DNA of 32,000 bases. It comes from Candidatus Saccharimonadota bacterium (GTDB lineage: Archaea > Nanohalarchaeota > Nanosalinia > Nanosalinales > Nanosalinaceae). Position 1 is the first letter of the stretch. The number at the start of each line of letters is the position of its first letter. Positions 1 to 32,000 of this stretch are shown piece by piece. The notes below the pieces were generated by a model. That model made no database searches, had not been told where the DNA came from, and saw only the letters and a program-made list of their open reading frames with translations. The position numbers and the translations under genes are program-made. Location: NCBI GenBank assembly GCA_001761425.1, contig CP012986.1:1020001-1052000 (forward strand). The letters are read 5' to 3'.

Positions 1-269
1 ACACACCAGTATTCCACGTCAACACAGCACAGGTTTCATGCACATTTGAAGAAATCAAATCCACCATGAACCCAAAGACAGGAGAGACAATCGAAGAAGA
101 CCCAGACTACATCAAACAGGGTCAGGCAGCAAAGGTCACAATCAGACCACAGCAGCCACTAGTCATCGAAGCAAACGGAGACATCCCACAGATGTCACGC
201 TTCGCAATCAGAGACATGGGACAGACAGTCGGAGCCGGACAGGCCCTATCCGTCGAAGAAAAGGAATAG
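1..269 (+). CDS. tuf: Translation elongation factor aEF-1 alpha, C-terminal fragment (5' end lies outside the window)
   Basis: Frame 3 is open from base 3. The translation TPVFHVNTAQVSCTFEEIKSTMNPKTGE...RFAIRDMGQTVGAGQALSVEEKE has the conserved domain-3 end of archaeal EF-1alpha (RFAIRDMGxTVGAG). The stop is TAG at 267-269. An S10 gene lies downstream, as in the archaeal str cluster. Confidence 0.9.
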   Translation, partial: TPVFHVNTAQVSCTFEEIKSTMNPKTGETIEEDPDYIKQGQAAKVTIRPQQPLVIEANGDIPQMSRFAIRDMGQTVGAGQALSVEEKE

Positions 270-301
270 AAACTCCTCGAGAGTTTTGAGTTCCATCTTC
301 A

Positions 302-354
302 AGCCATGCACTGCATGGCTCACCCCATTTCTCTTTCCATATATCTCTTTTTTC
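302..354 (+). terminator. Candidate terminator after tuf: 9-bp hairpin followed by pyrimidine/T-rich tracts
   Basis: AGCCATGCA (302-310) pairs with TGCATGGCT (312-320). This is followed by CATTTCTCTTTCC and CTCTTTTTT (345-353). Oligo-T tracts are archaeal termination signals. Confidence 0.4.
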
Positions 355-429
355 AACTTAACTTCCGAATGAAGCATCTGACAGTCCAATAAACCAGTTT
401 TTTAACAAACTGTAACAAAGAATTTTCCA

Positions 430-1539
430 GTGACTGAACGGATTGACAGCCTCGATACCCTGAAAGGCCTTGCGATCATCTCAGTGATCTACATTCACAG
501 CAAGTTCTTCTTCAGCTCCCGGGAGATAGCTGAGGCCCTGAATTTTGTACTTGCAAACACTTCCCGGTTCGCCGTACCTGCCTTCTTCCTTACCTCAGGT
601 TTCCTCCTAGGCAGAAAAATCAAAGAGAAAAACGATTTATCATTCATCCGAAGACAGCTTGAGAGCATAGGCCTGTACTATCTACTTGCCTCAGCGATCT
701 ACATAATACCTACAGTAGCTATCCTCCATGCTAACCAGTACCTGAAGCTAGAGGTAGTATCTAACTGGTTGAAGCCTGTAAACATAGGAGTTCAAGGCCT
801 TTTCAACTTCCTATACCTCGGAAAAGCAATAGCTCCTTTCCTGTGGTTTTTCACAGCACTTTTCTACTCCCTGATAGGAGTGTATGCATTCACAAGAAAA
901 TACAGCGCTAAGTATCTAGTCCTGGGTTCCGCAGTTCTCCATGCATCACTGGTACTCTCGAACACGTACCTGTTCTGGGAAGGCCCTTTGCTTCCTGTAG
1001 AGGACGCTCTCTTCTTCGGCCTTCTTTTTACCTCAACCGGTTTCTGGATAGAGAAACAGGATTTTCAAAAGCTCTGGAGTGAAAAGACCCTGCTCGGACT
1101 GACAGGCCTTTTCTTTCTACTTAACCTTCTGGAAAGAGTGTTTATCTCCCTGAAAGTTCCTTCATGGGACATTTATTTCTGGGAGGGATTTTTCTGGGGT
1201 CCTTACTCGCTGTTCACAGCCCCGATGACAGTTTTTCTCTTTCTCTACCTACTGAAAAAACCAGATTTGGGAAACGACAGCAGGATCAACCTCTACGGAA
1301 AGTATACCCTGACAGGCTATATTCTACACCCTATAATTATCGGAGGACTTGTAGGCCTGAGCCTGGTACTTGAAGCTCTTCTACCCCTCCAGATTATGGG
1401 CACTCTGGCCTGGGACCTGGTTCTTTTCCCCTTTGCCTGTGTCCTGACTATGGAGACAGCAGTAAGAAACCAGGACAGGTTTAACTACGCGGTCAGAAAG
1501 ATGAAGGCCTTCGGAGAGAAAGCGAAGCGGTTCAGGTAA
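430..1539 (+). CDS. Acyltransferase-3 family (OafA/NolL-like) polytopic membrane protein
   Basis: 369-aa ORF with a GTG start. The N-terminus is IDSLDTLKGLAIISVIYIHS, followed by RFAVPAFFLTSGFLLG. This is the typical signature pattern of acyltransferase_3 proteins. About 9-10 hydrophobic segments are visible. Confidence 0.7.
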   Translation: MTERIDSLDTLKGLAIISVIYIHSKFFFSSREIAEALNFVLANTSRFAVPAFFLTSGFLLGRKIKEKNDLSFIRRQLESIGLYYLLASAIYIIPTVAILHANQYLKLEVVSNWLKPVNIGVQGLFNFLYLGKAIAPFLWFFTALFYSLIGVYAFTRKYSAKYLVLGSAVLHASLVLSNTYLFWEGPLLPVEDALFFGLLFTSTGFWIEKQDFQKLWSEKTLLGLTGLFFLLNLLERVFISLKVPSWDIYFWEGFFWGPYSLFTAPMTVFLFLYLLKKPDLGNDSRINLYGKYTLTGYILHPIIIGGLVGLSLVLEALLPLQIMGTLAWDLVLFPFACVLTMETAVRNQDRFNYAVRKMKAFGEKAKRFR

Positions 1540-1584
1540 TAGGCCTTAATATCATTTATAAGATTTAACTCCGAACGGTTTTGT

Positions 1585-1893
1585 ATGCAGAGAGCAAGAG
1601 TAAAGCTGAGAAGTACCGACCAGGGAAAGGTTGACAGCCTGGCAGATGAAATCCTCGAGATCGGCGGCGAATATAACGCAAAGGTTTCAGGACCTGTACC
1701 GCTTCCAACACAGGAAATGGAAGTGACAACGAGAAAAGCTCCAGACGGAGAAGGAAGCTCTACAATCGAACACTACGAGATGCACGTACACAAAAGACTC
1801 ATCGATATCACAGAGTCCGAAAGAGCTTTGAGACAGGTCATGAGAGTCCACGTACCAGAAGGCGTAGACATCGAAATCGAACTACAGGAATAA
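1585..1893 (+). CDS. rps10: 30S ribosomal protein uS10
   Basis: 102-aa ORF: MQRARVKLRSTD...GPVPLPT...HKRLIDI...IEIE. The size and conserved blocks match archaeal S10, and it sits downstream of EF-1alpha. Confidence 0.9.
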   Translation: MQRARVKLRSTDQGKVDSLADEILEIGGEYNAKVSGPVPLPTQEMEVTTRKAPDGEGSSTIEHYEMHVHKRLIDITESERALRQVMRVHVPEGVDIEIELQE

Positions 1894-2095
1894 ACACAAG
1901 GCCCTTCAAACAGGGAAAAACCTGTCCAAATTTAAAACTTCTAACAACTACTTTTTCTACACAGATTTGACGTACAGTTGACTAAGAGAAATGGGCCATT
2001 GAGCCCGTCAAGTATTGCCAACTGCTACGGCAGTTATTGCCGGAGATCGAAAACTCGGAAGAGTTTTCTCGATCCGACGCAAATACTTCGTATTT

Positions 2096-2185
2096 GCCGG
2101 AGTGACTGAGTCTGGCTAAAAGTGCCAGCCTGGAAAGCTGGTGGGCCATAACCGGCCCTCTTGGGTTCAAATCCCAACTCCGGCG
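2096..2185 (+). tRNA. tRNA-Ser (anticodon GGA), class II with long variable arm, no encoded CCA
   Basis: Folded by hand. Acceptor stem is GCCGGAG/CTCCGGC with discriminator G. D stem is ACT/AGT with GG in the loop. Anticodon stem is CCAGC/GCTGG with loop CTGGAAA. Variable arm is GGGCC-ATAACC-GGCCC. T arm is TTGGG-TTCAAAT-CCCAA. Confidence 0.85.
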
Positions 2186-2259
2186 TATAATTTTTCTAAG
2201 GCTCGAGGCAGGATCTAATAAGGATTTCCGGCTGCTCAAGAAACTCGAAGAGTTTCGGA

Positions 2260-2274
2260 CCCAACTCCGGCGTA
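2260..2274 (+). repeat. 15-nt direct copy of the tRNA-Ser 3' end (CCCAACTCCGGCGTA; original at 2173-2187)
   Basis: Exact 15/15 match, 73 nt downstream of the tRNA. In addition, the 5' end TTGCCGGAG (2094-2102) is duplicated at 2037-2045. Confidence 0.8.
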
Positions 2275-2290
2275 CTCGTTTTTTGGATTT

Positions 2291-2632
2291 CTAGGCCTCT
2301 GATTTTATCAGTATCTCTCTTCTCACGTAAAAAATTTCTCTGTACATTTTGGTGAGATATGTGATACCGGCGTAAATGATTATCAGTACCGTTGTTCCTA
2401 TGTACGAGGATATGCTGGCTATGAATTCCACATTGAGGCCTATTGCTGATGCCACAGAGGTTACGATGCTGGCATAGAGTAAAATTTTAACGCTGAGCTG
2501 GAGGATTTTTATTCTTCTGTACTTGGAGAAAGTGTCTTCGTATTCCTCTGTTTTCTCCGCGTCGAGGCCTTCTGTTTCTTGCTTGAGTACTTTATCTGTT
2601 CTTCCGAGCGGTGTGAGTTTGGAGATGTCCAT
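2291..2632 (-). CDS. Small hypothetical membrane protein (two C-terminal TM segments)
   Basis: The ORF is open up to a GTG at 2713, but that codon abuts the divergent HtrA start at 2714. The ATG at 2632 (MDISKLTPLGR...) leaves room for a promoter. Hydrophobic stretches are ILLYASIVTSVASAIGL and YIGTTVLIIIYAGITYL. Confidence 0.45.
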   Translation of the reverse strand: MDISKLTPLGRTDKVLKQETEGLDAEKTEEYEDTFSKYRRIKILQLSVKILLYASIVTSVASAIGLNVEFIASISSYIGTTVLIIIYAGITYLTKMYREIFYVRREILIKSEA

Positions 2633-2713
2633 GTATTTTTTGAGGCCTTTATCTGTTTTAACTGTGTCTACTATCTGTGAGATATTTAAGATTCTAGGAC
2701 CAAGTAGTAACAC

Positions 2714-3841
2714 ATGGAAGTTGGGAGAAAGATTGATCTTTTCGGTGTCTTGGCGATTCTACTTTTTGGAGCGGTTCTCGGCGGGGTGGCGACTTACCAG
2801 AATATGGATACCCGCCTAGACAGTATTGAGTCACAGGTTTCTAACGGTTCTGATACTACTACGCGGATTATTTATGTTAACTCAACCAGTAACGGTCTTC
2901 CCGAGCTCTATGATATGGTAGATGACTCTGTTGTCTCTATCGCTGCATACGGACCAGAGCCTTCTGAAGGATCAGGATTCATCTACAGCAGAGAAGGATA
3001 TATCGTTACCAACGAACACGTTATCGAGGGCTCGACAGATATAGAGGTCACTTTCACGGATGGGACCACAAAAGTGGCTGAAGTCGTAGGAGAGGATCCT
3101 TACACAGATCTTGCGGTTCTCCAGGTTGATAAAGAAGGCCTTCAGCCTATCGATGTCGGCAACTCCACCTCTGTAGAGGAAGGGGAAGACGCCATCGCAA
3201 TTGGAAATCCTTTCGGCCTAAGAAGCTCGATGACGAAGGGAATCATTTCAGCTAAAGGCAGAACCCTGAGGATTACACAGCAGTTCTCCATCCCTAACGT
3301 TATTCAGACAGACGCAGCTATCAACCCTGGAAACAGTGGAGGACCACTCCTTAACAAGTACGGCGAGGTAATAGGAGTAAACACTGCAATAGATACCCAG
3401 ACAGGAACATTCTCAGGAGTAGGATTCGCAGTACCATCAAACACTGTAAAGAGAGTCGTACCACAGCTAATATCCGAGGGAGACTACGAGCATCCATATC
3501 TAGGGGTGAGAGGCCTTAACGTAGGCCCAGAAATAGCAGATGAGATGGGAATGGAGGAGGCCTCAGGCTTCATTATCACAGAAGTACCTAACGGGACAGC
3601 AGCAGACAGAGCAGGCCTCAGAGGCGGACAGTACCAGGCAAATATCCAGGGCCAGAACATCATGCTTGGCGGAGATATCATAGTAGAGATAGAAGATACA
3701 GAAGTTAGAAGCCTACAGGATGTACTCACGTTCCTGGCCAGAGACGCAGAAGTCGGAGATACAGTAGAAGTAACAGTTATCCGTGACGGAGAGGAAAGAA
3801 CCTTCGATCTGACACTTGAAGCAAGGCCTGAAGCGAATTAA
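2714..3841 (+). CDS. htrA: HtrA/DegP-family trypsin-like serine protease with C-terminal PDZ domain and N-terminal membrane anchor
   Basis: The catalytic triad contexts are TNEHVI, DLAVLQV and GNSGGPLLN. A PDZ-like tail is present (GFIITEV...GLRGGD...GDIIVEI). The N-terminal TM is LFGVLAILLFGAVLGGV. Confidence 0.85.
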   Translation: MEVGRKIDLFGVLAILLFGAVLGGVATYQNMDTRLDSIESQVSNGSDTTTRIIYVNSTSNGLPELYDMVDDSVVSIAAYGPEPSEGSGFIYSREGYIVTNEHVIEGSTDIEVTFTDGTTKVAEVVGEDPYTDLAVLQVDKEGLQPIDVGNSTSVEEGEDAIAIGNPFGLRSSMTKGIISAKGRTLRITQQFSIPNVIQTDAAINPGNSGGPLLNKYGEVIGVNTAIDTQTGTFSGVGFAVPSNTVKRVVPQLISEGDYEHPYLGVRGLNVGPEIADEMGMEEASGFIITEVPNGTAADRAGLRGGQYQANIQGQNIMLGGDIIVEIEDTEVRSLQDVLTFLARDAEVGDTVEVTVIRDGEERTFDLTLEARPEAN

Positions 3842-4824
3842 GGCCTGTATCTGAGGAAGGCCGCAAGGCCTCCGAAGTTATCTATTCTTTCTCCTGCTTC
3901 ATGGTCCTTATGTACGATTATTACTTCTCCACCCTGTCTTTCAACCATTTTAGAGATCTCAGGGTTTTTTCTCCTCTTTTCAGCGGTTATCAGCAGTTTT
4001 TTGACCGCTCCAAGCTCTGCGAATTTCTCGACCTGTTCTCCGTAATCGACCATTCCGTCATCTCTGAGTTCGTCTAGGAATTCCTCGACTTCCTGGGTTT
4101 CTTCCGAGATGCGTGAGCTTTCTACCACTTTCTTCAAAGCTCCTCTCTTTATGGCTTCGTGAAGGCCTGTTTTTCCGGTTACCGATGTATCCTGGAGAAA
4201 GATTTTTTCCTTCAAATCTTCCGAAAGGGCGTTATACACCTTGTTCTTCTCGTGGCCAGGCCCTGCAAGAATGACTTTATCCATATCTTTTGCTGACCGT
4301 TTGAGGACCTTGTTGACCTGATTGTAGAACTCTTTACCCGATTTCTGGTCCGGGTACATCTTCCCAGGGATGTTCTCCGCTACATCGGACAGATCCTTTA
4401 TCCCGGATTCTTCGACTACGTAGAGATTGGCCTCTCCTTTTTCCACAAGACAGAAAAGAACTTTGTAGGCCTTGTTTTCCTGTGCCTCCATCACCCGTTT
4501 CCATTCTTCATCTGTGAAGTCTTTCCATATCTCGAATTCTTTTTCCTCCTCAAGGTTGAACGTATGGTATCCCAGTTCCACGTCTTCCACCGCTTCAGTT
4601 ATTTCTCCGGTAACCCTCAGTCTATCCTCCTGATATTCGGTCTTCTCAACCCTTAACCTGAGCTTGCATGTCTTTTTCTCACGGCCGTCAAGCTTGGTTC
4701 TCTGCGTCAAGGCCCTGACCTCATCCCCTTCAGCGACGAGGTCCTTCATATACCATAGATCATCACGGTTCTCCAGGCGTATCCTTGCGTATCCGTCCTC
4801 CCTACTGCTTTTGATTATCTCCAT
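3838..4824 (-). CDS. pelA: Pelota (Dom34-like mRNA surveillance / ribosome rescue factor)
   Basis: 328 aa. The N-terminus RIRLENRDDLWYMKDLVAEGDEVRALTQRT and the eRF1-like central and C-terminal domains fit archaeal Pelota. Its stop overlaps the convergent htrA stop by 4 nt. Confidence 0.85.
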   Translation of the reverse strand: MEIIKSSREDGYARIRLENRDDLWYMKDLVAEGDEVRALTQRTKLDGREKKTCKLRLRVEKTEYQEDRLRVTGEITEAVEDVELGYHTFNLEEEKEFEIWKDFTDEEWKRVMEAQENKAYKVLFCLVEKGEANLYVVEESGIKDLSDVAENIPGKMYPDQKSGKEFYNQVNKVLKRSAKDMDKVILAGPGHEKNKVYNALSEDLKEKIFLQDTSVTGKTGLHEAIKRGALKKVVESSRISEETQEVEEFLDELRDDGMVDYGEQVEKFAELGAVKKLLITAEKRRKNPEISKMVERQGGEVIIVHKDHEAGERIDNFGGLAAFLRYRP

Positions 4825-4876
4825 ACAAATTGAAAGGCCTCTTACAAATAAAAACCCCCAAACGAAAAACTGGGTT

Positions 4877-6019
4877 ATGGAGCAAGGTTTCGCTGTCGTC
4901 CTCGTCGCAGGCCTCGCAGTTTTTGGCCTGATGTTTATCGCGGGCGAATCAGATCTGACCTCACCGGATTCACCCTCTCAGGAGAAAGTCGTTCTCCTAG
5001 AGAACAACGTTGGTGACGTAGGAGGAGCTGAAACCGACATAAGAAACGTCTCTTTCAGAGATTTCACAGTAGGAGAGACAAGAGGGAATATACAGGCCTA
5101 TAACGCCCAAAACGCAGACATCTCCAACGGTTTCTGGTCAGGAGACAGTATTAATATTGAATACAATGCTACACAGCCTACAAGAGGTCAGATCAACTTT
5201 GAGGTCTTAGGTAGGACAGGCGAAGGCAAGATATATGCAGAGGTCAACGGAGACAGGGTATTTGAGGCTGCAACAGTTACTGGAGCTACTCCTGAAATCA
5301 ACTTCTCTTCTGAAGTATTGAAAAGCGGTATTAACGATATTAAGATTGGTACAACAAAAGGAGGCCTCTTCAGCTCTGCCAGTTATACTCTGGAAGAGGT
5401 AGAGGTCACAGTTAATGATAGAAAGTTCCATGATTTCAGTGATTCATTCGAACTCTACTCTCAGGAGCTTGAGAACTATGTTTCCAGCAATCTATCGTTC
5501 ACTATCCCTGTGAGTTCTTCAAGGCCTGAATCAGATCTTAAAATTGATGTAAACGGTAATGAGATTTTTTCAGGTTCTATTGTCCGTTCTACTCAGCAGG
5601 TTGAAATTGATAAGCGTGAAGCAGATCTAACACCGGGTTATAATACAATCGAGTTCAGCACGGATGGCGAGGCGAAGTATGAAATCAATAACCCTGAGAT
5701 AGTTATGCGTTACCTGGGGAGAACAAGATCTGAGACAGTTAACATGAACTTTGAGATGACTCAGAGGCAGATTTCCTACAGTGAGGAGGATGGTACAGAG
5801 GAAAAGATTACCTTTGACTACCAGAAGCTTCTACCATCAACCAACGAACTGACTTTTACCCTGAACGGAGATGAATATACACACCTGCCTGAAAATGGTT
5901 ATAACGAGGTAGATGTGGATGCAGAGAGTTTTGAGGAGGAAAACAGTTTGACTATCCGGAGCGATGGATCTTTCAGGATGCAAAACCTTCAAATACTATC
6001 AGAGAGGATTGACGGTTAG
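4877..6019 (+). CDS. Hypothetical N-terminally anchored extracellular protein with three ~110-aa internal beta-rich repeats
   Basis: The ATG at 4877 is chosen because the longer ORF from 4664 overlaps pelota. The N-terminus is MEQGFAVVLVAGLAVFGLMFIAG. Repeated blocks are VNGDRVF...IKIGTTKG, VNGNEIF...IEFSTDGE and LNGDEYT...LTIRSDGS. Confidence 0.6.
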   Translation: MEQGFAVVLVAGLAVFGLMFIAGESDLTSPDSPSQEKVVLLENNVGDVGGAETDIRNVSFRDFTVGETRGNIQAYNAQNADISNGFWSGDSINIEYNATQPTRGQINFEVLGRTGEGKIYAEVNGDRVFEAATVTGATPEINFSSEVLKSGINDIKIGTTKGGLFSSASYTLEEVEVTVNDRKFHDFSDSFELYSQELENYVSSNLSFTIPVSSSRPESDLKIDVNGNEIFSGSIVRSTQQVEIDKREADLTPGYNTIEFSTDGEAKYEINNPEIVMRYLGRTRSETVNMNFEMTQRQISYSEEDGTEEKITFDYQKLLPSTNELTFTLNGDEYTHLPENGYNEVDVDAESFEEENSLTIRSDGSFRMQNLQILSERIDG

Positions 6020-8743
6020 ATGAGCGACGACGATGATAGTGGCTCAGGAGCAATGGGCAAGCTGGTAAAATACGCTCTGATACTTGGAATAAGTGTAATC
6101 TTTCCCTTCTTCCTCCCTATCTACATTTTCTGGAAATACATCAAATTATGCGTCAAATTCTACTTTAAGGCCCTCTATCTGATTATCAGATTCCCAATAT
6201 GGCTTTTCATCCAGCTCCCACTACACTACCTAGGCGTAAGTATGCACAAGATATCAGAGGCCTTCAGCGATGCATACGGCGTAATAATGACTAAAAAGAA
6301 GAGATACGGTCTTCTCTTCGGAATACTGTTCTTCTTGATGCTACAGGCATTCCTCCCAAGAAATGTAGACGCAGTTATCTCTTTCCTAACACAGGGAACA
6401 TTCATAGTCCCTCTAATCGTACTTATACCGTTCTTCATAACGTTCATGGTAGCACTTGTCTCCTCACACTTCGGTACACCCAACATAGCCAGAAAAGATA
6501 GGCCAGGCGGTCTTGACACGGGGATGAAGAGTGGAGCCGCAGCGGGAGCGACAGCAGCAGCTATGGCAGGTCAAGCAGGTATGAAGGCCTACAATAACAA
6601 AGAAGAGATAGAGGCTGCGGGAAAAGCAGCTAAAAGCATGGGTGAGAGCGTAATGGCTGAAGATATGACAGTGGTTCTGGCCGATATGCCTTTCATTGGA
6701 AGTATGGTTGGAAGCGGGGCGGCAGCCGGCGGAGGAGCCGCAGCAGGTGGTGGAGCAGCAGGAGCTACTGCTGCCACAGGAGGAACGGCACTTGCTGTAA
6801 TCTTGGCAGCTCTTTTACTGGCATTTTTAGGATTCATTGTTATCTCTATTATACTGACAGCGATTTTGTGGAGCACTTTGATGTGGTTTACATCCTTCCT
6901 TGCTCCATTAATGAGTCCGATACTTGGAGCTATTGGCCTAGGTCAGGCCTATGGTGACTGGATTGGCTCAGAGGTCGCGAACAACTTCCTGCCTCAGGTT
7001 GATCTTACAGCAGAGAGAAGAATGATTGAGCAGGCAGGGGCGAAGATAGGATGTGCACTTCAGGGACCTGCTTGTTTGAGGCAGTGGAGATTGAACAATA
7101 CGGCAAGGCCTGGCTCCAAAGACGTAGGTGAGGAGTACAAGCTCCAGGTTGAGGAGTTCTCCATAGGAGGTCAGGGCGGTGTTGACATCGCTTACAAGAA
7201 ACCAAGCTATGAGGTTCCGGTCTCTTTCCTCCTGCTGAACACACGTCACGGACTGAAAGGTATCGATGCCAACAGAGTCAAGTGGCGGGTGAGGATCGGT
7301 GATGCTGATAGAACAGGTAAGAAGTCGTACTGCAGCACTGACTGGAAAGGAGTTAATGGCACTGTAGGAGGCGAAGGTACAATACTACCAGGTACCTCTT
7401 TCAGTCCAAGGCTAAATGACCTTGAAAATCTTACGCTGAAGGAGTGTGAGATGCTTCACCCAGCTCTAGGGCATGATTATACCGGAGAGCTTGATGTGAA
7501 GTATAAATACTCATCACAGTCCACGCTCTACGTGAGAGCGATGTCAAGACAGAACATGAGAGATGAGGAGATTACTCCGGAGTTCAAGAAATCGGAGACA
7601 GCAGATACTCCTGTCGAGACATTCATCAATGTTAAAGAGCCTATAACCTACGTTGAGGAGGAGAACACCGCAGATGGTGAAGGGAGAAGTATACCGTTCA
7701 CGGTAAAGGTAGGAACCAATACTGATCTGTACGATGTCGAGTACAAGGTTGATGCTGATGACTTCCAGGTAATTGACTCTTCGAGAACAGAACATCAGAA
7801 CGAATCTTGTATAGGCCTGAGTCCGAACAACGGTAATGGAGAGAACGTCTATGGGCTATCCGACAGGACTCAGGAAAGGATGGAACTAAGTATAGATCCT
7901 GATGATACCAGCACGTGGTATTACAAAGGGAACAATCCTACACCGGCCAGATGTACGTTTGAACTCAAGGATAGAGGCCTGATCAGTGCCACCGGAGAGA
8001 CCTTGACGATGAGAGTGGACGCCAACTACACTGTTGTAATTGAGGAGACTTCAGATCCTTTCGAGGTCAGAAACACAATGTGTGCTGAGGGTATTAACTG
8101 TCCAATACTCTTCCAGATAAAGGCTGATGAGTTCTCAACCTTGTTGGACGAGGGGTTCCCTCCAGAGGATAAATGGGATCAGGAAGACACTGATCCTATT
8201 TTGAGTAAACCTTACGCAAACTACAACAATGCAACATGTAAGGGTATAGACGCAAGAAGCGGATGCACCGCTGTACCGAAGTACCAGTACAGAAGTCCTT
8301 ATTCAGAATCCAATAAGACTGATATAGAGGATGACGAGATAGCGGTTGAATGGAACCAGAACACCGCACAGACAGGTAAGCTCTTCAGCTGCGGACTCAG
8401 AAACGCTGATGGAAACGATGGAAACTTTAGCCAGGAAGCGGTAGGAATACCTATAGACGACATAGAGGAAGTGAAAGGGACCAACAGCCACGTCTTCGAG
8501 ATGAAAGATGGAGATCTAGAAGTGAAGGAATACGAACAGGAGATTTCGATAGATGCTCTCCCTATAGTTCCTAATTGGCTTGTTGACACAGAATATACGG
8601 AAACTAAGACAGCAACAGGATGTAGAGAAGGTAAACCCATATATGAAGTCAACTGTGCAAACATAGATGCAAGCGACGTTGATAGCTTGACTGAAGCACG
8701 TACACTGTTCGTGAGCGTAGTTGGCTCCTGCACAAAATCATAG
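6020..8743 (+). CDS. Hypothetical 907-aa polytopic membrane protein with Gly/Ala-rich loops and a large Cys-rich extracytoplasmic C-terminal region
   Basis: The start directly follows the upstream stop (TAG ATG). There are several N-terminal TM segments. GAAAGGGAAAGGGAAGATAATGG lies at about 6711-6790. The C-terminal ~550 aa carries about 16 Cys and blocks ending in xYxY beta-strand motifs (LDVKYKYSS, VDANYTVVIE), like the downstream lipoproteins. Confidence 0.7.
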   Translation: MSDDDDSGSGAMGKLVKYALILGISVIFPFFLPIYIFWKYIKLCVKFYFKALYLIIRFPIWLFIQLPLHYLGVSMHKISEAFSDAYGVIMTKKKRYGLLFGILFFLMLQAFLPRNVDAVISFLTQGTFIVPLIVLIPFFITFMVALVSSHFGTPNIARKDRPGGLDTGMKSGAAAGATAAAMAGQAGMKAYNNKEEIEAAGKAAKSMGESVMAEDMTVVLADMPFIGSMVGSGAAAGGGAAAGGGAAGATAATGGTALAVILAALLLAFLGFIVISIILTAILWSTLMWFTSFLAPLMSPILGAIGLGQAYGDWIGSEVANNFLPQVDLTAERRMIEQAGAKIGCALQGPACLRQWRLNNTARPGSKDVGEEYKLQVEEFSIGGQGGVDIAYKKPSYEVPVSFLLLNTRHGLKGIDANRVKWRVRIGDADRTGKKSYCSTDWKGVNGTVGGEGTILPGTSFSPRLNDLENLTLKECEMLHPALGHDYTGELDVKYKYSSQSTLYVRAMSRQNMRDEEITPEFKKSETADTPVETFINVKEPITYVEEENTADGEGRSIPFTVKVGTNTDLYDVEYKVDADDFQVIDSSRTEHQNESCIGLSPNNGNGENVYGLSDRTQERMELSIDPDDTSTWYYKGNNPTPARCTFELKDRGLISATGETLTMRVDANYTVVIEETSDPFEVRNTMCAEGINCPILFQIKADEFSTLLDEGFPPEDKWDQEDTDPILSKPYANYNNATCKGIDARSGCTAVPKYQYRSPYSESNKTDIEDDEIAVEWNQNTAQTGKLFSCGLRNADGNDGNFSQEAVGIPIDDIEEVKGTNSHVFEMKDGDLEVKEYEQEISIDALPIVPNWLVDTEYTETKTATGCREGKPIYEVNCANIDASDVDSLTEARTLFVSVVGSCTKS

Positions 8744-9448
8744 TAGAAGAAGGAAGTAGTTCCTCAAGCCAAGCACAAGTCCATAGACACCTATCATGAA
8801 CAGGACTTCTCTGGAGATATCTCCTTCAACTTCTCTTTCTATATACAGAGCGACGGGCACAATTACCAAGGCCTTCATGACAAAGATCCCGTATTCACCA
8901 AGGAACTCTATGAAAAACTGGGCCAAGGCCCTCGACTCACTGAGGCCTCGTTCCAGCGCTTTCACTGTGGATGCAGCGTCCAGGAAATGTGTAAGGACGG
9001 GAAAGAGGTAAAGACTTGTCTTCCTTTTCCCGATTATTAAGTGGATCAGATAGAATGGTAGGAATACTGCGACTGCGAGGCCTGTTATCTGGATGAAGAG
9101 AGGTATATCTGGTTTTAATCCTGTGATTTTCCATAAAGCGGTGATAGCTGTCAGGCCTGTTACTGCCTCGAAGAGGTAGGCCTTTCTCTGTCTGTACACG
9201 TGCGTGATTATGAATGTTAGGAGGGTTATCGCTGTCAGTGTGGCTGTGATGCTGGCTGCTACTGCTTTCTGTGCTGCTATGTTAGCTGAGGTGAGTGATA
9301 TGAGAATTATGTAGGGTATTAGAACCGCAGTGAAGTATCTGTTGATGCTGTGGACCTGTTTTTTTCTTCTTTTCTTTATTGTGTAGGATGTAAGGAGTAT
9401 GGTGTAAGCCAGTATTATGGAGTCGAGAGCTATGTTGGTTGCTGTCAT
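8738..9448 (-). CDS. Hypothetical polytopic membrane protein (6-7 TM; possibly DUF63-like)
   Basis: 236 aa, almost entirely hydrophobic helices. The motif THFLDAASTVKALERG resembles archaeal DUF63 proteins from memory only. It is encoded antisense to the surrounding operon, and its stop overlaps the upstream gene end. Confidence 0.55.
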   Translation of the reverse strand: MTATNIALDSIILAYTILLTSYTIKKRRKKQVHSINRYFTAVLIPYIILISLTSANIAAQKAVAASITATLTAITLLTFIITHVYRQRKAYLFEAVTGLTAITALWKITGLKPDIPLFIQITGLAVAVFLPFYLIHLIIGKRKTSLYLFPVLTHFLDAASTVKALERGLSESRALAQFFIEFLGEYGIFVMKALVIVPVALYIEREVEGDISREVLFMIGVYGLVLGLRNYFLLLL

Positions 9449-9519
9449 TGGTTTGGAAGGCCTCTTTGAGGTTTTGAAAGTATAAGTCTTTTAACCGAGG
9501 GATTCCTATATTACTTATC

Positions 9520-10506
9520 ATGGATCAGAAGTATCTATTTTTGACCGTGCTCGCGGCTACACTGGTTTCTTCTGGCTGTATCGGTGGCGGAGGAAATGGT
9601 GATGGAGGCCTGAATATAGGGCCTGGTGGTAAAACTATCACTGTTACTAATTTTGAGGTTCAGCCTTCTGAGATAAGAGCTGGTTCAACGACGCAGATCC
9701 GTCTTGGTATCGTTAATACGGGAGGTATGTCTTCAAATGTTACTATTGCGTCGAATAAAAGTTCTGAGAATCTGGGGCGTGGTGTCTTGATCAATAGCTG
9801 TCCTGACATCTTTGGAATAAAGGATTTCGATGCTTACAGCAGCAGGAATCCTGATCCTGCGGAGGAATACTATCTTGAACCGGGAAACGAGCTTGAGATA
9901 TCCTGGAGTCTGAAGAATGACAATGAGGATATCCCTCTGAACGGTTACACCTGTCCGATCCGCATGCAGATCCCATTCGATTACGGGGTTTCAGCTTATC
10001 AGCAGCTTGAGGTGAAGGAGAATCAGGAGACTCAGGGAGCTACAACTCTGGAGAGCAAGACATCTGAAGGGCCTTTGAACATCCATCTTGAGACTATCGG
10101 AAGCACGGCGGATCAGGGGCCTCCAAAGTTCATCGAGGGCGATAACAAGGAGGTTCTCGTTCAGCTTGAGAACACGGCTCCAGAAGAAAGTTCATATCAG
10201 GGACTCGTTGATCTGGATTCACCGAGGATCGAGTCTTCTGAGAACTACATGATAAACTCGACTTCCTGCAACATGGAAACGACAGCAGGCGGAGGCCTTG
10301 TTGATAGTCTGAAGATTGATAGAACTCTCAGACTTTACGAAGGCCAGTCAAGAGTAATACGGTGTGGAATCGAGCTCTTGGATAATCTTGAGGAAGACGG
10401 CGAGATATCTCAGCCAAGCATAAGAGGGCAGGTCACCGCTCATGCGAACTACACTTACATAAAGGACCTTGGGGAAAGAGAAATTGAGGTGAAATACCGT
10501 GGATAA
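9520..10506 (+). CDS. Putative secreted lipoprotein, two CARDB-like beta-sandwich domains (paralogue 1 of 3)
   Basis: Signal plus lipobox: LAATLVSSGC followed by a Gly-rich tether. VTNFEVQPSEIRAGSTTQIRLGIVNTGG is a CARDB-like first strand pattern. Domain ends are FDYGVSAYQQLEV and ANYTYIKDLGEREIEV. Confidence 0.7.
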   Translation: MDQKYLFLTVLAATLVSSGCIGGGGNGDGGLNIGPGGKTITVTNFEVQPSEIRAGSTTQIRLGIVNTGGMSSNVTIASNKSSENLGRGVLINSCPDIFGIKDFDAYSSRNPDPAEEYYLEPGNELEISWSLKNDNEDIPLNGYTCPIRMQIPFDYGVSAYQQLEVKENQETQGATTLESKTSEGPLNIHLETIGSTADQGPPKFIEGDNKEVLVQLENTAPEESSYQGLVDLDSPRIESSENYMINSTSCNMETTAGGGLVDSLKIDRTLRLYEGQSRVIRCGIELLDNLEEDGEISQPSIRGQVTAHANYTYIKDLGEREIEVKYRG

Positions 10507-11338
10507 GAAGATCCTAGGATTTTTACTTGTGATAATCGTCGCATCGGGATGTACAGGACCAAACTCTAACGGAGATTCAGATGAAGATGAGGGTCCTGAA
10601 CTGGCTTCAGATAGAGGCCTTCAGATAAAGGCATTTAGAAGTACTGATGAGACTTTGAGGCCTTCTCAGCCTGCTGTACTGAATCTTGTATTGAAGAATT
10701 ACCATACTGAGGATTTCAGCATTGAGGAGATCAGTATCTATAATGAAGGAGACTTGACTGTTGAGAATAAGTCCTGTACTCCTGAAATCGGTGAGTTAGG
10801 CCTTGCTTCCGGTAGTAGTTATCCTGAGATGCAGTGTCAGTGGGATATGGAGGCTCCTCCGGAGAGCTATTATGATAATTTTGATTCAAAGCCTGCTTCT
10901 GTAAATCTGCATCTTGAGTATGAATCAAGTTTGACTAATGAGGAACCGTTTAAGGTTGAGTTCAAGCCTCTTGATGAGATCAATGCATCTTCCGATATTT
11001 CGAAGACTTTCAGTAACAGTGAGATCAGTATGAGTGTGGAGACTGAGGATCCTGTTCCCAGGGAGTCCGGGAGGACTGTAGAGGTTTCTGCTAAGGAGAT
11101 TGGGCAGGGGCGTCTGGCCTCTGATAGTTCCTATGAATTTGATTTCGTTCCTGACAGTATCTTTGGTGATGACTGCGACCGTGAGGAATCGCCTGTTGTA
11201 GGTAACGAGGTTGAGTTCAGTTGCGGTATAGGTCAGAGCGGAGAGGTTCAGGAAGGTACCAGAAACCTTGTTTTCTCCACATATTATAAATACGTCAAAG
11301 AACCAATTTTGAACGTTAAGCTCGTGAACAATCAATGA
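10499..11338 (+). CDS. Putative secreted lipoprotein (paralogue 2 of 3)
   Basis: Lipobox LLVIIVASGC plus an acidic tether. LQIKAFRS...PAVLNLVLKN matches the paralogue pattern. Domain ends are LHLEYESSL and STYYKYVKEPILNV. It overlaps the upstream gene by 8 nt. Confidence 0.7.
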   Translation: MDKKILGFLLVIIVASGCTGPNSNGDSDEDEGPELASDRGLQIKAFRSTDETLRPSQPAVLNLVLKNYHTEDFSIEEISIYNEGDLTVENKSCTPEIGELGLASGSSYPEMQCQWDMEAPPESYYDNFDSKPASVNLHLEYESSLTNEEPFKVEFKPLDEINASSDISKTFSNSEISMSVETEDPVPRESGRTVEVSAKEIGQGRLASDSSYEFDFVPDSIFGDDCDREESPVVGNEVEFSCGIGQSGEVQEGTRNLVFSTYYKYVKEPILNVKLVNNQ

Positions 11339-12345
11339 AATTTAACCAGAAACACACTTTGATGGCTCTTGTTACGCTTACTTTAATCGCATCAGGATGT
11401 ACTGGAGGAGGAGAGGACCCAAACGACGAAGCAGCCGGTTCGAATCCTATCCAGGCCACCAGTTTTACAGCTTCGCCTAATCCGGCACCTAACGGGAACA
11501 AAGTGACTTTCACGTTAGAGCTGGCCAATAACGGTAACATCGACGCTGAGAATGTTGTCGGTAAGCTCTGGAACCCTCCATTCGGAGAAGGAGACCGTGT
11601 ATGGAGCGATGCAGATAATGGAGGAGTCAGTGTTTCAGACAGAAGCTTCAGTTTCGGAACCCTTCAGGGACAGGAAGAAGGGGTCGAGACCTTCGCCAAA
11701 CCAAAGACATTGAGATTAACAGCTCCTACCCTAGATGAGGGACAGTCCTTCCCTTACAACTTCAAGGTAGAATATGCCTACAAGTACAGTACTAACGGAG
11801 AGACAACGATTACAGTAATGGAAAGCGACCAGTACAGAGAATCAGGAGGAGAAAAATCCAGAACAGTAAATATTGATCACAACAGCGCACCAATATCTCT
11901 GGAAGGACAGCTACTTTCTGGAAACCCAATCGTCTACTACGATGGAGATGAACCACCTAAGGAACCTGAGTTCTGCGTCGTAGTCAGCAATGATGGGGGA
12001 GGAACAGTGTTCTCCAACCCAACAGGTAATAATGTCTGGACTCCAAACGGCGATGACACAGGAGAATACACGTACGGGAACAACAAGAACATGGTCGACC
12101 TCACAGTCGAAAGCGTAGGAAGCACAGGAGTCAGAGATCCTGATGATCAAGGATCCTCTTACAGTAGTACCGCAAGCGACACAGTAGAGCTTATCAGCGG
12201 CGACGAAGCCAGAAAATGCTTCCAGCTTAGAGTAGGAAGCCTTGCAAATGCGGGAAGTCAGATGGAGATCGGACCGATCAACATCAACGCAGAATACGGC
12301 TACGCAGAGAACACAGGAACACAGGTCACAGTCAACTCAAGATAA
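11335..12345 (+). CDS. Putative secreted lipoprotein (paralogue 3 of 3)
   Basis: Lipobox LTLIASGC plus tether. IQATSFTASPNPAPNGNKVTFTLELANNG matches the paralogue pattern. Domain ends are FKVEYAYKYS and INAEYGYAENTGTQVTV. It overlaps the upstream gene by 4 nt. Confidence 0.7.
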   Translation: MKFNQKHTLMALVTLTLIASGCTGGGEDPNDEAAGSNPIQATSFTASPNPAPNGNKVTFTLELANNGNIDAENVVGKLWNPPFGEGDRVWSDADNGGVSVSDRSFSFGTLQGQEEGVETFAKPKTLRLTAPTLDEGQSFPYNFKVEYAYKYSTNGETTITVMESDQYRESGGEKSRTVNIDHNSAPISLEGQLLSGNPIVYYDGDEPPKEPEFCVVVSNDGGGTVFSNPTGNNVWTPNGDDTGEYTYGNNKNMVDLTVESVGSTGVRDPDDQGSSYSSTASDTVELISGDEARKCFQLRVGSLANAGSQMEIGPININAEYGYAENTGTQVTVNSR

Positions 12346-12385
12346 AAAAAGGCCTCATATCCTTCTTTTCCTCTTTTTCCCTATA
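12346..12385 (+). terminator. Candidate 3'-end/terminator region: A7-GGCCT followed by pyrimidine/T-rich tract
   Basis: TAAAAAAAGGCCT (12343-12355, includes the stop codon) is followed by CATATCCTTCTTTTCCTCTTTTTCCC. Confidence 0.4.
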
Positions 12386-12639
12386 GTTCATCAAAGACTC
12401 TTCCAAAAGAGATTTTAACCCCGCATTCTTTCACAAACCTTAGTGCAGAAGCATCTTAAAACTTCTAGAGATTACTGAAAACTTCATTGACTTATTTGAT
12501 AGTTCACAGCTTCCTAAAATCTCTGGGAGACGAGAAGAAAGGAGATAGGTCTTGAAGACAGGACTTAGCATGATCAGTCAAGAGTTTTTGTGAAAATGTT
12601 TTTCAGAAGATGTAGACTTCTGGTTAGAAGGTGTAAGAT

Positions 12640-12679
12640 GTGAAAGATGAAGAAGAAAGGAAGAATGGAAGGCCTTTTT
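12640..12679 (-). terminator. Candidate 3'-end/terminator region of the 586-aa gene, mirror image of 12346-12385
   Basis: On the minus strand the gene ends with the identical 13-mer TAAAAAAAGGCCT (12670-12682), followed by TCCATTCTTCCTTTCTTCTTCATCTTTC. Confidence 0.4.
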
Positions 12680-14440
12680 TTACCATTCCCAGTAGAGGAT
12701 TGCTGCGGTGAGGATTAGGCCTGTGATGATTGCTAGTGCTGCTCTGATGACTGTGTTCTGTCCCTGGATCTGGTTGATCAGGCTGTTGGCTGTGTCTGTG
12801 AATGCTCCTGTGATTGCTCCTCCTGCTTCTTGTTCGTCGCTTTTCATTGCTTCTTCGATGTCTTCTCCTACGACGAGTTTGACTGTCTTGGATTGTTTGA
12901 CTTGTTCTCCTACTGCTGTTGCTGTGATTTCTACTTCTCCTCGTTTCTGGTATGGGATTCCTGCATAGATGTCTGCGTAGCCTGTTTCTCCTGGGTTGAC
13001 TGTGATTGTTCTTTCGTTGTCGTCGTTTTCTCTGTCTTTGATGTCGATCCAGGATGGTCCTTCGTAGCTGAGTTCGTAGGTATTTTGCTGTGTTCCTGTG
13101 TTCTGAAGTCTTACTTCGTAGACCTGGCTTCTGTTCTCTCCTGCGCTTGCTACTTCAGGGATGATGTTCATCTGCAGGTCATAGCAGTTCTCTACGTTGA
13201 ATGTTCCTGATACTGTGTCACTTGGTTCTCCGAAGGTGGAGGCTGTTGATGTGATCTGGTAGTTGACCTGTGAGGCCTCGTCTCCGGTGCTGTAGCTGAG
13301 GTTGAGTTGTTCTGATGCTCTTGGTCTGAGTGTTACTTCTTCCTGTGAAAGGTTTCCTCTTGTTGTCTGCAGCTCGAAGGTTTCCGTTGCTTCTCCAGTG
13401 TTTTCTACGTTTACTGGTGTTTCTGTTTCTGTGTTTTCACAAGTATTTACTTCCTGCTGTGGTACAGAGATCTCTGATTCCATTCCGTTGTAAACTGTTG
13501 CGGAAGCTGTTGCTGTCGTTGTTATTTCTGATTCTGCTGTGATCTGTACCTGTTGTTCGCCGAGTTCTTCCGGCGTGAACTCGAGTGAAGTAGTCGCTGA
13601 GGAGTCTGCAGGGATCTGGAGTGTTGTGTTCTGTAGCTGTCCCTGGCTTGTCTGGAGTACGAACTCGTCTGACCGTGTTCCTGTGTTCCTGACTGTAATG
13701 TCGTACTCTGCTGTTGCTCCTGAGGCTACTCTCTGGCTTTCAGGGTTGACCACTACTTCTGAGGAGTAGCAGGTCTCTGCCTGGAAGTTAACGCTCTTGA
13801 TGGACTGTGCGTAGCTTGTTGTTGAAGCTGTTACGACGTTGAACGATTCTTCTCTTTCCTGCTCTGAGGAGACGTAGAGTTCGACCGTCTGTGTCTCCTG
13901 ATCTTCAAGAGTTACCTCGTTCTGTGAGAACTCTCCGACTGGAGATGTAAGTTCGAACGTTTCCTTCTGAAGGCCTTCATTCGTCAGTTCTACCTGGTAG
14001 GTTGCTCTTTCGCCGAGGCAGACTGATCCTGGTTCCTGTACGTTCATGGAGACATCATGCTCCCGGATAACATTGACAAAGCCCTGAGCCGAGTAAGTAT
14101 TTCCGTTAGCTCTTGATTTGGCGTTTATGTCAAAACTGTATCTTCCTGCTTCTTTCTGACTGTCCGGGTTGTACCAGATGTTCACTACCTCAGATTCTCC
14201 TGGTTCAAGTTCCACCTGTCGAGGTGCGATATCGATAGAAGCTGTATCAGAAGAGGTCAGAGAATAAACATCTTCAACCGGCCCTGTATTTTCCACAGTG
14301 ACCTCATAAGACGTGAAAGAATCAATTCTTGTGCTGGACTCCTGAGGGAACAGGGTAACTTCCGCAGGACTGGCAGCAGTCAAAGTCACTGAAAGTGTTA
14401 GTAGAGTTGAAAGTATTACGAGTTTAGATGAGCTATTCAT
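12680..14440 (-). CDS. Secreted repeat protein with five CARDB/NEW3-like domains and a C-terminal TM anchor (S-layer/surface-array candidate)
   Basis: The signal peptide is KLVILSTLLTLSVTLTAASPA. Five repeats carry the motif YxVxVxNTG...xFxLxxxxG (YEVTVENTG, YQVELTNEG, YDITVRNTG, VNVENTG, YEVRLQNTG). The C-terminal TM is IRAALAIITGLILTAAILYW. A GGTGA Shine-Dalgarno-like motif lies at 14450-14454. Confidence 0.75.
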   Translation of the reverse strand: MNSSSKLVILSTLLTLSVTLTAASPAEVTLFPQESSTRIDSFTSYEVTVENTGPVEDVYSLTSSDTASIDIAPRQVELEPGESEVVNIWYNPDSQKEAGRYSFDINAKSRANGNTYSAQGFVNVIREHDVSMNVQEPGSVCLGERATYQVELTNEGLQKETFELTSPVGEFSQNEVTLEDQETQTVELYVSSEQEREESFNVVTASTTSYAQSIKSVNFQAETCYSSEVVVNPESQRVASGATAEYDITVRNTGTRSDEFVLQTSQGQLQNTTLQIPADSSATTSLEFTPEELGEQQVQITAESEITTTATASATVYNGMESEISVPQQEVNTCENTETETPVNVENTGEATETFELQTTRGNLSQEEVTLRPRASEQLNLSYSTGDEASQVNYQITSTASTFGEPSDTVSGTFNVENCYDLQMNIIPEVASAGENRSQVYEVRLQNTGTQQNTYELSYEGPSWIDIKDRENDDNERTITVNPGETGYADIYAGIPYQKRGEVEITATAVGEQVKQSKTVKLVVGEDIEEAMKSDEQEAGGAITGAFTDTANSLINQIQGQNTVIRAALAIITGLILTAAILYWEW

Positions 14441-14499
14441 GCTGAATTGTCACCATATAATAACACTCTAACCAAATCTTTTATATTAGTCGATAGTGA

Positions 14500-14578
14500 C
14501 AAAAGAAATCGACTTCCTTCCAGTGAAAAAAGGCCTTTCGTTATGAAGATAGGAAGATATGAGGAGAGAAAAGAAGGT
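14500..14578 (-). terminator. Candidate terminator/3' region of the giant gene
   Basis: The minus-strand sequence after the stop is CCTTCTTTTCTCTCCTCATATCTTCCTATCTTC...GAAAGGCCTTTTTTC. It shares the words CCTTCTTTTC and CCTCATATC with the 12346-12385 region and ends in a T6 run. Confidence 0.4.
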
Positions 14579-17500
14579 TTAGAAGGAAAAGAGGTTTTGA
14601 AGGCTGTTCATGACCCCCTGGAAGAATCCTTCATCGTTTCCATGCTGGGGGTCGGTGGTTCCGCCTGTGATGACATCGAGTTCCTCTCGGTATATTTCCG
14701 TTCCTCTTGAGTCCACCGAGATTGATGGAGTGTAGCTTCCTTCTTCCTGAGGTGTGAGGTAGAAGTAGACTGTCTTTCTCTCACCTTTGTCCAGGATTAT
14801 CTGCTTCTCGCTCTGTGATACCCAGGTCCTTGGGAGGCCTTCGAGCTGTAGATCGTATCTGGTCTGGTTCTCGTTTGTGTTATAAAGATTTACCTTGATG
14901 AGGCCTGATCCTGATTCTACTGATGCTATCTGGTTCGGGAAGCTTTCTGCTTCGACGTCCATCTCCAGTGTCTCTACTGTTGTGGAGGCTGAATTGCTTT
15001 CTCCGGATGTGAGTGCTGCTATCCTGTACTGGTGTATTCCTGGATCTCTTGCTTCCTGTTCAAAGCATACTCTTCCGTTTTCTGTCCTGGAGGTTACTAC
15101 TTCGCCGTTTCTTTCCAGGATTACCTCTGGCTCTATCTGTGATTCGACGCTGGCACATACGTGGAACTGCTGACCTTCAAAGGCACTTACTGGTGCTTCA
15201 AGGCCTGTGACTCTTGATGTAGGGATTACTCTGAGAGGCCTTGAGGCACTTACTTCTCCTGCTGTTGCTGTGACTGTGTGAGATCCAACATCTGTTGCCG
15301 TGATCCATGTCTGGTAGTAGCCGTCTGGCTGTGTCTGGACTGAGGCTTTTGTTTCTCCGCTTACGTCTATCTCGACTGTCGTTCTTCCTCTAGCTCCGTC
15401 CACAAATCCATTGACTTTCAGGGCATCTCCTTCTACTGCCATGTTTGGCTGTTTACTGTATGAGAGCTGCATCGAGATGTCTGTTGGTTCTCCTGTTGCT
15501 GTTGTCCCACAGCTTTCTACCTGTACTGTCTCTGTATTTGAGTCGGAGTACTGGTTGTTTGCCGTTACTGTGAACTCCTCTGTCCCCGAACCCTGGACGT
15601 TGGTGAACCTGATTGTTTTCTCAACTGTCTCTCTTTCTCCAAGACTGAAGTCTCTGAGTGAGTTGATGCTTCCGAGGCCTCTTCCTGTCAGTGTGACGAA
15701 TTCGTGGAATCCTGCGTTGTTGTCGATTGTTACCTCTGCTGTCATCGTCTCTCCTCTGCAGACTGAGCCTGGGCTGTCGATATCTGTTATCTGGAGGCCT
15801 TGCTGTGTCTCATCTTCTGTGAGTCTGAAGACCTCTACTGTGTCCTGGTCTCTGTTGATATTCACTGTTTCTGTCCAGCTACCGTATCCCTGTTTCTGGG
15901 CTGTTACGGAGTATGTTCCTGGTTCAAGGTCTATGGTCGCTCTCCCGTCGCTGTCAGTGTCTCTGGTGTATCCGTTGACCGAGATCTCTGCATTTTCAAG
16001 CCTTTCGCCATCTACGTCCTCTACAAGAGCTACTAAGGTTCCCCGGTCCGTATCTCCTCTATCCAGGTTTAGTGTAAGCGTTCTGTGTTCGCCGGATTCA
16101 AGGCCTATGTTTCTTGCTTCCGTCTGGTATCCTGATTTCGATACTGAGACTTCGTATTCTCCTTCGTCGAGTTCGAAGTAGGCCTGTCCTGTGCTGTCTG
16201 TGTATCTTGTGGTCTGCTGTGGCCCCTGTACTCTCACTCTTGCGTCTGATAGTCTTCTCCCTGTGTCTGATCTGGCGTTTACTTCAAGTGTTGCTTCCTG
16301 GCTTCCTCCTACGACTACCAGTTCTTCGTTTCTCTGGTAGGATCTTGATCCGCATGGACTTCCTTCTGTTGTGACTTCTGCCGTGATGATGCTGTCTTCT
16401 TCCGGGCTTAGCGATGATGTGAACGTTCTCTGGGAGTTGGCGTCGACTGTTCTTTCACGTGAGTCTACGACCTGTCCCTCTACCTTGAATCTTGCTGTTA
16501 CTCTCTGGGATTCTCCGTGGTTTGAGAGGCTGATCTCTCCTGTGGTGGTCTGTCCTCTGTCTATTACAGGGTCTCCAAATCTTAGTCTGCTTAGTGTGAG
16601 GGAGCAGTCGCCGGGATCATCTCTTACAGGTACTGTCCGTGTCCTGGAATCCGTGTTTCCGCTGGAGTCTTCCACGACCAACTGTACATCGTAGTCTCCG
16701 GTTGAACTGTAGCTGTGCTGTGCTGTTCTTCCGTATCCTGACTCTCCGTCTCCGAAGAACCATTCGTACTCGACGATGTCTCCATCATAGTCCTGACTGC
16801 CTGAGGCATCAAAAGTGATAGTATCGTCTGTCTCAGGCTGGGATGGACTCCAGGAGAATGATGCCTGAGGCCTTTGTCCTTCTTCATCTCCTACAACTGT
16901 CAGCTCATCGTTTCTATCATAGGTCCTGCTACCGCAGGGACTTCCTTCCGTGTTAACCTCGATTGTGATTATGCTGTCGACATCAGGGCTTACTGAATTA
17001 CTGAAGGTGCTCTGTGATCCTGCTGATACTTCTCTGTCGATTGTCCGTACTGTATTTCCTTCTATCTTGAACTTCACTTCGAAGTCCTGATCTTCTCCGT
17101 TGTTAGTCACTGTTACTGAGGCCTCTGTCGAATCTCCTCTTTCTATCACAGAATCCTCGAAGCTAAGGCTCCCTATGCTTATATCGCAGTCTCCAGAATC
17201 TGAGATAACCTCTACTTCTCTTGTCCTTGTATCTGTATTTCCGTTCGAGTCCCTGACTCTTAGTTGGACGTCATAGTCTCCTGTCGAGGTGAATCTGTGG
17301 CTTGTTCTACTTCCATAATCATAGGATGATCCATCGTCGAAGTCCCATCTGTACTGGTTTAAATCATCGTCCGGATCTGAACTTGAGGAACCATCAAACT
17401 CTGCGGATTCACCTTCAACTACAGGATGTCTGTCCCATGAGAACCGGGCTGTCGGATCGCTTTCTCCACCTCCGTCCGAACTCTGCCACTGAATAGCTCC

Positions 17501-19525
17501 TACAGGACCTATATAGGTCGTGTCATCATGGGAGAATATGGCCACGAGGCTGTATGTTTCGTCGAACTCCAGGTCATCGATAGGAGTTCCCGAATAGCTG
17601 AAGTCAAAGGATTCGGACTCTCCAGCATCAGGATAGACGTTGCCCCCTGTAAAGCCGATAAGATCGTTATAATGATCTTCGTAGAACTCGCAGTTCGGCA
17701 ATTCACTTGATTCCTTGATATAGATACCAAGGTTGCCTCCAACATCTCTGTCACCGCTGTTGTCAAGCCTTGCAGAAGATTCATAGTTCTCTCCTTCCTG
17801 AGGTACGCTCTCGAAGTTCTCAAGGCCTACATCAAGATCCGAGTCACTGAACGTCTGGCATGAAGGCCTTTGATCCGAATCCGCGAGGGAAAAGGCATCT
17901 TCCTCTGTTTCTGAAACTTCTGAGTTGAGCGCGTAATTGTTTAATCTTACTTCTAGATCGTGATCTCCTGTATTGAACTGGTCATCCAGTTCGTCCCAGG
18001 AAAAGGTGTTACTTACTGTTCTGGTCTCTCCGGAGTCAAAGTTGACGTCATTCTCTCCGCCATCTACTGGTTCTCCGTCTACGTAGAAATCTACCTGGAG
18101 GCCGTTGAACTGTTCATTGGAGTGGATCTCGGCTTCGAATTCTGTCTCTTCGCCTTCTGTTATGTATGTGTCTGTACTCTCGAGATTTCTGATCTCTATC
18201 TGCTGTTCGTCTTCGACTGTGAAAGTCGTTTTTTCCTCTCCTGTTATACTTCTTACATAGTTGAAGCACTGGAAGGTTACTGTGTGTTCTCCCTCGGAGA
18301 ATTCCTGGCTCTGAGTCCACCTGGCTTCACTGTTGTCTGGCTTGGACATTAATTCACTTGAATAGCGGCTTACAGAGTTTCCTTCCTCCCATTTACACCA
18401 TCCTGTGGAGGGATTGTCGTCAAGTTCAACGTATAGGTCTGCAGGACTACTGACATCTCCGGAAGGTCCGTAATCCGTTATACTGAACTGTTCATCACCT
18501 TCGGCAAGAAAAAAAGCGTCCTCCTCAGTCTGTGAGATCTCTGAATCCAGCTGGTAACTATTTAACCTGACCTCAAGATCGTGGTTCTGGCCTGTCGAGA
18601 GCGTTTGCGAAAGAGAATCCCAGTCCGAATCTACCGTTACAGTAGTGGTATCTCCTCCATTAAGACTGTATTCCTGGATAGAATCGATCTCTTCACTCCC
18701 TGAAGTGAATGTGACTTCGAGGTAGCTGACATCCTGGCTAGGTGTGATATCTGCTTTGAATTCAGTGGAGTCTTCTTCTCTTATATCCGAATCCGTGCTT
18801 CTTATGTTCGAGATATCTATGGAAAACTCCTCTGAGGCCTCTTCTACAGTTATTGTTTCTCTGGCGCTCAGTGTTTGTCCATCATCTGCCGTTACTGAGG
18901 CCTTTAGCTGGTAGGTCCCGCTGCTGTCCGGATTGAAGTTGCCGGTAACCTCGCATTCTTCTCCTGATGCTTCCCAACAGTATGTGCTGTCAACTTCCTG
19001 CCAGTCGCCCCATCCAAGTCCTCCGTAGTCTTTCCTCTCTTCTATAATGAATTCCTGGCCGTAAAGGTTTCCTGTGGTGTCTGTGGCCTCTGCTGTTATC
19101 GAGTGTGATTGTTCTTGGGTGAAGGATGATGGTATTGTCGTGAAGTCTACGTTTCTTTCCTCTTCTGTTTCCTGATTTACTGTTATCGTTGTGCTTTCTG
19201 TATGATAGCTGGACATCGATTCTGATCTTGATCTGACATAAATCGTTCTTTCTCCTGTTGTGTATGGTGTGAAAGTCCAGCTTGCGTCACAAGTGGTATA
19301 TCCTGTGCAGGAGTTGTATTCTTCGTATTCCATCCATGAGTTCCATTTTGCATCAACTCCGATTATCTGTTCATTGGATTCTGCGTTCACACTTATCTGT
19401 ACTGGTTCTCCTGATTCGATGTAGGAGTCGTTGACCTGGATACCTCCATCGAATTCTACTGTGGCTGAAGCGTTTGAAATCAGAAATGCTGTCAAAAATG
19501 CGGTCAGGATCAGTTTTCGTTTCAT
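14579..19525 (-). CDS. Giant (1648-aa) secreted modular surface protein: two PKD domains, CARDB-like modules, two CarboxypepD_reg-like domains, Ig-like C-terminal repeats
   Basis: The signal peptide is KLILTAFLTAFLISNASA. PKD signatures are FSWDRHP...YRWDFDDGS...TGDYDVQLRVRDSNGNT and FSWSPSQ...YEWFFGDGE...TGDYDVQLVVEDSSGNT. CarboxypepD_reg-like blocks are RVRVQG...TDSTGQAYFELDEGEYEVSVSKSGY and AEISVNG...DSDGRATIDLEPGTYSVTAQKQGY. No C-terminal TM is visible. Confidence 0.85.
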   Translation of the reverse strand: MKRKLILTAFLTAFLISNASATVEFDGGIQVNDSYIESGEPVQISVNAESNEQIIGVDAKWNSWMEYEEYNSCTGYTTCDASWTFTPYTTGERTIYVRSRSESMSSYHTESTTITVNQETEEERNVDFTTIPSSFTQEQSHSITAEATDTTGNLYGQEFIIEERKDYGGLGWGDWQEVDSTYCWEASGEECEVTGNFNPDSSGTYQLKASVTADDGQTLSARETITVEEASEEFSIDISNIRSTDSDIREEDSTEFKADITPSQDVSYLEVTFTSGSEEIDSIQEYSLNGGDTTTVTVDSDWDSLSQTLSTGQNHDLEVRLNSYQLDSEISQTEEDAFFLAEGDEQFSITDYGPSGDVSSPADLYVELDDNPSTGWCKWEEGNSVSRYSSELMSKPDNSEARWTQSQEFSEGEHTVTFQCFNYVRSITGEEKTTFTVEDEQQIEIRNLESTDTYITEGEETEFEAEIHSNEQFNGLQVDFYVDGEPVDGGENDVNFDSGETRTVSNTFSWDELDDQFNTGDHDLEVRLNNYALNSEVSETEEDAFSLADSDQRPSCQTFSDSDLDVGLENFESVPQEGENYESSARLDNSGDRDVGGNLGIYIKESSELPNCEFYEDHYNDLIGFTGGNVYPDAGESESFDFSYSGTPIDDLEFDETYSLVAIFSHDDTTYIGPVGAIQWQSSDGGGESDPTARFSWDRHPVVEGESAEFDGSSSSDPDDDLNQYRWDFDDGSSYDYGSRTSHRFTSTGDYDVQLRVRDSNGNTDTRTREVEVISDSGDCDISIGSLSFEDSVIERGDSTEASVTVTNNGEDQDFEVKFKIEGNTVRTIDREVSAGSQSTFSNSVSPDVDSIITIEVNTEGSPCGSRTYDRNDELTVVGDEEGQRPQASFSWSPSQPETDDTITFDASGSQDYDGDIVEYEWFFGDGESGYGRTAQHSYSSTGDYDVQLVVEDSSGNTDSRTRTVPVRDDPGDCSLTLSRLRFGDPVIDRGQTTTGEISLSNHGESQRVTARFKVEGQVVDSRERTVDANSQRTFTSSLSPEEDSIITAEVTTEGSPCGSRSYQRNEELVVVGGSQEATLEVNARSDTGRRLSDARVRVQGPQQTTRYTDSTGQAYFELDEGEYEVSVSKSGYQTEARNIGLESGEHRTLTLNLDRGDTDRGTLVALVEDVDGERLENAEISVNGYTRDTDSDGRATIDLEPGTYSVTAQKQGYGSWTETVNINRDQDTVEVFRLTEDETQQGLQITDIDSPGSVCRGETMTAEVTIDNNAGFHEFVTLTGRGLGSINSLRDFSLGERETVEKTIRFTNVQGSGTEEFTVTANNQYSDSNTETVQVESCGTTATGEPTDISMQLSYSKQPNMAVEGDALKVNGFVDGARGRTTVEIDVSGETKASVQTQPDGYYQTWITATDVGSHTVTATAGEVSASRPLRVIPTSRVTGLEAPVSAFEGQQFHVCASVESQIEPEVILERNGEVVTSRTENGRVCFEQEARDPGIHQYRIAALTSGESNSASTTVETLEMDVEAESFPNQIASVESGSGLIKVNLYNTNENQTRYDLQLEGLPRTWVSQSEKQIILDKGERKTVYFYLTPQEEGSYTPSISVDSRGTEIYREELDVITGGTTDPQHGNDEGFFQGVMNSLQNLFSF
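16280..17449 (-). repeat. Tandem duplication of a 195-aa (585-nt) PKD + two-Cys CARDB-like module inside the giant gene
   Basis: The module starts (ARFSW at 17449, ASFSW at 16864) are exactly 585 nt apart. Both modules contain GDC..., ...EGSPCGSR and end in ELxVVG. A second, older repeat pair (FSIDISNIRSTD... at ~18827 and IEIRNLESTD... at ~18199) lies upstream. Confidence 0.75.
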
Positions 19526-20085
19526 TATTCTAGACCTCCTTCCAGTAGATCGGGAACCTGTTCTTCATTTCGTGTCCCATATTTTTCAAATGTTTCAGCG
19601 ATACTATCATCGGTATTCTGCCATGAAGTTGACCTTATCTCAGGATCCTTCTCCTCCAGACTGGAGTAATCAACCTCCATTTCACCGTCCTCATTCTCAC
19701 TCATATAGTCATCTATTTCCTCCGCGAAGAAGTACTTGAAGGATGAATCAGTCTGGTTATCGGAAGGGTTATGGTCAAAGTATGCTCCAACAAGATCCCT
19801 TCCTTCACCGTCAAACATCTCCTCATACACTGCATCAGAAAAAATACTCATCTGATCAGCATCATTAAGTTCATCGTAGGCCTCCTCAAAACCAGCCCTG
19901 CCGACATAGAAAGGTCCAGGATCTTCTTCACCGCCTCCAGCACCGGCCGATCCTGAAGAACTATCTTCCGACAGTAGATCTGCTCCGCTTATAACTGTCG
20001 AACCGAGGCCTGTCGCTGCAGCTATCCCGCTGAGGCCTGCCACTTTTGCAAAATCTCTCCTTGTAATGTCTCCATCTATGTCCAT
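19525..20085 (-). CDS. Highly acidic hypothetical protein with twin-arginine (Tat) signal peptide
   Basis: The N-terminus is MDIDGDITRRDFAKVAGLSGIAAATGLGSTV. TRRDFAK is a near-consensus S/T-R-R-x-F-L-K motif. The stop TAA shares its last A with the ATG of the giant gene (TAATG), implying translational coupling. Confidence 0.7.
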   Translation of the reverse strand: MDIDGDITRRDFAKVAGLSGIAAATGLGSTVISGADLLSEDSSSGSAGAGGGEEDPGPFYVGRAGFEEAYDELNDADQMSIFSDAVYEEMFDGEGRDLVGAYFDHNPSDNQTDSSFKYFFAEEIDDYMSENEDGEMEVDYSSLEEKDPEIRSTSWQNTDDSIAETFEKYGTRNEEQVPDLLEGGLE

Positions 20086-20089
20086 TTTA

Positions 20090-20425
20090 TCACAGCCAGT
20101 CCGACTCTAGTATATATCCCCCGAGTTTTGAGATTGGACCATTCAGCTCTACATCATCCGGGTCATTGTCTATAACAGTAGCGTAAATATTGTTCGGATC
20201 AATTCCACTTATTTGATTAGCTATGTCCTGTTCATACTCAGCAATAGCCTGAGCAGTATCTCTACCCTGTTGAATTTCATCCTGCAATTGCTGGGTTCTA
20301 AACTGGATATAGTTCAATTCCTGTTGAGATACATTCGCTCTGTCCTCGAGATCGTTCAGTGCATCATCTACATCCTCCATTCCATCGAGGACATCAGCGA
20401 AGTTATCAGGACCTTGATAGTTCAT
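20090..20425 (-). CDS. Small acidic helical protein, shortest member of a three-gene paralogous family
   Basis: 111 aa. MNYQGPDNFADVLDGMEDVDDALNDLED aligns with MTSYQGRDFWADVKRGMEDLDDDLEDLAD (21390-21746) and YTDRNFWEDVQRGMEELDDGLDDLAG (20506-21267). The gap to the downstream Tat-signal gene is 4 nt. Confidence 0.65.
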   Translation of the reverse strand: MNYQGPDNFADVLDGMEDVDDALNDLEDRANVSQQELNYIQFRTQQLQDEIQQGRDTAQAIAEYEQDIANQISGIDPNNIYATVIDNDPDDVELNGPISKLGGYILESDWL

Positions 20426-20447
20426 GTTTACTTAATGGTGACAACAG

Positions 20448-20457
20448 ATTTAAATAT
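20448..20457 (-). promoter_or_regulatory. Candidate TATA box for the 20425 -> 14579 transcription unit
   Basis: The minus strand reads ATATTTAAAT, centred about 27 nt upstream of the ATG at 20425. No SD motif lies in between, which is consistent with a leaderless archaeal mRNA. Confidence 0.4.
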
Positions 20458-20505
20458 CTTACCAATACCACAGCGATCTTGGAATCAAGGTTATAGAATA
20501 CCAGA

Positions 20506-21267
20506 TTATCTGTTCTCAGCGTAGTTCTGGATGTCACTCATAGAATCCAGTTCGTCCTGTCTAAAACCAACGTCCTGAAGATCCTGAGCTGCCTGTTTAA
20601 CTTCCAGCCTCAGACCATCTAGATCTCCGTAGAGGTTGGACAGATCTTCTTCAACATCATCCAGGTAACCCATAATTGATTCTGCAGCTTCTCTGGCCTG
20701 ATCATAGCCTCCAACTTGATCGACAGCTCGTTCCATGACATCTACTGCCTGATCAAATTCACCGCTCCGTATGTAGCCCGCCAGATCGTCCAGACCGTCA
20801 TCAAGTTCTTCCATTCCTCTCTGGACATCCTCCCAGAAATTCCGATCTGTATACCGGGCCTGTTCGAACCCTTCAGAATTCATTCCTCTGGAACCATCGG
20901 ACATCACAGGCGCAGTGAGATCTCTGCCATCAAAAGGCGGATTTCCCTCGTCTGCTACAGGTCGGTCTTCGGGAATCCGTCCATCAGAAGTTGCTTCCGT
21001 GCTATCAGACTGTCCGTAGTTTGCTTCAGGTTCAATAACGTAGAAACCTTCCCCTCTAACTTTTATTTCATCCTCAGAAAACCTCTCTTCAGGATCTTCA
21101 TCTGTTCCTGCCAAATTAAGGCCCACGTAGTTCTTCCTGGTTAGGAGTTCTTCTGAGGACTGAAGGCCTCTGTATCTCTGAGTGCCTTCATCAAATACAA
21201 GTAAGGTTGTTTCTCTATCATCTTCCTCTAAAACTCCACCAACTTCTGTTACATGCCAGTCGTTCAT
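20506..21267 (-). CDS. Acidic hypothetical protein: unique N-terminal domain plus C-terminal helical domain of the paralogous family
   Basis: 253 aa. The C-terminal ~115 aa aligns with the 21390-21887 product and ends in the identical QAAQDLQDVGFRQDELDSMSDIQNY. Confidence 0.7.
   Translation of the reverse strand: MNDWHVTEVGGVLEEDDRETTLLVFDEGTQRYRGLQSSEELLTRKNYVGLNLAGTDEDPEERFSEDEIKVRGEGFYVIEPEANYGQSDSTEATSDGRIPEDRPVADEGNPPFDGRDLTAPVMSDGSRGMNSEGFEQARYTDRNFWEDVQRGMEELDDGLDDLAGYIRSGEFDQAVDVMERAVDQVGGYDQAREAAESIMGYLDDVEEDLSNLYGDLDGLRLEVKQAAQDLQDVGFRQDELDSMSDIQNYAENR
20520..20595 (-). repeat. 76-nt segment perfectly identical to 21404-21479 (3' coding end of two paralogues)
   Basis: Hand alignment finds CGTAGTTCTGGATGTCACTCATAGAATCCAGTTCGTCCTGTCTAAAACCAACGTCCTGAAGATCCTGAGCTGCCTG in both copies. 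Flanking coding DNA is clearly diverged. Confidence 0.9.
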
Positions 21268-21389
21268 TTAGATCCTTGTCGGTACTTTAGAACAATTTTT
21301 TATGTTTCGCTCGTTTGTTTGAACCAGATTTTGATTAAGAGGATTGCTAAATAACGCGGCGTAATAAAAGGTAAGGAAAAAGGGAGAGG

Positions 21390-21887
21390 TTATCTGTTTG
21401 CAACGTAGTTCTGGATGTCACTCATAGAATCCAGTTCGTCCTGTCTAAAACCAACGTCCTGAAGATCCTGAGCTGCCTGCTCCAGAGTCTGCTGGTGGAC
21501 TTCTAGATCGTCGTAAACTCCTTCGACATCATCCTGAACTGCGTCAAGATAGGTTGCTATTGATTCTGCCGTGTTTCTGGCTTCATCATATCCTCCTACC
21601 TGGTTGACTGCAGATACCATTGTGTCAACTGCGTCGTTGAAGTCTCCGTTCTCTACGTAGTCAGCTAGATCTTCTAGGTCGTCGTCTAGATCTTCCATTC
21701 CTCTCTTGACATCTGCCCAGAAGTCGCGTCCTTGGTAACTTGTCATTGTTGTATTTTCACCTCCACTAATTGTATCTGATGCTCTAGGTGGTTTTGAGCC
21801 TCTACTAACATGGCTGGCCTCTTCTCCGTAACTAGTCTCTCCATCCAATGGCGGGTGTCTCTTCGGGCCAGGAACATTATTACTCAA
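21390..21887 (-). CDS. Acidic helical protein of the paralogous family (start ambiguous: TTG at 21887 or ATG at 21746)
   Basis: The longest ORF starts at TTG 21887, with GGTGA 6 nt upstream (21894-21898). An internal ATG at 21746 is preceded by GGAGGTGA. It would give a 118-aa product (MTSYQGRDFW...) collinear with the 111-aa paralogue (MNYQGPDNF...). Confidence 0.65.
   Translation of the reverse strand: MSNNVPGPKRHPPLDGETSYGEEASHVSRGSKPPRASDTISGGENTTMTSYQGRDFWADVKRGMEDLDDDLEDLADYVENGDFNDAVDTMVSAVNQVGGYDEARNTAESIATYLDAVQDDVEGVYDDLEVHQQTLEQAAQDLQDVGFRQDELDSMSDIQNYVANR
21404..21479 (-). repeat. Second copy of the 76-nt identical segment
   Basis: See 20520-20595. Confidence 0.9.
21757..21764 (-). 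promoter_or_regulatory. Strong Shine-Dalgarno-like motif GGAGGTGA 10 nt upstream of the internal ATG at 21746
   Basis: The minus strand reads GGAGGTGAAAATACAACAATG. GGTGA motifs at similar spacing precede the starts at 14440, 24017 and 31049. Confidence 0.5.
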
Positions 21888-21926
21888 GTTTATTCACCGT
21901 GAGGTAATAAAAGATTGGTAACTTTT

Positions 21927-23147
21927 TTATAGGTTCTGATATCGATCCTGTAAAGTTTCAAGACCTATTTCTTCTGGAACTCCTCTCTCAAACTCTTCAC
22001 CCCTGCTAACCGCGTCAGCATAGCTCCAGAGATTTGCGGAAGTATCCTGTTCCGGTTCCTGGTTTATGTAGTCTATAATCGATCCCGGGGATAAGTTACC
22101 TTCGCAGAAAATCAGGTAGTTGCCGTTCTCTGTCTCATAGTCTTCCTGTAGAAGAGGTTCGATAATTTCATCCGGGTAATCGTTCAGCTTTCTGTCATAC
22201 GGATTGATCGCCAGAAAATCCCATCCTATCCACGTGTTTAACTCCTCATACTCTTTACCGTATTCATCTGTGAAGGCCTCAATGTGATCTTCTATCATAT
22301 TCTGTATAGCCGGATCTAGGTCATTCATATCTATGCCTTCCGCAGCCCCCTGTTCGAGAGCTAATTTTGCTTTACCTTCAGTAGATGTGCTGTCAAGAAG
22401 ACTTAGGTTCGCCCTATCCGTATCAGGATCACCGTATCTCTTCATACCGTTAACAGGAGTATCTTTGGCAGCGATAGTCCTCAGATCAAATTCGTGAGGT
22501 ATCGCATACTGAGCCAGATATCCTTGAGGTATACCGTCTTCTCTCCAGTCCTCCACCATTCCATCGACGCCATCAGGATAGAAGTATATATCACTTCCAC
22601 CGCTGGAGCTTCGAGGTTTCATGACAAGAGGAACATCTCCGATAATATCCTCCTGAACCTCCTCTATCACTTTCTCAACATCATCGTACTTCTGAAGATA
22701 ATGATCTACCGGCTGATAACCTGGTACGGTGCCAGGATCATCCCAGAAAGCCCAGTTCTGCTCGGCCTTATCACCCAGAAAACTGGGGATAGGAGCAGGA
22801 TTAATCATCTGAACACTTTCAGATAAGGCCTCAAAATCCTCAGAAGAAATATTTCTCCTGAAAGCAGCTGTCGGAAGAAAAGTTAGCTCACCCAGGCCTT
22901 CACTATCCAGTTCAGCGTTCATATCGGAGAGATCTTCGCCTCCCAGTTTAACCTCTTCCGATACATCAATATCCTCCTGTTTAAGGCCTATTCTGTTCAG
23001 CAGACCGTTATCTCTAAGAAATGTCTTCCTGTGGTTGGTCTTGGCACTGGCACTGTTCTGTGCGGATGCCCATGCAGTAGGCGCGTCAAAATCATCGTAA
23101 AGGCCTTCTCTGAAGTTAATTCTATCCACCTGTGAAACTAAAGTCAC
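21927..23147 (-). CDS. Divergent ATP-grasp fold enzyme (peptide/amide ligase-like)
   Basis: 406 aa with a GTG start. ATP-grasp landmarks appear in the correct order: PLVMKPRSSSGGSDIYFY (Gly-rich loop), YLAQYAIPHEFDLRTIAAKD...GMKRYG, and WIGWDFLAIN...NYLIFCEGNLSPG (the xVDxx...xLExNxxPG equivalent, with a ~27-aa insertion). Confidence 0.55.
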   Translation of the reverse strand: MTLVSQVDRINFREGLYDDFDAPTAWASAQNSASAKTNHRKTFLRDNGLLNRIGLKQEDIDVSEEVKLGGEDLSDMNAELDSEGLGELTFLPTAAFRRNISSEDFEALSESVQMINPAPIPSFLGDKAEQNWAFWDDPGTVPGYQPVDHYLQKYDDVEKVIEEVQEDIIGDVPLVMKPRSSSGGSDIYFYPDGVDGMVEDWREDGIPQGYLAQYAIPHEFDLRTIAAKDTPVNGMKRYGDPDTDRANLSLLDSTSTEGKAKLALEQGAAEGIDMNDLDPAIQNMIEDHIEAFTDEYGKEYEELNTWIGWDFLAINPYDRKLNDYPDEIIEPLLQEDYETENGNYLIFCEGNLSPGSIIDYINQEPEQDTSANLWSYADAVSRGEEFERGVPEEIGLETLQDRYQNL

Positions 23148-23189
23148 GTTTTCGTCGATTCCAAGAAGAAAAGATAGGAAAGGAGGAGC

Positions 23190-24017
23190 TTAGAGATCGC
23201 TCCTCTCGAGATCCTGGAAGTAACCGAAGACTTCTTCTTCAAGTTCTCCTTCGTCGTGGAGATCTTCCATGTAGGAGCTGAAGTCGTCGGATGCTCCGAT
23301 CTCGTCCATGTCAAGCCATCTGCCGTTAGGCCTTTCATCGGAGACTCCGTACTCTCCGAGTCTGAACTCGTCGTCTTCAAAGTCTGTTCCTTCAAGAACA
23401 TCCATGACCTGGGCCTCGTAATCGCTGGTGTTCTCAATAACTTCTTCGTAACCAACGCCTTCGAGCTGACTGTCTAGGGCCGTGACTGAGTAACCCATGA
23501 ATGCATCTCTGACACCATCACTTTCGTCAAGCAGGCCTTCAGAGAGGCCTTCATAGGCAAATTCCGAAGCTTCAGTCTGTGTCTCTGTCTGAGTATCTGT
23601 TTCAGTCGGAGACTCTGTCTCTGTAGGCGTTTCTGTATCTACAGGAGTCTTGGTTTCAGTAGGGGTCTCAGTGGAGTTATCTACCGGAGTCTGTTCTCCG
23701 CTTTCTTCCTTCGTGATCGGAGATCTCAACCTGTACGGGATCGCATCGCCGACAGCACCCCAAGCCTCGCCAGCCTGACCCGCGGCCGCCGATCCTACTC
23801 CTGCTGCGTAGTCAACGGAATCCAGATCTCCGTCTTCAGCGAAGTCCACAAAACCTCCAGCGGCGGCAACGCCCGCTGCCTGAAGGAAGTTTCTTCTTTC
23901 AGGGTCGAAGTTTCTGTTGTTGTCATTACGAATTATATCATAGGATTTTTCTGCGGCAGACCTAACGTCTCCCGGAAGTTCTGTAAACGCTTCTTTAGCC
24001 TCATCAGCCCAGCTCAT
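23190..24017 (-). CDS. Highly acidic hypothetical protein with internal Tat-like RRNFLQAAG motif and Thr/Glu/Pro-rich linker
   Basis: 275 aa. ERRNFLQAAGVAAAGGF lies at residues ~39-55. The linker is TETPTETKTPVDTETPTETESPTETDTQTETQTE (DNA ~23568-23695). GGTGA lies 9 nt upstream of the ATG (24027-24031). Confidence 0.65.
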   Translation of the reverse strand: MSWADEAKEAFTELPGDVRSAAEKSYDIIRNDNNRNFDPERRNFLQAAGVAAAGGFVDFAEDGDLDSVDYAAGVGSAAAGQAGEAWGAVGDAIPYRLRSPITKEESGEQTPVDNSTETPTETKTPVDTETPTETESPTETDTQTETQTEASEFAYEGLSEGLLDESDGVRDAFMGYSVTALDSQLEGVGYEEVIENTSDYEAQVMDVLEGTDFEDDEFRLGEYGVSDERPNGRWLDMDEIGASDDFSSYMEDLHDEGELEEEVFGYFQDLERSDL

Positions 24018-24110
24018 TTTTTGTTGTCACCTTATACCAACACATTATGACTGGAAGTTATATAAACCTTTCCCTGTTTTTGTCATTCTGCGGTAACAAA
24101 CAGGAAGTGT

Positions 24111-25127
24111 TTATTTTGAAACTCTGATATCCAGACAGACTCTTTTCACTGAAGGGCCTCTATCGCCTGTAACCGTTTTCTCGACGATTTTAAATTCAAG
24201 GCCTTTTCTTTCAGCCTCTTCACGTATTTCGTCCCGTATTTTCTTCCAGTTCTCGTTCTCCAGGAACCTGTAATAATTTATTACTCCTTTATCTTCTGCC
24301 AGTTCCATTGCGAGGCCTAGAAACTTGTCCGCTGAACCTGGTAGAGGCATAACGATTCGATCAAATTTTTCCGAATACTCTATGTTTTTTACATCTCCGC
24401 AGTAGGCCTTGACTTTATCTTCAATCTTGTTTCTCTTGATGTTTTCCTTCAGGTATTCGCAGGCCTCTGGGTTTTTCTCGACTGAGATTATTTTTTCCGG
24501 CTCGGCGTTTTTCGCTGCCATAACTGCGAAAGGCCCTACACCGGCGAACATGACGAGGACTTTCTCGCCTTCCTCTATCTTTGAGACTATCCTGTTTCTT
24601 TCAGTGGAAAATCTTTCCGAGAAATAGGCCTCTGTCGGGTCAACTTTTAGTTCTGTGCCGAACTCTCTGTGAACTGTCTCGGTTTTTTCGCCGTAAAGCT
24701 TCTGGTAGTCTCCGACCCTGAATTCTCCTTTGAGGCCTCCCTGTTTCAGGAGGATAGTCTCAATATTGGGATGGTGTTCGAGGATTCCTTCTATCGCTTT
24801 CTCTCTTTCAACTGTCAGCTCGCTGATTACTGCGATATCGCCGATGATCTCGTAGGAAGGTAGTTCGTAGTCTTTCTCCCTCTCTTCATATATAATAGAG
24901 ATGTCCATGTTCTCCTTCAGATCTGAGAGGCCTTCATCGACGAAGACAATACCTCCATGATCTTTTTCCAGGACTTCTTTTTCAGAGTACTCTTTGGAAG
25001 AGTAGGCTTCCAGTATTTTTTCTTCTCCGTTCTTTGAGGCCTTGAGCCGTTTTCCTTCTTCCTTTATTTCAAAGCCCTGTTCTCTGAAGGTTTCCTTTAC
25101 TCTTTCCTCGAGTTTTTCCTGTTCCAT
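24111..25127 (-). CDS. trm5: tRNA (guanine37-N1)-methyltransferase Trm5/Taw22 family (Met-10+ like)
   Basis: 338 aa. The SAM-binding block is VLVMFAGVGPFAVMAAKN, followed by EKNPEACEYLKENIKRNKI and IVMPLPGSA, typical of archaeal Trm5. Confidence 0.8.
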   Translation of the reverse strand: MEQEKLEERVKETFREQGFEIKEEGKRLKASKNGEEKILEAYSSKEYSEKEVLEKDHGGIVFVDEGLSDLKENMDISIIYEEREKDYELPSYEIIGDIAVISELTVEREKAIEGILEHHPNIETILLKQGGLKGEFRVGDYQKLYGEKTETVHREFGTELKVDPTEAYFSERFSTERNRIVSKIEEGEKVLVMFAGVGPFAVMAAKNAEPEKIISVEKNPEACEYLKENIKRNKIEDKVKAYCGDVKNIEYSEKFDRIVMPLPGSADKFLGLAMELAEDKGVINYYRFLENENWKKIRDEIREEAERKGLEFKIVEKTVTGDRGPSVKRVCLDIRVSK

Positions 25128-25174
25128 AGAAGAGAAAGGTGTGATTAAAATACTTAAGCCGTCCCGTTTACTTT

Positions 25175-25879
25175 ATGCTCCATCTTGTAGGCGTCGGACT
25201 TGACGACAAAGAAATCACAGAGAAAGGCCTCGAAGCCATCGAAGAAGCGGAGAAAGTCTATGCAGAGTTCTACACGAACACAGAGACCGTAGACCTGGAA
25301 AAAGTAGAGGAAAAAACAGACTCGGAGATAGAGAAACTTCCACGTGATAAGGTGGAACGCGAAGACAGGATAATAGATTCAGCAGAGGAAAAAGATACAG
25401 CATTCCTGGTATCCGGCGACCCGCTTACAGCTACGACACATTACGACATAAAACATAGAGCTGAGGAAAAAGGCCTCGAAGTCAGGATAGTTCACGCACC
25501 TTCAATCTTCACCTCAATCGCAGAGACAGGCCTAAACGTCTACAAATTCGGAAGAACAGTCACATTACCTGAAGATTCCGCACCTAAATCAGTAACTGAT
25601 TATATCGAGAAGAACGATGAGATAGGCCTCCATACTCTGATACTTCTAGACATCAATTACCGGGCGGAAAAGGCCTCAGAGAAACTTATCGATCTGAAAG
25701 AGGAGCTTGCGGATCGTGACGCAGTTGTGATCGAGAGAGCGAACACCGATTCACAGAAAATCTCTGCTGGAAAACTGGAAAACTTTACTGAAAAAGAAAT
25801 GGGAAATCCCCCTCACTGTATTATAATCGTAGGCAGTACATCTCACAAAGAGGATGAGTTCCTGGAGGCCTATCGCTGA
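25175..25879 (+). CDS. dphB: Diphthine synthase (tetrapyrrole-methylase fold)
   Basis: 234 aa. MLHLVGVGLDD...EAEKVYAEFYT...FLVSGDPLTATTHYDI...GLHTLILLDI are the conserved DphB/Dph5 blocks. Confidence 0.9.
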   Translation: MLHLVGVGLDDKEITEKGLEAIEEAEKVYAEFYTNTETVDLEKVEEKTDSEIEKLPRDKVEREDRIIDSAEEKDTAFLVSGDPLTATTHYDIKHRAEEKGLEVRIVHAPSIFTSIAETGLNVYKFGRTVTLPEDSAPKSVTDYIEKNDEIGLHTLILLDINYRAEKASEKLIDLKEELADRDAVVIERANTDSQKISAGKLENFTEKEMGNPPHCIIIVGSTSHKEDEFLEAYR

Positions 25880-26118
25880 TGGACAAGACCCAGGAAAAGC
25901 TGAAGCAGGAGACGGAGAAATGGCTGGAAAGACTTGATGAAGAGCTTGAAGGCCTTGACAGAAGCGTTGAACAGATGGAGAACGTTTTAGCGTACAGAGA
26001 TGATACAGAACATTTTCTGGAGCAAAAAGATTTTGTCCGGGCTTGGGAAGCTGTTATCTATGCCTGGGGAATACTGGAGACTCTGCAGCGTCTCGGGAAG
26101 TTCGAGAACGCAGATTAA
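25879..26118 (+). CDS. Small helical protein, DUF357-like
   Basis: 79 aa. The YRDDTEHFLEQKDFVRAWEAVIYAWGILETL pattern resembles archaeal DUF357 from memory. Its start overlaps the dphB stop (TGATG). Confidence 0.55.
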   Translation: MDKTQEKLKQETEKWLERLDEELEGLDRSVEQMENVLAYRDDTEHFLEQKDFVRAWEAVIYAWGILETLQRLGKFENAD

Positions 26119-26145
26119 TTAAAGGACAGTTACGAAGTTAAGAAT

Positions 26146-27084
26146 ATGGTAGGTTTTATCGGCTTTCTTGTTCTAGCTGTTGGAGGCGGAGGTCTTGCAC
26201 TCTACCTTGGAGTTCCGCCTATAGCAATTGGAGCCTACGTTTTAGGCCTTCTGATCCTCGGTGCTATTACAGGTTTCCCAAGTTCAGGAGGATCTGAGGG
26301 CGGAGGCTCAGGAGGAGGAAGAAGTAGTTCCGGTAGTATTTTGAACAATGCGACGGATGCGGCAAACGGGTTTTTTGATAAACTGGAAGGTTCTAATGGT
26401 ACGGAGCTAGAGAGAGGTTCTTCCCGTTATCCTAGTGACCTTCAAGAAAGGGTTGTAGGCAATCCTGACCATCCAAGAAGAGATCGTGATGGAGGAAATC
26501 CTGGCCCTGATCCAACCACTTCTGGGGGCGATGAGGATATTGATTACACTCCAGGAACAAATGACGAAGAATATATAAGCGAGGATAATGATGATAATAA
26601 TATGTCAGATGCACCAGTTGAATCACTTGAAGCGGAGATTGAAAGAGTAATTAATGAACTTGGAGAAGAAGAGGAAAGAGAAAAACAGGAAATCCAAGAA
26701 CTAGATGAGGCAAAAGAAGAGCTTATCGCAGCCTTGAAAGAGCTCCAACAACATGAGGATCTTGAAGGATTCATCATCGCAATAAACAAAGAAGGTTTGA
26801 AAGGCAAAACTCCTGCGGAGCAATCTGCAGCTATTGAGAAATATGCAGAAAGATACCTAGGCCATGAACCCGGAATCCAAGAGATTCAGCAAGAGATAAG
26901 AGTTCTAGCAGACATAGAAGACAAATTTGAAACCGCATCTAAAGAAATGCAGGATGTAGATCAAAAGAAACAGCAGGATATGAAGGAAAACCAGCAGGCT
27001 GAAAGTGAACTTGCTGAAGTAGCTAGCAACCTTGATCACCTACTAGATGCTAGTCAAGAGCTCCAGCATTACTTCGGAGGGTAG
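26146..27084 (+). CDS. Hypothetical membrane protein: N-terminal TM hairpin, Gly/Ser tether, acidic coiled-coil C-terminal region
   Basis: 312 aa. TM segments are FIGFLVLAVGGGGLALYLGV and IAIGAYVLGLLILGAITGF. SSGGSEGGGSGGGRSSSGS lies at 26275-26336. A heptad-like E/K/Q-rich region runs from ~residue 160 to the end. Confidence 0.65.
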   Translation: MVGFIGFLVLAVGGGGLALYLGVPPIAIGAYVLGLLILGAITGFPSSGGSEGGGSGGGRSSSGSILNNATDAANGFFDKLEGSNGTELERGSSRYPSDLQERVVGNPDHPRRDRDGGNPGPDPTTSGGDEDIDYTPGTNDEEYISEDNDDNNMSDAPVESLEAEIERVINELGEEEEREKQEIQELDEAKEELIAALKELQQHEDLEGFIIAINKEGLKGKTPAEQSAAIEKYAERYLGHEPGIQEIQQEIRVLADIEDKFETASKEMQDVDQKKQQDMKENQQAESELAEVASNLDHLLDASQELQHYFGG

Positions 27085-27097
27085 AGTTTAACCCCAA

Positions 27098-27113
27098 AAT
27101 CCTCTTATTTTTC
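27098..27113 (+). terminator. Candidate oligo-T terminator
   Basis: AATCCTCTTATTTTTC lies 14 nt after the stop at 27084. An AT-rich TATA-like TTTTAATTATATT follows, ahead of the next ORF. Confidence 0.3.
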
Positions 27114-27150
27114 AGAACTATTATTAAATACCAGATTTTAATTATATTCT

Positions 27151-27423
27151 ATGAGAGATGTTTGGAAATGGAAACTGCTTGGATATCCTGCTGCTACTTT
27201 GACAGCTCATTTTACATCGACTTTTACCAGCGATCCTTTCGGTAATCTTGTAGGCCTTGCTTATCCATGGTCCGAGGTCGCTGTTGTAGGCCTTACAGGT
27301 CTTTTTGTCGGTGTGCTGGTTGATGAAGTTTTGCCTCATTACCTAAATGATGTACGCGGTAGCGGTGGCAGTGATATCGGAGGAGACCTTGATTCTGGTG
27401 GCGGTGGTGACCTCGATCTCTGA
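27151..27423 (+). CDS. Small hypothetical membrane protein with Gly/Asp-rich tail
   Basis: 90 aa. One TM (VAVVGLTGLFVGVLV). The tail is GSGGSDIGGDLDSGGGGDLDL. Its stop overlaps the next start (TGATG). Confidence 0.45.
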   Translation: MRDVWKWKLLGYPAATLTAHFTSTFTSDPFGNLVGLAYPWSEVAVVGLTGLFVGVLVDEVLPHYLNDVRGSGGSDIGGDLDSGGGGDLDL

Positions 27424-27869
27424 TGAAAGCTAGACTTGTAGTGCTTTCTGTCTTCCTGATTTCATCGCTGTCTTTAGGCTCTGCTGTACAGGAGTACGGG
27501 ATCGAAACCGGTTCCAACTCTGATTTTGAGGCCCAAGACTGGTTTGAAGCCCCTACGTACGATTCTCAGTCGGAGCTTCTGTTCGAAATACTTGCTCCTT
27601 TTGCATTCATGACCATCCTGCTCCAGATGATTCTGAAAAAGGCTTTACGGATGACATTTGCACAGGAAGACGATAATCCCTGGACCGGAAAGAACAAGCC
27701 CAGTGTTCACAAAGAATCCACCTTGATGGCGGTAACAATCTCTGCGATGCTTCTCGCCTCTCCTTACTGGACACTGATCCGGAAGATGGCAGCAAGCATA
27801 GGAATACTGACAGTAGGATTGCTAGGCCTTCTACTGCTTTACCTAGGATACCTCTTCATCAAAGGCTGA
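27423..27869 (+). CDS. Hypothetical secreted/membrane protein (signal peptide plus 2-3 TM)
   Basis: 148 aa. The signal-like N-terminus is MKARLVVLSVFLISSLSLGSAVQE. TM segments are LFEILAPFAFMTILLQMIL, LMAVTISAMLLASPYW and IGILTVGLLGLLLLYLGYLFI. Confidence 0.55.
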   Translation: MKARLVVLSVFLISSLSLGSAVQEYGIETGSNSDFEAQDWFEAPTYDSQSELLFEILAPFAFMTILLQMILKKALRMTFAQEDDNPWTGKNKPSVHKESTLMAVTISAMLLASPYWTLIRKMAASIGILTVGLLGLLLLYLGYLFIKG

Positions 27870-27915
27870 GATACGGGAGAAGGATTAAAAACTGTAAAAA
27901 GACCATTGTTTACCT

Positions 27916-29496
27916 ATGAATGGTCAGAGATCCAGGAAGCTTCTCTATTTTACAGGCCTTTATCTGGTTTCAGTTCCCTTAACCTCTGCCCAGGATACGA
28001 TTGGCGGTAATCAGGGAATCCAGGACAGTCTCCTGGAGTTCATAAACACCATCCTGGTTTTCAACATTGACTCAGTTCAGGGAGTCTTACTGTACTTTCT
28101 AGCACCGATCGCAGGTTTCTACTTCGTACAGAAAAACATGCTAAGTTACGGCTTCGAACTGTTCGAAGAACGAATCGACCGCCAGACATACGGCAGAACA
28201 GATGACGACATCCCAAACGGAATCAAAGGCCTCTCCATTGTAACATCGTTTATCACCGTTCAGATGCTGGGAAGAGTCAGTCCCGGAATACTTTTCGCGA
28301 CCGCCCTGATCAGCATCCTGCTCGGTGCTTTGATGCAGTTAGGCCTTCTACAGGAAATGGGAGGCGGCGGTAGCAGTAGTAGCTCTGGAAGTTCTAGCAC
28401 AGGCAGCAGTAGCGGCGGTTCTGGGAACACCGGAGGCCAGGGAGGCGGTCAGAGCCAGAGCGGAGGTTCGAACGTTAACTGGGGCCAGCTGGGACAGACA
28501 GCAGCTAATTTCGCCAACAACGTAAGCCAGAACCAAAAGAAAAAGCAGAACCAGAGTATCAAGGATGCACTATCCGTCTTCAGCTCCGGTACTGATATAA
28601 TAGATGCTATCGACCATTATCCTTCTGATTTCAGGAATCATGTTCAGAGGATTAACAACGAGAAAAAAGGAGACGAATCGGATGTCAAAAGCGTAGAGAA
28701 GGTTCTAGACAGGATGGAGCACATCGAGAGCGAGATGGAAGATCTGGAAACAAGGAGTGCCGATGACATGAGAGAAGCCAACTCCGGAAACCTCGACTGG
28801 GGAGCGGATTCAGAGATCCATGATAAAATGAACAGCTGGAATAATGATATGAGAGATCAACTGAGAAATTTGAAGCAAGAGCTAGAGAGAGTGAAAAAGG
28901 ACGAAAAGAATTCTATAACGCCTTTGAGAGATCAAATAGATAAGAGCTGGGAGAACATCCAGTTATACATAAGGATACACAAATTCGCTGAGAAACTTCC
29001 AGGAGGCCCAAGAAAGGTTGCAAACGACAATGATCTTCTGAACAAACTTGTAAATGAGGCCAGGAACAGAAATCTTGCGGGAAGCAGAAGTGCCAGTGCA
29101 ACGAAGAGCCAGTTCAAATCCAAACTGGAAAACATAGACAAATGGGAGTCACAACACAAAAACATCATAAATGACTTCGAGAAAGAGGTGGAAGACGAAC
29201 TGAAGATAAAAAAGACTGAAGCAGAAGACCTCAAACAGATCTCAAGTGACGATGACAAAATAAGAGGGGCAGCTCAGACCGTAAAATCTGCCATAGGACA
29301 GATGCAGAGCAGTGGCTCCCTCTCCAATACCGGTACGCCGCCGTGGACGCCAGACAACGTTAAAAACAGGATGAACAAATTTACCAGCCTAGGGAAAAAG
29401 ATAGACGACGAAGTACAGGACATATACAACATCGCACAGTCCGAAGGCGAATTCGAGAACGAGACCCTGAAGAAACTCAGAGAACTCTACAACTAG
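27916..29496 (+). CDS. Hypothetical membrane protein: signal-like N-terminus, 3-4 TM, long Gly/Ser tether, ~340-aa coiled-coil-rich C-terminal region
   Basis: 526 aa. The N-terminus is MNGQRSRKLLYFTGLYLVSVPLTSAQD. One TM is GILFATALISILLGALMQLGLL. GGGGSSSSSGSSSTGSSSGGSGNTGGQGGGQSQSGGS lies at 28357-28470. A K/E/N/D-rich helical region follows. Confidence 0.7.
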   Translation: MNGQRSRKLLYFTGLYLVSVPLTSAQDTIGGNQGIQDSLLEFINTILVFNIDSVQGVLLYFLAPIAGFYFVQKNMLSYGFELFEERIDRQTYGRTDDDIPNGIKGLSIVTSFITVQMLGRVSPGILFATALISILLGALMQLGLLQEMGGGGSSSSSGSSSTGSSSGGSGNTGGQGGGQSQSGGSNVNWGQLGQTAANFANNVSQNQKKKQNQSIKDALSVFSSGTDIIDAIDHYPSDFRNHVQRINNEKKGDESDVKSVEKVLDRMEHIESEMEDLETRSADDMREANSGNLDWGADSEIHDKMNSWNNDMRDQLRNLKQELERVKKDEKNSITPLRDQIDKSWENIQLYIRIHKFAEKLPGGPRKVANDNDLLNKLVNEARNRNLAGSRSASATKSQFKSKLENIDKWESQHKNIINDFEKEVEDELKIKKTEAEDLKQISSDDDKIRGAAQTVKSAIGQMQSSGSLSNTGTPPWTPDNVKNRMNKFTSLGKKIDDEVQDIYNIAQSEGEFENETLKKLRELYN

Positions 29497-29531
29497 TAAA
29501 ACTTATATTTGTTACTTCTCAATAACTACCT

Positions 29532-30593
29532 ATGAGTTCGGCCGGGGCTAAATCAGAAGAACAATCCTTTGTGTGGAGGCCTGATACAGGTATAGAAAGG
29601 CCTTCGATCAGCGAAAATGACACAGAAGATGATTCCAGTGCCGAGTTCTATCTGGCTGCTTCAGAGACAGATTCTACTTTTTCTGGAGTAAAGAATGCTC
29701 TTGAGGATCAAGGAGCTTCTACTAACACCATCAGGCCTTCTGATATAGAGCGGAAAGATGATGAAATCGTTGTTGATGGTGTTGAGGCCTCTGATTTCGA
29801 CGGCGGTATTTTTTACAGGCCTAATACCTGGTTTTCCGATGTTTCGCTGGAGGAACGGGTCGAGAAGATGGGTTTGATGGCGGATCTTGAGAATGAATAC
29901 GATGTTTGCTTCTATGGCGGTGCGCAGTCGGCTCTGATTTCCCGGGATAAGAAGGCTACGAAGAATGTTTACGAGTCGGAGGGAGTTGACAGTGTTAAAA
30001 GTTACAGTTTTGATGAGGCCTCTAATAAGCTAGAAGACGGTGACAGTATTGTTGCCAAGCCGCGGAAAGATACCTGTCAGGGCGACTGTGTTGAGCTTGT
30101 GGAATCTGAGGACGAGCTTGAGAGTTATATTGACCGTGTTCTGGGAGATTCTTCGAGGGATGAGATAGAGGAGCATCTTCTGTTTGAGGAATATTTTGAG
30201 ACAGGTGCCGAAGCTGATAACTCTGATATGAGGATGATCCTTCTGGACGGGGAAATCTACAGGAAGGAACGTTCAGGCGGAGATGGGATCGCGAACAACC
30301 TTGATAACAATGGCAAATACGTCGAGGCCCCGGAAGCAAGTGAGGAGGAGAAGAGGCTCGCTGAGAAGACTGAAGAAATCTTCGGAGACGGTTTTTATGC
30401 CGTAGATTACATAAGAGATGAAAAGGGAGATGTCAAAGTCCTGGAGAATAACGCGACACCAGGTACGAAAATAGGCGACGAGCTAGAGATTGACCTTGAT
30501 AAGGCTATCGCTGGAGAGGCCTACAGCGGGAAGATGTCAGCAGAAAATGGCCTAGAGGAGTATCAAGGCCTTCAAGATGGTGTAATTATTTAA
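29532..30593 (+). CDS. RimK-like ATP-grasp ligase (alpha-L-glutamate ligase family-like)
   Basis: 353 aa. It is collinear with E. coli RimK blocks: IVAKPRKDTCQGDCVELV, LLFEEYFE, SDMRMILLDGEIYRKERSG..IANNLDNNG, and FYAVDYIRDEKGDVKVLENNATPGTKI. Confidence 0.7.
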   Translation: MSSAGAKSEEQSFVWRPDTGIERPSISENDTEDDSSAEFYLAASETDSTFSGVKNALEDQGASTNTIRPSDIERKDDEIVVDGVEASDFDGGIFYRPNTWFSDVSLEERVEKMGLMADLENEYDVCFYGGAQSALISRDKKATKNVYESEGVDSVKSYSFDEASNKLEDGDSIVAKPRKDTCQGDCVELVESEDELESYIDRVLGDSSRDEIEEHLLFEEYFETGAEADNSDMRMILLDGEIYRKERSGGDGIANNLDNNGKYVEAPEASEEEKRLAEKTEEIFGDGFYAVDYIRDEKGDVKVLENNATPGTKIGDELEIDLDKAIAGEAYSGKMSAENGLEEYQGLQDGVII

Positions 30594-30629
30594 ATAAGGA
30601 GTAACTTGTATCATTTAGAGGTCATTAAA

Positions 30630-30767
30630 ATGCAGTTGACAGTACAGAGCATAATGAACAGGTCTATGGAGAATCCCGACCTACTTGTGATCGGATTAGC
30701 AGTAGGTTACGTACTTGCTAAAATTCAGGCTAGAAGAAGTGGAATGGGAGGCATGGGAGGCCTCTAG
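30630..30767 (+). CDS. Possible 45-aa single-TM micro-protein (not in the supplied ORF track)
   Basis: ATG at 30630 is preceded by GAGGT 7 nt upstream. The product is MQLTVQSIMNRSMENPDLLVIGLAVGYVLAKIQARRSGMGGMGGL. Its stop TAG abuts the next ORF start at 30768. Confidence 0.35.
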   Translation: MQLTVQSIMNRSMENPDLLVIGLAVGYVLAKIQARRSGMGGMGGL

Positions 30768-31043
30768 GTGATAAAAATGGGAAAGTTTTTCACAGACCAG
30801 TTCGAGCATTATATGGACAATATTGAGAACACTGTAAACGAGTTCGTATTGGTTGTCCTGTCGTTCGGAGCGATCATGGCGACACTCTACACAGTTACTA
30901 ACGGCGCACAGTATGACTGGGTAAGCTTTGGACGTATACTCTTCCCATGGGTCTCGATGCTGGCACTGATGATCATAGCGAGAGAGCTCTGGCTCCTAAA
31001 CAACAAAGTCGAACACTACATTAGACAGCAGTCAGGTGAATAA
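30768..31043 (+). CDS. Small hypothetical two-TM membrane protein
   Basis: 91 aa from GTG 30768 (alternative ATG at 30777). TM segments are FVLVVLSFGAIMATLYTV and ILFPWVSMLALMIIA. Confidence 0.5.
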   Translation: MIKMGKFFTDQFEHYMDNIENTVNEFVLVVLSFGAIMATLYTVTNGAQYDWVSFGRILFPWVSMLALMIIARELWLLNNKVEHYIRQQSGE

Positions 31044-31048
31044 GTAGA

Positions 31049-31630
31049 GTGGCTCCAACCCCACCAGGATTCGAAGAGTTACTCGCAAGCGGAGGAGAAA
31101 TAGGCCTCTTCTCCGGGATTCTACCCTTCATTATAACCTATACGATATTCTTCTTCCTGATAAGAAGAATAGGCCTTCTGGAAGAAAACAATGACACATT
31201 TGCAGCTATCCTGGCGATCGCATTCGCATTTTACACATCAAGATTCATCATTATGAATCCGGGATATCAGCAGTTCATGCTGGATTATGTCAGCCGTATA
31301 GCCTTGATAACAATAGGCCTACTAGGACTCTTGGTAGTACTTGCGTTCGTAGGCCTGGATCTCAGCAGCGATGTTCAGGGCCTTGGATATATCATGGCCT
31401 TGATAGTCATCGTAGCGTTCACGGTCTCAGGAGGCATACCCGTCATCGCCGGTGACGGTGCACTTGGACAGGTCCAGGAGATTATCAACTGGATGATAAA
31501 CAGCGGGACGATCTGGATACTGGCAGTGCTAGGCCTGCTCGGCTGGACATTGAGAGACAGCGATGACAGTGACAGCAATGGAGGCCTTCCAGAGATCTTC
31601 AGTGCTCTTGGAAACAACAGCGAGGGATAG
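31049..31630 (+). CDS. Hypothetical polytopic membrane protein (paralogue of the next ORF)
   Basis: 193 aa. GTG start with AGGTGA 9 nt upstream (31034-31039). GLFSGILPFIITYTIFFFLIRRIGLLEENNDTFAAILAIAFAFY aligns with the N-terminus of the next ORF. Confidence 0.6.
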   Translation: MAPTPPGFEELLASGGEIGLFSGILPFIITYTIFFFLIRRIGLLEENNDTFAAILAIAFAFYTSRFIIMNPGYQQFMLDYVSRIALITIGLLGLLVVLAFVGLDLSSDVQGLGYIMALIVIVAFTVSGGIPVIAGDGALGQVQEIINWMINSGTIWILAVLGLLGWTLRDSDDSDSNGGLPEIFSALGNNSEG

Positions 31631-31636
31631 ATCAGT

Positions 31637-32000
31637 ATGGGCGCATTCGACCAGATACTGACAATCATGTGGGATATGGGGTTAAACCTCTTTTTCCCAT
31701 GGCTTGTCATCCTCGCAGTAACCTACGGCCTACTTAACAAGTACGAGGTCATCAGCGAGGAGGATGGAGTCAACGGAGCCATAGCTATCGGAGTAGCATT
31801 CCTCGGTGTTCTAGGCCTTTCAGGAACCTCAGGAATATTCACCAGCTTTGCAGCTGCCATAACTTTCGGTGTTTTCGGAGTCCTAGGCCTGATGGTCCTC
31901 ATGGCTGTCGCAGGATACGATATCACAGAACACGCTGAAGACTCGACTTCAGGATTCGCAGTATTTGCAGCCCTTATAGGACTTATCTCATTCATGGCTG
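31637..32000 (+). CDS. Hypothetical polytopic membrane protein, 5' part (runs off the window; not in the supplied ORF track)
   Basis: I read frame 2 from ATG 31637 to 32000 with no stop: MGAFDQILTIMWDMGLNLFFPWLVILAVTYGLLNKYEVISEEDGVNGAIAIGVAFLGVLGL... It is paralogous to 31049-31630. The minus-strand ORFs 31375-31710 and 31723-31995 are its shadows. Confidence 0.55.
   Translation, partial: MGAFDQILTIMWDMGLNLFFPWLVILAVTYGLLNKYEVISEEDGVNGAIAIGVAFLGVLGLSGTSGIFTSFAAAITFGVFGVLGLMVLMAVAGYDITEHAEDSTSGFAVFAALIGLISFMA

Follow-up and report, generated by a model that had tools for sequence, protein, structure and literature searches.

Short palindromes as targets of DNA enzymes

Archaea offer a precedent for a GGCC methyltransferase paired with a T:G repair enzyme, in the GGCC system MthTI with the T:G glycosylase Mig.Mth. 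The tetramer CTAG is rare in Halobacteria. Uptake sequences, which include USS of Pasteurellaceae and DUS of Neisseriaceae, are bacterial and tied to known competence receptors. The persistent orphan m4C methyltransferases of archaea that form the b2c family target the 4-bp palindromes CTAG (Halobacteria), GGCC (Sulfolobus acidocaldarius), AGCT, and GTAC (PMC10609329). Orphan methyltransferases have been associated with the palindrome HIP1 (GCGATCGC), and the ideas on how HIP1 arises and what it does are hypothetical (PMC4390886). In cyanobacteria, the presence of HIPs tracks that of the cognate methyltransferase (PMC4390886).

The stretch of DNA analyzed here (the window, 32,000 bp) lies on a 1.125-Mb contig of a very small, halophilic symbiont of the Nanohaloarchaeota (DPANN), which agrees with the reduced archaeal genome proposed in an earlier sequence-only reading. 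The window is rich in AGGCCT, a palindrome of the type II-enzyme kind that equals the StuI site and has GGCC, a HaeIII-type target, as its core.

Abundance and placement of AGGCCT in the window

The excess of AGGCCT in the window is real. The hexamer is present in exactly 113 copies (3.53 per kb), whereas 6.6 and 7.9 copies are expected from order-0 and order-1 models, and 100 dinucleotide shuffles yielded a mean of 8.06 (sd 2.8, maximum 18). The window-wide enrichment is about 14-fold, and AGGCCT ranks first among hexamers, ahead of a runner-up with 53 copies. The sequence-only reading had estimated about 110 copies and a more than tenfold excess, which the exact count against about eight expected bears out, and all eight of its example coordinates recur among the exact sites. 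Its GC estimate of 40–45% was too low, the true value being 46.2%. As it had claimed, most GGCC tetramers are embedded in AGGCCT (113 of 179, 63%), and the four flank types that it had named as a minority total 36. Tetramers with two, one, and no matching flanks number 113, 44, and 22, whereas independent flanks would give 102, 66, and 11 (p = 6e-6).

The same reading had held that a count close to an order-4 Markov expectation would speak against the excess. The order-4 ratio is indeed 1.11 (2.2 at order 3), but the order-4 test is ill-posed because the pentamers AGGCC and GGCCT, with 135 copies each in the window, mostly consist of AGGCCT itself. The excess is upheld by synonymous shuffling, described below, and by AGGCCT-poor sister genomes of similar GC, which contain 0.20 copies per kb. 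The density of AGGCCT is unchanged in the flanking regions of the same contig, among them the genes for RNA polymerase and EF-2, and the same pattern is present in independent JGI, Logan, and NCBI assemblies and in isolate genomes.

The sites are dispersed over positions 1–32,000, and their spacing is close to Poisson (mean 281 bp, CV 1.07). They start at positions 465, 669, 795, 1104, 1353, 1505, 1541, 2293, 2436, 2565, 2643, 3136, 3511, 3558, 3613, 3824, 3841, 3866, 4163, 4467, 4835, 4909, 5094, 5362, 5522, 6258, 6585, 6945, 7106, 7813, 7975, 8869, 8943, 9078, 9153, 9178, 9458, 9606, 10293, 10615, 10658, 10798, 12350, 12670, 12717, 13273, 13971, 14531, 14835, 14901, 15201, 15236, 15675, 15795, 16101, 16180, 16868, 17119, 17823, 17864, 18835, 18898, 19878, 20006, 20033, 21164, 22274, 22826, 22894, 22984, 23101, 23328, 23533, 23545, 24199, 24313, 24404, 24461, 24626, 24733, 24928, 25037, 25225, 25471, 25528, 25624, 25671, 25866, 25950, 26244, 27252, 27288, 27824, 27954, 28227, 28341, 29577, 29598, 29733, 29785, 29817, 30016, 30517, 30566, 30758, 31102, 31171, 31315, 31351, 31531, 31582, 31813, and 31885. 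A triplet of sites (3824, 3841, and 3866) occupies 48 bp (3824–3871) where an HtrA-like protease gene (2714–3841, + strand) meets the convergent pelota gene (3838–4824, − strand). Intergenic sites are located 2 nt past the stop codon of an acyltransferase gene at 430–1539 (site 1541–1546), between the divergent genes 8738–9448 (−) and 9520–10506 (+) (site 9458–9463), 5 nt past the stop codon of gene 11335–12345 (site 12350–12355), immediately downstream of gene 12680–14440 (−) (site 12670–12675), and between the latter gene and gene 14579–19525 (−) (site 14531–14536). The site at 30758–30763 is outside the gene set used and may be the end of a 45-aa JGI gene at about 30630–30767. No flanking position carries more than 0.13 bits; the sites are therefore not copies of a longer repeat. 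Very close pairs are slightly fewer than expected (10 versus 15.6, P = 0.02), and the spacings are enriched for multiples of three.

Within genes, AGGCCT is read in the frames xxA-GGC-CTx (66 sites), xAG-GCC-Txx (27), and AGG-CCT (14), with 57 sites in genes on the + strand and 50 on the − strand. The use of all frames and both strands, with Gly-Leu commonest, followed by Ala and Arg-Pro, matches the sequence-only reading, as does the similar density in non-coding DNA (six sites in 2.2 kb, 2.7 per kb) and coding DNA (3.6 per kb). The non-coding sites amount to an approximately 11-fold excess over the ~0.5 expected. Synonymous-codon shuffling of the coding DNA gives an expectation of 12.7 sites (sd 3.3, maximum 22), compared to 107 seen, and the excess remaining in the individual reading frames is 8.4, 7.6, and 8.8 times. 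The driving process acts on DNA and not on codons, as the reading had proposed.

All six positions of the word are driven, and the flanking purine and pyrimidine weakly. Codons ahead of Gly-Leu have A as their third base in 91% of cases, compared to 51% ahead of Gly and another residue (p = 2e-13). CCT makes up 88% of the Pro codons that follow Arg versus 45% elsewhere, and AGG makes up 94% of the Arg codons ahead of Pro versus 23% elsewhere. The +1 base is a pyrimidine at 79% of the sites and at 53% elsewhere. The information in the motif is graded, with the core above A/T and A/T above R/Y, and extends to ±1 (RAGGCCTY). Among one-off variants of AGGCCT, inner ones are depleted and outer ones enriched. 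The transition neighbours are under-represented in the window, at about 0.64 of expectation (AGGTCT/AGACCT 18 versus 28; AGGCTT/AAGCCT 12 versus 18.7), and AGGTCT/AGACCT also in clade C (5 versus ~15). The depletion of these words, which the sequence-only reading had raised, is thus present but not transition-specific, since the transversion neighbour AGGGCT/AGCCCT is as depleted (6 versus 15.7 expected). AGATCT is not drained (24 versus 22.6 expected). The graded information and the enriched outer variants fit any protein-DNA recognition, not that by a methyltransferase alone.

Positions at which the protein permits AGGCCT are filled in 106 of 144 cases in the window (~74%). The filling is even across genes and nearly independent of neighbouring sites. 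Gly-Leu dipeptides number 102 in the window proteins versus 66 expected, whereas the reverse dipeptide Leu-Gly is at expectation (65 versus 66). Per 1000 aa of the same orthologues, permissive sites are more numerous in AGGCCT-rich genomes. In every gene, the process fills about three-quarters of the places that synonymous change leaves open to it, and it adds Gly-Leu to the proteins.

Distribution among nanohaloarchaea and candidate enzymes

The trait is bimodal among 40 related loci, with a filled fraction of 0.51–0.82 in AGGCCT-rich and 0–0.29 in AGGCCT-poor genomes. The rich genomes fall into at least four clades, each recovered in 200 of 200 bootstraps and each with poor sisters, and 0 of 200 bootstraps made the rich genomes monophyletic. 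The trait is switched on or off between lineages. In genome L035, 15% of the permissive sites are filled. Where its sister L032 has 16 conserved sites, L035 has AGGTCT six times, AGACCT twice, AAGCCT three times, and AGGCCT three times, and the outer A remains at 79%. Between relatives in general, AGGTCT is the commonest one-step counterpart of AGGCCT. AGGCCT is decaying in L035, and sites erode once the process is lost. Wherever synonymous change allows, the two cytosines are hit to about the same extent; ordinary GC-to-AT mutation bias could therefore account for the decay, which is no proof of methylation. In other species of the phylum, GGCC is strongly avoided, with 4 copies versus 31.7 expected in Ca. 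Nanohalobium constans, 5 versus 37 in L011, and 5 versus 56 in L019. This avoidance is taken to show that GGCC-specific enzymes circulate in the phylum.

No DNA methyltransferase was found within the ~52 kb of this contig examined or in the other fetched nanohaloarchaeal loci. The C5 methyltransferase and Vsr endonuclease to which the sequence-only reading had pointed gave no match in phmmer searches of the fetched nanohaloarchaeal loci with M.HaeIII and Vsr, and the M.HaeIII query does pick up C5 methyltransferases in loci outside this set. In a REBASE survey, the AGGCCT-rich genome M3_22 (L009) has a single restriction-modification gene, which encodes an orphan methyltransferase of type II with m4C as its predicted product (PMC10609329, Tables 1–2). 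The survey lists zero m5C methyltransferases, zero Vsr, and no restriction enzyme for M3_22 (PMC10609329). The link to a methyltransferase comes from this one surveyed genome and from a predicted enzyme. The paper on the cultured AGGCCT-rich strain BNXNv reports a type III Mod/Res system as the only one.

Candidate mechanisms and related systems

It is plausible, although we hold it tentatively, that AGGCCT is an archaeal counterpart of HIP1, kept by a recognition-dependent bias that is tied to a candidate mobile, solitary DNA methyltransferase. An ongoing process that recognizes the whole site would drive AGGCCT to near-saturation genome-wide. The switch between lineages would be a mobile gene that encodes a sequence-specific DNA enzyme; the most probable candidate is a solitary (orphan) type II methyltransferase recognizing AGGCCT or GGCC, which may be N4-cytosine specific. 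Heteroduplex repair or recombination could be biased toward the strand or allele with the complete, methylatable site; alternatively, methylated sites might be individually favoured. Vsr-type correction of T:G to C:G cannot by itself account for the accumulation. The mechanism of HIP1 is itself hypothetical, and no methyltransferase-linked mechanism is known to yield a 14-fold, saturating enrichment.

Very-short-patch repair, which the sequence-only reading had suggested, would couple a C5 methyltransferase acting on AGGCCT to a Vsr- or Mig-type T:G enzyme turning AGGTCT and AGGCTT into AGGCCT. The shortage of transition neighbours, the frequency of AGGTCT as a counterpart between relatives, and the contrast between inner and outer one-off variants fit this mechanism, and Dcm/Vsr of E. 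coli and MthTI/Mig.Mth likewise have a palindromic methyltransferase target with under-represented inner transition neighbours. However, T:G correction affects cytosines only and predicts baseline outer bases. The drive on the outer A and T, which matches that on the inner C, refutes it as the only cause. The equal depletion of the transversion neighbour, the undrained AGATCT, another correctable word, and the absence of Vsr and C5 methyltransferases from the fetched loci and M3_22 also make it very improbable. The effect is more than 10 times larger than in Dcm/Vsr and MthTI/Mig.Mth, and that of Vsr on CCWGG in E. coli is far below 14-fold. A codon-pair or dipeptide preference for Gly-Leu written as GGC-CTN has practically no chance of being correct. 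It could account for the 58% of sites in the Gly-Leu frame and the spacings in multiples of three, but is refuted by the roughly eightfold excess in every frame, the non-coding excess, and the A forced onto the codon ahead of Gly-Leu; outside the A_CT context, GGC is no favoured Gly codon, at 130 of 737. Nor is there appreciable probability that the sites are left over from a short mobile repeat of the MITE or REP type or were created in assembly. High copy number is all that speaks for it, and the blank flanks, the recurrence in independent assemblies and isolates, and the in-frame position of sites at synonymous positions of conserved genes refute it.

An abundant dimeric protein recognizing RAGGCCTY at individually favoured sites, with a role in chromatin, segregation, SMC loading, or defence self-marking, is doubtful. 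The graded palindrome, the slight shortage of close pairs, and the decay after loss of the determinant are consistent with such binding. However, each of ~4,000 sites per 1.1-Mb genome would need a sizeable advantage in a symbiont whose population is small, sites are filled uniformly and almost regardless of their neighbours, nucleoid proteins rarely need an exact hexamer, and one specificity in at least four clades requires repeated protein transfer or many losses. It is unlikely that AGGCCT is an uptake or transfer signal, with a surface or pilus receptor importing AGGCCT-containing DNA and recombination spreading the alleles by molecular drive. Uptake is the only established mechanism for whole-word, near-saturating enrichment in all frames with an effect on proteins; USS and DUS share these features as well as a density of at least ~1 per kb and lineage specificity. 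Weaker outer-position variants are partly enriched, as are sub-optimal uptake sequences, and a type IV pilus-like ATPase locus adjoins the window. However, this locus is generic and nothing ties it to the trait, a hexamer discriminates self DNA only ~14-fold, and we know of no archaeal uptake sequence. Known uptake sequences are 9–12 nt long, non-palindromic, and normally diverge as lineage dialects, whereas AGGCCT recurs identically in at least four separate clades.

Among methyltransferases, the b2c enzymes resemble that predicted in M3_22 in being solitary; the former are type II enzymes acting on short palindromes and the latter a predicted orphan m4C enzyme. In contrast to AGGCCT, the b2c targets are not reported to be hyper-abundant. 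HIP1 and the alternative cyanobacterial HIPs (Elhai 2015, PMC4390886) share with AGGCCT a short palindrome that contains a type II enzyme target and reaches at least ~1 copy per kb. Both HIP1 and AGGCCT are present in non-coding DNA as well as in all frames of coding DNA. Each is lineage-specific, the exceptions being lineages that lack the word or have switched to another, and in both the one-off variants concentrate at outer positions. The cognate methyltransferase is only inferred for AGGCCT. AGGCCT is a different word in another domain of life, 6 instead of 8 bp long, and occurs at 3.5 per kb compared to ~1 per kb for HIP1. Unlike HIP1, AGGCCT is found in at least four clades beside sisters without the trait, in a phylum in which other species avoid its GGCC core, and it fills ~74% of the synonymous opportunities and shifts the proteome.

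AGGCCT excess in the window

The palindromic hexamer AGGCCT is present in 113 exact copies in the 32,000 bp of the window, corresponding to 3.53 copies per kb at a GC content of 46.2%. The expected number of copies is 6.6 based on base composition and 7.9 based on dinucleotides, and dinucleotide-preserving shuffles (n = 100) contain 8.06 ± 2.8 copies, with a maximum of 18. AGGCCT is the most common hexamer of the window, twice as frequent as any other, and accounts for 63% of its 179 GGCC tetramers. The runner-up palindromic hexamer, AGATCT, occurs 24 times versus 22.6 expected. The density of AGGCCT in approximately 20 kb of the contig flanking the window is equal to that within it. The example coordinates put forward by the sequence-only reading are all correct according to the exact list of sites.

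The sequences flanking AGGCCT contain at most 0.13 bits of information per position, with no conservation past the core, and the spacing of the sites is near exponential, with a CV of 1.07. The only sign of regularity in the spacing within the window is a marginal shortage of pairs closer than 40 bp. The almost complete lack of flank information, together with the near-exponential spacing, indicates that the sites are independent of one another rather than derived from a longer repeat.

The sequence-only reading had proposed to dismiss the excess if the count were within two-fold of a higher-order Markov expectation. Formally this is the case for an order-4 model (ratio of 1.11; 2.2 for order 3), but the test is uninformative because the pentamers AGGCC and GGCCT (135 copies each) are mostly the hexamer itself. 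GGCC tetramers with two, one, and no matching flanking bases number 113, 44, and 22, versus 102, 66, and 11 expected under independent flanks (p = 6e-6), which indicates that the GGCC population has two components, full sites and background. By two better baselines, the AGGCCT excess is real. A synonymous-codon shuffle that retains the proteins and codon usage yields 12.7 ± 3.3 sites, with a maximum of 22, versus 107 observed in coding DNA, and the excess over this shuffle is 8.4-, 7.6-, and 8.8-fold in the three frames. Relatives of similar GC content that are poor in the word have 0.20 AGGCCT per kb versus 3.53 in the window.

The coding copies are distributed among the frames as 66 xxA-GGC-CTx, 27 xAG-GCC-Txx, and 14 AGG-CCT, and the load is alike in genes of either strand. 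The 2.2 kb of non-coding DNA contain six copies versus approximately 0.5 expected. A translation-level cause is ruled out, since all frames and non-coding DNA are affected. Permissive sites, at which the peptide allows AGGCCT synonymously, are filled with the hexamer in 106 of 144 cases (74%; 66/85, 26/42, and 14/17 by frame). The filling is even from gene to gene and extends to the genes for RNA polymerase and EF-2 in the flanks of the contig. The glycine codon is GGC in 66 of the 74 positions at which A precedes and CT follows, compared with 130 of 737 elsewhere.

The force that maintains AGGCCT has shifted protein sequence. There are 102 Gly-Leu dipeptides versus 66 expected, and 65 Leu-Gly dipeptides versus 66. 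In the same orthologues, genomes rich in the word contain approximately 10–16 permissive sites per 1000 amino acids, and poor genomes approximately 5–12, mostly fewer than 10. Recognition also reaches weakly past the hexamer: position +1, the free third base of the leucine codon, is a pyrimidine at 79% of sites versus 53% elsewhere (p = 9e-4).

Distribution among nanohaloarchaea

The window lies within the 1,125,078-bp contig Ga0136257_100001 of JGI metagenome 3300010222. Its pelota protein is 83–91% identical to homologues from metagenome-assembled genomes, some of which are labelled Candidatus Nanohalobium sp., and all strong pelota matches are from Nanohaloarchaeota. A comparison of related genomes, as recommended by the sequence-only reading, covered loci centred on pelota from 36 GTDB species representatives as well as from closer relatives and two cultured species. 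The trait is restricted to certain lineages, and its distribution is bimodal: rich genomes have 1.8–4.1 AGGCCT per kb and 51–82% of permissive sites filled, and all others have 0–0.7 per kb and 0–29% filled.

In a tree of eight concatenated syntenic proteins (2,703 columns), the rich genomes form four clades: the window with L039 (clade A), M3_22 with L010 (clade B), L024 with Nanosalina VS9-1 (clade C), and L030, L038, and L032 (clade D). Three loci that were too short for inclusion, L003, L040, and L004, cluster with the window in a single-gene pelota tree. Each rich clade joins AGGCCT-poor sisters with bootstrap support of 200/200, and monophyly of the rich genomes is recovered in 0/200 replicates. 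Among close relatives, the trait is either cleanly on or cleanly off, and it has arisen or been lost repeatedly. Even among nearest relatives, the identity at four-fold sites is 0.36–0.44, which is saturated. Nevertheless, AGGCCT is common to 38–67% of aligned sites between relatives, as predicted if each genome were saturated with the word independently. The sole near-identical contig, L002, is 100% identical to locus L001, and gains and losses were polarised only for the pair L032 and L035.

The pyrimidine preference at position +1 (77–79%) is common to the window and clades A and B; L030, L032, and L038 of clade D lack it (42%), a hint that the recognition protein of clade D differs slightly. 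The cultured Candidatus Nanohalovita haloferacivicina BNXNv was assigned to clade B based on the 87% identity of its pelota to that of M3_22. Its locus (CP107255: 963446-984432) contains 44 AGGCCT versus 4.7 expected and 140 GGCC versus 41 (3.4-fold). Its specificity looks looser and nearer to NGGCCT, as a clade B "dialect". The loci of BNXNv, M3_22, and L010 contain many TGGCCT, GGGCCT, and AGGCCG, and approximately 45–56% of their permissive AGGCCT positions are filled.

The AGGCCT drive seems to have been lost recently in the lineage of L035 (LKMP01000004, Nanohaloarchaea archaeon B1-Br10_U2g21), whose sister L032 is very rich. The filling in L035 is 15%. At 16 amino-acid-identical positions at which L032 has AGGCCT, L035 has six AGGTCT, two AGACCT, three AAGCCT, and three AGGCCT, and the base before Gly-Leu is still A in 79% of cases versus 51% overall. 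This pattern indicates that the force can be lost and that the sites then erode, with C-to-T or G-to-A transitions coming first.

GGCC itself is avoided in three loci with 0–2 AGGCCT: that of the cultured Candidatus Nanohalobium constans LC1Nh (CP040089: 732157-753143; 4 GGCC versus 31.7 expected), L011 (5 versus 37), and L019 (5 versus 56). No GGCC depletion is observed in L016, L020, and L021, which are closely related to them. Evidently, GGCC-specific restriction pressure exists in the phylum. For LC1Nh, the entries in a REBASE survey are a type I system, a type IIG enzyme, and a single type II methyltransferase, of the m5C kind (PMC10609329). The possibility that AGGCCT is a restriction-avoided type II target in the window is contradicted by its 14-fold enrichment there; it is these other species that avoid GGCC.

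GATATC is approximately two-fold over expectation in the window (19 versus 9.1) and approximately 3.4-fold in L026 (24 versus 7.0), and GGGCCC, CATATG, ACGCGT, and GGCGCC have zero copies in the window. In many poor loci (for example L008, L012, L014, L020, L026, and L033), ACCGGT is 2.5–5.5 times more frequent than the dinucleotide expectation and CCGG, in most of them, 1.5–3 times; in the window ACCGGT is not enriched (3 versus 3.4). ACCGGT was considered as a second "dialect" and set aside, since its excess is only 2.5- to 5.5-fold and accompanies a general CCGG excess in many poor genomes. It could reflect codon-pair usage or a second, weaker word.

Candidate causes of the enrichment

Very-short-patch (Vsr) correction of T:G mismatches coupled to a C5 methyltransferase, one of the mechanisms suggested by the sequence-only reading, fails as the sole cause: the outer A/T positions are driven, a transversion neighbour is depleted as well, and AGATCT is not drained. 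Because cytosines are the only bases on which this type of repair acts, a free outer position should keep its baseline, which it does not. Gly-Leu is preceded by A in 91% of cases versus 51% for glycine followed by another residue (p = 2e-13), the proline codon after arginine is CCT in 88% versus 45% otherwise (p = 6e-4), and the arginine codon is AGG in 94% of cases before proline versus 23% otherwise. In poor genomes, the corresponding contrasts are 54% versus 49% for A before Gly-Leu and 52% versus 44% for CCT after arginine. The anticipated depletion of near-miss words one transition away was found in a mild form, at approximately 0.64 of expectation, but is not specific to transitions, as AGGGCT/AGCCCT are at 0.38.

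Searches for the corresponding enzymes gave negative results. A phmmer search with M.HaeIII covered approximately 0.8 Mb of nanohaloarchaeal DNA, of which 52 kb belong to this contig, and identified no C5 methyltransferase; the query does detect C5 methyltransferases in other loci. A query with E. coli Vsr, for which there is no positive control, had no phmmer match in the nanohaloarchaeal loci and none in viral loci either. Motif regular expressions applied to six-frame ORFs of the nanohaloarchaeal loci detected no DNA methyltransferase or Vsr. The REBASE-based survey lists M3_22 with zero m5C methyltransferases and V = 0 (PMC10609329). The contig contains only housekeeping, pilus-like, and unknown genes within 10 kb past the left end of the window and approximately 9 kb past the right end.

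Three overlapping ORFs of 328, 279, and 336 aa at 9520-12345 form an apparent operon without Pfam matches, the last ORF containing an NPPF motif. They adjoin pelota in nearly all nanohaloarchaeal loci, and the NPPF ORF is not specific to rich genomes. ORFs with this motif (e.g., 11335-12345) were rejected as methyltransferase candidates because they are core genes of rich and poor genomes alike. Two adjacent large ORFs of approximately 400 and 907 aa at 4811-8743 also have no Pfam match, and their synteny is kept across the phylum at only 26–65% identity. The sole RNA gene of the window, tRNA-Ser(GGA) at 2095-2186, overlaps an ORF of 85 aa on the other strand that is spurious. A dispersed repeat of the REP or MITE type, or an artefact, is ruled out as the source of the sites by their random flanks and by the agreement of independent assemblies.

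A scan of viral contigs for three AGGCCT within 60 bp gave at least 120 matches; among those listed, most are chance occurrences and tandem repeats. Dispersed, non-tandem enrichment was observed in L043 (13 copies in 3.6 kb) and L118 (8 copies in 5 kb), both from IMG/VR with a GC content of 36%, and in L124 (22 copies in 10.8 kb; GC 53%), at approximately 5–11 times the expectation. None of the proteins of these three loci is homologous to those of the nanohaloarchaeal loci, and no informative methyltransferase is encoded in them.

The force recognises the whole palindrome in a graded manner, with the GGCC core ahead of A/T and A/T ahead of R/Y; variants with one substitution are enriched 1.5- to 4-fold if it is at an outer position and are at 0.6–0.9 if it is at an inner one. 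The carrier of the force is gained and lost between close relatives. AGGCCT is a canonical target of type II enzymes. M3_22 is listed with one orphan type II methyltransferase of predicted m4C type, the sole and indirect sign that AGGCCT co-occurs with an enzyme recognising the word or its core, and orphan m4C methyltransferases acting on 4-bp palindromes, including GGCC, are widespread and persistent in archaea (PMC10609329, Tables 1-2 for M3_22). The presence of iterated palindromes in cyanobacteria follows that of cognate methyltransferases, and variants with one substitution likewise concentrate at outer positions there (PMC4390886). Based on the graded whole-site drive, the type II target, the orphan m4C enzyme of M3_22, and the cyanobacterial parallel, a process linked to a methyltransferase and resembling that of the cyanobacterial highly iterated palindromes (HIP) is tentatively favoured. 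A type III system is the only one reported in the BNXNv paper. In the methyltransferase-linked process, the strand or allele with a complete, methylatable AGGCCT would be preferred during repair or gene conversion; alternatively, methylated sites might be individually advantageous. The steps would lead from a mobile determinant through a methyltransferase to biased repair.

A broader version, which is possible but rather doubtful, is a mobile "genome-writing" system in which one reader protein biases repair, gene conversion between chromosome copies, or import toward full-site alleles. The reader would be an orphan, possibly m4C, methyltransferase or another protein that reads AGGCCT, and would be horizontally mobile. 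Such a system could rewrite approximately 4,000 positions, and protein sequence with them, within a lineage, and loss of its gene would result in erosion, as in L035. It is unlikely that the copies are binding sites selected for an abundant dimeric protein. A drive by uptake and recombination, as for DNA uptake sequences (DUS/USS), is the sole proven mechanism for saturating whole-word enrichment with effects on the proteome, and AGGCCT has the enrichment of the whole word, in all frames, and the proteome effect of such sequences. However, uptake words are non-palindromic and 9–12 nt long, whereas AGGCCT is a 6-bp palindrome with weak information at ±1. An uptake drive is a rather unlikely cause. 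The pilus machinery nearby is limited to a generic type IV pilus-like ATPase. A T2SSE-type ATPase of 763 aa is encoded just past the right end of the window (14132-16423 of L163). It may belong to a joint cell-surface or pilus locus with the genes at 12680-24017, which encode a 586-aa protein with Ig-like folds and a FixG_C match (12680-14440), a 1,648-aa surface-type protein with PKD, CarboxypepD_reg, and PEGA domains (14579-19525), and a run of small ORFs without family matches (19525-24017).

Comparison with known iterated palindromes

No report of AGGCCT over-representation or GGCC bias in nanohaloarchaea was found in the searchable literature. Hyper-abundant short palindromes are rare, and the classic example, cyanobacterial HIP1, is still without an accepted mechanism. 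A genome-writing system, if confirmed, would be the first saturating sequence drive in archaea and a tractable model for the HIP1 problem. The phylogenetic contrast between rich and poor genomes should enable the determinant to be found by presence/absence comparison of complete 1-Mb genomes. Cultured strains represent both states, BNXNv the rich and LC1Nh the GGCC-avoiding one, which makes methylome and binding experiments feasible. AGGCCT is a strong compositional marker that skews the statistics of codon pairs and dipeptides, will influence how these DPANN genomes are binned by k-mers, and predicts extreme sensitivity or resistance of the DNA to StuI- and HaeIII-type enzymes.

The effect differs from that of Dcm/Vsr in both magnitude and kind, and from uptake sequences in length and palindromic form. 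The closest known phenomenon is HIP1. Like the highly iterated palindromes, AGGCCT is a short exact palindrome far above compositional expectation, occurs in all coding frames and in non-coding DNA independently of codon usage, and is restricted to lineages whose relatives lack the word. HIP1 proper refers to cyanobacteria, with the word GCGATCGC or one of the known cyanobacterial variants. With another word and another domain of life, AGGCCT of nanohaloarchaea is therefore an analogue that falls outside HIP1 proper. The anatomy is shared with HIP1, but AGGCCT is denser and nearer to saturation, and much more can be learned from its phylogenetic pattern.

Follow-up and report, generated by a model that had tools for sequence, protein, structure and literature searches.

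A gene chain in Candidatus Nanopetramus SG9 that may combine a conserved envelope module with a lineage-specific ATP-grasp ligase

Gene organization of the locus

The window analyzed here, a 32,000-nucleotide stretch of the genome of the halophilic Ca. Nanopetramus SG9 (Nanohaloarchaeota), contains eight ORFs lying on the minus strand between trm5 and a 334-nt spacer (Table 1). An earlier note, made from the sequence, had described this co-directional chain in a symbiont-type archaeon with a small genome. The organism agrees with that description, and our ORF calls reproduced the coordinates, lengths and gaps exactly. The 111-aa, 186-aa and giant genes form a tightly coupled trio headed by the 111-aa gene.

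Table 1. Features of the gene chain and its surroundings; gaps are those to the next gene of the chain.
Feature	Position	Strand	Remarks
trm5	24111-25127		Upstream of 275-aa gene; Pfam TRM5-TYW2, 1e-50
275-aa gene	23190-24017	-	ORF; gap 42 nt
RR motif and Gly/Ala-rich hydrophobic segment, 275-aa protein	23847-23906		
Tandem DNA repeat in 275-aa gene	23571-23633		
ATP-grasp gene (406 aa)	21927-23147	-	ORF, GTG start; gap 39 nt
ExNxxPG Mg-binding motif	22080-22103		EGNLSPGS
165-aa gene	21390-21887	-	ORF, TTG start; gap 122 nt
N-terminal peptide, 165-aa protein	21747-21887		
253-aa gene	20506-21267	-	ORF; gap 80 nt
111-aa gene	20090-20425	-	ORF; gap 4 nt
186-aa gene	19525-20085	-	ORF; 1-nt TAATG overlap with giant gene
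RR motif and Gly/Ala-rich hydrophobic segment, 186-aa protein	19987-20073		
Giant gene (1648 aa)	14579-19525	-	ORF; gap 138 nt
Signal peptide, giant	19460-19525		Sec-type
Amphipathic tail, giant	14582-14629		16 aa
Giant/586-aa intergenic region	14441-14578	-	Oligo-T runs after giant stop; TAATATAAAA (TATA-like) and GGTGA before 586-aa gene
586-aa gene	12680-14440	-	ORF
C-terminal TM helix, 586-aa protein	12686-12754		
Spacer	12346-12679		334 nt
Canonical RimK/CofF/MptN-like gene	29532-30593		Also within the window
Proposed module A	21390-23147		Perhaps to 24017
Proposed module B	12680-20425		

Promoter-like elements, read directly from the DNA sequence, were located ahead of at least five of the eight genes. 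The 80-nt gap does contain the TATA box reported earlier (TATTTAAA, about 28 nt upstream of the 111-aa gene), another TATA-like element lies about 30 nt upstream of the 253-aa gene, and both a terminator and a promoter specific to the 586-aa gene are probable in the giant/586-aa intergenic region. Together, the TATA-like and GGTGA elements point to multiple transcription units instead of a single operon. In Ca. Nanohalococcus SVXNc the genes next to trm5 reach 5,000-6,000 RPKM, compared with 2,695 RPKM for the thermosome and 3,458 RPKM for an annotated S-layer protein (PMC10266531 Table S1); with genes matched by their position relative to trm5, these values are possible support for the expression of an envelope module.

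The giant and the anchored protein

The giant starts with a Sec-type signal peptide and duplicated N-terminal modules. Its domains comprise two PKD plus CARDB-like units, two CarboxypepD_reg domains and C-terminal Ig-like domains (Pfam PKD_4, 1.5e-34; CarboxypepD_reg, 1.3e-18). A hydropathy scan identified no TM helix, and the protein ends in a conserved amphipathic tail. The 586-aa protein has a signal peptide, a flexible linker of about 40 aa and a TM helix at about residues 563-585; its AF2 model (pLDDT 84.8) contains five tandem Ig-like beta-sandwich domains. Foldseek matched this model to tandem ASH/HYDIN-type and MG-type Ig arrays, all generic, with no S-layer-specific match. The five domains and the helix had been described correctly; the likeness claimed between the domains and the giant C-terminus is weak (E = 0.003).

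Homologues of the 586-aa protein number at least 198, those named belonging to Nanohaloarchaeota; the 120 matches listed span 559-602 aa, with identities of 44-53% for the distant ones. Judging from these matches, we regard the gene as part of the phylum core, and its uniform length and conservation argue for a core envelope role rather than for host attachment. Giant orthologues of 896-1560 aa, all with an aromatic amphipathic tail end, occurred in the six of six nanohaloarchaeal loci that reach this position, and they are the faster-diverging of the pair, with 33-55% identity across loci where the 586-aa protein has 46-66%. The succession pointed out before in SG9, from a giant that lacks an anchor to an Ig protein that has one, is conserved phylum-wide.

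The small RR proteins

Both acidic proteins carry the RR motifs attributed to them. In the 186-aa protein TRRDFAK (residues 8-14) is accompanied by a Gly/Ala-rich hydrophobic segment (hydropathy of residues 15-33, 1.41), and the protein scores 15.3 with TIGR01409, under the cut-off of 16.7. The 275-aa protein shows an N-terminal stretch of 40 aa, then ERRNFLQ (residues 40-46), a Gly/Ala-rich hydrophobic segment, a Thr/Glu/Pro-rich repeat linker and an acidic C-domain; it scores 17.2 bits with TIGR01409 (cut-off 16.7) and 19.2 with Pfam TAT_signal (cut-off 22.7). The two proteins have no detectable kinship in SG9 (E = 3.1). Tat export, as the earlier note had it, is unlikely because tatC is not among the SG9 genes in a published KEGG table (PMC9765267 Table S4); moreover, in other lineages 120-200 residues precede the RR segment, a placement consistent with a TM anchor. 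In our reading a signal anchor would fix the 186-aa protein in the membrane, with its acidic domain facing outward; the 275-aa protein is probably an envelope protein, either bitopic or signal-anchored.

The giant/586-aa pair has an RR protein tightly upstream, with the RR plus Gly/Ala-rich design of the 186-aa protein, in L002, L004, L011, L012, L016 and L017. The close coupling of the giant to such a protein, through the TAATG overlap in SG9, holds across the phylum. In L011 the protein directly upstream of the giant (275 aa) has an N-terminal helical domain and, after it, an internal RR segment, and in L017 a 242-aa protein with the same layout lies one gene further upstream. Orthologues of the SG9 275-aa protein were found in L012 (60%) and L004 (54%); L011 has a faintly similar protein at the equivalent position (E = 0.016), and L002 has none.

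The ATP-grasp enzyme, its probable partner and the helical paralogues

The 406-aa protein itself matched nothing in Pfam or NCBIfam. Its family profile (A2), compared with the PDB, matched RimK (2.3e-7 and 2e-6), ArgX/LysX (1e-5 to 9e-5) and cyanophycin synthase (1e-4), and Pfam RimK was matched by four remote family members (best 1.5e-6). Residues K127, G184, R223, R237, D310, E349, N351 and G355 are invariant in the family alignment, and the leading Foldseek matches of the model, a poor one (pLDDT 51), were all ATP-grasp enzymes. The profile matches to RimK structures (2e-7) and the ExNxxPG motif uphold the ATP-grasp call of the earlier note. On these profiles we assign the protein as a genuine, hitherto unannotated ATP-grasp enzyme, a predicted amidoligase of a new subfamily in the RimK/LysX clade. 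The family is rare (22 matches in 5.8e9 proteins and 27 in 1.8e9 representatives/clusters) and was found in some nanohaloarchaea and a few haloarchaea.

In every nanohaloarchaeal ATP-grasp locus the gene of the 165-aa protein directly follows that of the enzyme. Its conserved N-terminal peptide, VPGPKRHPPLDG..YGEE..SKPPRASDTISGGE, is fused to an acidic helical domain; across nanohaloarchaea the peptide stays conserved, but different lineages combine it with different helical domains. We favor the TTG start over the NCBI call of 118 aa because a GGTGA motif is placed 8 nt upstream and all orthologues keep the N-peptide. The protein is likely a substrate or partner of the enzyme. The 253-aa protein is a clear paralogue (53% identity over 155 aa, E = 2e-43); it has one more domain at its N-terminus and keeps the N-peptide in degenerate form (NPPFDGRD, alignment A3). 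The acidic, helical 111-aa protein resembles the 165-aa protein weakly (E = 0.011 pairwise, 4e-6 in a small set) and is assigned by this similarity as distantly paralogous to the helical domain of the 165- and 253-aa proteins. Helical paralogy within a lineage also occurs elsewhere (L017_371 and L017_242, 1e-7; L011_203 and L011_275, 0.04). The WXG-sized adaptor proposed before did not survive as a WXG100 member, since Pfam scores were under threshold and PDB profile matches were generic coiled coils only.

In four of the five haloarchaeal loci (L001, L006, L008 and L009) the order is ATP-grasp, small ORF, AstE_AspA, with an additional faint RimB-like match in L009; no AstE/AspA or RimB-like gene was found among the neighbors in nanohaloarchaeal ATP-grasp loci. 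A small ORF with conserved motifs follows the ligase in four of five haloarchaeal and all nanohaloarchaeal loci; behind a remote ATP-grasp gene, the small protein contains an EPITGGEE motif. An HMM built from the haloarchaeal small proteins ranked the L002 orthologue first, at E = 0.84 only, and the putative tie between these ORFs and the nanohaloarchaeal N-peptide draws on position and short motifs. CofE adjoins the ATP-grasp gene in Halanaeroarchaeum, a neighbor not kept in the other haloarchaeal loci.

Distribution of the chain

Two close relatives, L004 and L012, repeat the full gene order, and the remote L011 repeats its outline. Linkage of the giant, the 586-aa and the RR genes is kept across the phylum, but the ATP-grasp gene and its partner are separable: hmmsearch identified no ATP-grasp gene in the distant nanohaloarchaea L016 and L017, where the partner is also missing and the giant/586-aa pair is kept, and haloarchaeal loci have the enzyme and the small ORF without the giant. 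Collinearity extends phylum-wide over about 25 kb that contain trm5, diphthine synthase, pelota and HtrA. Since these housekeeping neighbors are equally collinear, synteny alone proves little for a dedicated system, and the adjacency of the proposed modules A and B could be a historical accident. An EF-1alpha gene is inserted between them in B1-Br10_U2g21.

A proposed composite locus and its alternatives

Our tentative reading, held at slightly less than even probability, is that the chain is a composite of a conserved envelope module and a lineage-specific ligase that have a helical domain family in common. Module B, the conserved core, would consist of a Sec-secreted multi-Ig giant without TM helix that ends in the short amphipathic tail, the 586-aa protein as a membrane-anchored stalk of five Ig domains and, before the giant, one or more small acidic bitopic proteins with the RR and Gly/Ala-rich segment as signal anchor. 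The cytoplasmic side of the RR unit would be the separate 111-aa protein in SG9 and the fused helical N-domain in other lineages. The module persists across Nanohaloarchaeota, as does most of its 25-kb neighborhood, which encodes membrane proteins and lipoproteins. Its most likely product is a constitutive envelope structure, and the small anchored proteins may be assembly or tethering factors co-produced with the giant. In module A the ligase would probably attach one or more amino acids, with glutamate the likeliest, to the carboxylate of a Glu in the partner N-peptide (...DTI-x-GGE), with the haloarchaeal AstE/AspA-type hydrolase and the faint RimB-like match as plausible erasers. Since the nanohaloarchaeal peptide is fused to a helical domain akin to that found alongside the giant, the ligase may modulate a coiled-coil component of module B on its cytoplasmic side.

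It is somewhat unlikely that the giant and the 586-aa protein are a host-recognition adhesin complex at cell-cell contacts rather than a general envelope or S-layer structure. In its favor, the PKD, CARDB and CarboxypepD_reg domains are those of a typical adhesin, giants range from 896 to 1648 aa and diverge more quickly than the 586-aa protein, very fast evolution marks the small proteins beside them, and PKD-bearing DPANN surface proteins have been proposed as host-binding factors (PMC10266531). Yet all nanohaloarchaeal lineages examined have the pair regardless of host, at a fixed place inside a conserved block, and the 586-aa protein combines good conservation with a uniform length. We consider decidedly unlikely the proposal of the earlier note, one surface-assembly or host-contact system of all eight genes in which Tat-exported acidic and WXG-like proteins chaperone a giant fibre docked on the 586-aa anchor. 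Such a system would suit the short gaps, the co-orientation, the coupled trio, the repeated gene order and the helical paralogy joining the ATP-grasp partner to a giant-coupled protein. Counting against it are the separate occurrence of the ATP-grasp gene and its partner, missing where the rest is kept and present in giant-less haloarchaea, and also the equal synteny of housekeeping genes, the list without tatC (PMC9765267 Table S4), the failed WXG100 matches, the multiple promoter-like elements and the EF-1alpha insertion.

For the enzyme, an unlikely alternative is a small-molecule ligase making an N-acyl-dipeptide or a cofactor glutamyl tail, as RIMKLA/B, CofF or MptN do, with AstE/AspA as the matching hydrolase. 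The small ORF would then be unrelated to the chemistry, leaving the enzyme without a tie to the surface genes. The RimK clade includes cofactor and metabolite ligases, AstE/AspA enzymes hydrolyze N-acyl-Asp/Glu small molecules, CofE is a neighbor in Halanaeroarchaeum and a canonical RimK/CofF/MptN-like gene lies in the same window; however, the CofE neighbor is not conserved, the small ORF with its motifs accompanies the ligase almost throughout, and the N-peptide persists despite the swapping of the rest of the partner. Most improbable is a graspetide (microviridin-type) macrocyclase with the N-terminal peptide of the 165-aa protein as RiPP precursor. PsnB and MdnB appear among the Foldseek matches, the peptide gene adjoins that of the enzyme and SKPPRASDTISGGE offers cross-linkable Ser/Thr/Lys and Asp/Glu residues, but the Foldseek query was the poor model, the profiles match RimK, LysX and cyanophycin synthase and not graspetide cyclases, the peptide is fused to a folded 120-aa helical domain, and neither a protease nor an exporter is encoded nearby.

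Returning to the composite reading, an identity of 45-50% across the phylum is high for an S-layer protein, which counts against a literal S-layer, as does the S-layer annotation of other proteins in cultured nanohaloarchaea (PMC10266531). The closest analogy for module B, as suggested by its genes, would still be the S-layer canopy and stalk of SlaA/SlaB, and the reaction proposed for the module A pair is modeled on RimK and RpsF, LysX and LysW, and the tubulin glutamylases.

Gene organization of the locus

The map of open reading frames agreed to the base with the chain of eight minus-strand genes claimed in the earlier note, which are called here by the length of their products (275, 406, 165, 253, 111, 186, 1648 and 586 aa, the 1648-aa protein being the giant). 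The chain is flanked by trm5 (TRM5-TYW2 in Pfam, 1e-50) and by an intergenic spacer, and lies in the closed 1.12-Mb genome of Nanohaloarchaea archaeon SG9, also named Ca. Nanopetramus SG9 (PMC6642349). Along it the genes are separated by 42, 39, 122, 80 and 4 nt, a 1-nt overlap (TAATG) and 138 nt, and all eight products are strongly acidic, with pI values of about 4.05 and 16-26% Asp plus Glu. Because the organism is archaeal, a sigma-70 promoter scanner was set aside and the intergenic elements were read straight from the sequence. TATA-like boxes were located 25-45 nt upstream of the 275, 165, 253, 111 and 586-aa genes, often accompanied by GGTGA 8-9 nt upstream, and T-runs follow the stop codons of the 165-aa gene and of the giant. 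Tight coupling is confined to the trio formed by the 111-aa gene, the 186-aa gene and the giant. Rfam and tRNA scans of the locus gave no match. A mobile-element or viral origin of the ATP-grasp block was considered, and nothing was found in its favour.

Coordinates of the features discussed, in the window
Feature	Position	Strand	Remarks
Eight-gene chain	12680-24017	-	
trm5	24111-25127		
Intergenic spacer	12346-12679		334 nt
Giant C-terminal tail	14582-14629	-	Also in the L002, L004, L011, L016 and L017 giants
30-nt tandem DNA repeat in the 275-aa gene	23571-23633		Encodes a Thr/Glu/Pro-rich stretch (TETPTETKTPVDTETPTETESPTETDTQTETQTE)
DUF63 gene and three consecutive lipobox proteins	8738-9448 and 9520-12345	- and +	
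Two phylum-conserved proteins with no family match	4664-8743	+	451 aa and 907 aa
Second, more canonical RimK-family ATP-grasp gene	29532-30593	+	353 aa

The 406-aa protein and its family

The assignment of the 406-aa protein to the ATP-grasp enzymes proved right, based on the match of its family profile to solved RimK and on its catalytic residues. Alone, the protein had no match at E <= 0.1 in Pfam or NCBIfam, and the cut-offs of the RimK models (PF08443/TIGR00768) were unmet. Its relatives are few: 22 were found among 5.8 billion clusters, only 27 family members came up when 1.84 billion representatives were searched exhaustively with a profile, and scans with the ATP-grasp alignment located five loci in genome contigs and four in metagenome contigs. 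Identity to the SG9 protein is 67-85% in Nanohalobium-like MAGs and 40-45% in haloarchaea (Halanaeroarchaeum sulfurireducens, Halodesulfurarchaeum and others). In an alignment of 23 diverse members, remote representatives included, residues K127, G184, R223, R237, D310, E349, N351 and G355 are invariant and P354 is nearly so; the sequence EGNLSPGS of the SG9 protein corresponds to the ExNxxPG Mg motif of ATP-grasp enzymes. Compared with solved structures, the profile of these 23 sequences matched RimK (2.3e-7, 4.9e-7 and 2e-6), ArgX/LysX (1.4e-5 and 9e-5), cyanophycin synthase (1e-4) and also biotin carboxylases, and only four remote members, at best with 1.5e-6, matched the Pfam RimK model (PF08443) directly. 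An AF2 model of the ligase from 20 sequences was poor (pLDDT 51); with it, 49 of the 50 best Foldseek matches were ATP-grasp enzymes, but with E of about 0.01 and TM of about 0.2. From these sequence comparisons the 406-aa protein is best described as a member of a new sister subfamily of RimK/LysX and not as a RimK equivalog, and its family is an unannotated ATP-grasp lineage that has no Pfam or NCBIfam model.

The second RimK-family gene of the window is located about 4.4 kb beyond trm5 and about 6.4 kb from the 406-aa gene. Its product scored 9e-11 with Pfam RimK, 6e-12 with NCBIfam rimK_fam, 1e-11 with CofF and 2e-10 with MptN, all under the equivalog cut-offs, and was matched weakly by the 406-aa family profile (9e-5 in a set of 10 sequences).

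Genes adjoining the ligase

In four of the five haloarchaeal ligase loci (L001, from Halanaeroarchaeum CP008874, L006, L008 and L009) the ligase gene is followed by a small ORF of 86-123 aa and then by a gene for an AstE/AspA-family hydrolase, a faint RimB-like match being present in L009; the fifth locus, L007, is without the small ORF. Such a small Pro-rich ORF is easily missed in GC-rich DNA. No giant surface protein was found near the ligase in any of the five. That nanohaloarchaea share this ligase family with a few haloarchaea, the group that supplies their known hosts, suggests horizontal transfer between them.

The haloarchaeal small ORFs have in common the motif FGPxVTPPHxPxPL and, near the C-terminus, (R/Q)TSxF(I/L)xGE. 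At all the nanohaloarchaeal loci the protein encoded after the ligase starts with VPGP(K/R)xH(P/S)PL..YGEE..SKxxRxxDTIxGG(E/D). This N-peptide is kept while the helical domain differs, one type being present in SG9 and another in the loci of B1-Br10_U2g21 (L002) and of two close relatives (L004 and L012). For the SG9 partner, the GGTGA placed 8 nt before a TTG start favours the 165-aa reading over the 118-aa call of NCBI. A remote ligase (29% identity, locus L018) is followed by a protein containing EPITGGEE. When an HMM of the haloarchaeal small ORFs was run against all nanohaloarchaeal ORFs, the L002 orthologue ranked first, at an E value of only 0.84; the putative link between these ORFs and the N-peptide is thus one of position and short motifs, not shown by statistics.

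In the reactions of RimK and LysX/ArgX, an amino acid is joined to the Glu carboxylate of a small acidic protein. Since these closest solved relatives tag small acidic proteins, amino-acid tagging is the likeliest activity of the ligase. By analogy, the enzyme would most likely add one or more amino acids to the conserved acidic motif of its partner, and the AstE/AspA and RimB-like hydrolases may be the erasers of the tag in haloarchaea. RimB is a protease associated with RimK that trims the RimK product (PMC7343187, PMC11957791).

Helical paralogues

The 253-aa and 165-aa proteins are 53% identical (2e-43), and the 111-aa protein is a distant paralogue of the latter (E values of 0.011 and 4e-6). 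Each lineage has a paralogous set of its own, as in the pairs (named by locus and length) L004_145/179, L017_371/242 (1e-7), L019_152/170 (2e-7) and L011_203/275 (0.04). No BLAST orthologues of the 111-aa and 186-aa proteins were found, even in relatives with an approximately 80% identical ligase. Helical paralogy within lineages is the one line of evidence tying the ligase partner to the giant-coupled proteins. Searches of Pfam, NCBIfam and PHROGs with the six small and medium proteins gave nothing above threshold save TIGR01409 in the 275-aa protein, and family scans of their positional equivalents in other lineages were likewise empty.

The 111-aa helical protein had been called WXG-sized, and the small helical proteins do resemble type VII substrates: they are acidic, about 100 aa in length and grouped in paralogous sets. 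Against Pfam WXG100 (PF06013, cut-off 27.3) the 165-aa protein reached 20.8 bits (E = 5e-4) and the 253-aa protein 13.8 bits, both under the gathering threshold, and they carry no W-x-G motif. No Esx proteins were among 60 PDB profile matches of the helical family, which were generic coiled coils only, and the locus contains no FtsK/EccC-type ATPase.

RR proteins and Tat export

Directly upstream of every giant, a gene that overlaps it or lies within about 11 nt encodes a small acidic protein in which R-R (K-R in L002) precedes a Gly/Ala-rich hydrophobic stretch. For the SG9 proteins of 186 and 275 aa, which show no similarity to each other, Tat export had been proposed. The segments are indeed like haloarchaeal Tat signals, where S/T-R-R-x-F-L-K-like motifs are followed by Gly/Ala-rich, modestly hydrophobic segments; in contrast to these signals, L002 has KR and in several lineages the segment is internal. 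It is preceded by a long helical domain in L002_309 (near residue 196), L011_275 (near 134) and L017_242 (near 122), encoded upstream of the ATP-grasp gene, directly upstream of the giant and one gene further upstream, respectively. Such a position fits a TM anchor and not an N-terminal Tat signal. L011_275, from a remote locus, has the design expected from a fusion of the SG9 111-aa and 186-aa genes, on the basis of architecture and position and not of sequence similarity.

The Tat models gave borderline results: the 275-aa protein, with RR at 41-42, scored above the cut-off in TIGR01409 (17.2 against 16.7) and below it in Pfam (19.2 against 22.7), and the 186-aa protein scored below it in TIGR01409 (15.3 against 16.7). 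As for tatA/tatC, the presence of which the earlier note had wanted confirmed, a KEGG table of 20 nanohaloarchaeal genomes has no K03118 (TatC) entry for SG9 or B1-Br10_U2g21 and one for LC1Nh (PMC9765267 Table S4), and the TatC that stands alone in SVXNc was judged 'likely inactive' (PMC10266531). Because of the internal RR segments, the borderline models and the lack of a listed TatC, Tat export of the acidic proteins is considered unlikely and the RR proteins are read as signal-anchored bitopic proteins. Wherever Tat-like motifs appear in nanohaloarchaeal genomes, a translocase should be looked for before Tat export is inferred.

The Thr/Glu/Pro-rich stretch of the 275-aa protein is similar to the glycosylated linkers found in S-layer glycoproteins of haloarchaea. 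This protein also matched NCBIfam surf_glcprot_Halo weakly (E = 0.001).

The giant and the 586-aa protein

The 586-aa protein has at least 198 homologues, and every named one belongs to Nanohaloarchaeota; the 120 listed are 559-602 aa long, with 44-53% identity in the distant ones. In its AF2 model, which is confident (pLDDT 84.8), a signal peptide precedes five beta-sandwich domains, and a linker of about 40 residues leads from these to a TM helix at the C-terminus. With this model Foldseek matched only generic tandem arrays of Ig domains, such as those of HYDIN/ASH, the MG domains of alpha-2-macroglobulin and titin; none was specific to S-layers, a neutral result for an S-layer role.

The giant carries a Sec signal, two PKD domains (1.5e-34) and two CarboxypepD_reg domains (1.3e-18); a weak CARDB-like match (E = 0.008) comes after one of the PKD domains, and the stretch with the PKD domain occurs in duplicate. 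No TM helix was found in it by hydropathy and domain scan. Its orthologues range from 896 to 1560 aa, and every one ends, past the last Ig domain, in an aromatic/basic amphipathic tail of 12-16 residues (e.g. ...GFFQGVMNSLQNLFSF, ...GLISKIRAFLSF, ...TFLDRLLSLFRL). This tail may serve as a docking peptide or anchor the giant in the plane of the membrane; no other part of the giant could keep it on the surface of the cell. The pairing of a large anchorless secreted protein with an adjacent, smaller protein bearing a C-terminal TM helix is kept in six nanohaloarchaeal lineages.

In Ca. Nanohalococcus SVXNc, genes beside trm5 reached 5,086 and 6,058 RPKM as compared with 2,695 for the thermosome (PMC10266531 Table S1). 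SVXNc_1027-1030, which adjoin trm5 and may correspond to window genes, span 156-6,058 RPKM, with two over 5,000, and the authors treated SVXNc_1003-1031 as one large archaella-like operon (PMC10266531). These values are a possible lead, and the sole one, on the high abundance expected of an S-layer. No mention of the giant/586-aa pair and its RR companions was found in the papers examined.

Synteny and wider neighbourhood

Two distant loci without ligase, L016 (CP046106) and L017 (GCA_022729235), show the order diphthine synthase, trm5, two or three acidic proteins, giant and 576-aa protein, continued by three lipoproteins, DUF63/AliA-AliB, a polytopic protein of about 900 aa, one of about 380 aa and pelota. 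Gene for gene, this is the order of the window from 3.8 to 25.9 kb, and L016 runs on into HtrA as the window does at 2.7-3.8 kb. The conserved linkage on which the earlier note had staked its reading was therefore found in relatives; it is uninformative, since the housekeeping flanks are conserved equally well.

In B1-Br10_U2g21 (L002/L005) an EF-1alpha gene (11516-12898) separates the ligase-partner pair from the giant block, and three unrelated genes, two of them for proteins with RR segments, occupy the place of the 275-aa gene. The N-termini of the three lipobox proteins of the window end in LVSSGC, IVASGC and LIASGC. Their arrangement with DUF63, a family now named AliA/AliB and involved in archaeal lipoprotein lipidation (PMC12462473), is kept in L016 and L017, and points to an envelope-biogenesis neighbourhood extending well past the eight-gene chain. 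The 451-aa protein of the window has a single hydrophobic (TM-like) segment near residue 75 and is 43-45% identical to its L016/L017 counterparts; the 907-aa protein is polytopic, with at least six hydrophobic segments and 28-35% identity.

A proposed composite locus

The locus looks like a composite of a phylum-wide envelope module and a lineage-specific RimK-like ligase with its partner. The former looks to consist of one or more RR-anchored acidic proteins, the giant and the five-Ig stalk, and the bridge between both modules is the shared fast-evolving helical domain only. The earlier interpretation was thus partly supported: the gene chain and the ATP-grasp enzyme stand, and Tat export and a WXG-like nature of the small proteins are not supported. 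Its reading of the eight genes as one host-contact system has their co-orientation and the helical paralogy on its side; the envelope genes occur without the ligase in L016 and L017, the ligase occurs without a giant in haloarchaea, nothing observed points specifically to host contact, and we consider this reading unlikely. Rather improbable is also a phylum-wide, undescribed envelope apparatus in which sets of fast-evolving cytoplasmic coiled coils, free or RR-tethered, would be coupled across the membrane to the giant and the stalk and be switched by the ligase in some lineages. There, by adding amino acids to one of the coiled-coil subunits, the RimK-like ligase would act as a switch for assembly or host contact, and post-translational tagging would control an archaeal surface structure.

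Under the preferred composite reading, two things are new: a RimK-like subfamily that lacked annotation and has a cognate partner, and a pair of core envelope genes not described before. If the ligase tags proteins, it would be an archaeal addition to the short list of protein amino-acid ligases of the RimK, LysX and TTLL types. Few surface genes are retained in all nanohaloarchaea, and the giant/586-aa pair and its RR companions belong to them; because of this retention across the phylum and their absence from the papers examined, they are good first candidates for the nanohaloarchaeal cell-envelope scaffold and should be more rewarding than lineage-specific adhesins as targets of cryo-ET and proteomics.

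Comparison with known systems

By sequence, the closest system to the ligase is RimK-RpsF(-RimB), with a family profile match of 2e-7, the K, R and D...ExNxxPG residues, a small acidic protein encoded beside the ligase and, in one haloarchaeal locus, the faint RimB-like match. However, the 406-aa protein is longer at the N-terminus by about 120 residues, its Mg ligands are spaced 39 residues apart, its partner is not ribosomal protein S6 nor the adjoining gene rpsF, the candidate target motif is internal in the nanohaloarchaeal partner, and the activity is predicted from sequence. In LysX/ArgX-LysW, a RimK-clade ATP-grasp enzyme acts on the Glu carboxylate of an adjacent small acidic protein and a hydrolase frees the product, which recalls the arrangement in haloarchaea, where the ligase gene is followed by those for the small protein and the hydrolase; the ArgX/LysX structures were matched at 1e-5 to 9e-5. 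Yet the ligase is not accompanied by a LysW-like zinc finger or by genes for a kinase, a reductase or an aminotransferase, and the haloarchaeal hydrolase is of the AstE/AspA type whereas the LysX system uses the M20 hydrolase LysK. A graspetide (microviridin-type) RiPP is very unlikely, as the ligase profile matches RimK, LysX and CphA and not MdnB or PsnB, and the candidate peptide, in place of being a short leader-core precursor, is joined to a domain of 120 aa.

Concerning the envelope genes, four SPEARE genes are located at other places in the SG9 genome (PMC6642349). SPEARE and giant VirB4-linked proteins are also large Ig-rich surface proteins of nanohaloarchaea. Whereas SPEARE proteins exceed 3000 aa and bear a TM anchor and a cytoplasmic VirB4/helicase-like domain, the giant is much shorter, is encoded at another locus, lacks TM helix, protease and ATPase domains and contains only PKD, CarboxypepD_reg and Ig-like domains.

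The pair was also compared with the two-component SlaA/SlaB S-layer of Sulfolobales, in which a large anchorless secreted protein is likewise followed by a smaller protein of beta-sandwich type that a TM helix anchors at its C-terminus; as in that system, the anchor (586 aa) is better conserved than the large protein. The PDB profile search for S-layer homology gave nothing below E = 0.09, and no sequence or specific fold similarity to SlaA/SlaB was found. In contrast to SlaA/SlaB, the 586-aa stalk has no coiled coil, and the giant is coupled to additional acidic proteins with RR anchors. In the architecture predicted from its genes, the putative envelope module is similar to an S-layer of canopy and stalk such as SlaA/SlaB.

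Follow-up and report, generated by a model that had tools for sequence, protein, structure and literature searches.

What machine, if any, do the membrane proteins encoded at the end of this stretch of DNA belong to? The window, 32,000 nucleotides from Nanohaloarchaea archaeon SG9, closes with nine genes, here g1 to g9, which the first-pass annotation had taken as one set and as a candidate undescribed envelope or transfer apparatus. We extended the window by the source contig, and coordinates past 32000 are window-equivalent. The reading that we favour, with a probability of about 0.55, is that the cluster encodes the accessory module, embedded in the membrane, of a machine that is peculiar to DPANN and like those of type IV filaments, a function proposed from the gene neighbourhood.

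The ORF listing returned all nine genes on the plus strand where they had been placed, directly downstream of genes for a diphthine-synthase-like methylase (25175-25879) and a DUF357 protein (25879-26118), both also on the plus strand. As had been described, hydropathy gave TM segments in every product except g5. The junctions are indeed tight: g2 and g3 overlap by 1 nt, g7 and g8 lie 5 nt apart, g8 and g9 6 nt, and g6 is separated from g7 by 9 nt, or abuts it (0 nt) from the GTG start of g7. The genes are real, and all but g1 have orthologues in many independent contigs. The cluster is an operon under strong conservation, and its membrane proteins are uncharacterised. Several transcription units are possible, given TATA-like and T-rich stretches in three gaps (g1-g2, g3-g4 and g4-g5), and these stretches count against the reading that we favour. 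Counts given below are out of 22 loci of GTDB species-representative nanohaloarchaea for which the upstream sequence reaches 8.5 kb or more, or out of 35 loci for which it reaches at least 3.2 kb.

Are these proteins related to one another? One membrane domain, which we name LPF, is shared by g3 (27423-27869, 148 aa), the N-terminus of g4 (27916-29496, 526 aa), g8 (31049-31630, 193 aa, AQV86_05695) and g9, which starts at 31637, is cut by the window end at 32000 and is complete at 163 aa when followed to 32128. The domain has a short amphipathic N-terminal helix; its TM helices number three or five, the first carrying a conserved Leu-Pro-Phe followed by Lys/Arg; we infer that the amphipathic helix is extracellular and the C-terminus inside. 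Alignment makes g8 and g9 true paralogues, as the annotation had supposed (BLASTP E 8e-4; hhalign probability 95%, E 3e-8). The former is a five-TM protein with an acidic C-terminal tail, and its profile search reached 237 cluster representatives. Both genes are present in 35/35 loci, with identities among orthologues of 44-93% for g8 and 38-86% for g9, against 28-75% for the ligase g5, and g8 is a core gene. In g3, a Sec-type signal peptide with a conserved A-x-A cleavage region precedes a three-TM LPF domain. The LPF-family HMM matches g3 orthologues at E 1e-3 down to 2e-8, and the hhalign probability of g3 against g8 is 41%; on these profile matches g3 is a divergent paralogue of g8 and g9. 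It is a core gene, found in 21 of the 22 loci and also, as a g3-type protein, in the distant DPANN contig L071. The LPF family matches no Pfam or NCBIfam family, and the all-helical AF2 model of g8 (pLDDT 87.5) found no match by Foldseek in the PDB or among the viral structures of BFVD. No conserved charged residue was seen inside the LPF TM helices, which again counts against the favoured reading. With neither a conserved TM charge nor a recognisable fold relative, the role of the family is not readable from sequence.

The three other small membrane proteins, g2, g6 and g7, are core genes, each present in 21/22 loci. The 90-aa g2 (27151-27423) has a conserved PWK N-terminus, one strong TM segment and a Gly/Asp-rich C-terminal tail whose Gly/Asp(Phe) character is conserved. 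The micro-protein g6 (30630-30767, 45 aa, in an ORF that opens at TTG 30606) has a single TM segment, an Arg-rich stop-transfer and a Gly/Met tail, and gene calls on independent contigs give it the same 45 aa. With 88 aa (30777-31043), or 91 aa if it starts at GTG 30768, g7 has two TM segments, the second a very conserved helix (MLALMIIARELWLLN), and a C-terminal Gly-Glu in most loci.

Two larger proteins, g1 (26146-27084, 312 aa) and g4, had been singled out for a common architecture of TM segments, tether and long helix. We do find it in both. In g1, two N-terminal TM helices are followed by a Gly/Ser tether at residues 47-65 and an acidic helical region; in g4, a signal peptide and the LPF-like membrane domain precede a Gly/Ser linker of about 40 aa (tether 149-185, inside a stretch, 149-195, with 70% G+S) and a helical domain of about 330 aa. 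Both post-tether regions show a significant 3.5-residue hydrophobic periodicity (z 4-6.5). The two proteins have no sequence similarity, and architecture alone is common to them. Their distributions also differ. The N-terminal TM region is the only conserved part of g1, in 6 loci of the closest clade only, where the proteins range from about 310 to 1040 aa; the other nanohaloarchaea have no gene between DUF357 and g2, and g1 is a lineage-specific, hypervariable accessory gene. Homologues of g4 are confined to Nanohaloarchaeota (31-74% identity, all annotated as hypothetical) and are detectable in 16/22 loci, the remainder carrying proteins of the same architecture (488-800 aa), so that g4 is a core architecture with a fast-evolving sequence. 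Further coiled-coil proteins fill the variable middle of the cluster in nanohaloarchaeal loci. By analogy with the topology of g3 and the basic tail of a mini-g4 in contig L071, the coiled-coil domain of g4 is probably cytoplasmic.

The one product that lacks TM segments, g5 (29532-30593, 353 aa), had been called RimK-like, and Pfam PF08443 bears this out (42 bits, cut-off 21). The nearest known systems are RimK (ribosomal protein S6:L-glutamate ligase) and the related ATP-grasp tail ligases (CofF, MptN, LysX). Its ATP-grasp C-terminal half aligns with RimK, Mg/ATP-binding E-x-N and Asp motifs included; its invariant catalytic-type residues are K176, E219/E220, D232-R234, D292, E305 and N307, and among solved structures E. 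coli RimK comes nearest (profile E 7e-8). It differs from the RimK-type equivalogs in falling far under all NCBIfam cut-offs (45 vs 143-350 bits; 45.5 against the 143-bit cut-off of rimK_fam) and in being embedded in a membrane-protein operon. Its N-terminal domain of about 135 aa is unique and unrelated to RimK. All members of the family fall in 23 clusters, every one nanohaloarchaeal, and the gene occurs, patchily on the tree, in 10 of 22 loci. We class g5 as a cytoplasmic RimK-like ATP-grasp ligase and a lineage-specific, patchily distributed accessory. The annotation had also seen it mirrored by an ATP-grasp gene in the 12.7-24 kb locus of the window; none of 8 Pfam-scanned proteins there matches an ATP-grasp family, and the 406-aa gene, the likeliest candidate, has no similarity to g5.

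What lies beyond the window end? The annotation had proposed to look downstream for an ATPase, and genes for one and for its platform do begin about 1.7 kb past the end. First, on the minus strand, come two genes for soluble coiled-coil proteins, cc300 (32221-33144, 307 aa) and cc143 (33198-33629, 143 aa), followed by genes for a T2SSE-family ATPase of the PilB/FlaI/CpaF type (33663-35954, 763 aa) and a TadC/FlaJ-like platform (35955-38144, 729 aa). The cc143 and ATPase genes are divergent, and their start codons, only 33 nt apart, suggest shared regulation. The ATPase is extremely conserved (77-96% identity), with a conserved N-terminal extension of about 300 aa. The platform scores 22.3 bits against Pfam T2SSF, below the threshold of 25.2, which is a further point against the favoured reading.

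The annotation had likened the cluster, speculatively, to inner-membrane sub-assemblies of conjugation or DNA-transfer (type IV secretion-like) systems, which here would mean VirB2-like, small TM and VirB6/TrbL-like proteins. Pfam T2SSE does also cover VirB11, whose structures match the ATPase weakly (E about 1e-5), and single LPF members match, again weakly, the TcpD model and, for one of 117, the NCBIfam model of a mycoplasma ICE "pilin-like conjugal transfer protein" (E 3e-6). However, GspE2 of A. fulgidus (E 4e-27), FlaI and CpaF match the ATPase far better (range E 1e-18 to 4e-27), an affinity that points to a type-IV-filament system, and its pairing with a T2SSF-like platform is the hallmark of type IV filaments. 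VirB4, VirD4, FtsK, HerA, relaxase, VirB6/TrbL and VirB8-10 gave no signal in the cluster or in the 9 kb downstream. Moreover, every nanohaloarchaeal lineage has the locus, conserved by vertical descent, unlike a patchy mobile element. We consider a conjugation system largely refuted and very improbable; the two checks that the annotation had put forward, a PilB-type ATPase downstream and a shared gene order in relatives, both gave a positive answer.

Throughout the phylum, and in part in other DPANN phyla, the genes keep their order. The order g2-g3-(g4-type)-g6-g7-g8-g9, then cc300 and cc143, then T2SSE-T2SSF, is identical in 21/22 loci; nine metagenome contigs share the order g2-g3-g6-g7-g8-g9, cc300, cc143, T2SSE-T2SSF, and both coiled-coil genes are present in 35/35 loci. 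Two of the nine genes, g1 and g5, are lineage-specific and not core parts. In Aenigmatarchaeota (L052, L057, L059, L062) and in L048 and L068, tandem LPF genes likewise precede an orthologous ATPase gene (51-57% identity over about 750 aa) by 1.5-4 kb. The rearranged contig L071 keeps T2SSF, T2SSE, cc143 and cc300 together with LPF genes (one signal-peptide LPF protein, one with a coiled-coil tail and three plain), and a functional link between LPF genes and motor can be argued from this retention through rearrangement. On the other hand, three ATPase loci of Aenigmatarchaeota/Nanoarchaeota (L044, L049, L069) have no upstream LPF genes, which counts against the link.

Could the neighbourhood be a relic? 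The g2-g9 genes might form an independent DPANN-specific complex of the envelope or of membrane homeostasis, serving for instance to anchor the S-layer or to take up lipids or nutrients, unrelated to the ATPase and adjacent to it by frozen gene order. Frozen synteny in reduced genomes can mimic functional linkage, since the housekeeping genes DphB, DUF357 and Trm5, translation-related and surely not pilus genes, persist equally: they are kept beside the cluster in 17-18/22 nanohaloarchaeal loci and, elsewhere in DPANN, adjoin LPF genes on contigs with three distinct arrangements. Furthermore, three LPF genes stand in tandem on a Woesearchaeota contig where no T2SSE lies within 10 kb of them, and the two opposite-strand genes part the cluster from the ATPase, so that they are not one operon. 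We nevertheless hold an independent complex to be rather unlikely: LPF arrays, coiled-coil pair and ATPase/platform remain neighbours from phylum to phylum and despite an inversion, the g4-type fusions of LPF and coiled coil and the coiled-coil middle of the cluster match the coiled-coil theme on the ATPase side, and no transporter or enzyme signature was found in the cluster.

A further question is what the motor would assemble. No class III signal-peptide pilin was found in 41 kb, in agreement with published remarks that pilins have yet to be recognised for such systems in DPANN (PMC4858521, PMC9563170), and the small pilin-like protein of the annotation is not borne out. The LPF proteins, or g2, g6 and g7, might themselves be the exported substrate, as subunits of a non-canonical filament or channel replacing class III pilins, for example in an intercellular bridge or nanotube between DPANN cells and hosts. 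The LPF genes form tandem arrays of 2-4 paralogues, an arrangement often seen for major and minor pilin genes, and the ICE pilin-like match would fit. But one member alone gives this match, which may be due to no more than hydrophobic composition, and pilins could lie elsewhere, FlaF and PilA being placed in a different locus by Hamm et al. (PMC11291902). Three to five TM helices are also unlike any known type IV filament subunit. Such subunits are extracted by a single N-terminal helix. A substrate role is, to us, improbable.

We thus return to an accessory module, which is probably the membrane part of a machine used at the cell surface, because it adjoins a pilus-type motor ATPase and platform. 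The platform would be surrounded by a hetero-oligomeric scaffold in the membrane, built of the LPF proteins and g2, g6 and g7. On the cytoplasmic side, cc300, cc143 and the long helical part of g4 would tie this scaffold to the ATPase, a linkage modelled on FlaX or FlaC/D/E of archaella, and ATP hydrolysis would then drive the assembly or export of a surface structure. Clade-specific additions to the machine would be g1 and g5, and g5 would add amino acids, likely Glu, to the cytoplasmic C-terminal tail of some component, with g8 as the best candidate substrate.

How does this locus compare with known systems? It recalls the archaellum motor in its FlaI-like ATPase, its FlaJ-like platform and the near-threshold match of the 307-aa coiled-coil protein to FlaC_arch (27.4 vs 27.8 bits), but archaellin, FlaF/G and FlaH were not found by Pfam among the products tested, and the LPF proteins have no archaellum counterpart. 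With archaeal type IV pili and Tad-like systems (PMC4858521) it shares the pairing of a gene for a secretion ATPase with one for a polytopic TadC/FlaJ-like protein; it differs in that no class III pilin or prepilin peptidase was seen near the locus, in the N-terminal extension of the ATPase, and in adding three micro-proteins and 2-4 polytopic proteins of the LPF family, none of which figures in lists of known accessories. Halobacterial subclade 4F has a cytoplasmic coiled-coil accessory protein, and a 4F ATPase occurs in nanoarchaea without identifiable pilins (PMC4858521). It is also like the DPANN-wide loci with CpaF, TadC and coiled-coil proteins described by Hamm et al. 2024 as conserved in Nanohaloarchaeota and other cluster-2 DPANN; several of the proteins of these loci were detected by proteomics in Ca. 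Nanohaloarchaeum antarcticus (PMC11291902). The genes past the window end fit that description, with an ATPase of the CpaF/T2SSE type, a TadC-like platform and coiled-coil proteins next to them, but the main text, searched for these terms, makes no mention of an upstream membrane operon, an LPF family or an ATP-grasp gene. While the neighbouring ATPase/TadC/coiled-coil locus has already been noted (PMC11291902), we read the membrane and coiled-coil module beside it as a hitherto undescribed part of that DPANN type-IV-filament-like locus.

All nine ORFs of the plus-strand cluster that begins at 26146 and runs through 32000 (g1 to g9, the last of which continues past the window end) lie at the coordinates claimed for them in the first-pass annotation, and the tight junctions described between them are real. 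The membrane nature attributed to the set was also borne out, as TM-length hydrophobic segments occur in every product but g5, and so was the architecture reported for g1 and for the 526-aa g4, in both of which a Gly/Ser tether precedes a heptad-like region with a significant 3.5-residue hydrophobic periodicity (z 4-6.5). Homology between g1 and g4 was considered and rejected, their sequences being without similarity. When all nine products were searched against Pfam and NCBIfam, g5 alone was matched, and its designation as a RimK-type ATP-grasp protein is upheld (PF08443). Pairwise hhalign supported the proposed paralogy of g8 and g9 (probability 95%) and gave no family relationship for g2, g6 and g7 with the other products. 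The g8 and g4 proteins are identical in sequence to AQV86_05695 and AQV86_05680, respectively, of Nanohaloarchaea archaeon SG9. The window encodes an acidic proteome and has a GC content of about 46%.

The cluster is flanked by archaeal housekeeping genes: Trm5/TYW2 (24111-25127, minus strand), a diphthine-synthase-like methylase gene (25175-25879) and a DUF357 gene (25879-26118). The gaps between g1 and g2 (27085-27150), g3 and g4 (27870-27915) and g4 and g5 (29497-29531) contain TATA-like A/T boxes 20-30 nt before the next start codon, accompanied in the g1-g2 gap by a T-tract, and the nine genes may therefore form several transcription units and not one operon. Farther upstream, the products of the minus-strand locus at 12680-24017 include a PKD/CarboxypepD_reg surface protein of 1648 aa, an Ig-like protein of 586 aa, one with a Tat-type signal and small ones that weakly match WXG100/LXG/YtxH; its 406-aa gene (21927-23147) has no similarity to g5. 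The second ATP-grasp gene that had been placed in this 12.7-24 kb locus was not found, none of the eight proteins scanned by Pfam matching an ATP-grasp family.

Four of the nine products appear to be built on one membrane domain, as judged from HMM matches for g8, g9 and g3 and from motif inspection for g4. We call this family LPF, after the Leu-Pro-Phe in its first TM helix, and define it by a length of about 150-240 aa, an N-terminal amphipathic helix, a TM helix with L-P-F followed by K/R, and three to five TM helices in total. A profile of g8 homologues run against 1.84 billion cluster representatives retrieved 237 proteins at E <= 1e-3, nearly all of which matched over their full length (150-245 aa). 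They share the N-terminal consensus LPFxLxFxIxYxxLxK, with Pro26 present in all and Phe27 in nearly all, and the members that carry names come from Nanohaloarchaea, Woesearchaeota and 'DPANN group' MAGs. No consistent Pfam or NCBIfam family emerged among 117 members. The LPF-family HMM matches g8 at 1e-44, g9 at 3e-16 and g3 at 8.5e-4 (g3 orthologues, 1e-3 to 2e-8). In the g4-type proteins this Pro-Phe helix recurs, preceded by a conserved signal peptide whose cleavage site lies between Ala and Gln, and the placing of the g4 N-terminus in the family is based on this motif together with a weak g3-g4 hhalign (17% probability).

The AF2 model of g8 obtained with 117 diverse homologues is all-helical, with a pLDDT of 87.5 (22 close homologues gave an unusable model, pLDDT 59). 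Foldseek found nothing similar to it in the PDB and BFVD at E<=0.001, the best E values being about 1-2 and the TM-scores below 0.3. A cleaved signal peptide in g3 and g4 and a cluster of Lys/Arg behind the first TM helix suggest that the LPF N-terminus is outside. A protein crossing the membrane three or five times would then have its C-terminus inside, and the helical domain of g4 and the acidic tail of g8 would be cytoplasmic. On a non-halophilic DPANN contig (L071), a 156-aa LPF protein has a coiled-coil tail that is strongly basic, in agreement with this orientation.

A search for a PilB-type ATPase past position 32000 had been suggested, and a T2SSE-family ATPase is indeed present 1.7 kb beyond the window end. 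The SG9 locus retrieved here through an exact match of the g5 protein (L001, on a contig of 1.125 Mb; its coordinates plus 19531 give window coordinates) adds 9 kb past this end, where g9 (163 aa) is followed by two minus-strand coiled-coil genes of 307 and 143 aa (cc300 and cc143), the ATPase gene, a gene for a 729-aa platform-like protein and more membrane-protein genes. The 763-aa ATPase, which lies outside the coordinates of the cluster, matches PF00437 with 60.9 bits (cut-off 24.9) and, in the PDB, GspE2 of A. fulgidus (4e-27) as well as FlaI and CpaF (about 1e-18). These matches point to a type-IV-filament system, not to a conjugative one. The abutting gene encodes the 729-aa protein, with roughly nine TM helices, which matches PF00482 in two stretches and whose orthologues give weak or faint T2SSF matches; it is likely a T2SSF (PilC/TadB-C/FlaJ) platform, at a score (22.3 bits) that is below the 25.2 cut-off.

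The earlier likening of the cluster to conjugation or DNA-transfer systems has to be read against these genes. No VirB4-type ATPase, VirD4/FtsK-type coupling protein or relaxase was matched by Pfam in the cluster and 9 kb downstream, on the SG9 contig or in relatives, and g2 to g9 gave no Pfam or NCBIfam match to a VirB6/TrbL channel or a VirB2-type pilin. The 117 LPF members yielded only single weak matches, to an ICE pilin-like family (3e-6) and to TcpD (7e-3). The family of the ATPase and the absence of conjugation families from this stretch essentially exclude the analogy.

Several features of the coiled-coil and ATPase genes were observed along the way. The approximately 300-aa coiled-coil protein (L001:12690-13613, equivalent to window 32221-33144) carries at its N-terminus a conserved tandem motif, G-[YF]-S-x-x-[ED]-I ... 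A[ML], which resembles a UBA or Ts-N-like helical module and precedes a low-complexity linker rich in Q/N; this N-terminal part matches no Pfam model, and orthologues with the same motif are found at L057:8677-9357 (Aenigmatarchaeota) and L071:6104-6766. The start codons of cc143 and of the ATPase gene are divergent and 33 nt apart (33630-33662, L001:14099-14131), around an A/T-rich TTTTAATTTA element, which suggests a shared bidirectional promoter and leaderless transcripts. In other nanohaloarchaeal loci (L041, 11491-12950; L053, L055, L056, L058 and L060) the ATPase gene is split in frame by an intein of about 486 aa, located in the conserved catalytic core; it begins with Ser after ...VTVED, ends at ...AHN before TLELP and has LAGLIDADG-type motifs. 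The ATPase of L054 has a larger insert, and that of SG9 has no intein. In the Aenigmatarchaeota locus L044 (12235-22233), what follows the orthologous ATPase is not the TadC-like platform gene but a giant ORF of 3332 aa or more, with a TM helix at the N-terminus.

The g2-g9 cluster is real and deeply conserved. We retrieved 54 loci from GTDB species representatives with an ATPase alignment and searched all their ORFs with per-family profile HMMs. Gene order proved to be conserved in relatives: the canonical succession g2-g3-...-g6-g7-g8-g9, then cc300 and cc143, then T2SSE-T2SSF, occurs in 21 of the 22 nanohaloarchaeal loci with at least 8.5 kb upstream, and g8, g9 and both coiled-coil genes are present in all 35 with at least 3.2 kb. 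Nine independent metagenome/MAG contigs, found via g5 or g8 orthologues, have the identical order, and their g5 orthologues are 40-75% identical to the SG9 ligase (28% at the most distant locus). Identity to SG9 is 77-96% for the ATPase and 63-91% for the platform; within the cluster it is 44-93% for g8, 38-86% for g9, 41-89% for g7, 44-96% for g6, 26-86% for g3, 36-78% for g2, 28-75% for g5 and 32-72% for g4. The g1 gene is conserved in its TM region alone and in the closest clade only, and g5, present in 10 of the 22 loci, is patchy on the g8+g9 tree; the conserved core thus consists of seven genes, with g1 and g5 as accessories. The g3-g6 interval always encodes one or more proteins of 488-800 aa that combine a signal peptide and TM helices with a long helical domain; the ligase, or additional soluble coiled-coil proteins of 173-757 aa, may be present as well.

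This association extends beyond the Nanohaloarchaeota. Orthologous ATPases from Aenigmatarchaeota and Nanoarchaeota MAGs are 51-57% identical over about 750 residues, and in Aenigmatarchaeota loci L052, L057, L059 and L062, as well as in L048 and L068, the coiled-coil pair and the ATPase are preceded by a tandem array of two to four LPF genes. The main rival explanation is that an unrelated membrane complex has been kept nearby by frozen synteny. DphB, DUF357 and Trm5 genes persist beside LPF genes across phyla, so a conserved neighbourhood alone is no proof of common function. There are also counter-examples: three LPF genes lie on a Woesearchaeota contig that shows no ATPase within 10 kb, and in L044, L049 and L069 the ATPase has no LPF genes upstream. 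The L071 contig has another orientation but keeps all the parts side by side (platform, ATPase, cc143, cc300, a signal-peptide LPF gene, an LPF gene with a coiled-coil tail and three plain LPF genes). We regard frozen synteny as somewhat unlikely. The methylase, DUF357 and Trm5 genes adjoin LPF genes or the ATPase in at least three arrangements across DPANN phyla, for no obvious functional reason (window 24111-26118; L015:4690-6933; L071:11172-12755; L044:5383-6129).

The g5 ligase matches PF08443 with 42 bits (cut-off 21), its profile aligning with E. coli RimK over residues 138-332, and its E-x-N, Asp and Lys motifs are invariant in 13 orthologues. NCBIfam scores it at 40-45 bits at best, whereas the cut-offs are 143-350 (RimK, CofF, MptN and LysX being compared); phmmer gave no match in the PDB, and the N-terminal domain had no match. 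Judged by its sequence, g5 keeps the RimK catalytic motifs without being an equivalog of a ligase that has been characterised. Its family numbers 23 protein clusters, all nanohaloarchaeal. The g5 protein has neither signal peptide nor TM helix, and its substrate should therefore be cytoplasmic. We rejected g7 as this substrate, its C-terminal Gly-Glu being kept equally in genomes without g5. Glu or Glu-Gly forms the end of the g8 tail in about 16 of the 19 loci that have g5 versus 2 of the 22 that lack it; two of four sister pairs disagree, and since the loci are phylogenetically non-independent we take the g8 tail as a lead only. The patchy ligase suggests that a membrane component may undergo C-terminal amino-acid tailing.

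We propose, as the reading best backed by the data and with a probability of roughly 0.55, that g2-g9 form the membrane and coiled-coil accessory module of a DPANN type-IV-filament-like machine. In such a machine the LPF paralogues and micro-proteins would lie around the platform, linked to the ATPase through cytoplasmic coiled coils, namely the g4 domain, cc143, cc300 and lineage-specific extras. Every ORF of the 32-kb window and of the 8.6 kb beyond it was scanned for a FlaFind-type pattern plus a hydrophobic stretch; no class III (prepilin) signal peptide was found, the sole match being a spurious antisense ORF. Likewise, no Pfam pilin family was matched in the cluster or downstream genes, and no prepilin peptidase (PibD/FlaK/TadV) among the products scanned with Pfam. 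The pilin search spans these 41 kb, and pilins could be encoded elsewhere in the genome; the result leaves room for LPF or small proteins being assembled themselves.

DPANN archaea rely on direct host-cell contact. The LPF array, g2, g6, g7 and the coiled-coil proteins could be imagined as the membrane core of a DPANN-specific host-interaction machine, with a pilus-type ATPase and platform and no canonical pilins; one possibility is that it may build or gate a cytoplasmic bridge or nanotube taking host material. Were this so, LPF proteins would represent a new type of subunit, either assembled or forming a channel. Bridges, nanotubes and attachment organelles are known from cryo-ET work; the papers searched name no pilus-type or secretion genes, and those on other DPANN (PMC11420986, PMC11329633) none of relevance here. 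We consider this host-interaction reading improbable.

Archaellins, FlaF/FlaG and FlaH were not matched by Pfam in the window or downstream genes, and the only such signal at the SG9 locus is a near-threshold FlaC_arch match in the Q-rich 307-aa coiled-coil protein. Makarova et al. 2016 (PMC4858521) described, for one halobacterial T4P subclade, an accessory protein with a coiled coil, the ATPase of that subclade being found in nanoarchaea too, where pilins were not identifiable, and Zhao et al. 2022 (PMC9563170) reported Tad-like clusters without annotated pilins in Nanohaloarchaeota; the lack of a pilin-type protein in our 41 kb matches these accounts. Neither the LPF family nor the g2-g9 module turned up in the literature searched, although an earlier account may exist. 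Hamm et al. 2024 (PMC11291902) reported two CpaF/TadC/coiled-coil loci that are conserved among cluster-2 DPANN and are supported by proteomics of Ca. Nha. antarcticus. The main text and part of the supplements of that study mention no ATP-grasp or RimK gene, and its main text does not describe the upstream membrane operon. The genes just past the window end fit its locus description, and the context of g2-g9 points to a type-IV-filament-like machine with an apparently undescribed membrane module. What travels with the most conserved pilus-type ATPase of DPANN is a parts list comprising a new family of small polytopic proteins, present in tandem and with variants that carry a signal peptide or are fused to a coiled coil, together with three micro-proteins and two soluble coiled-coil proteins.
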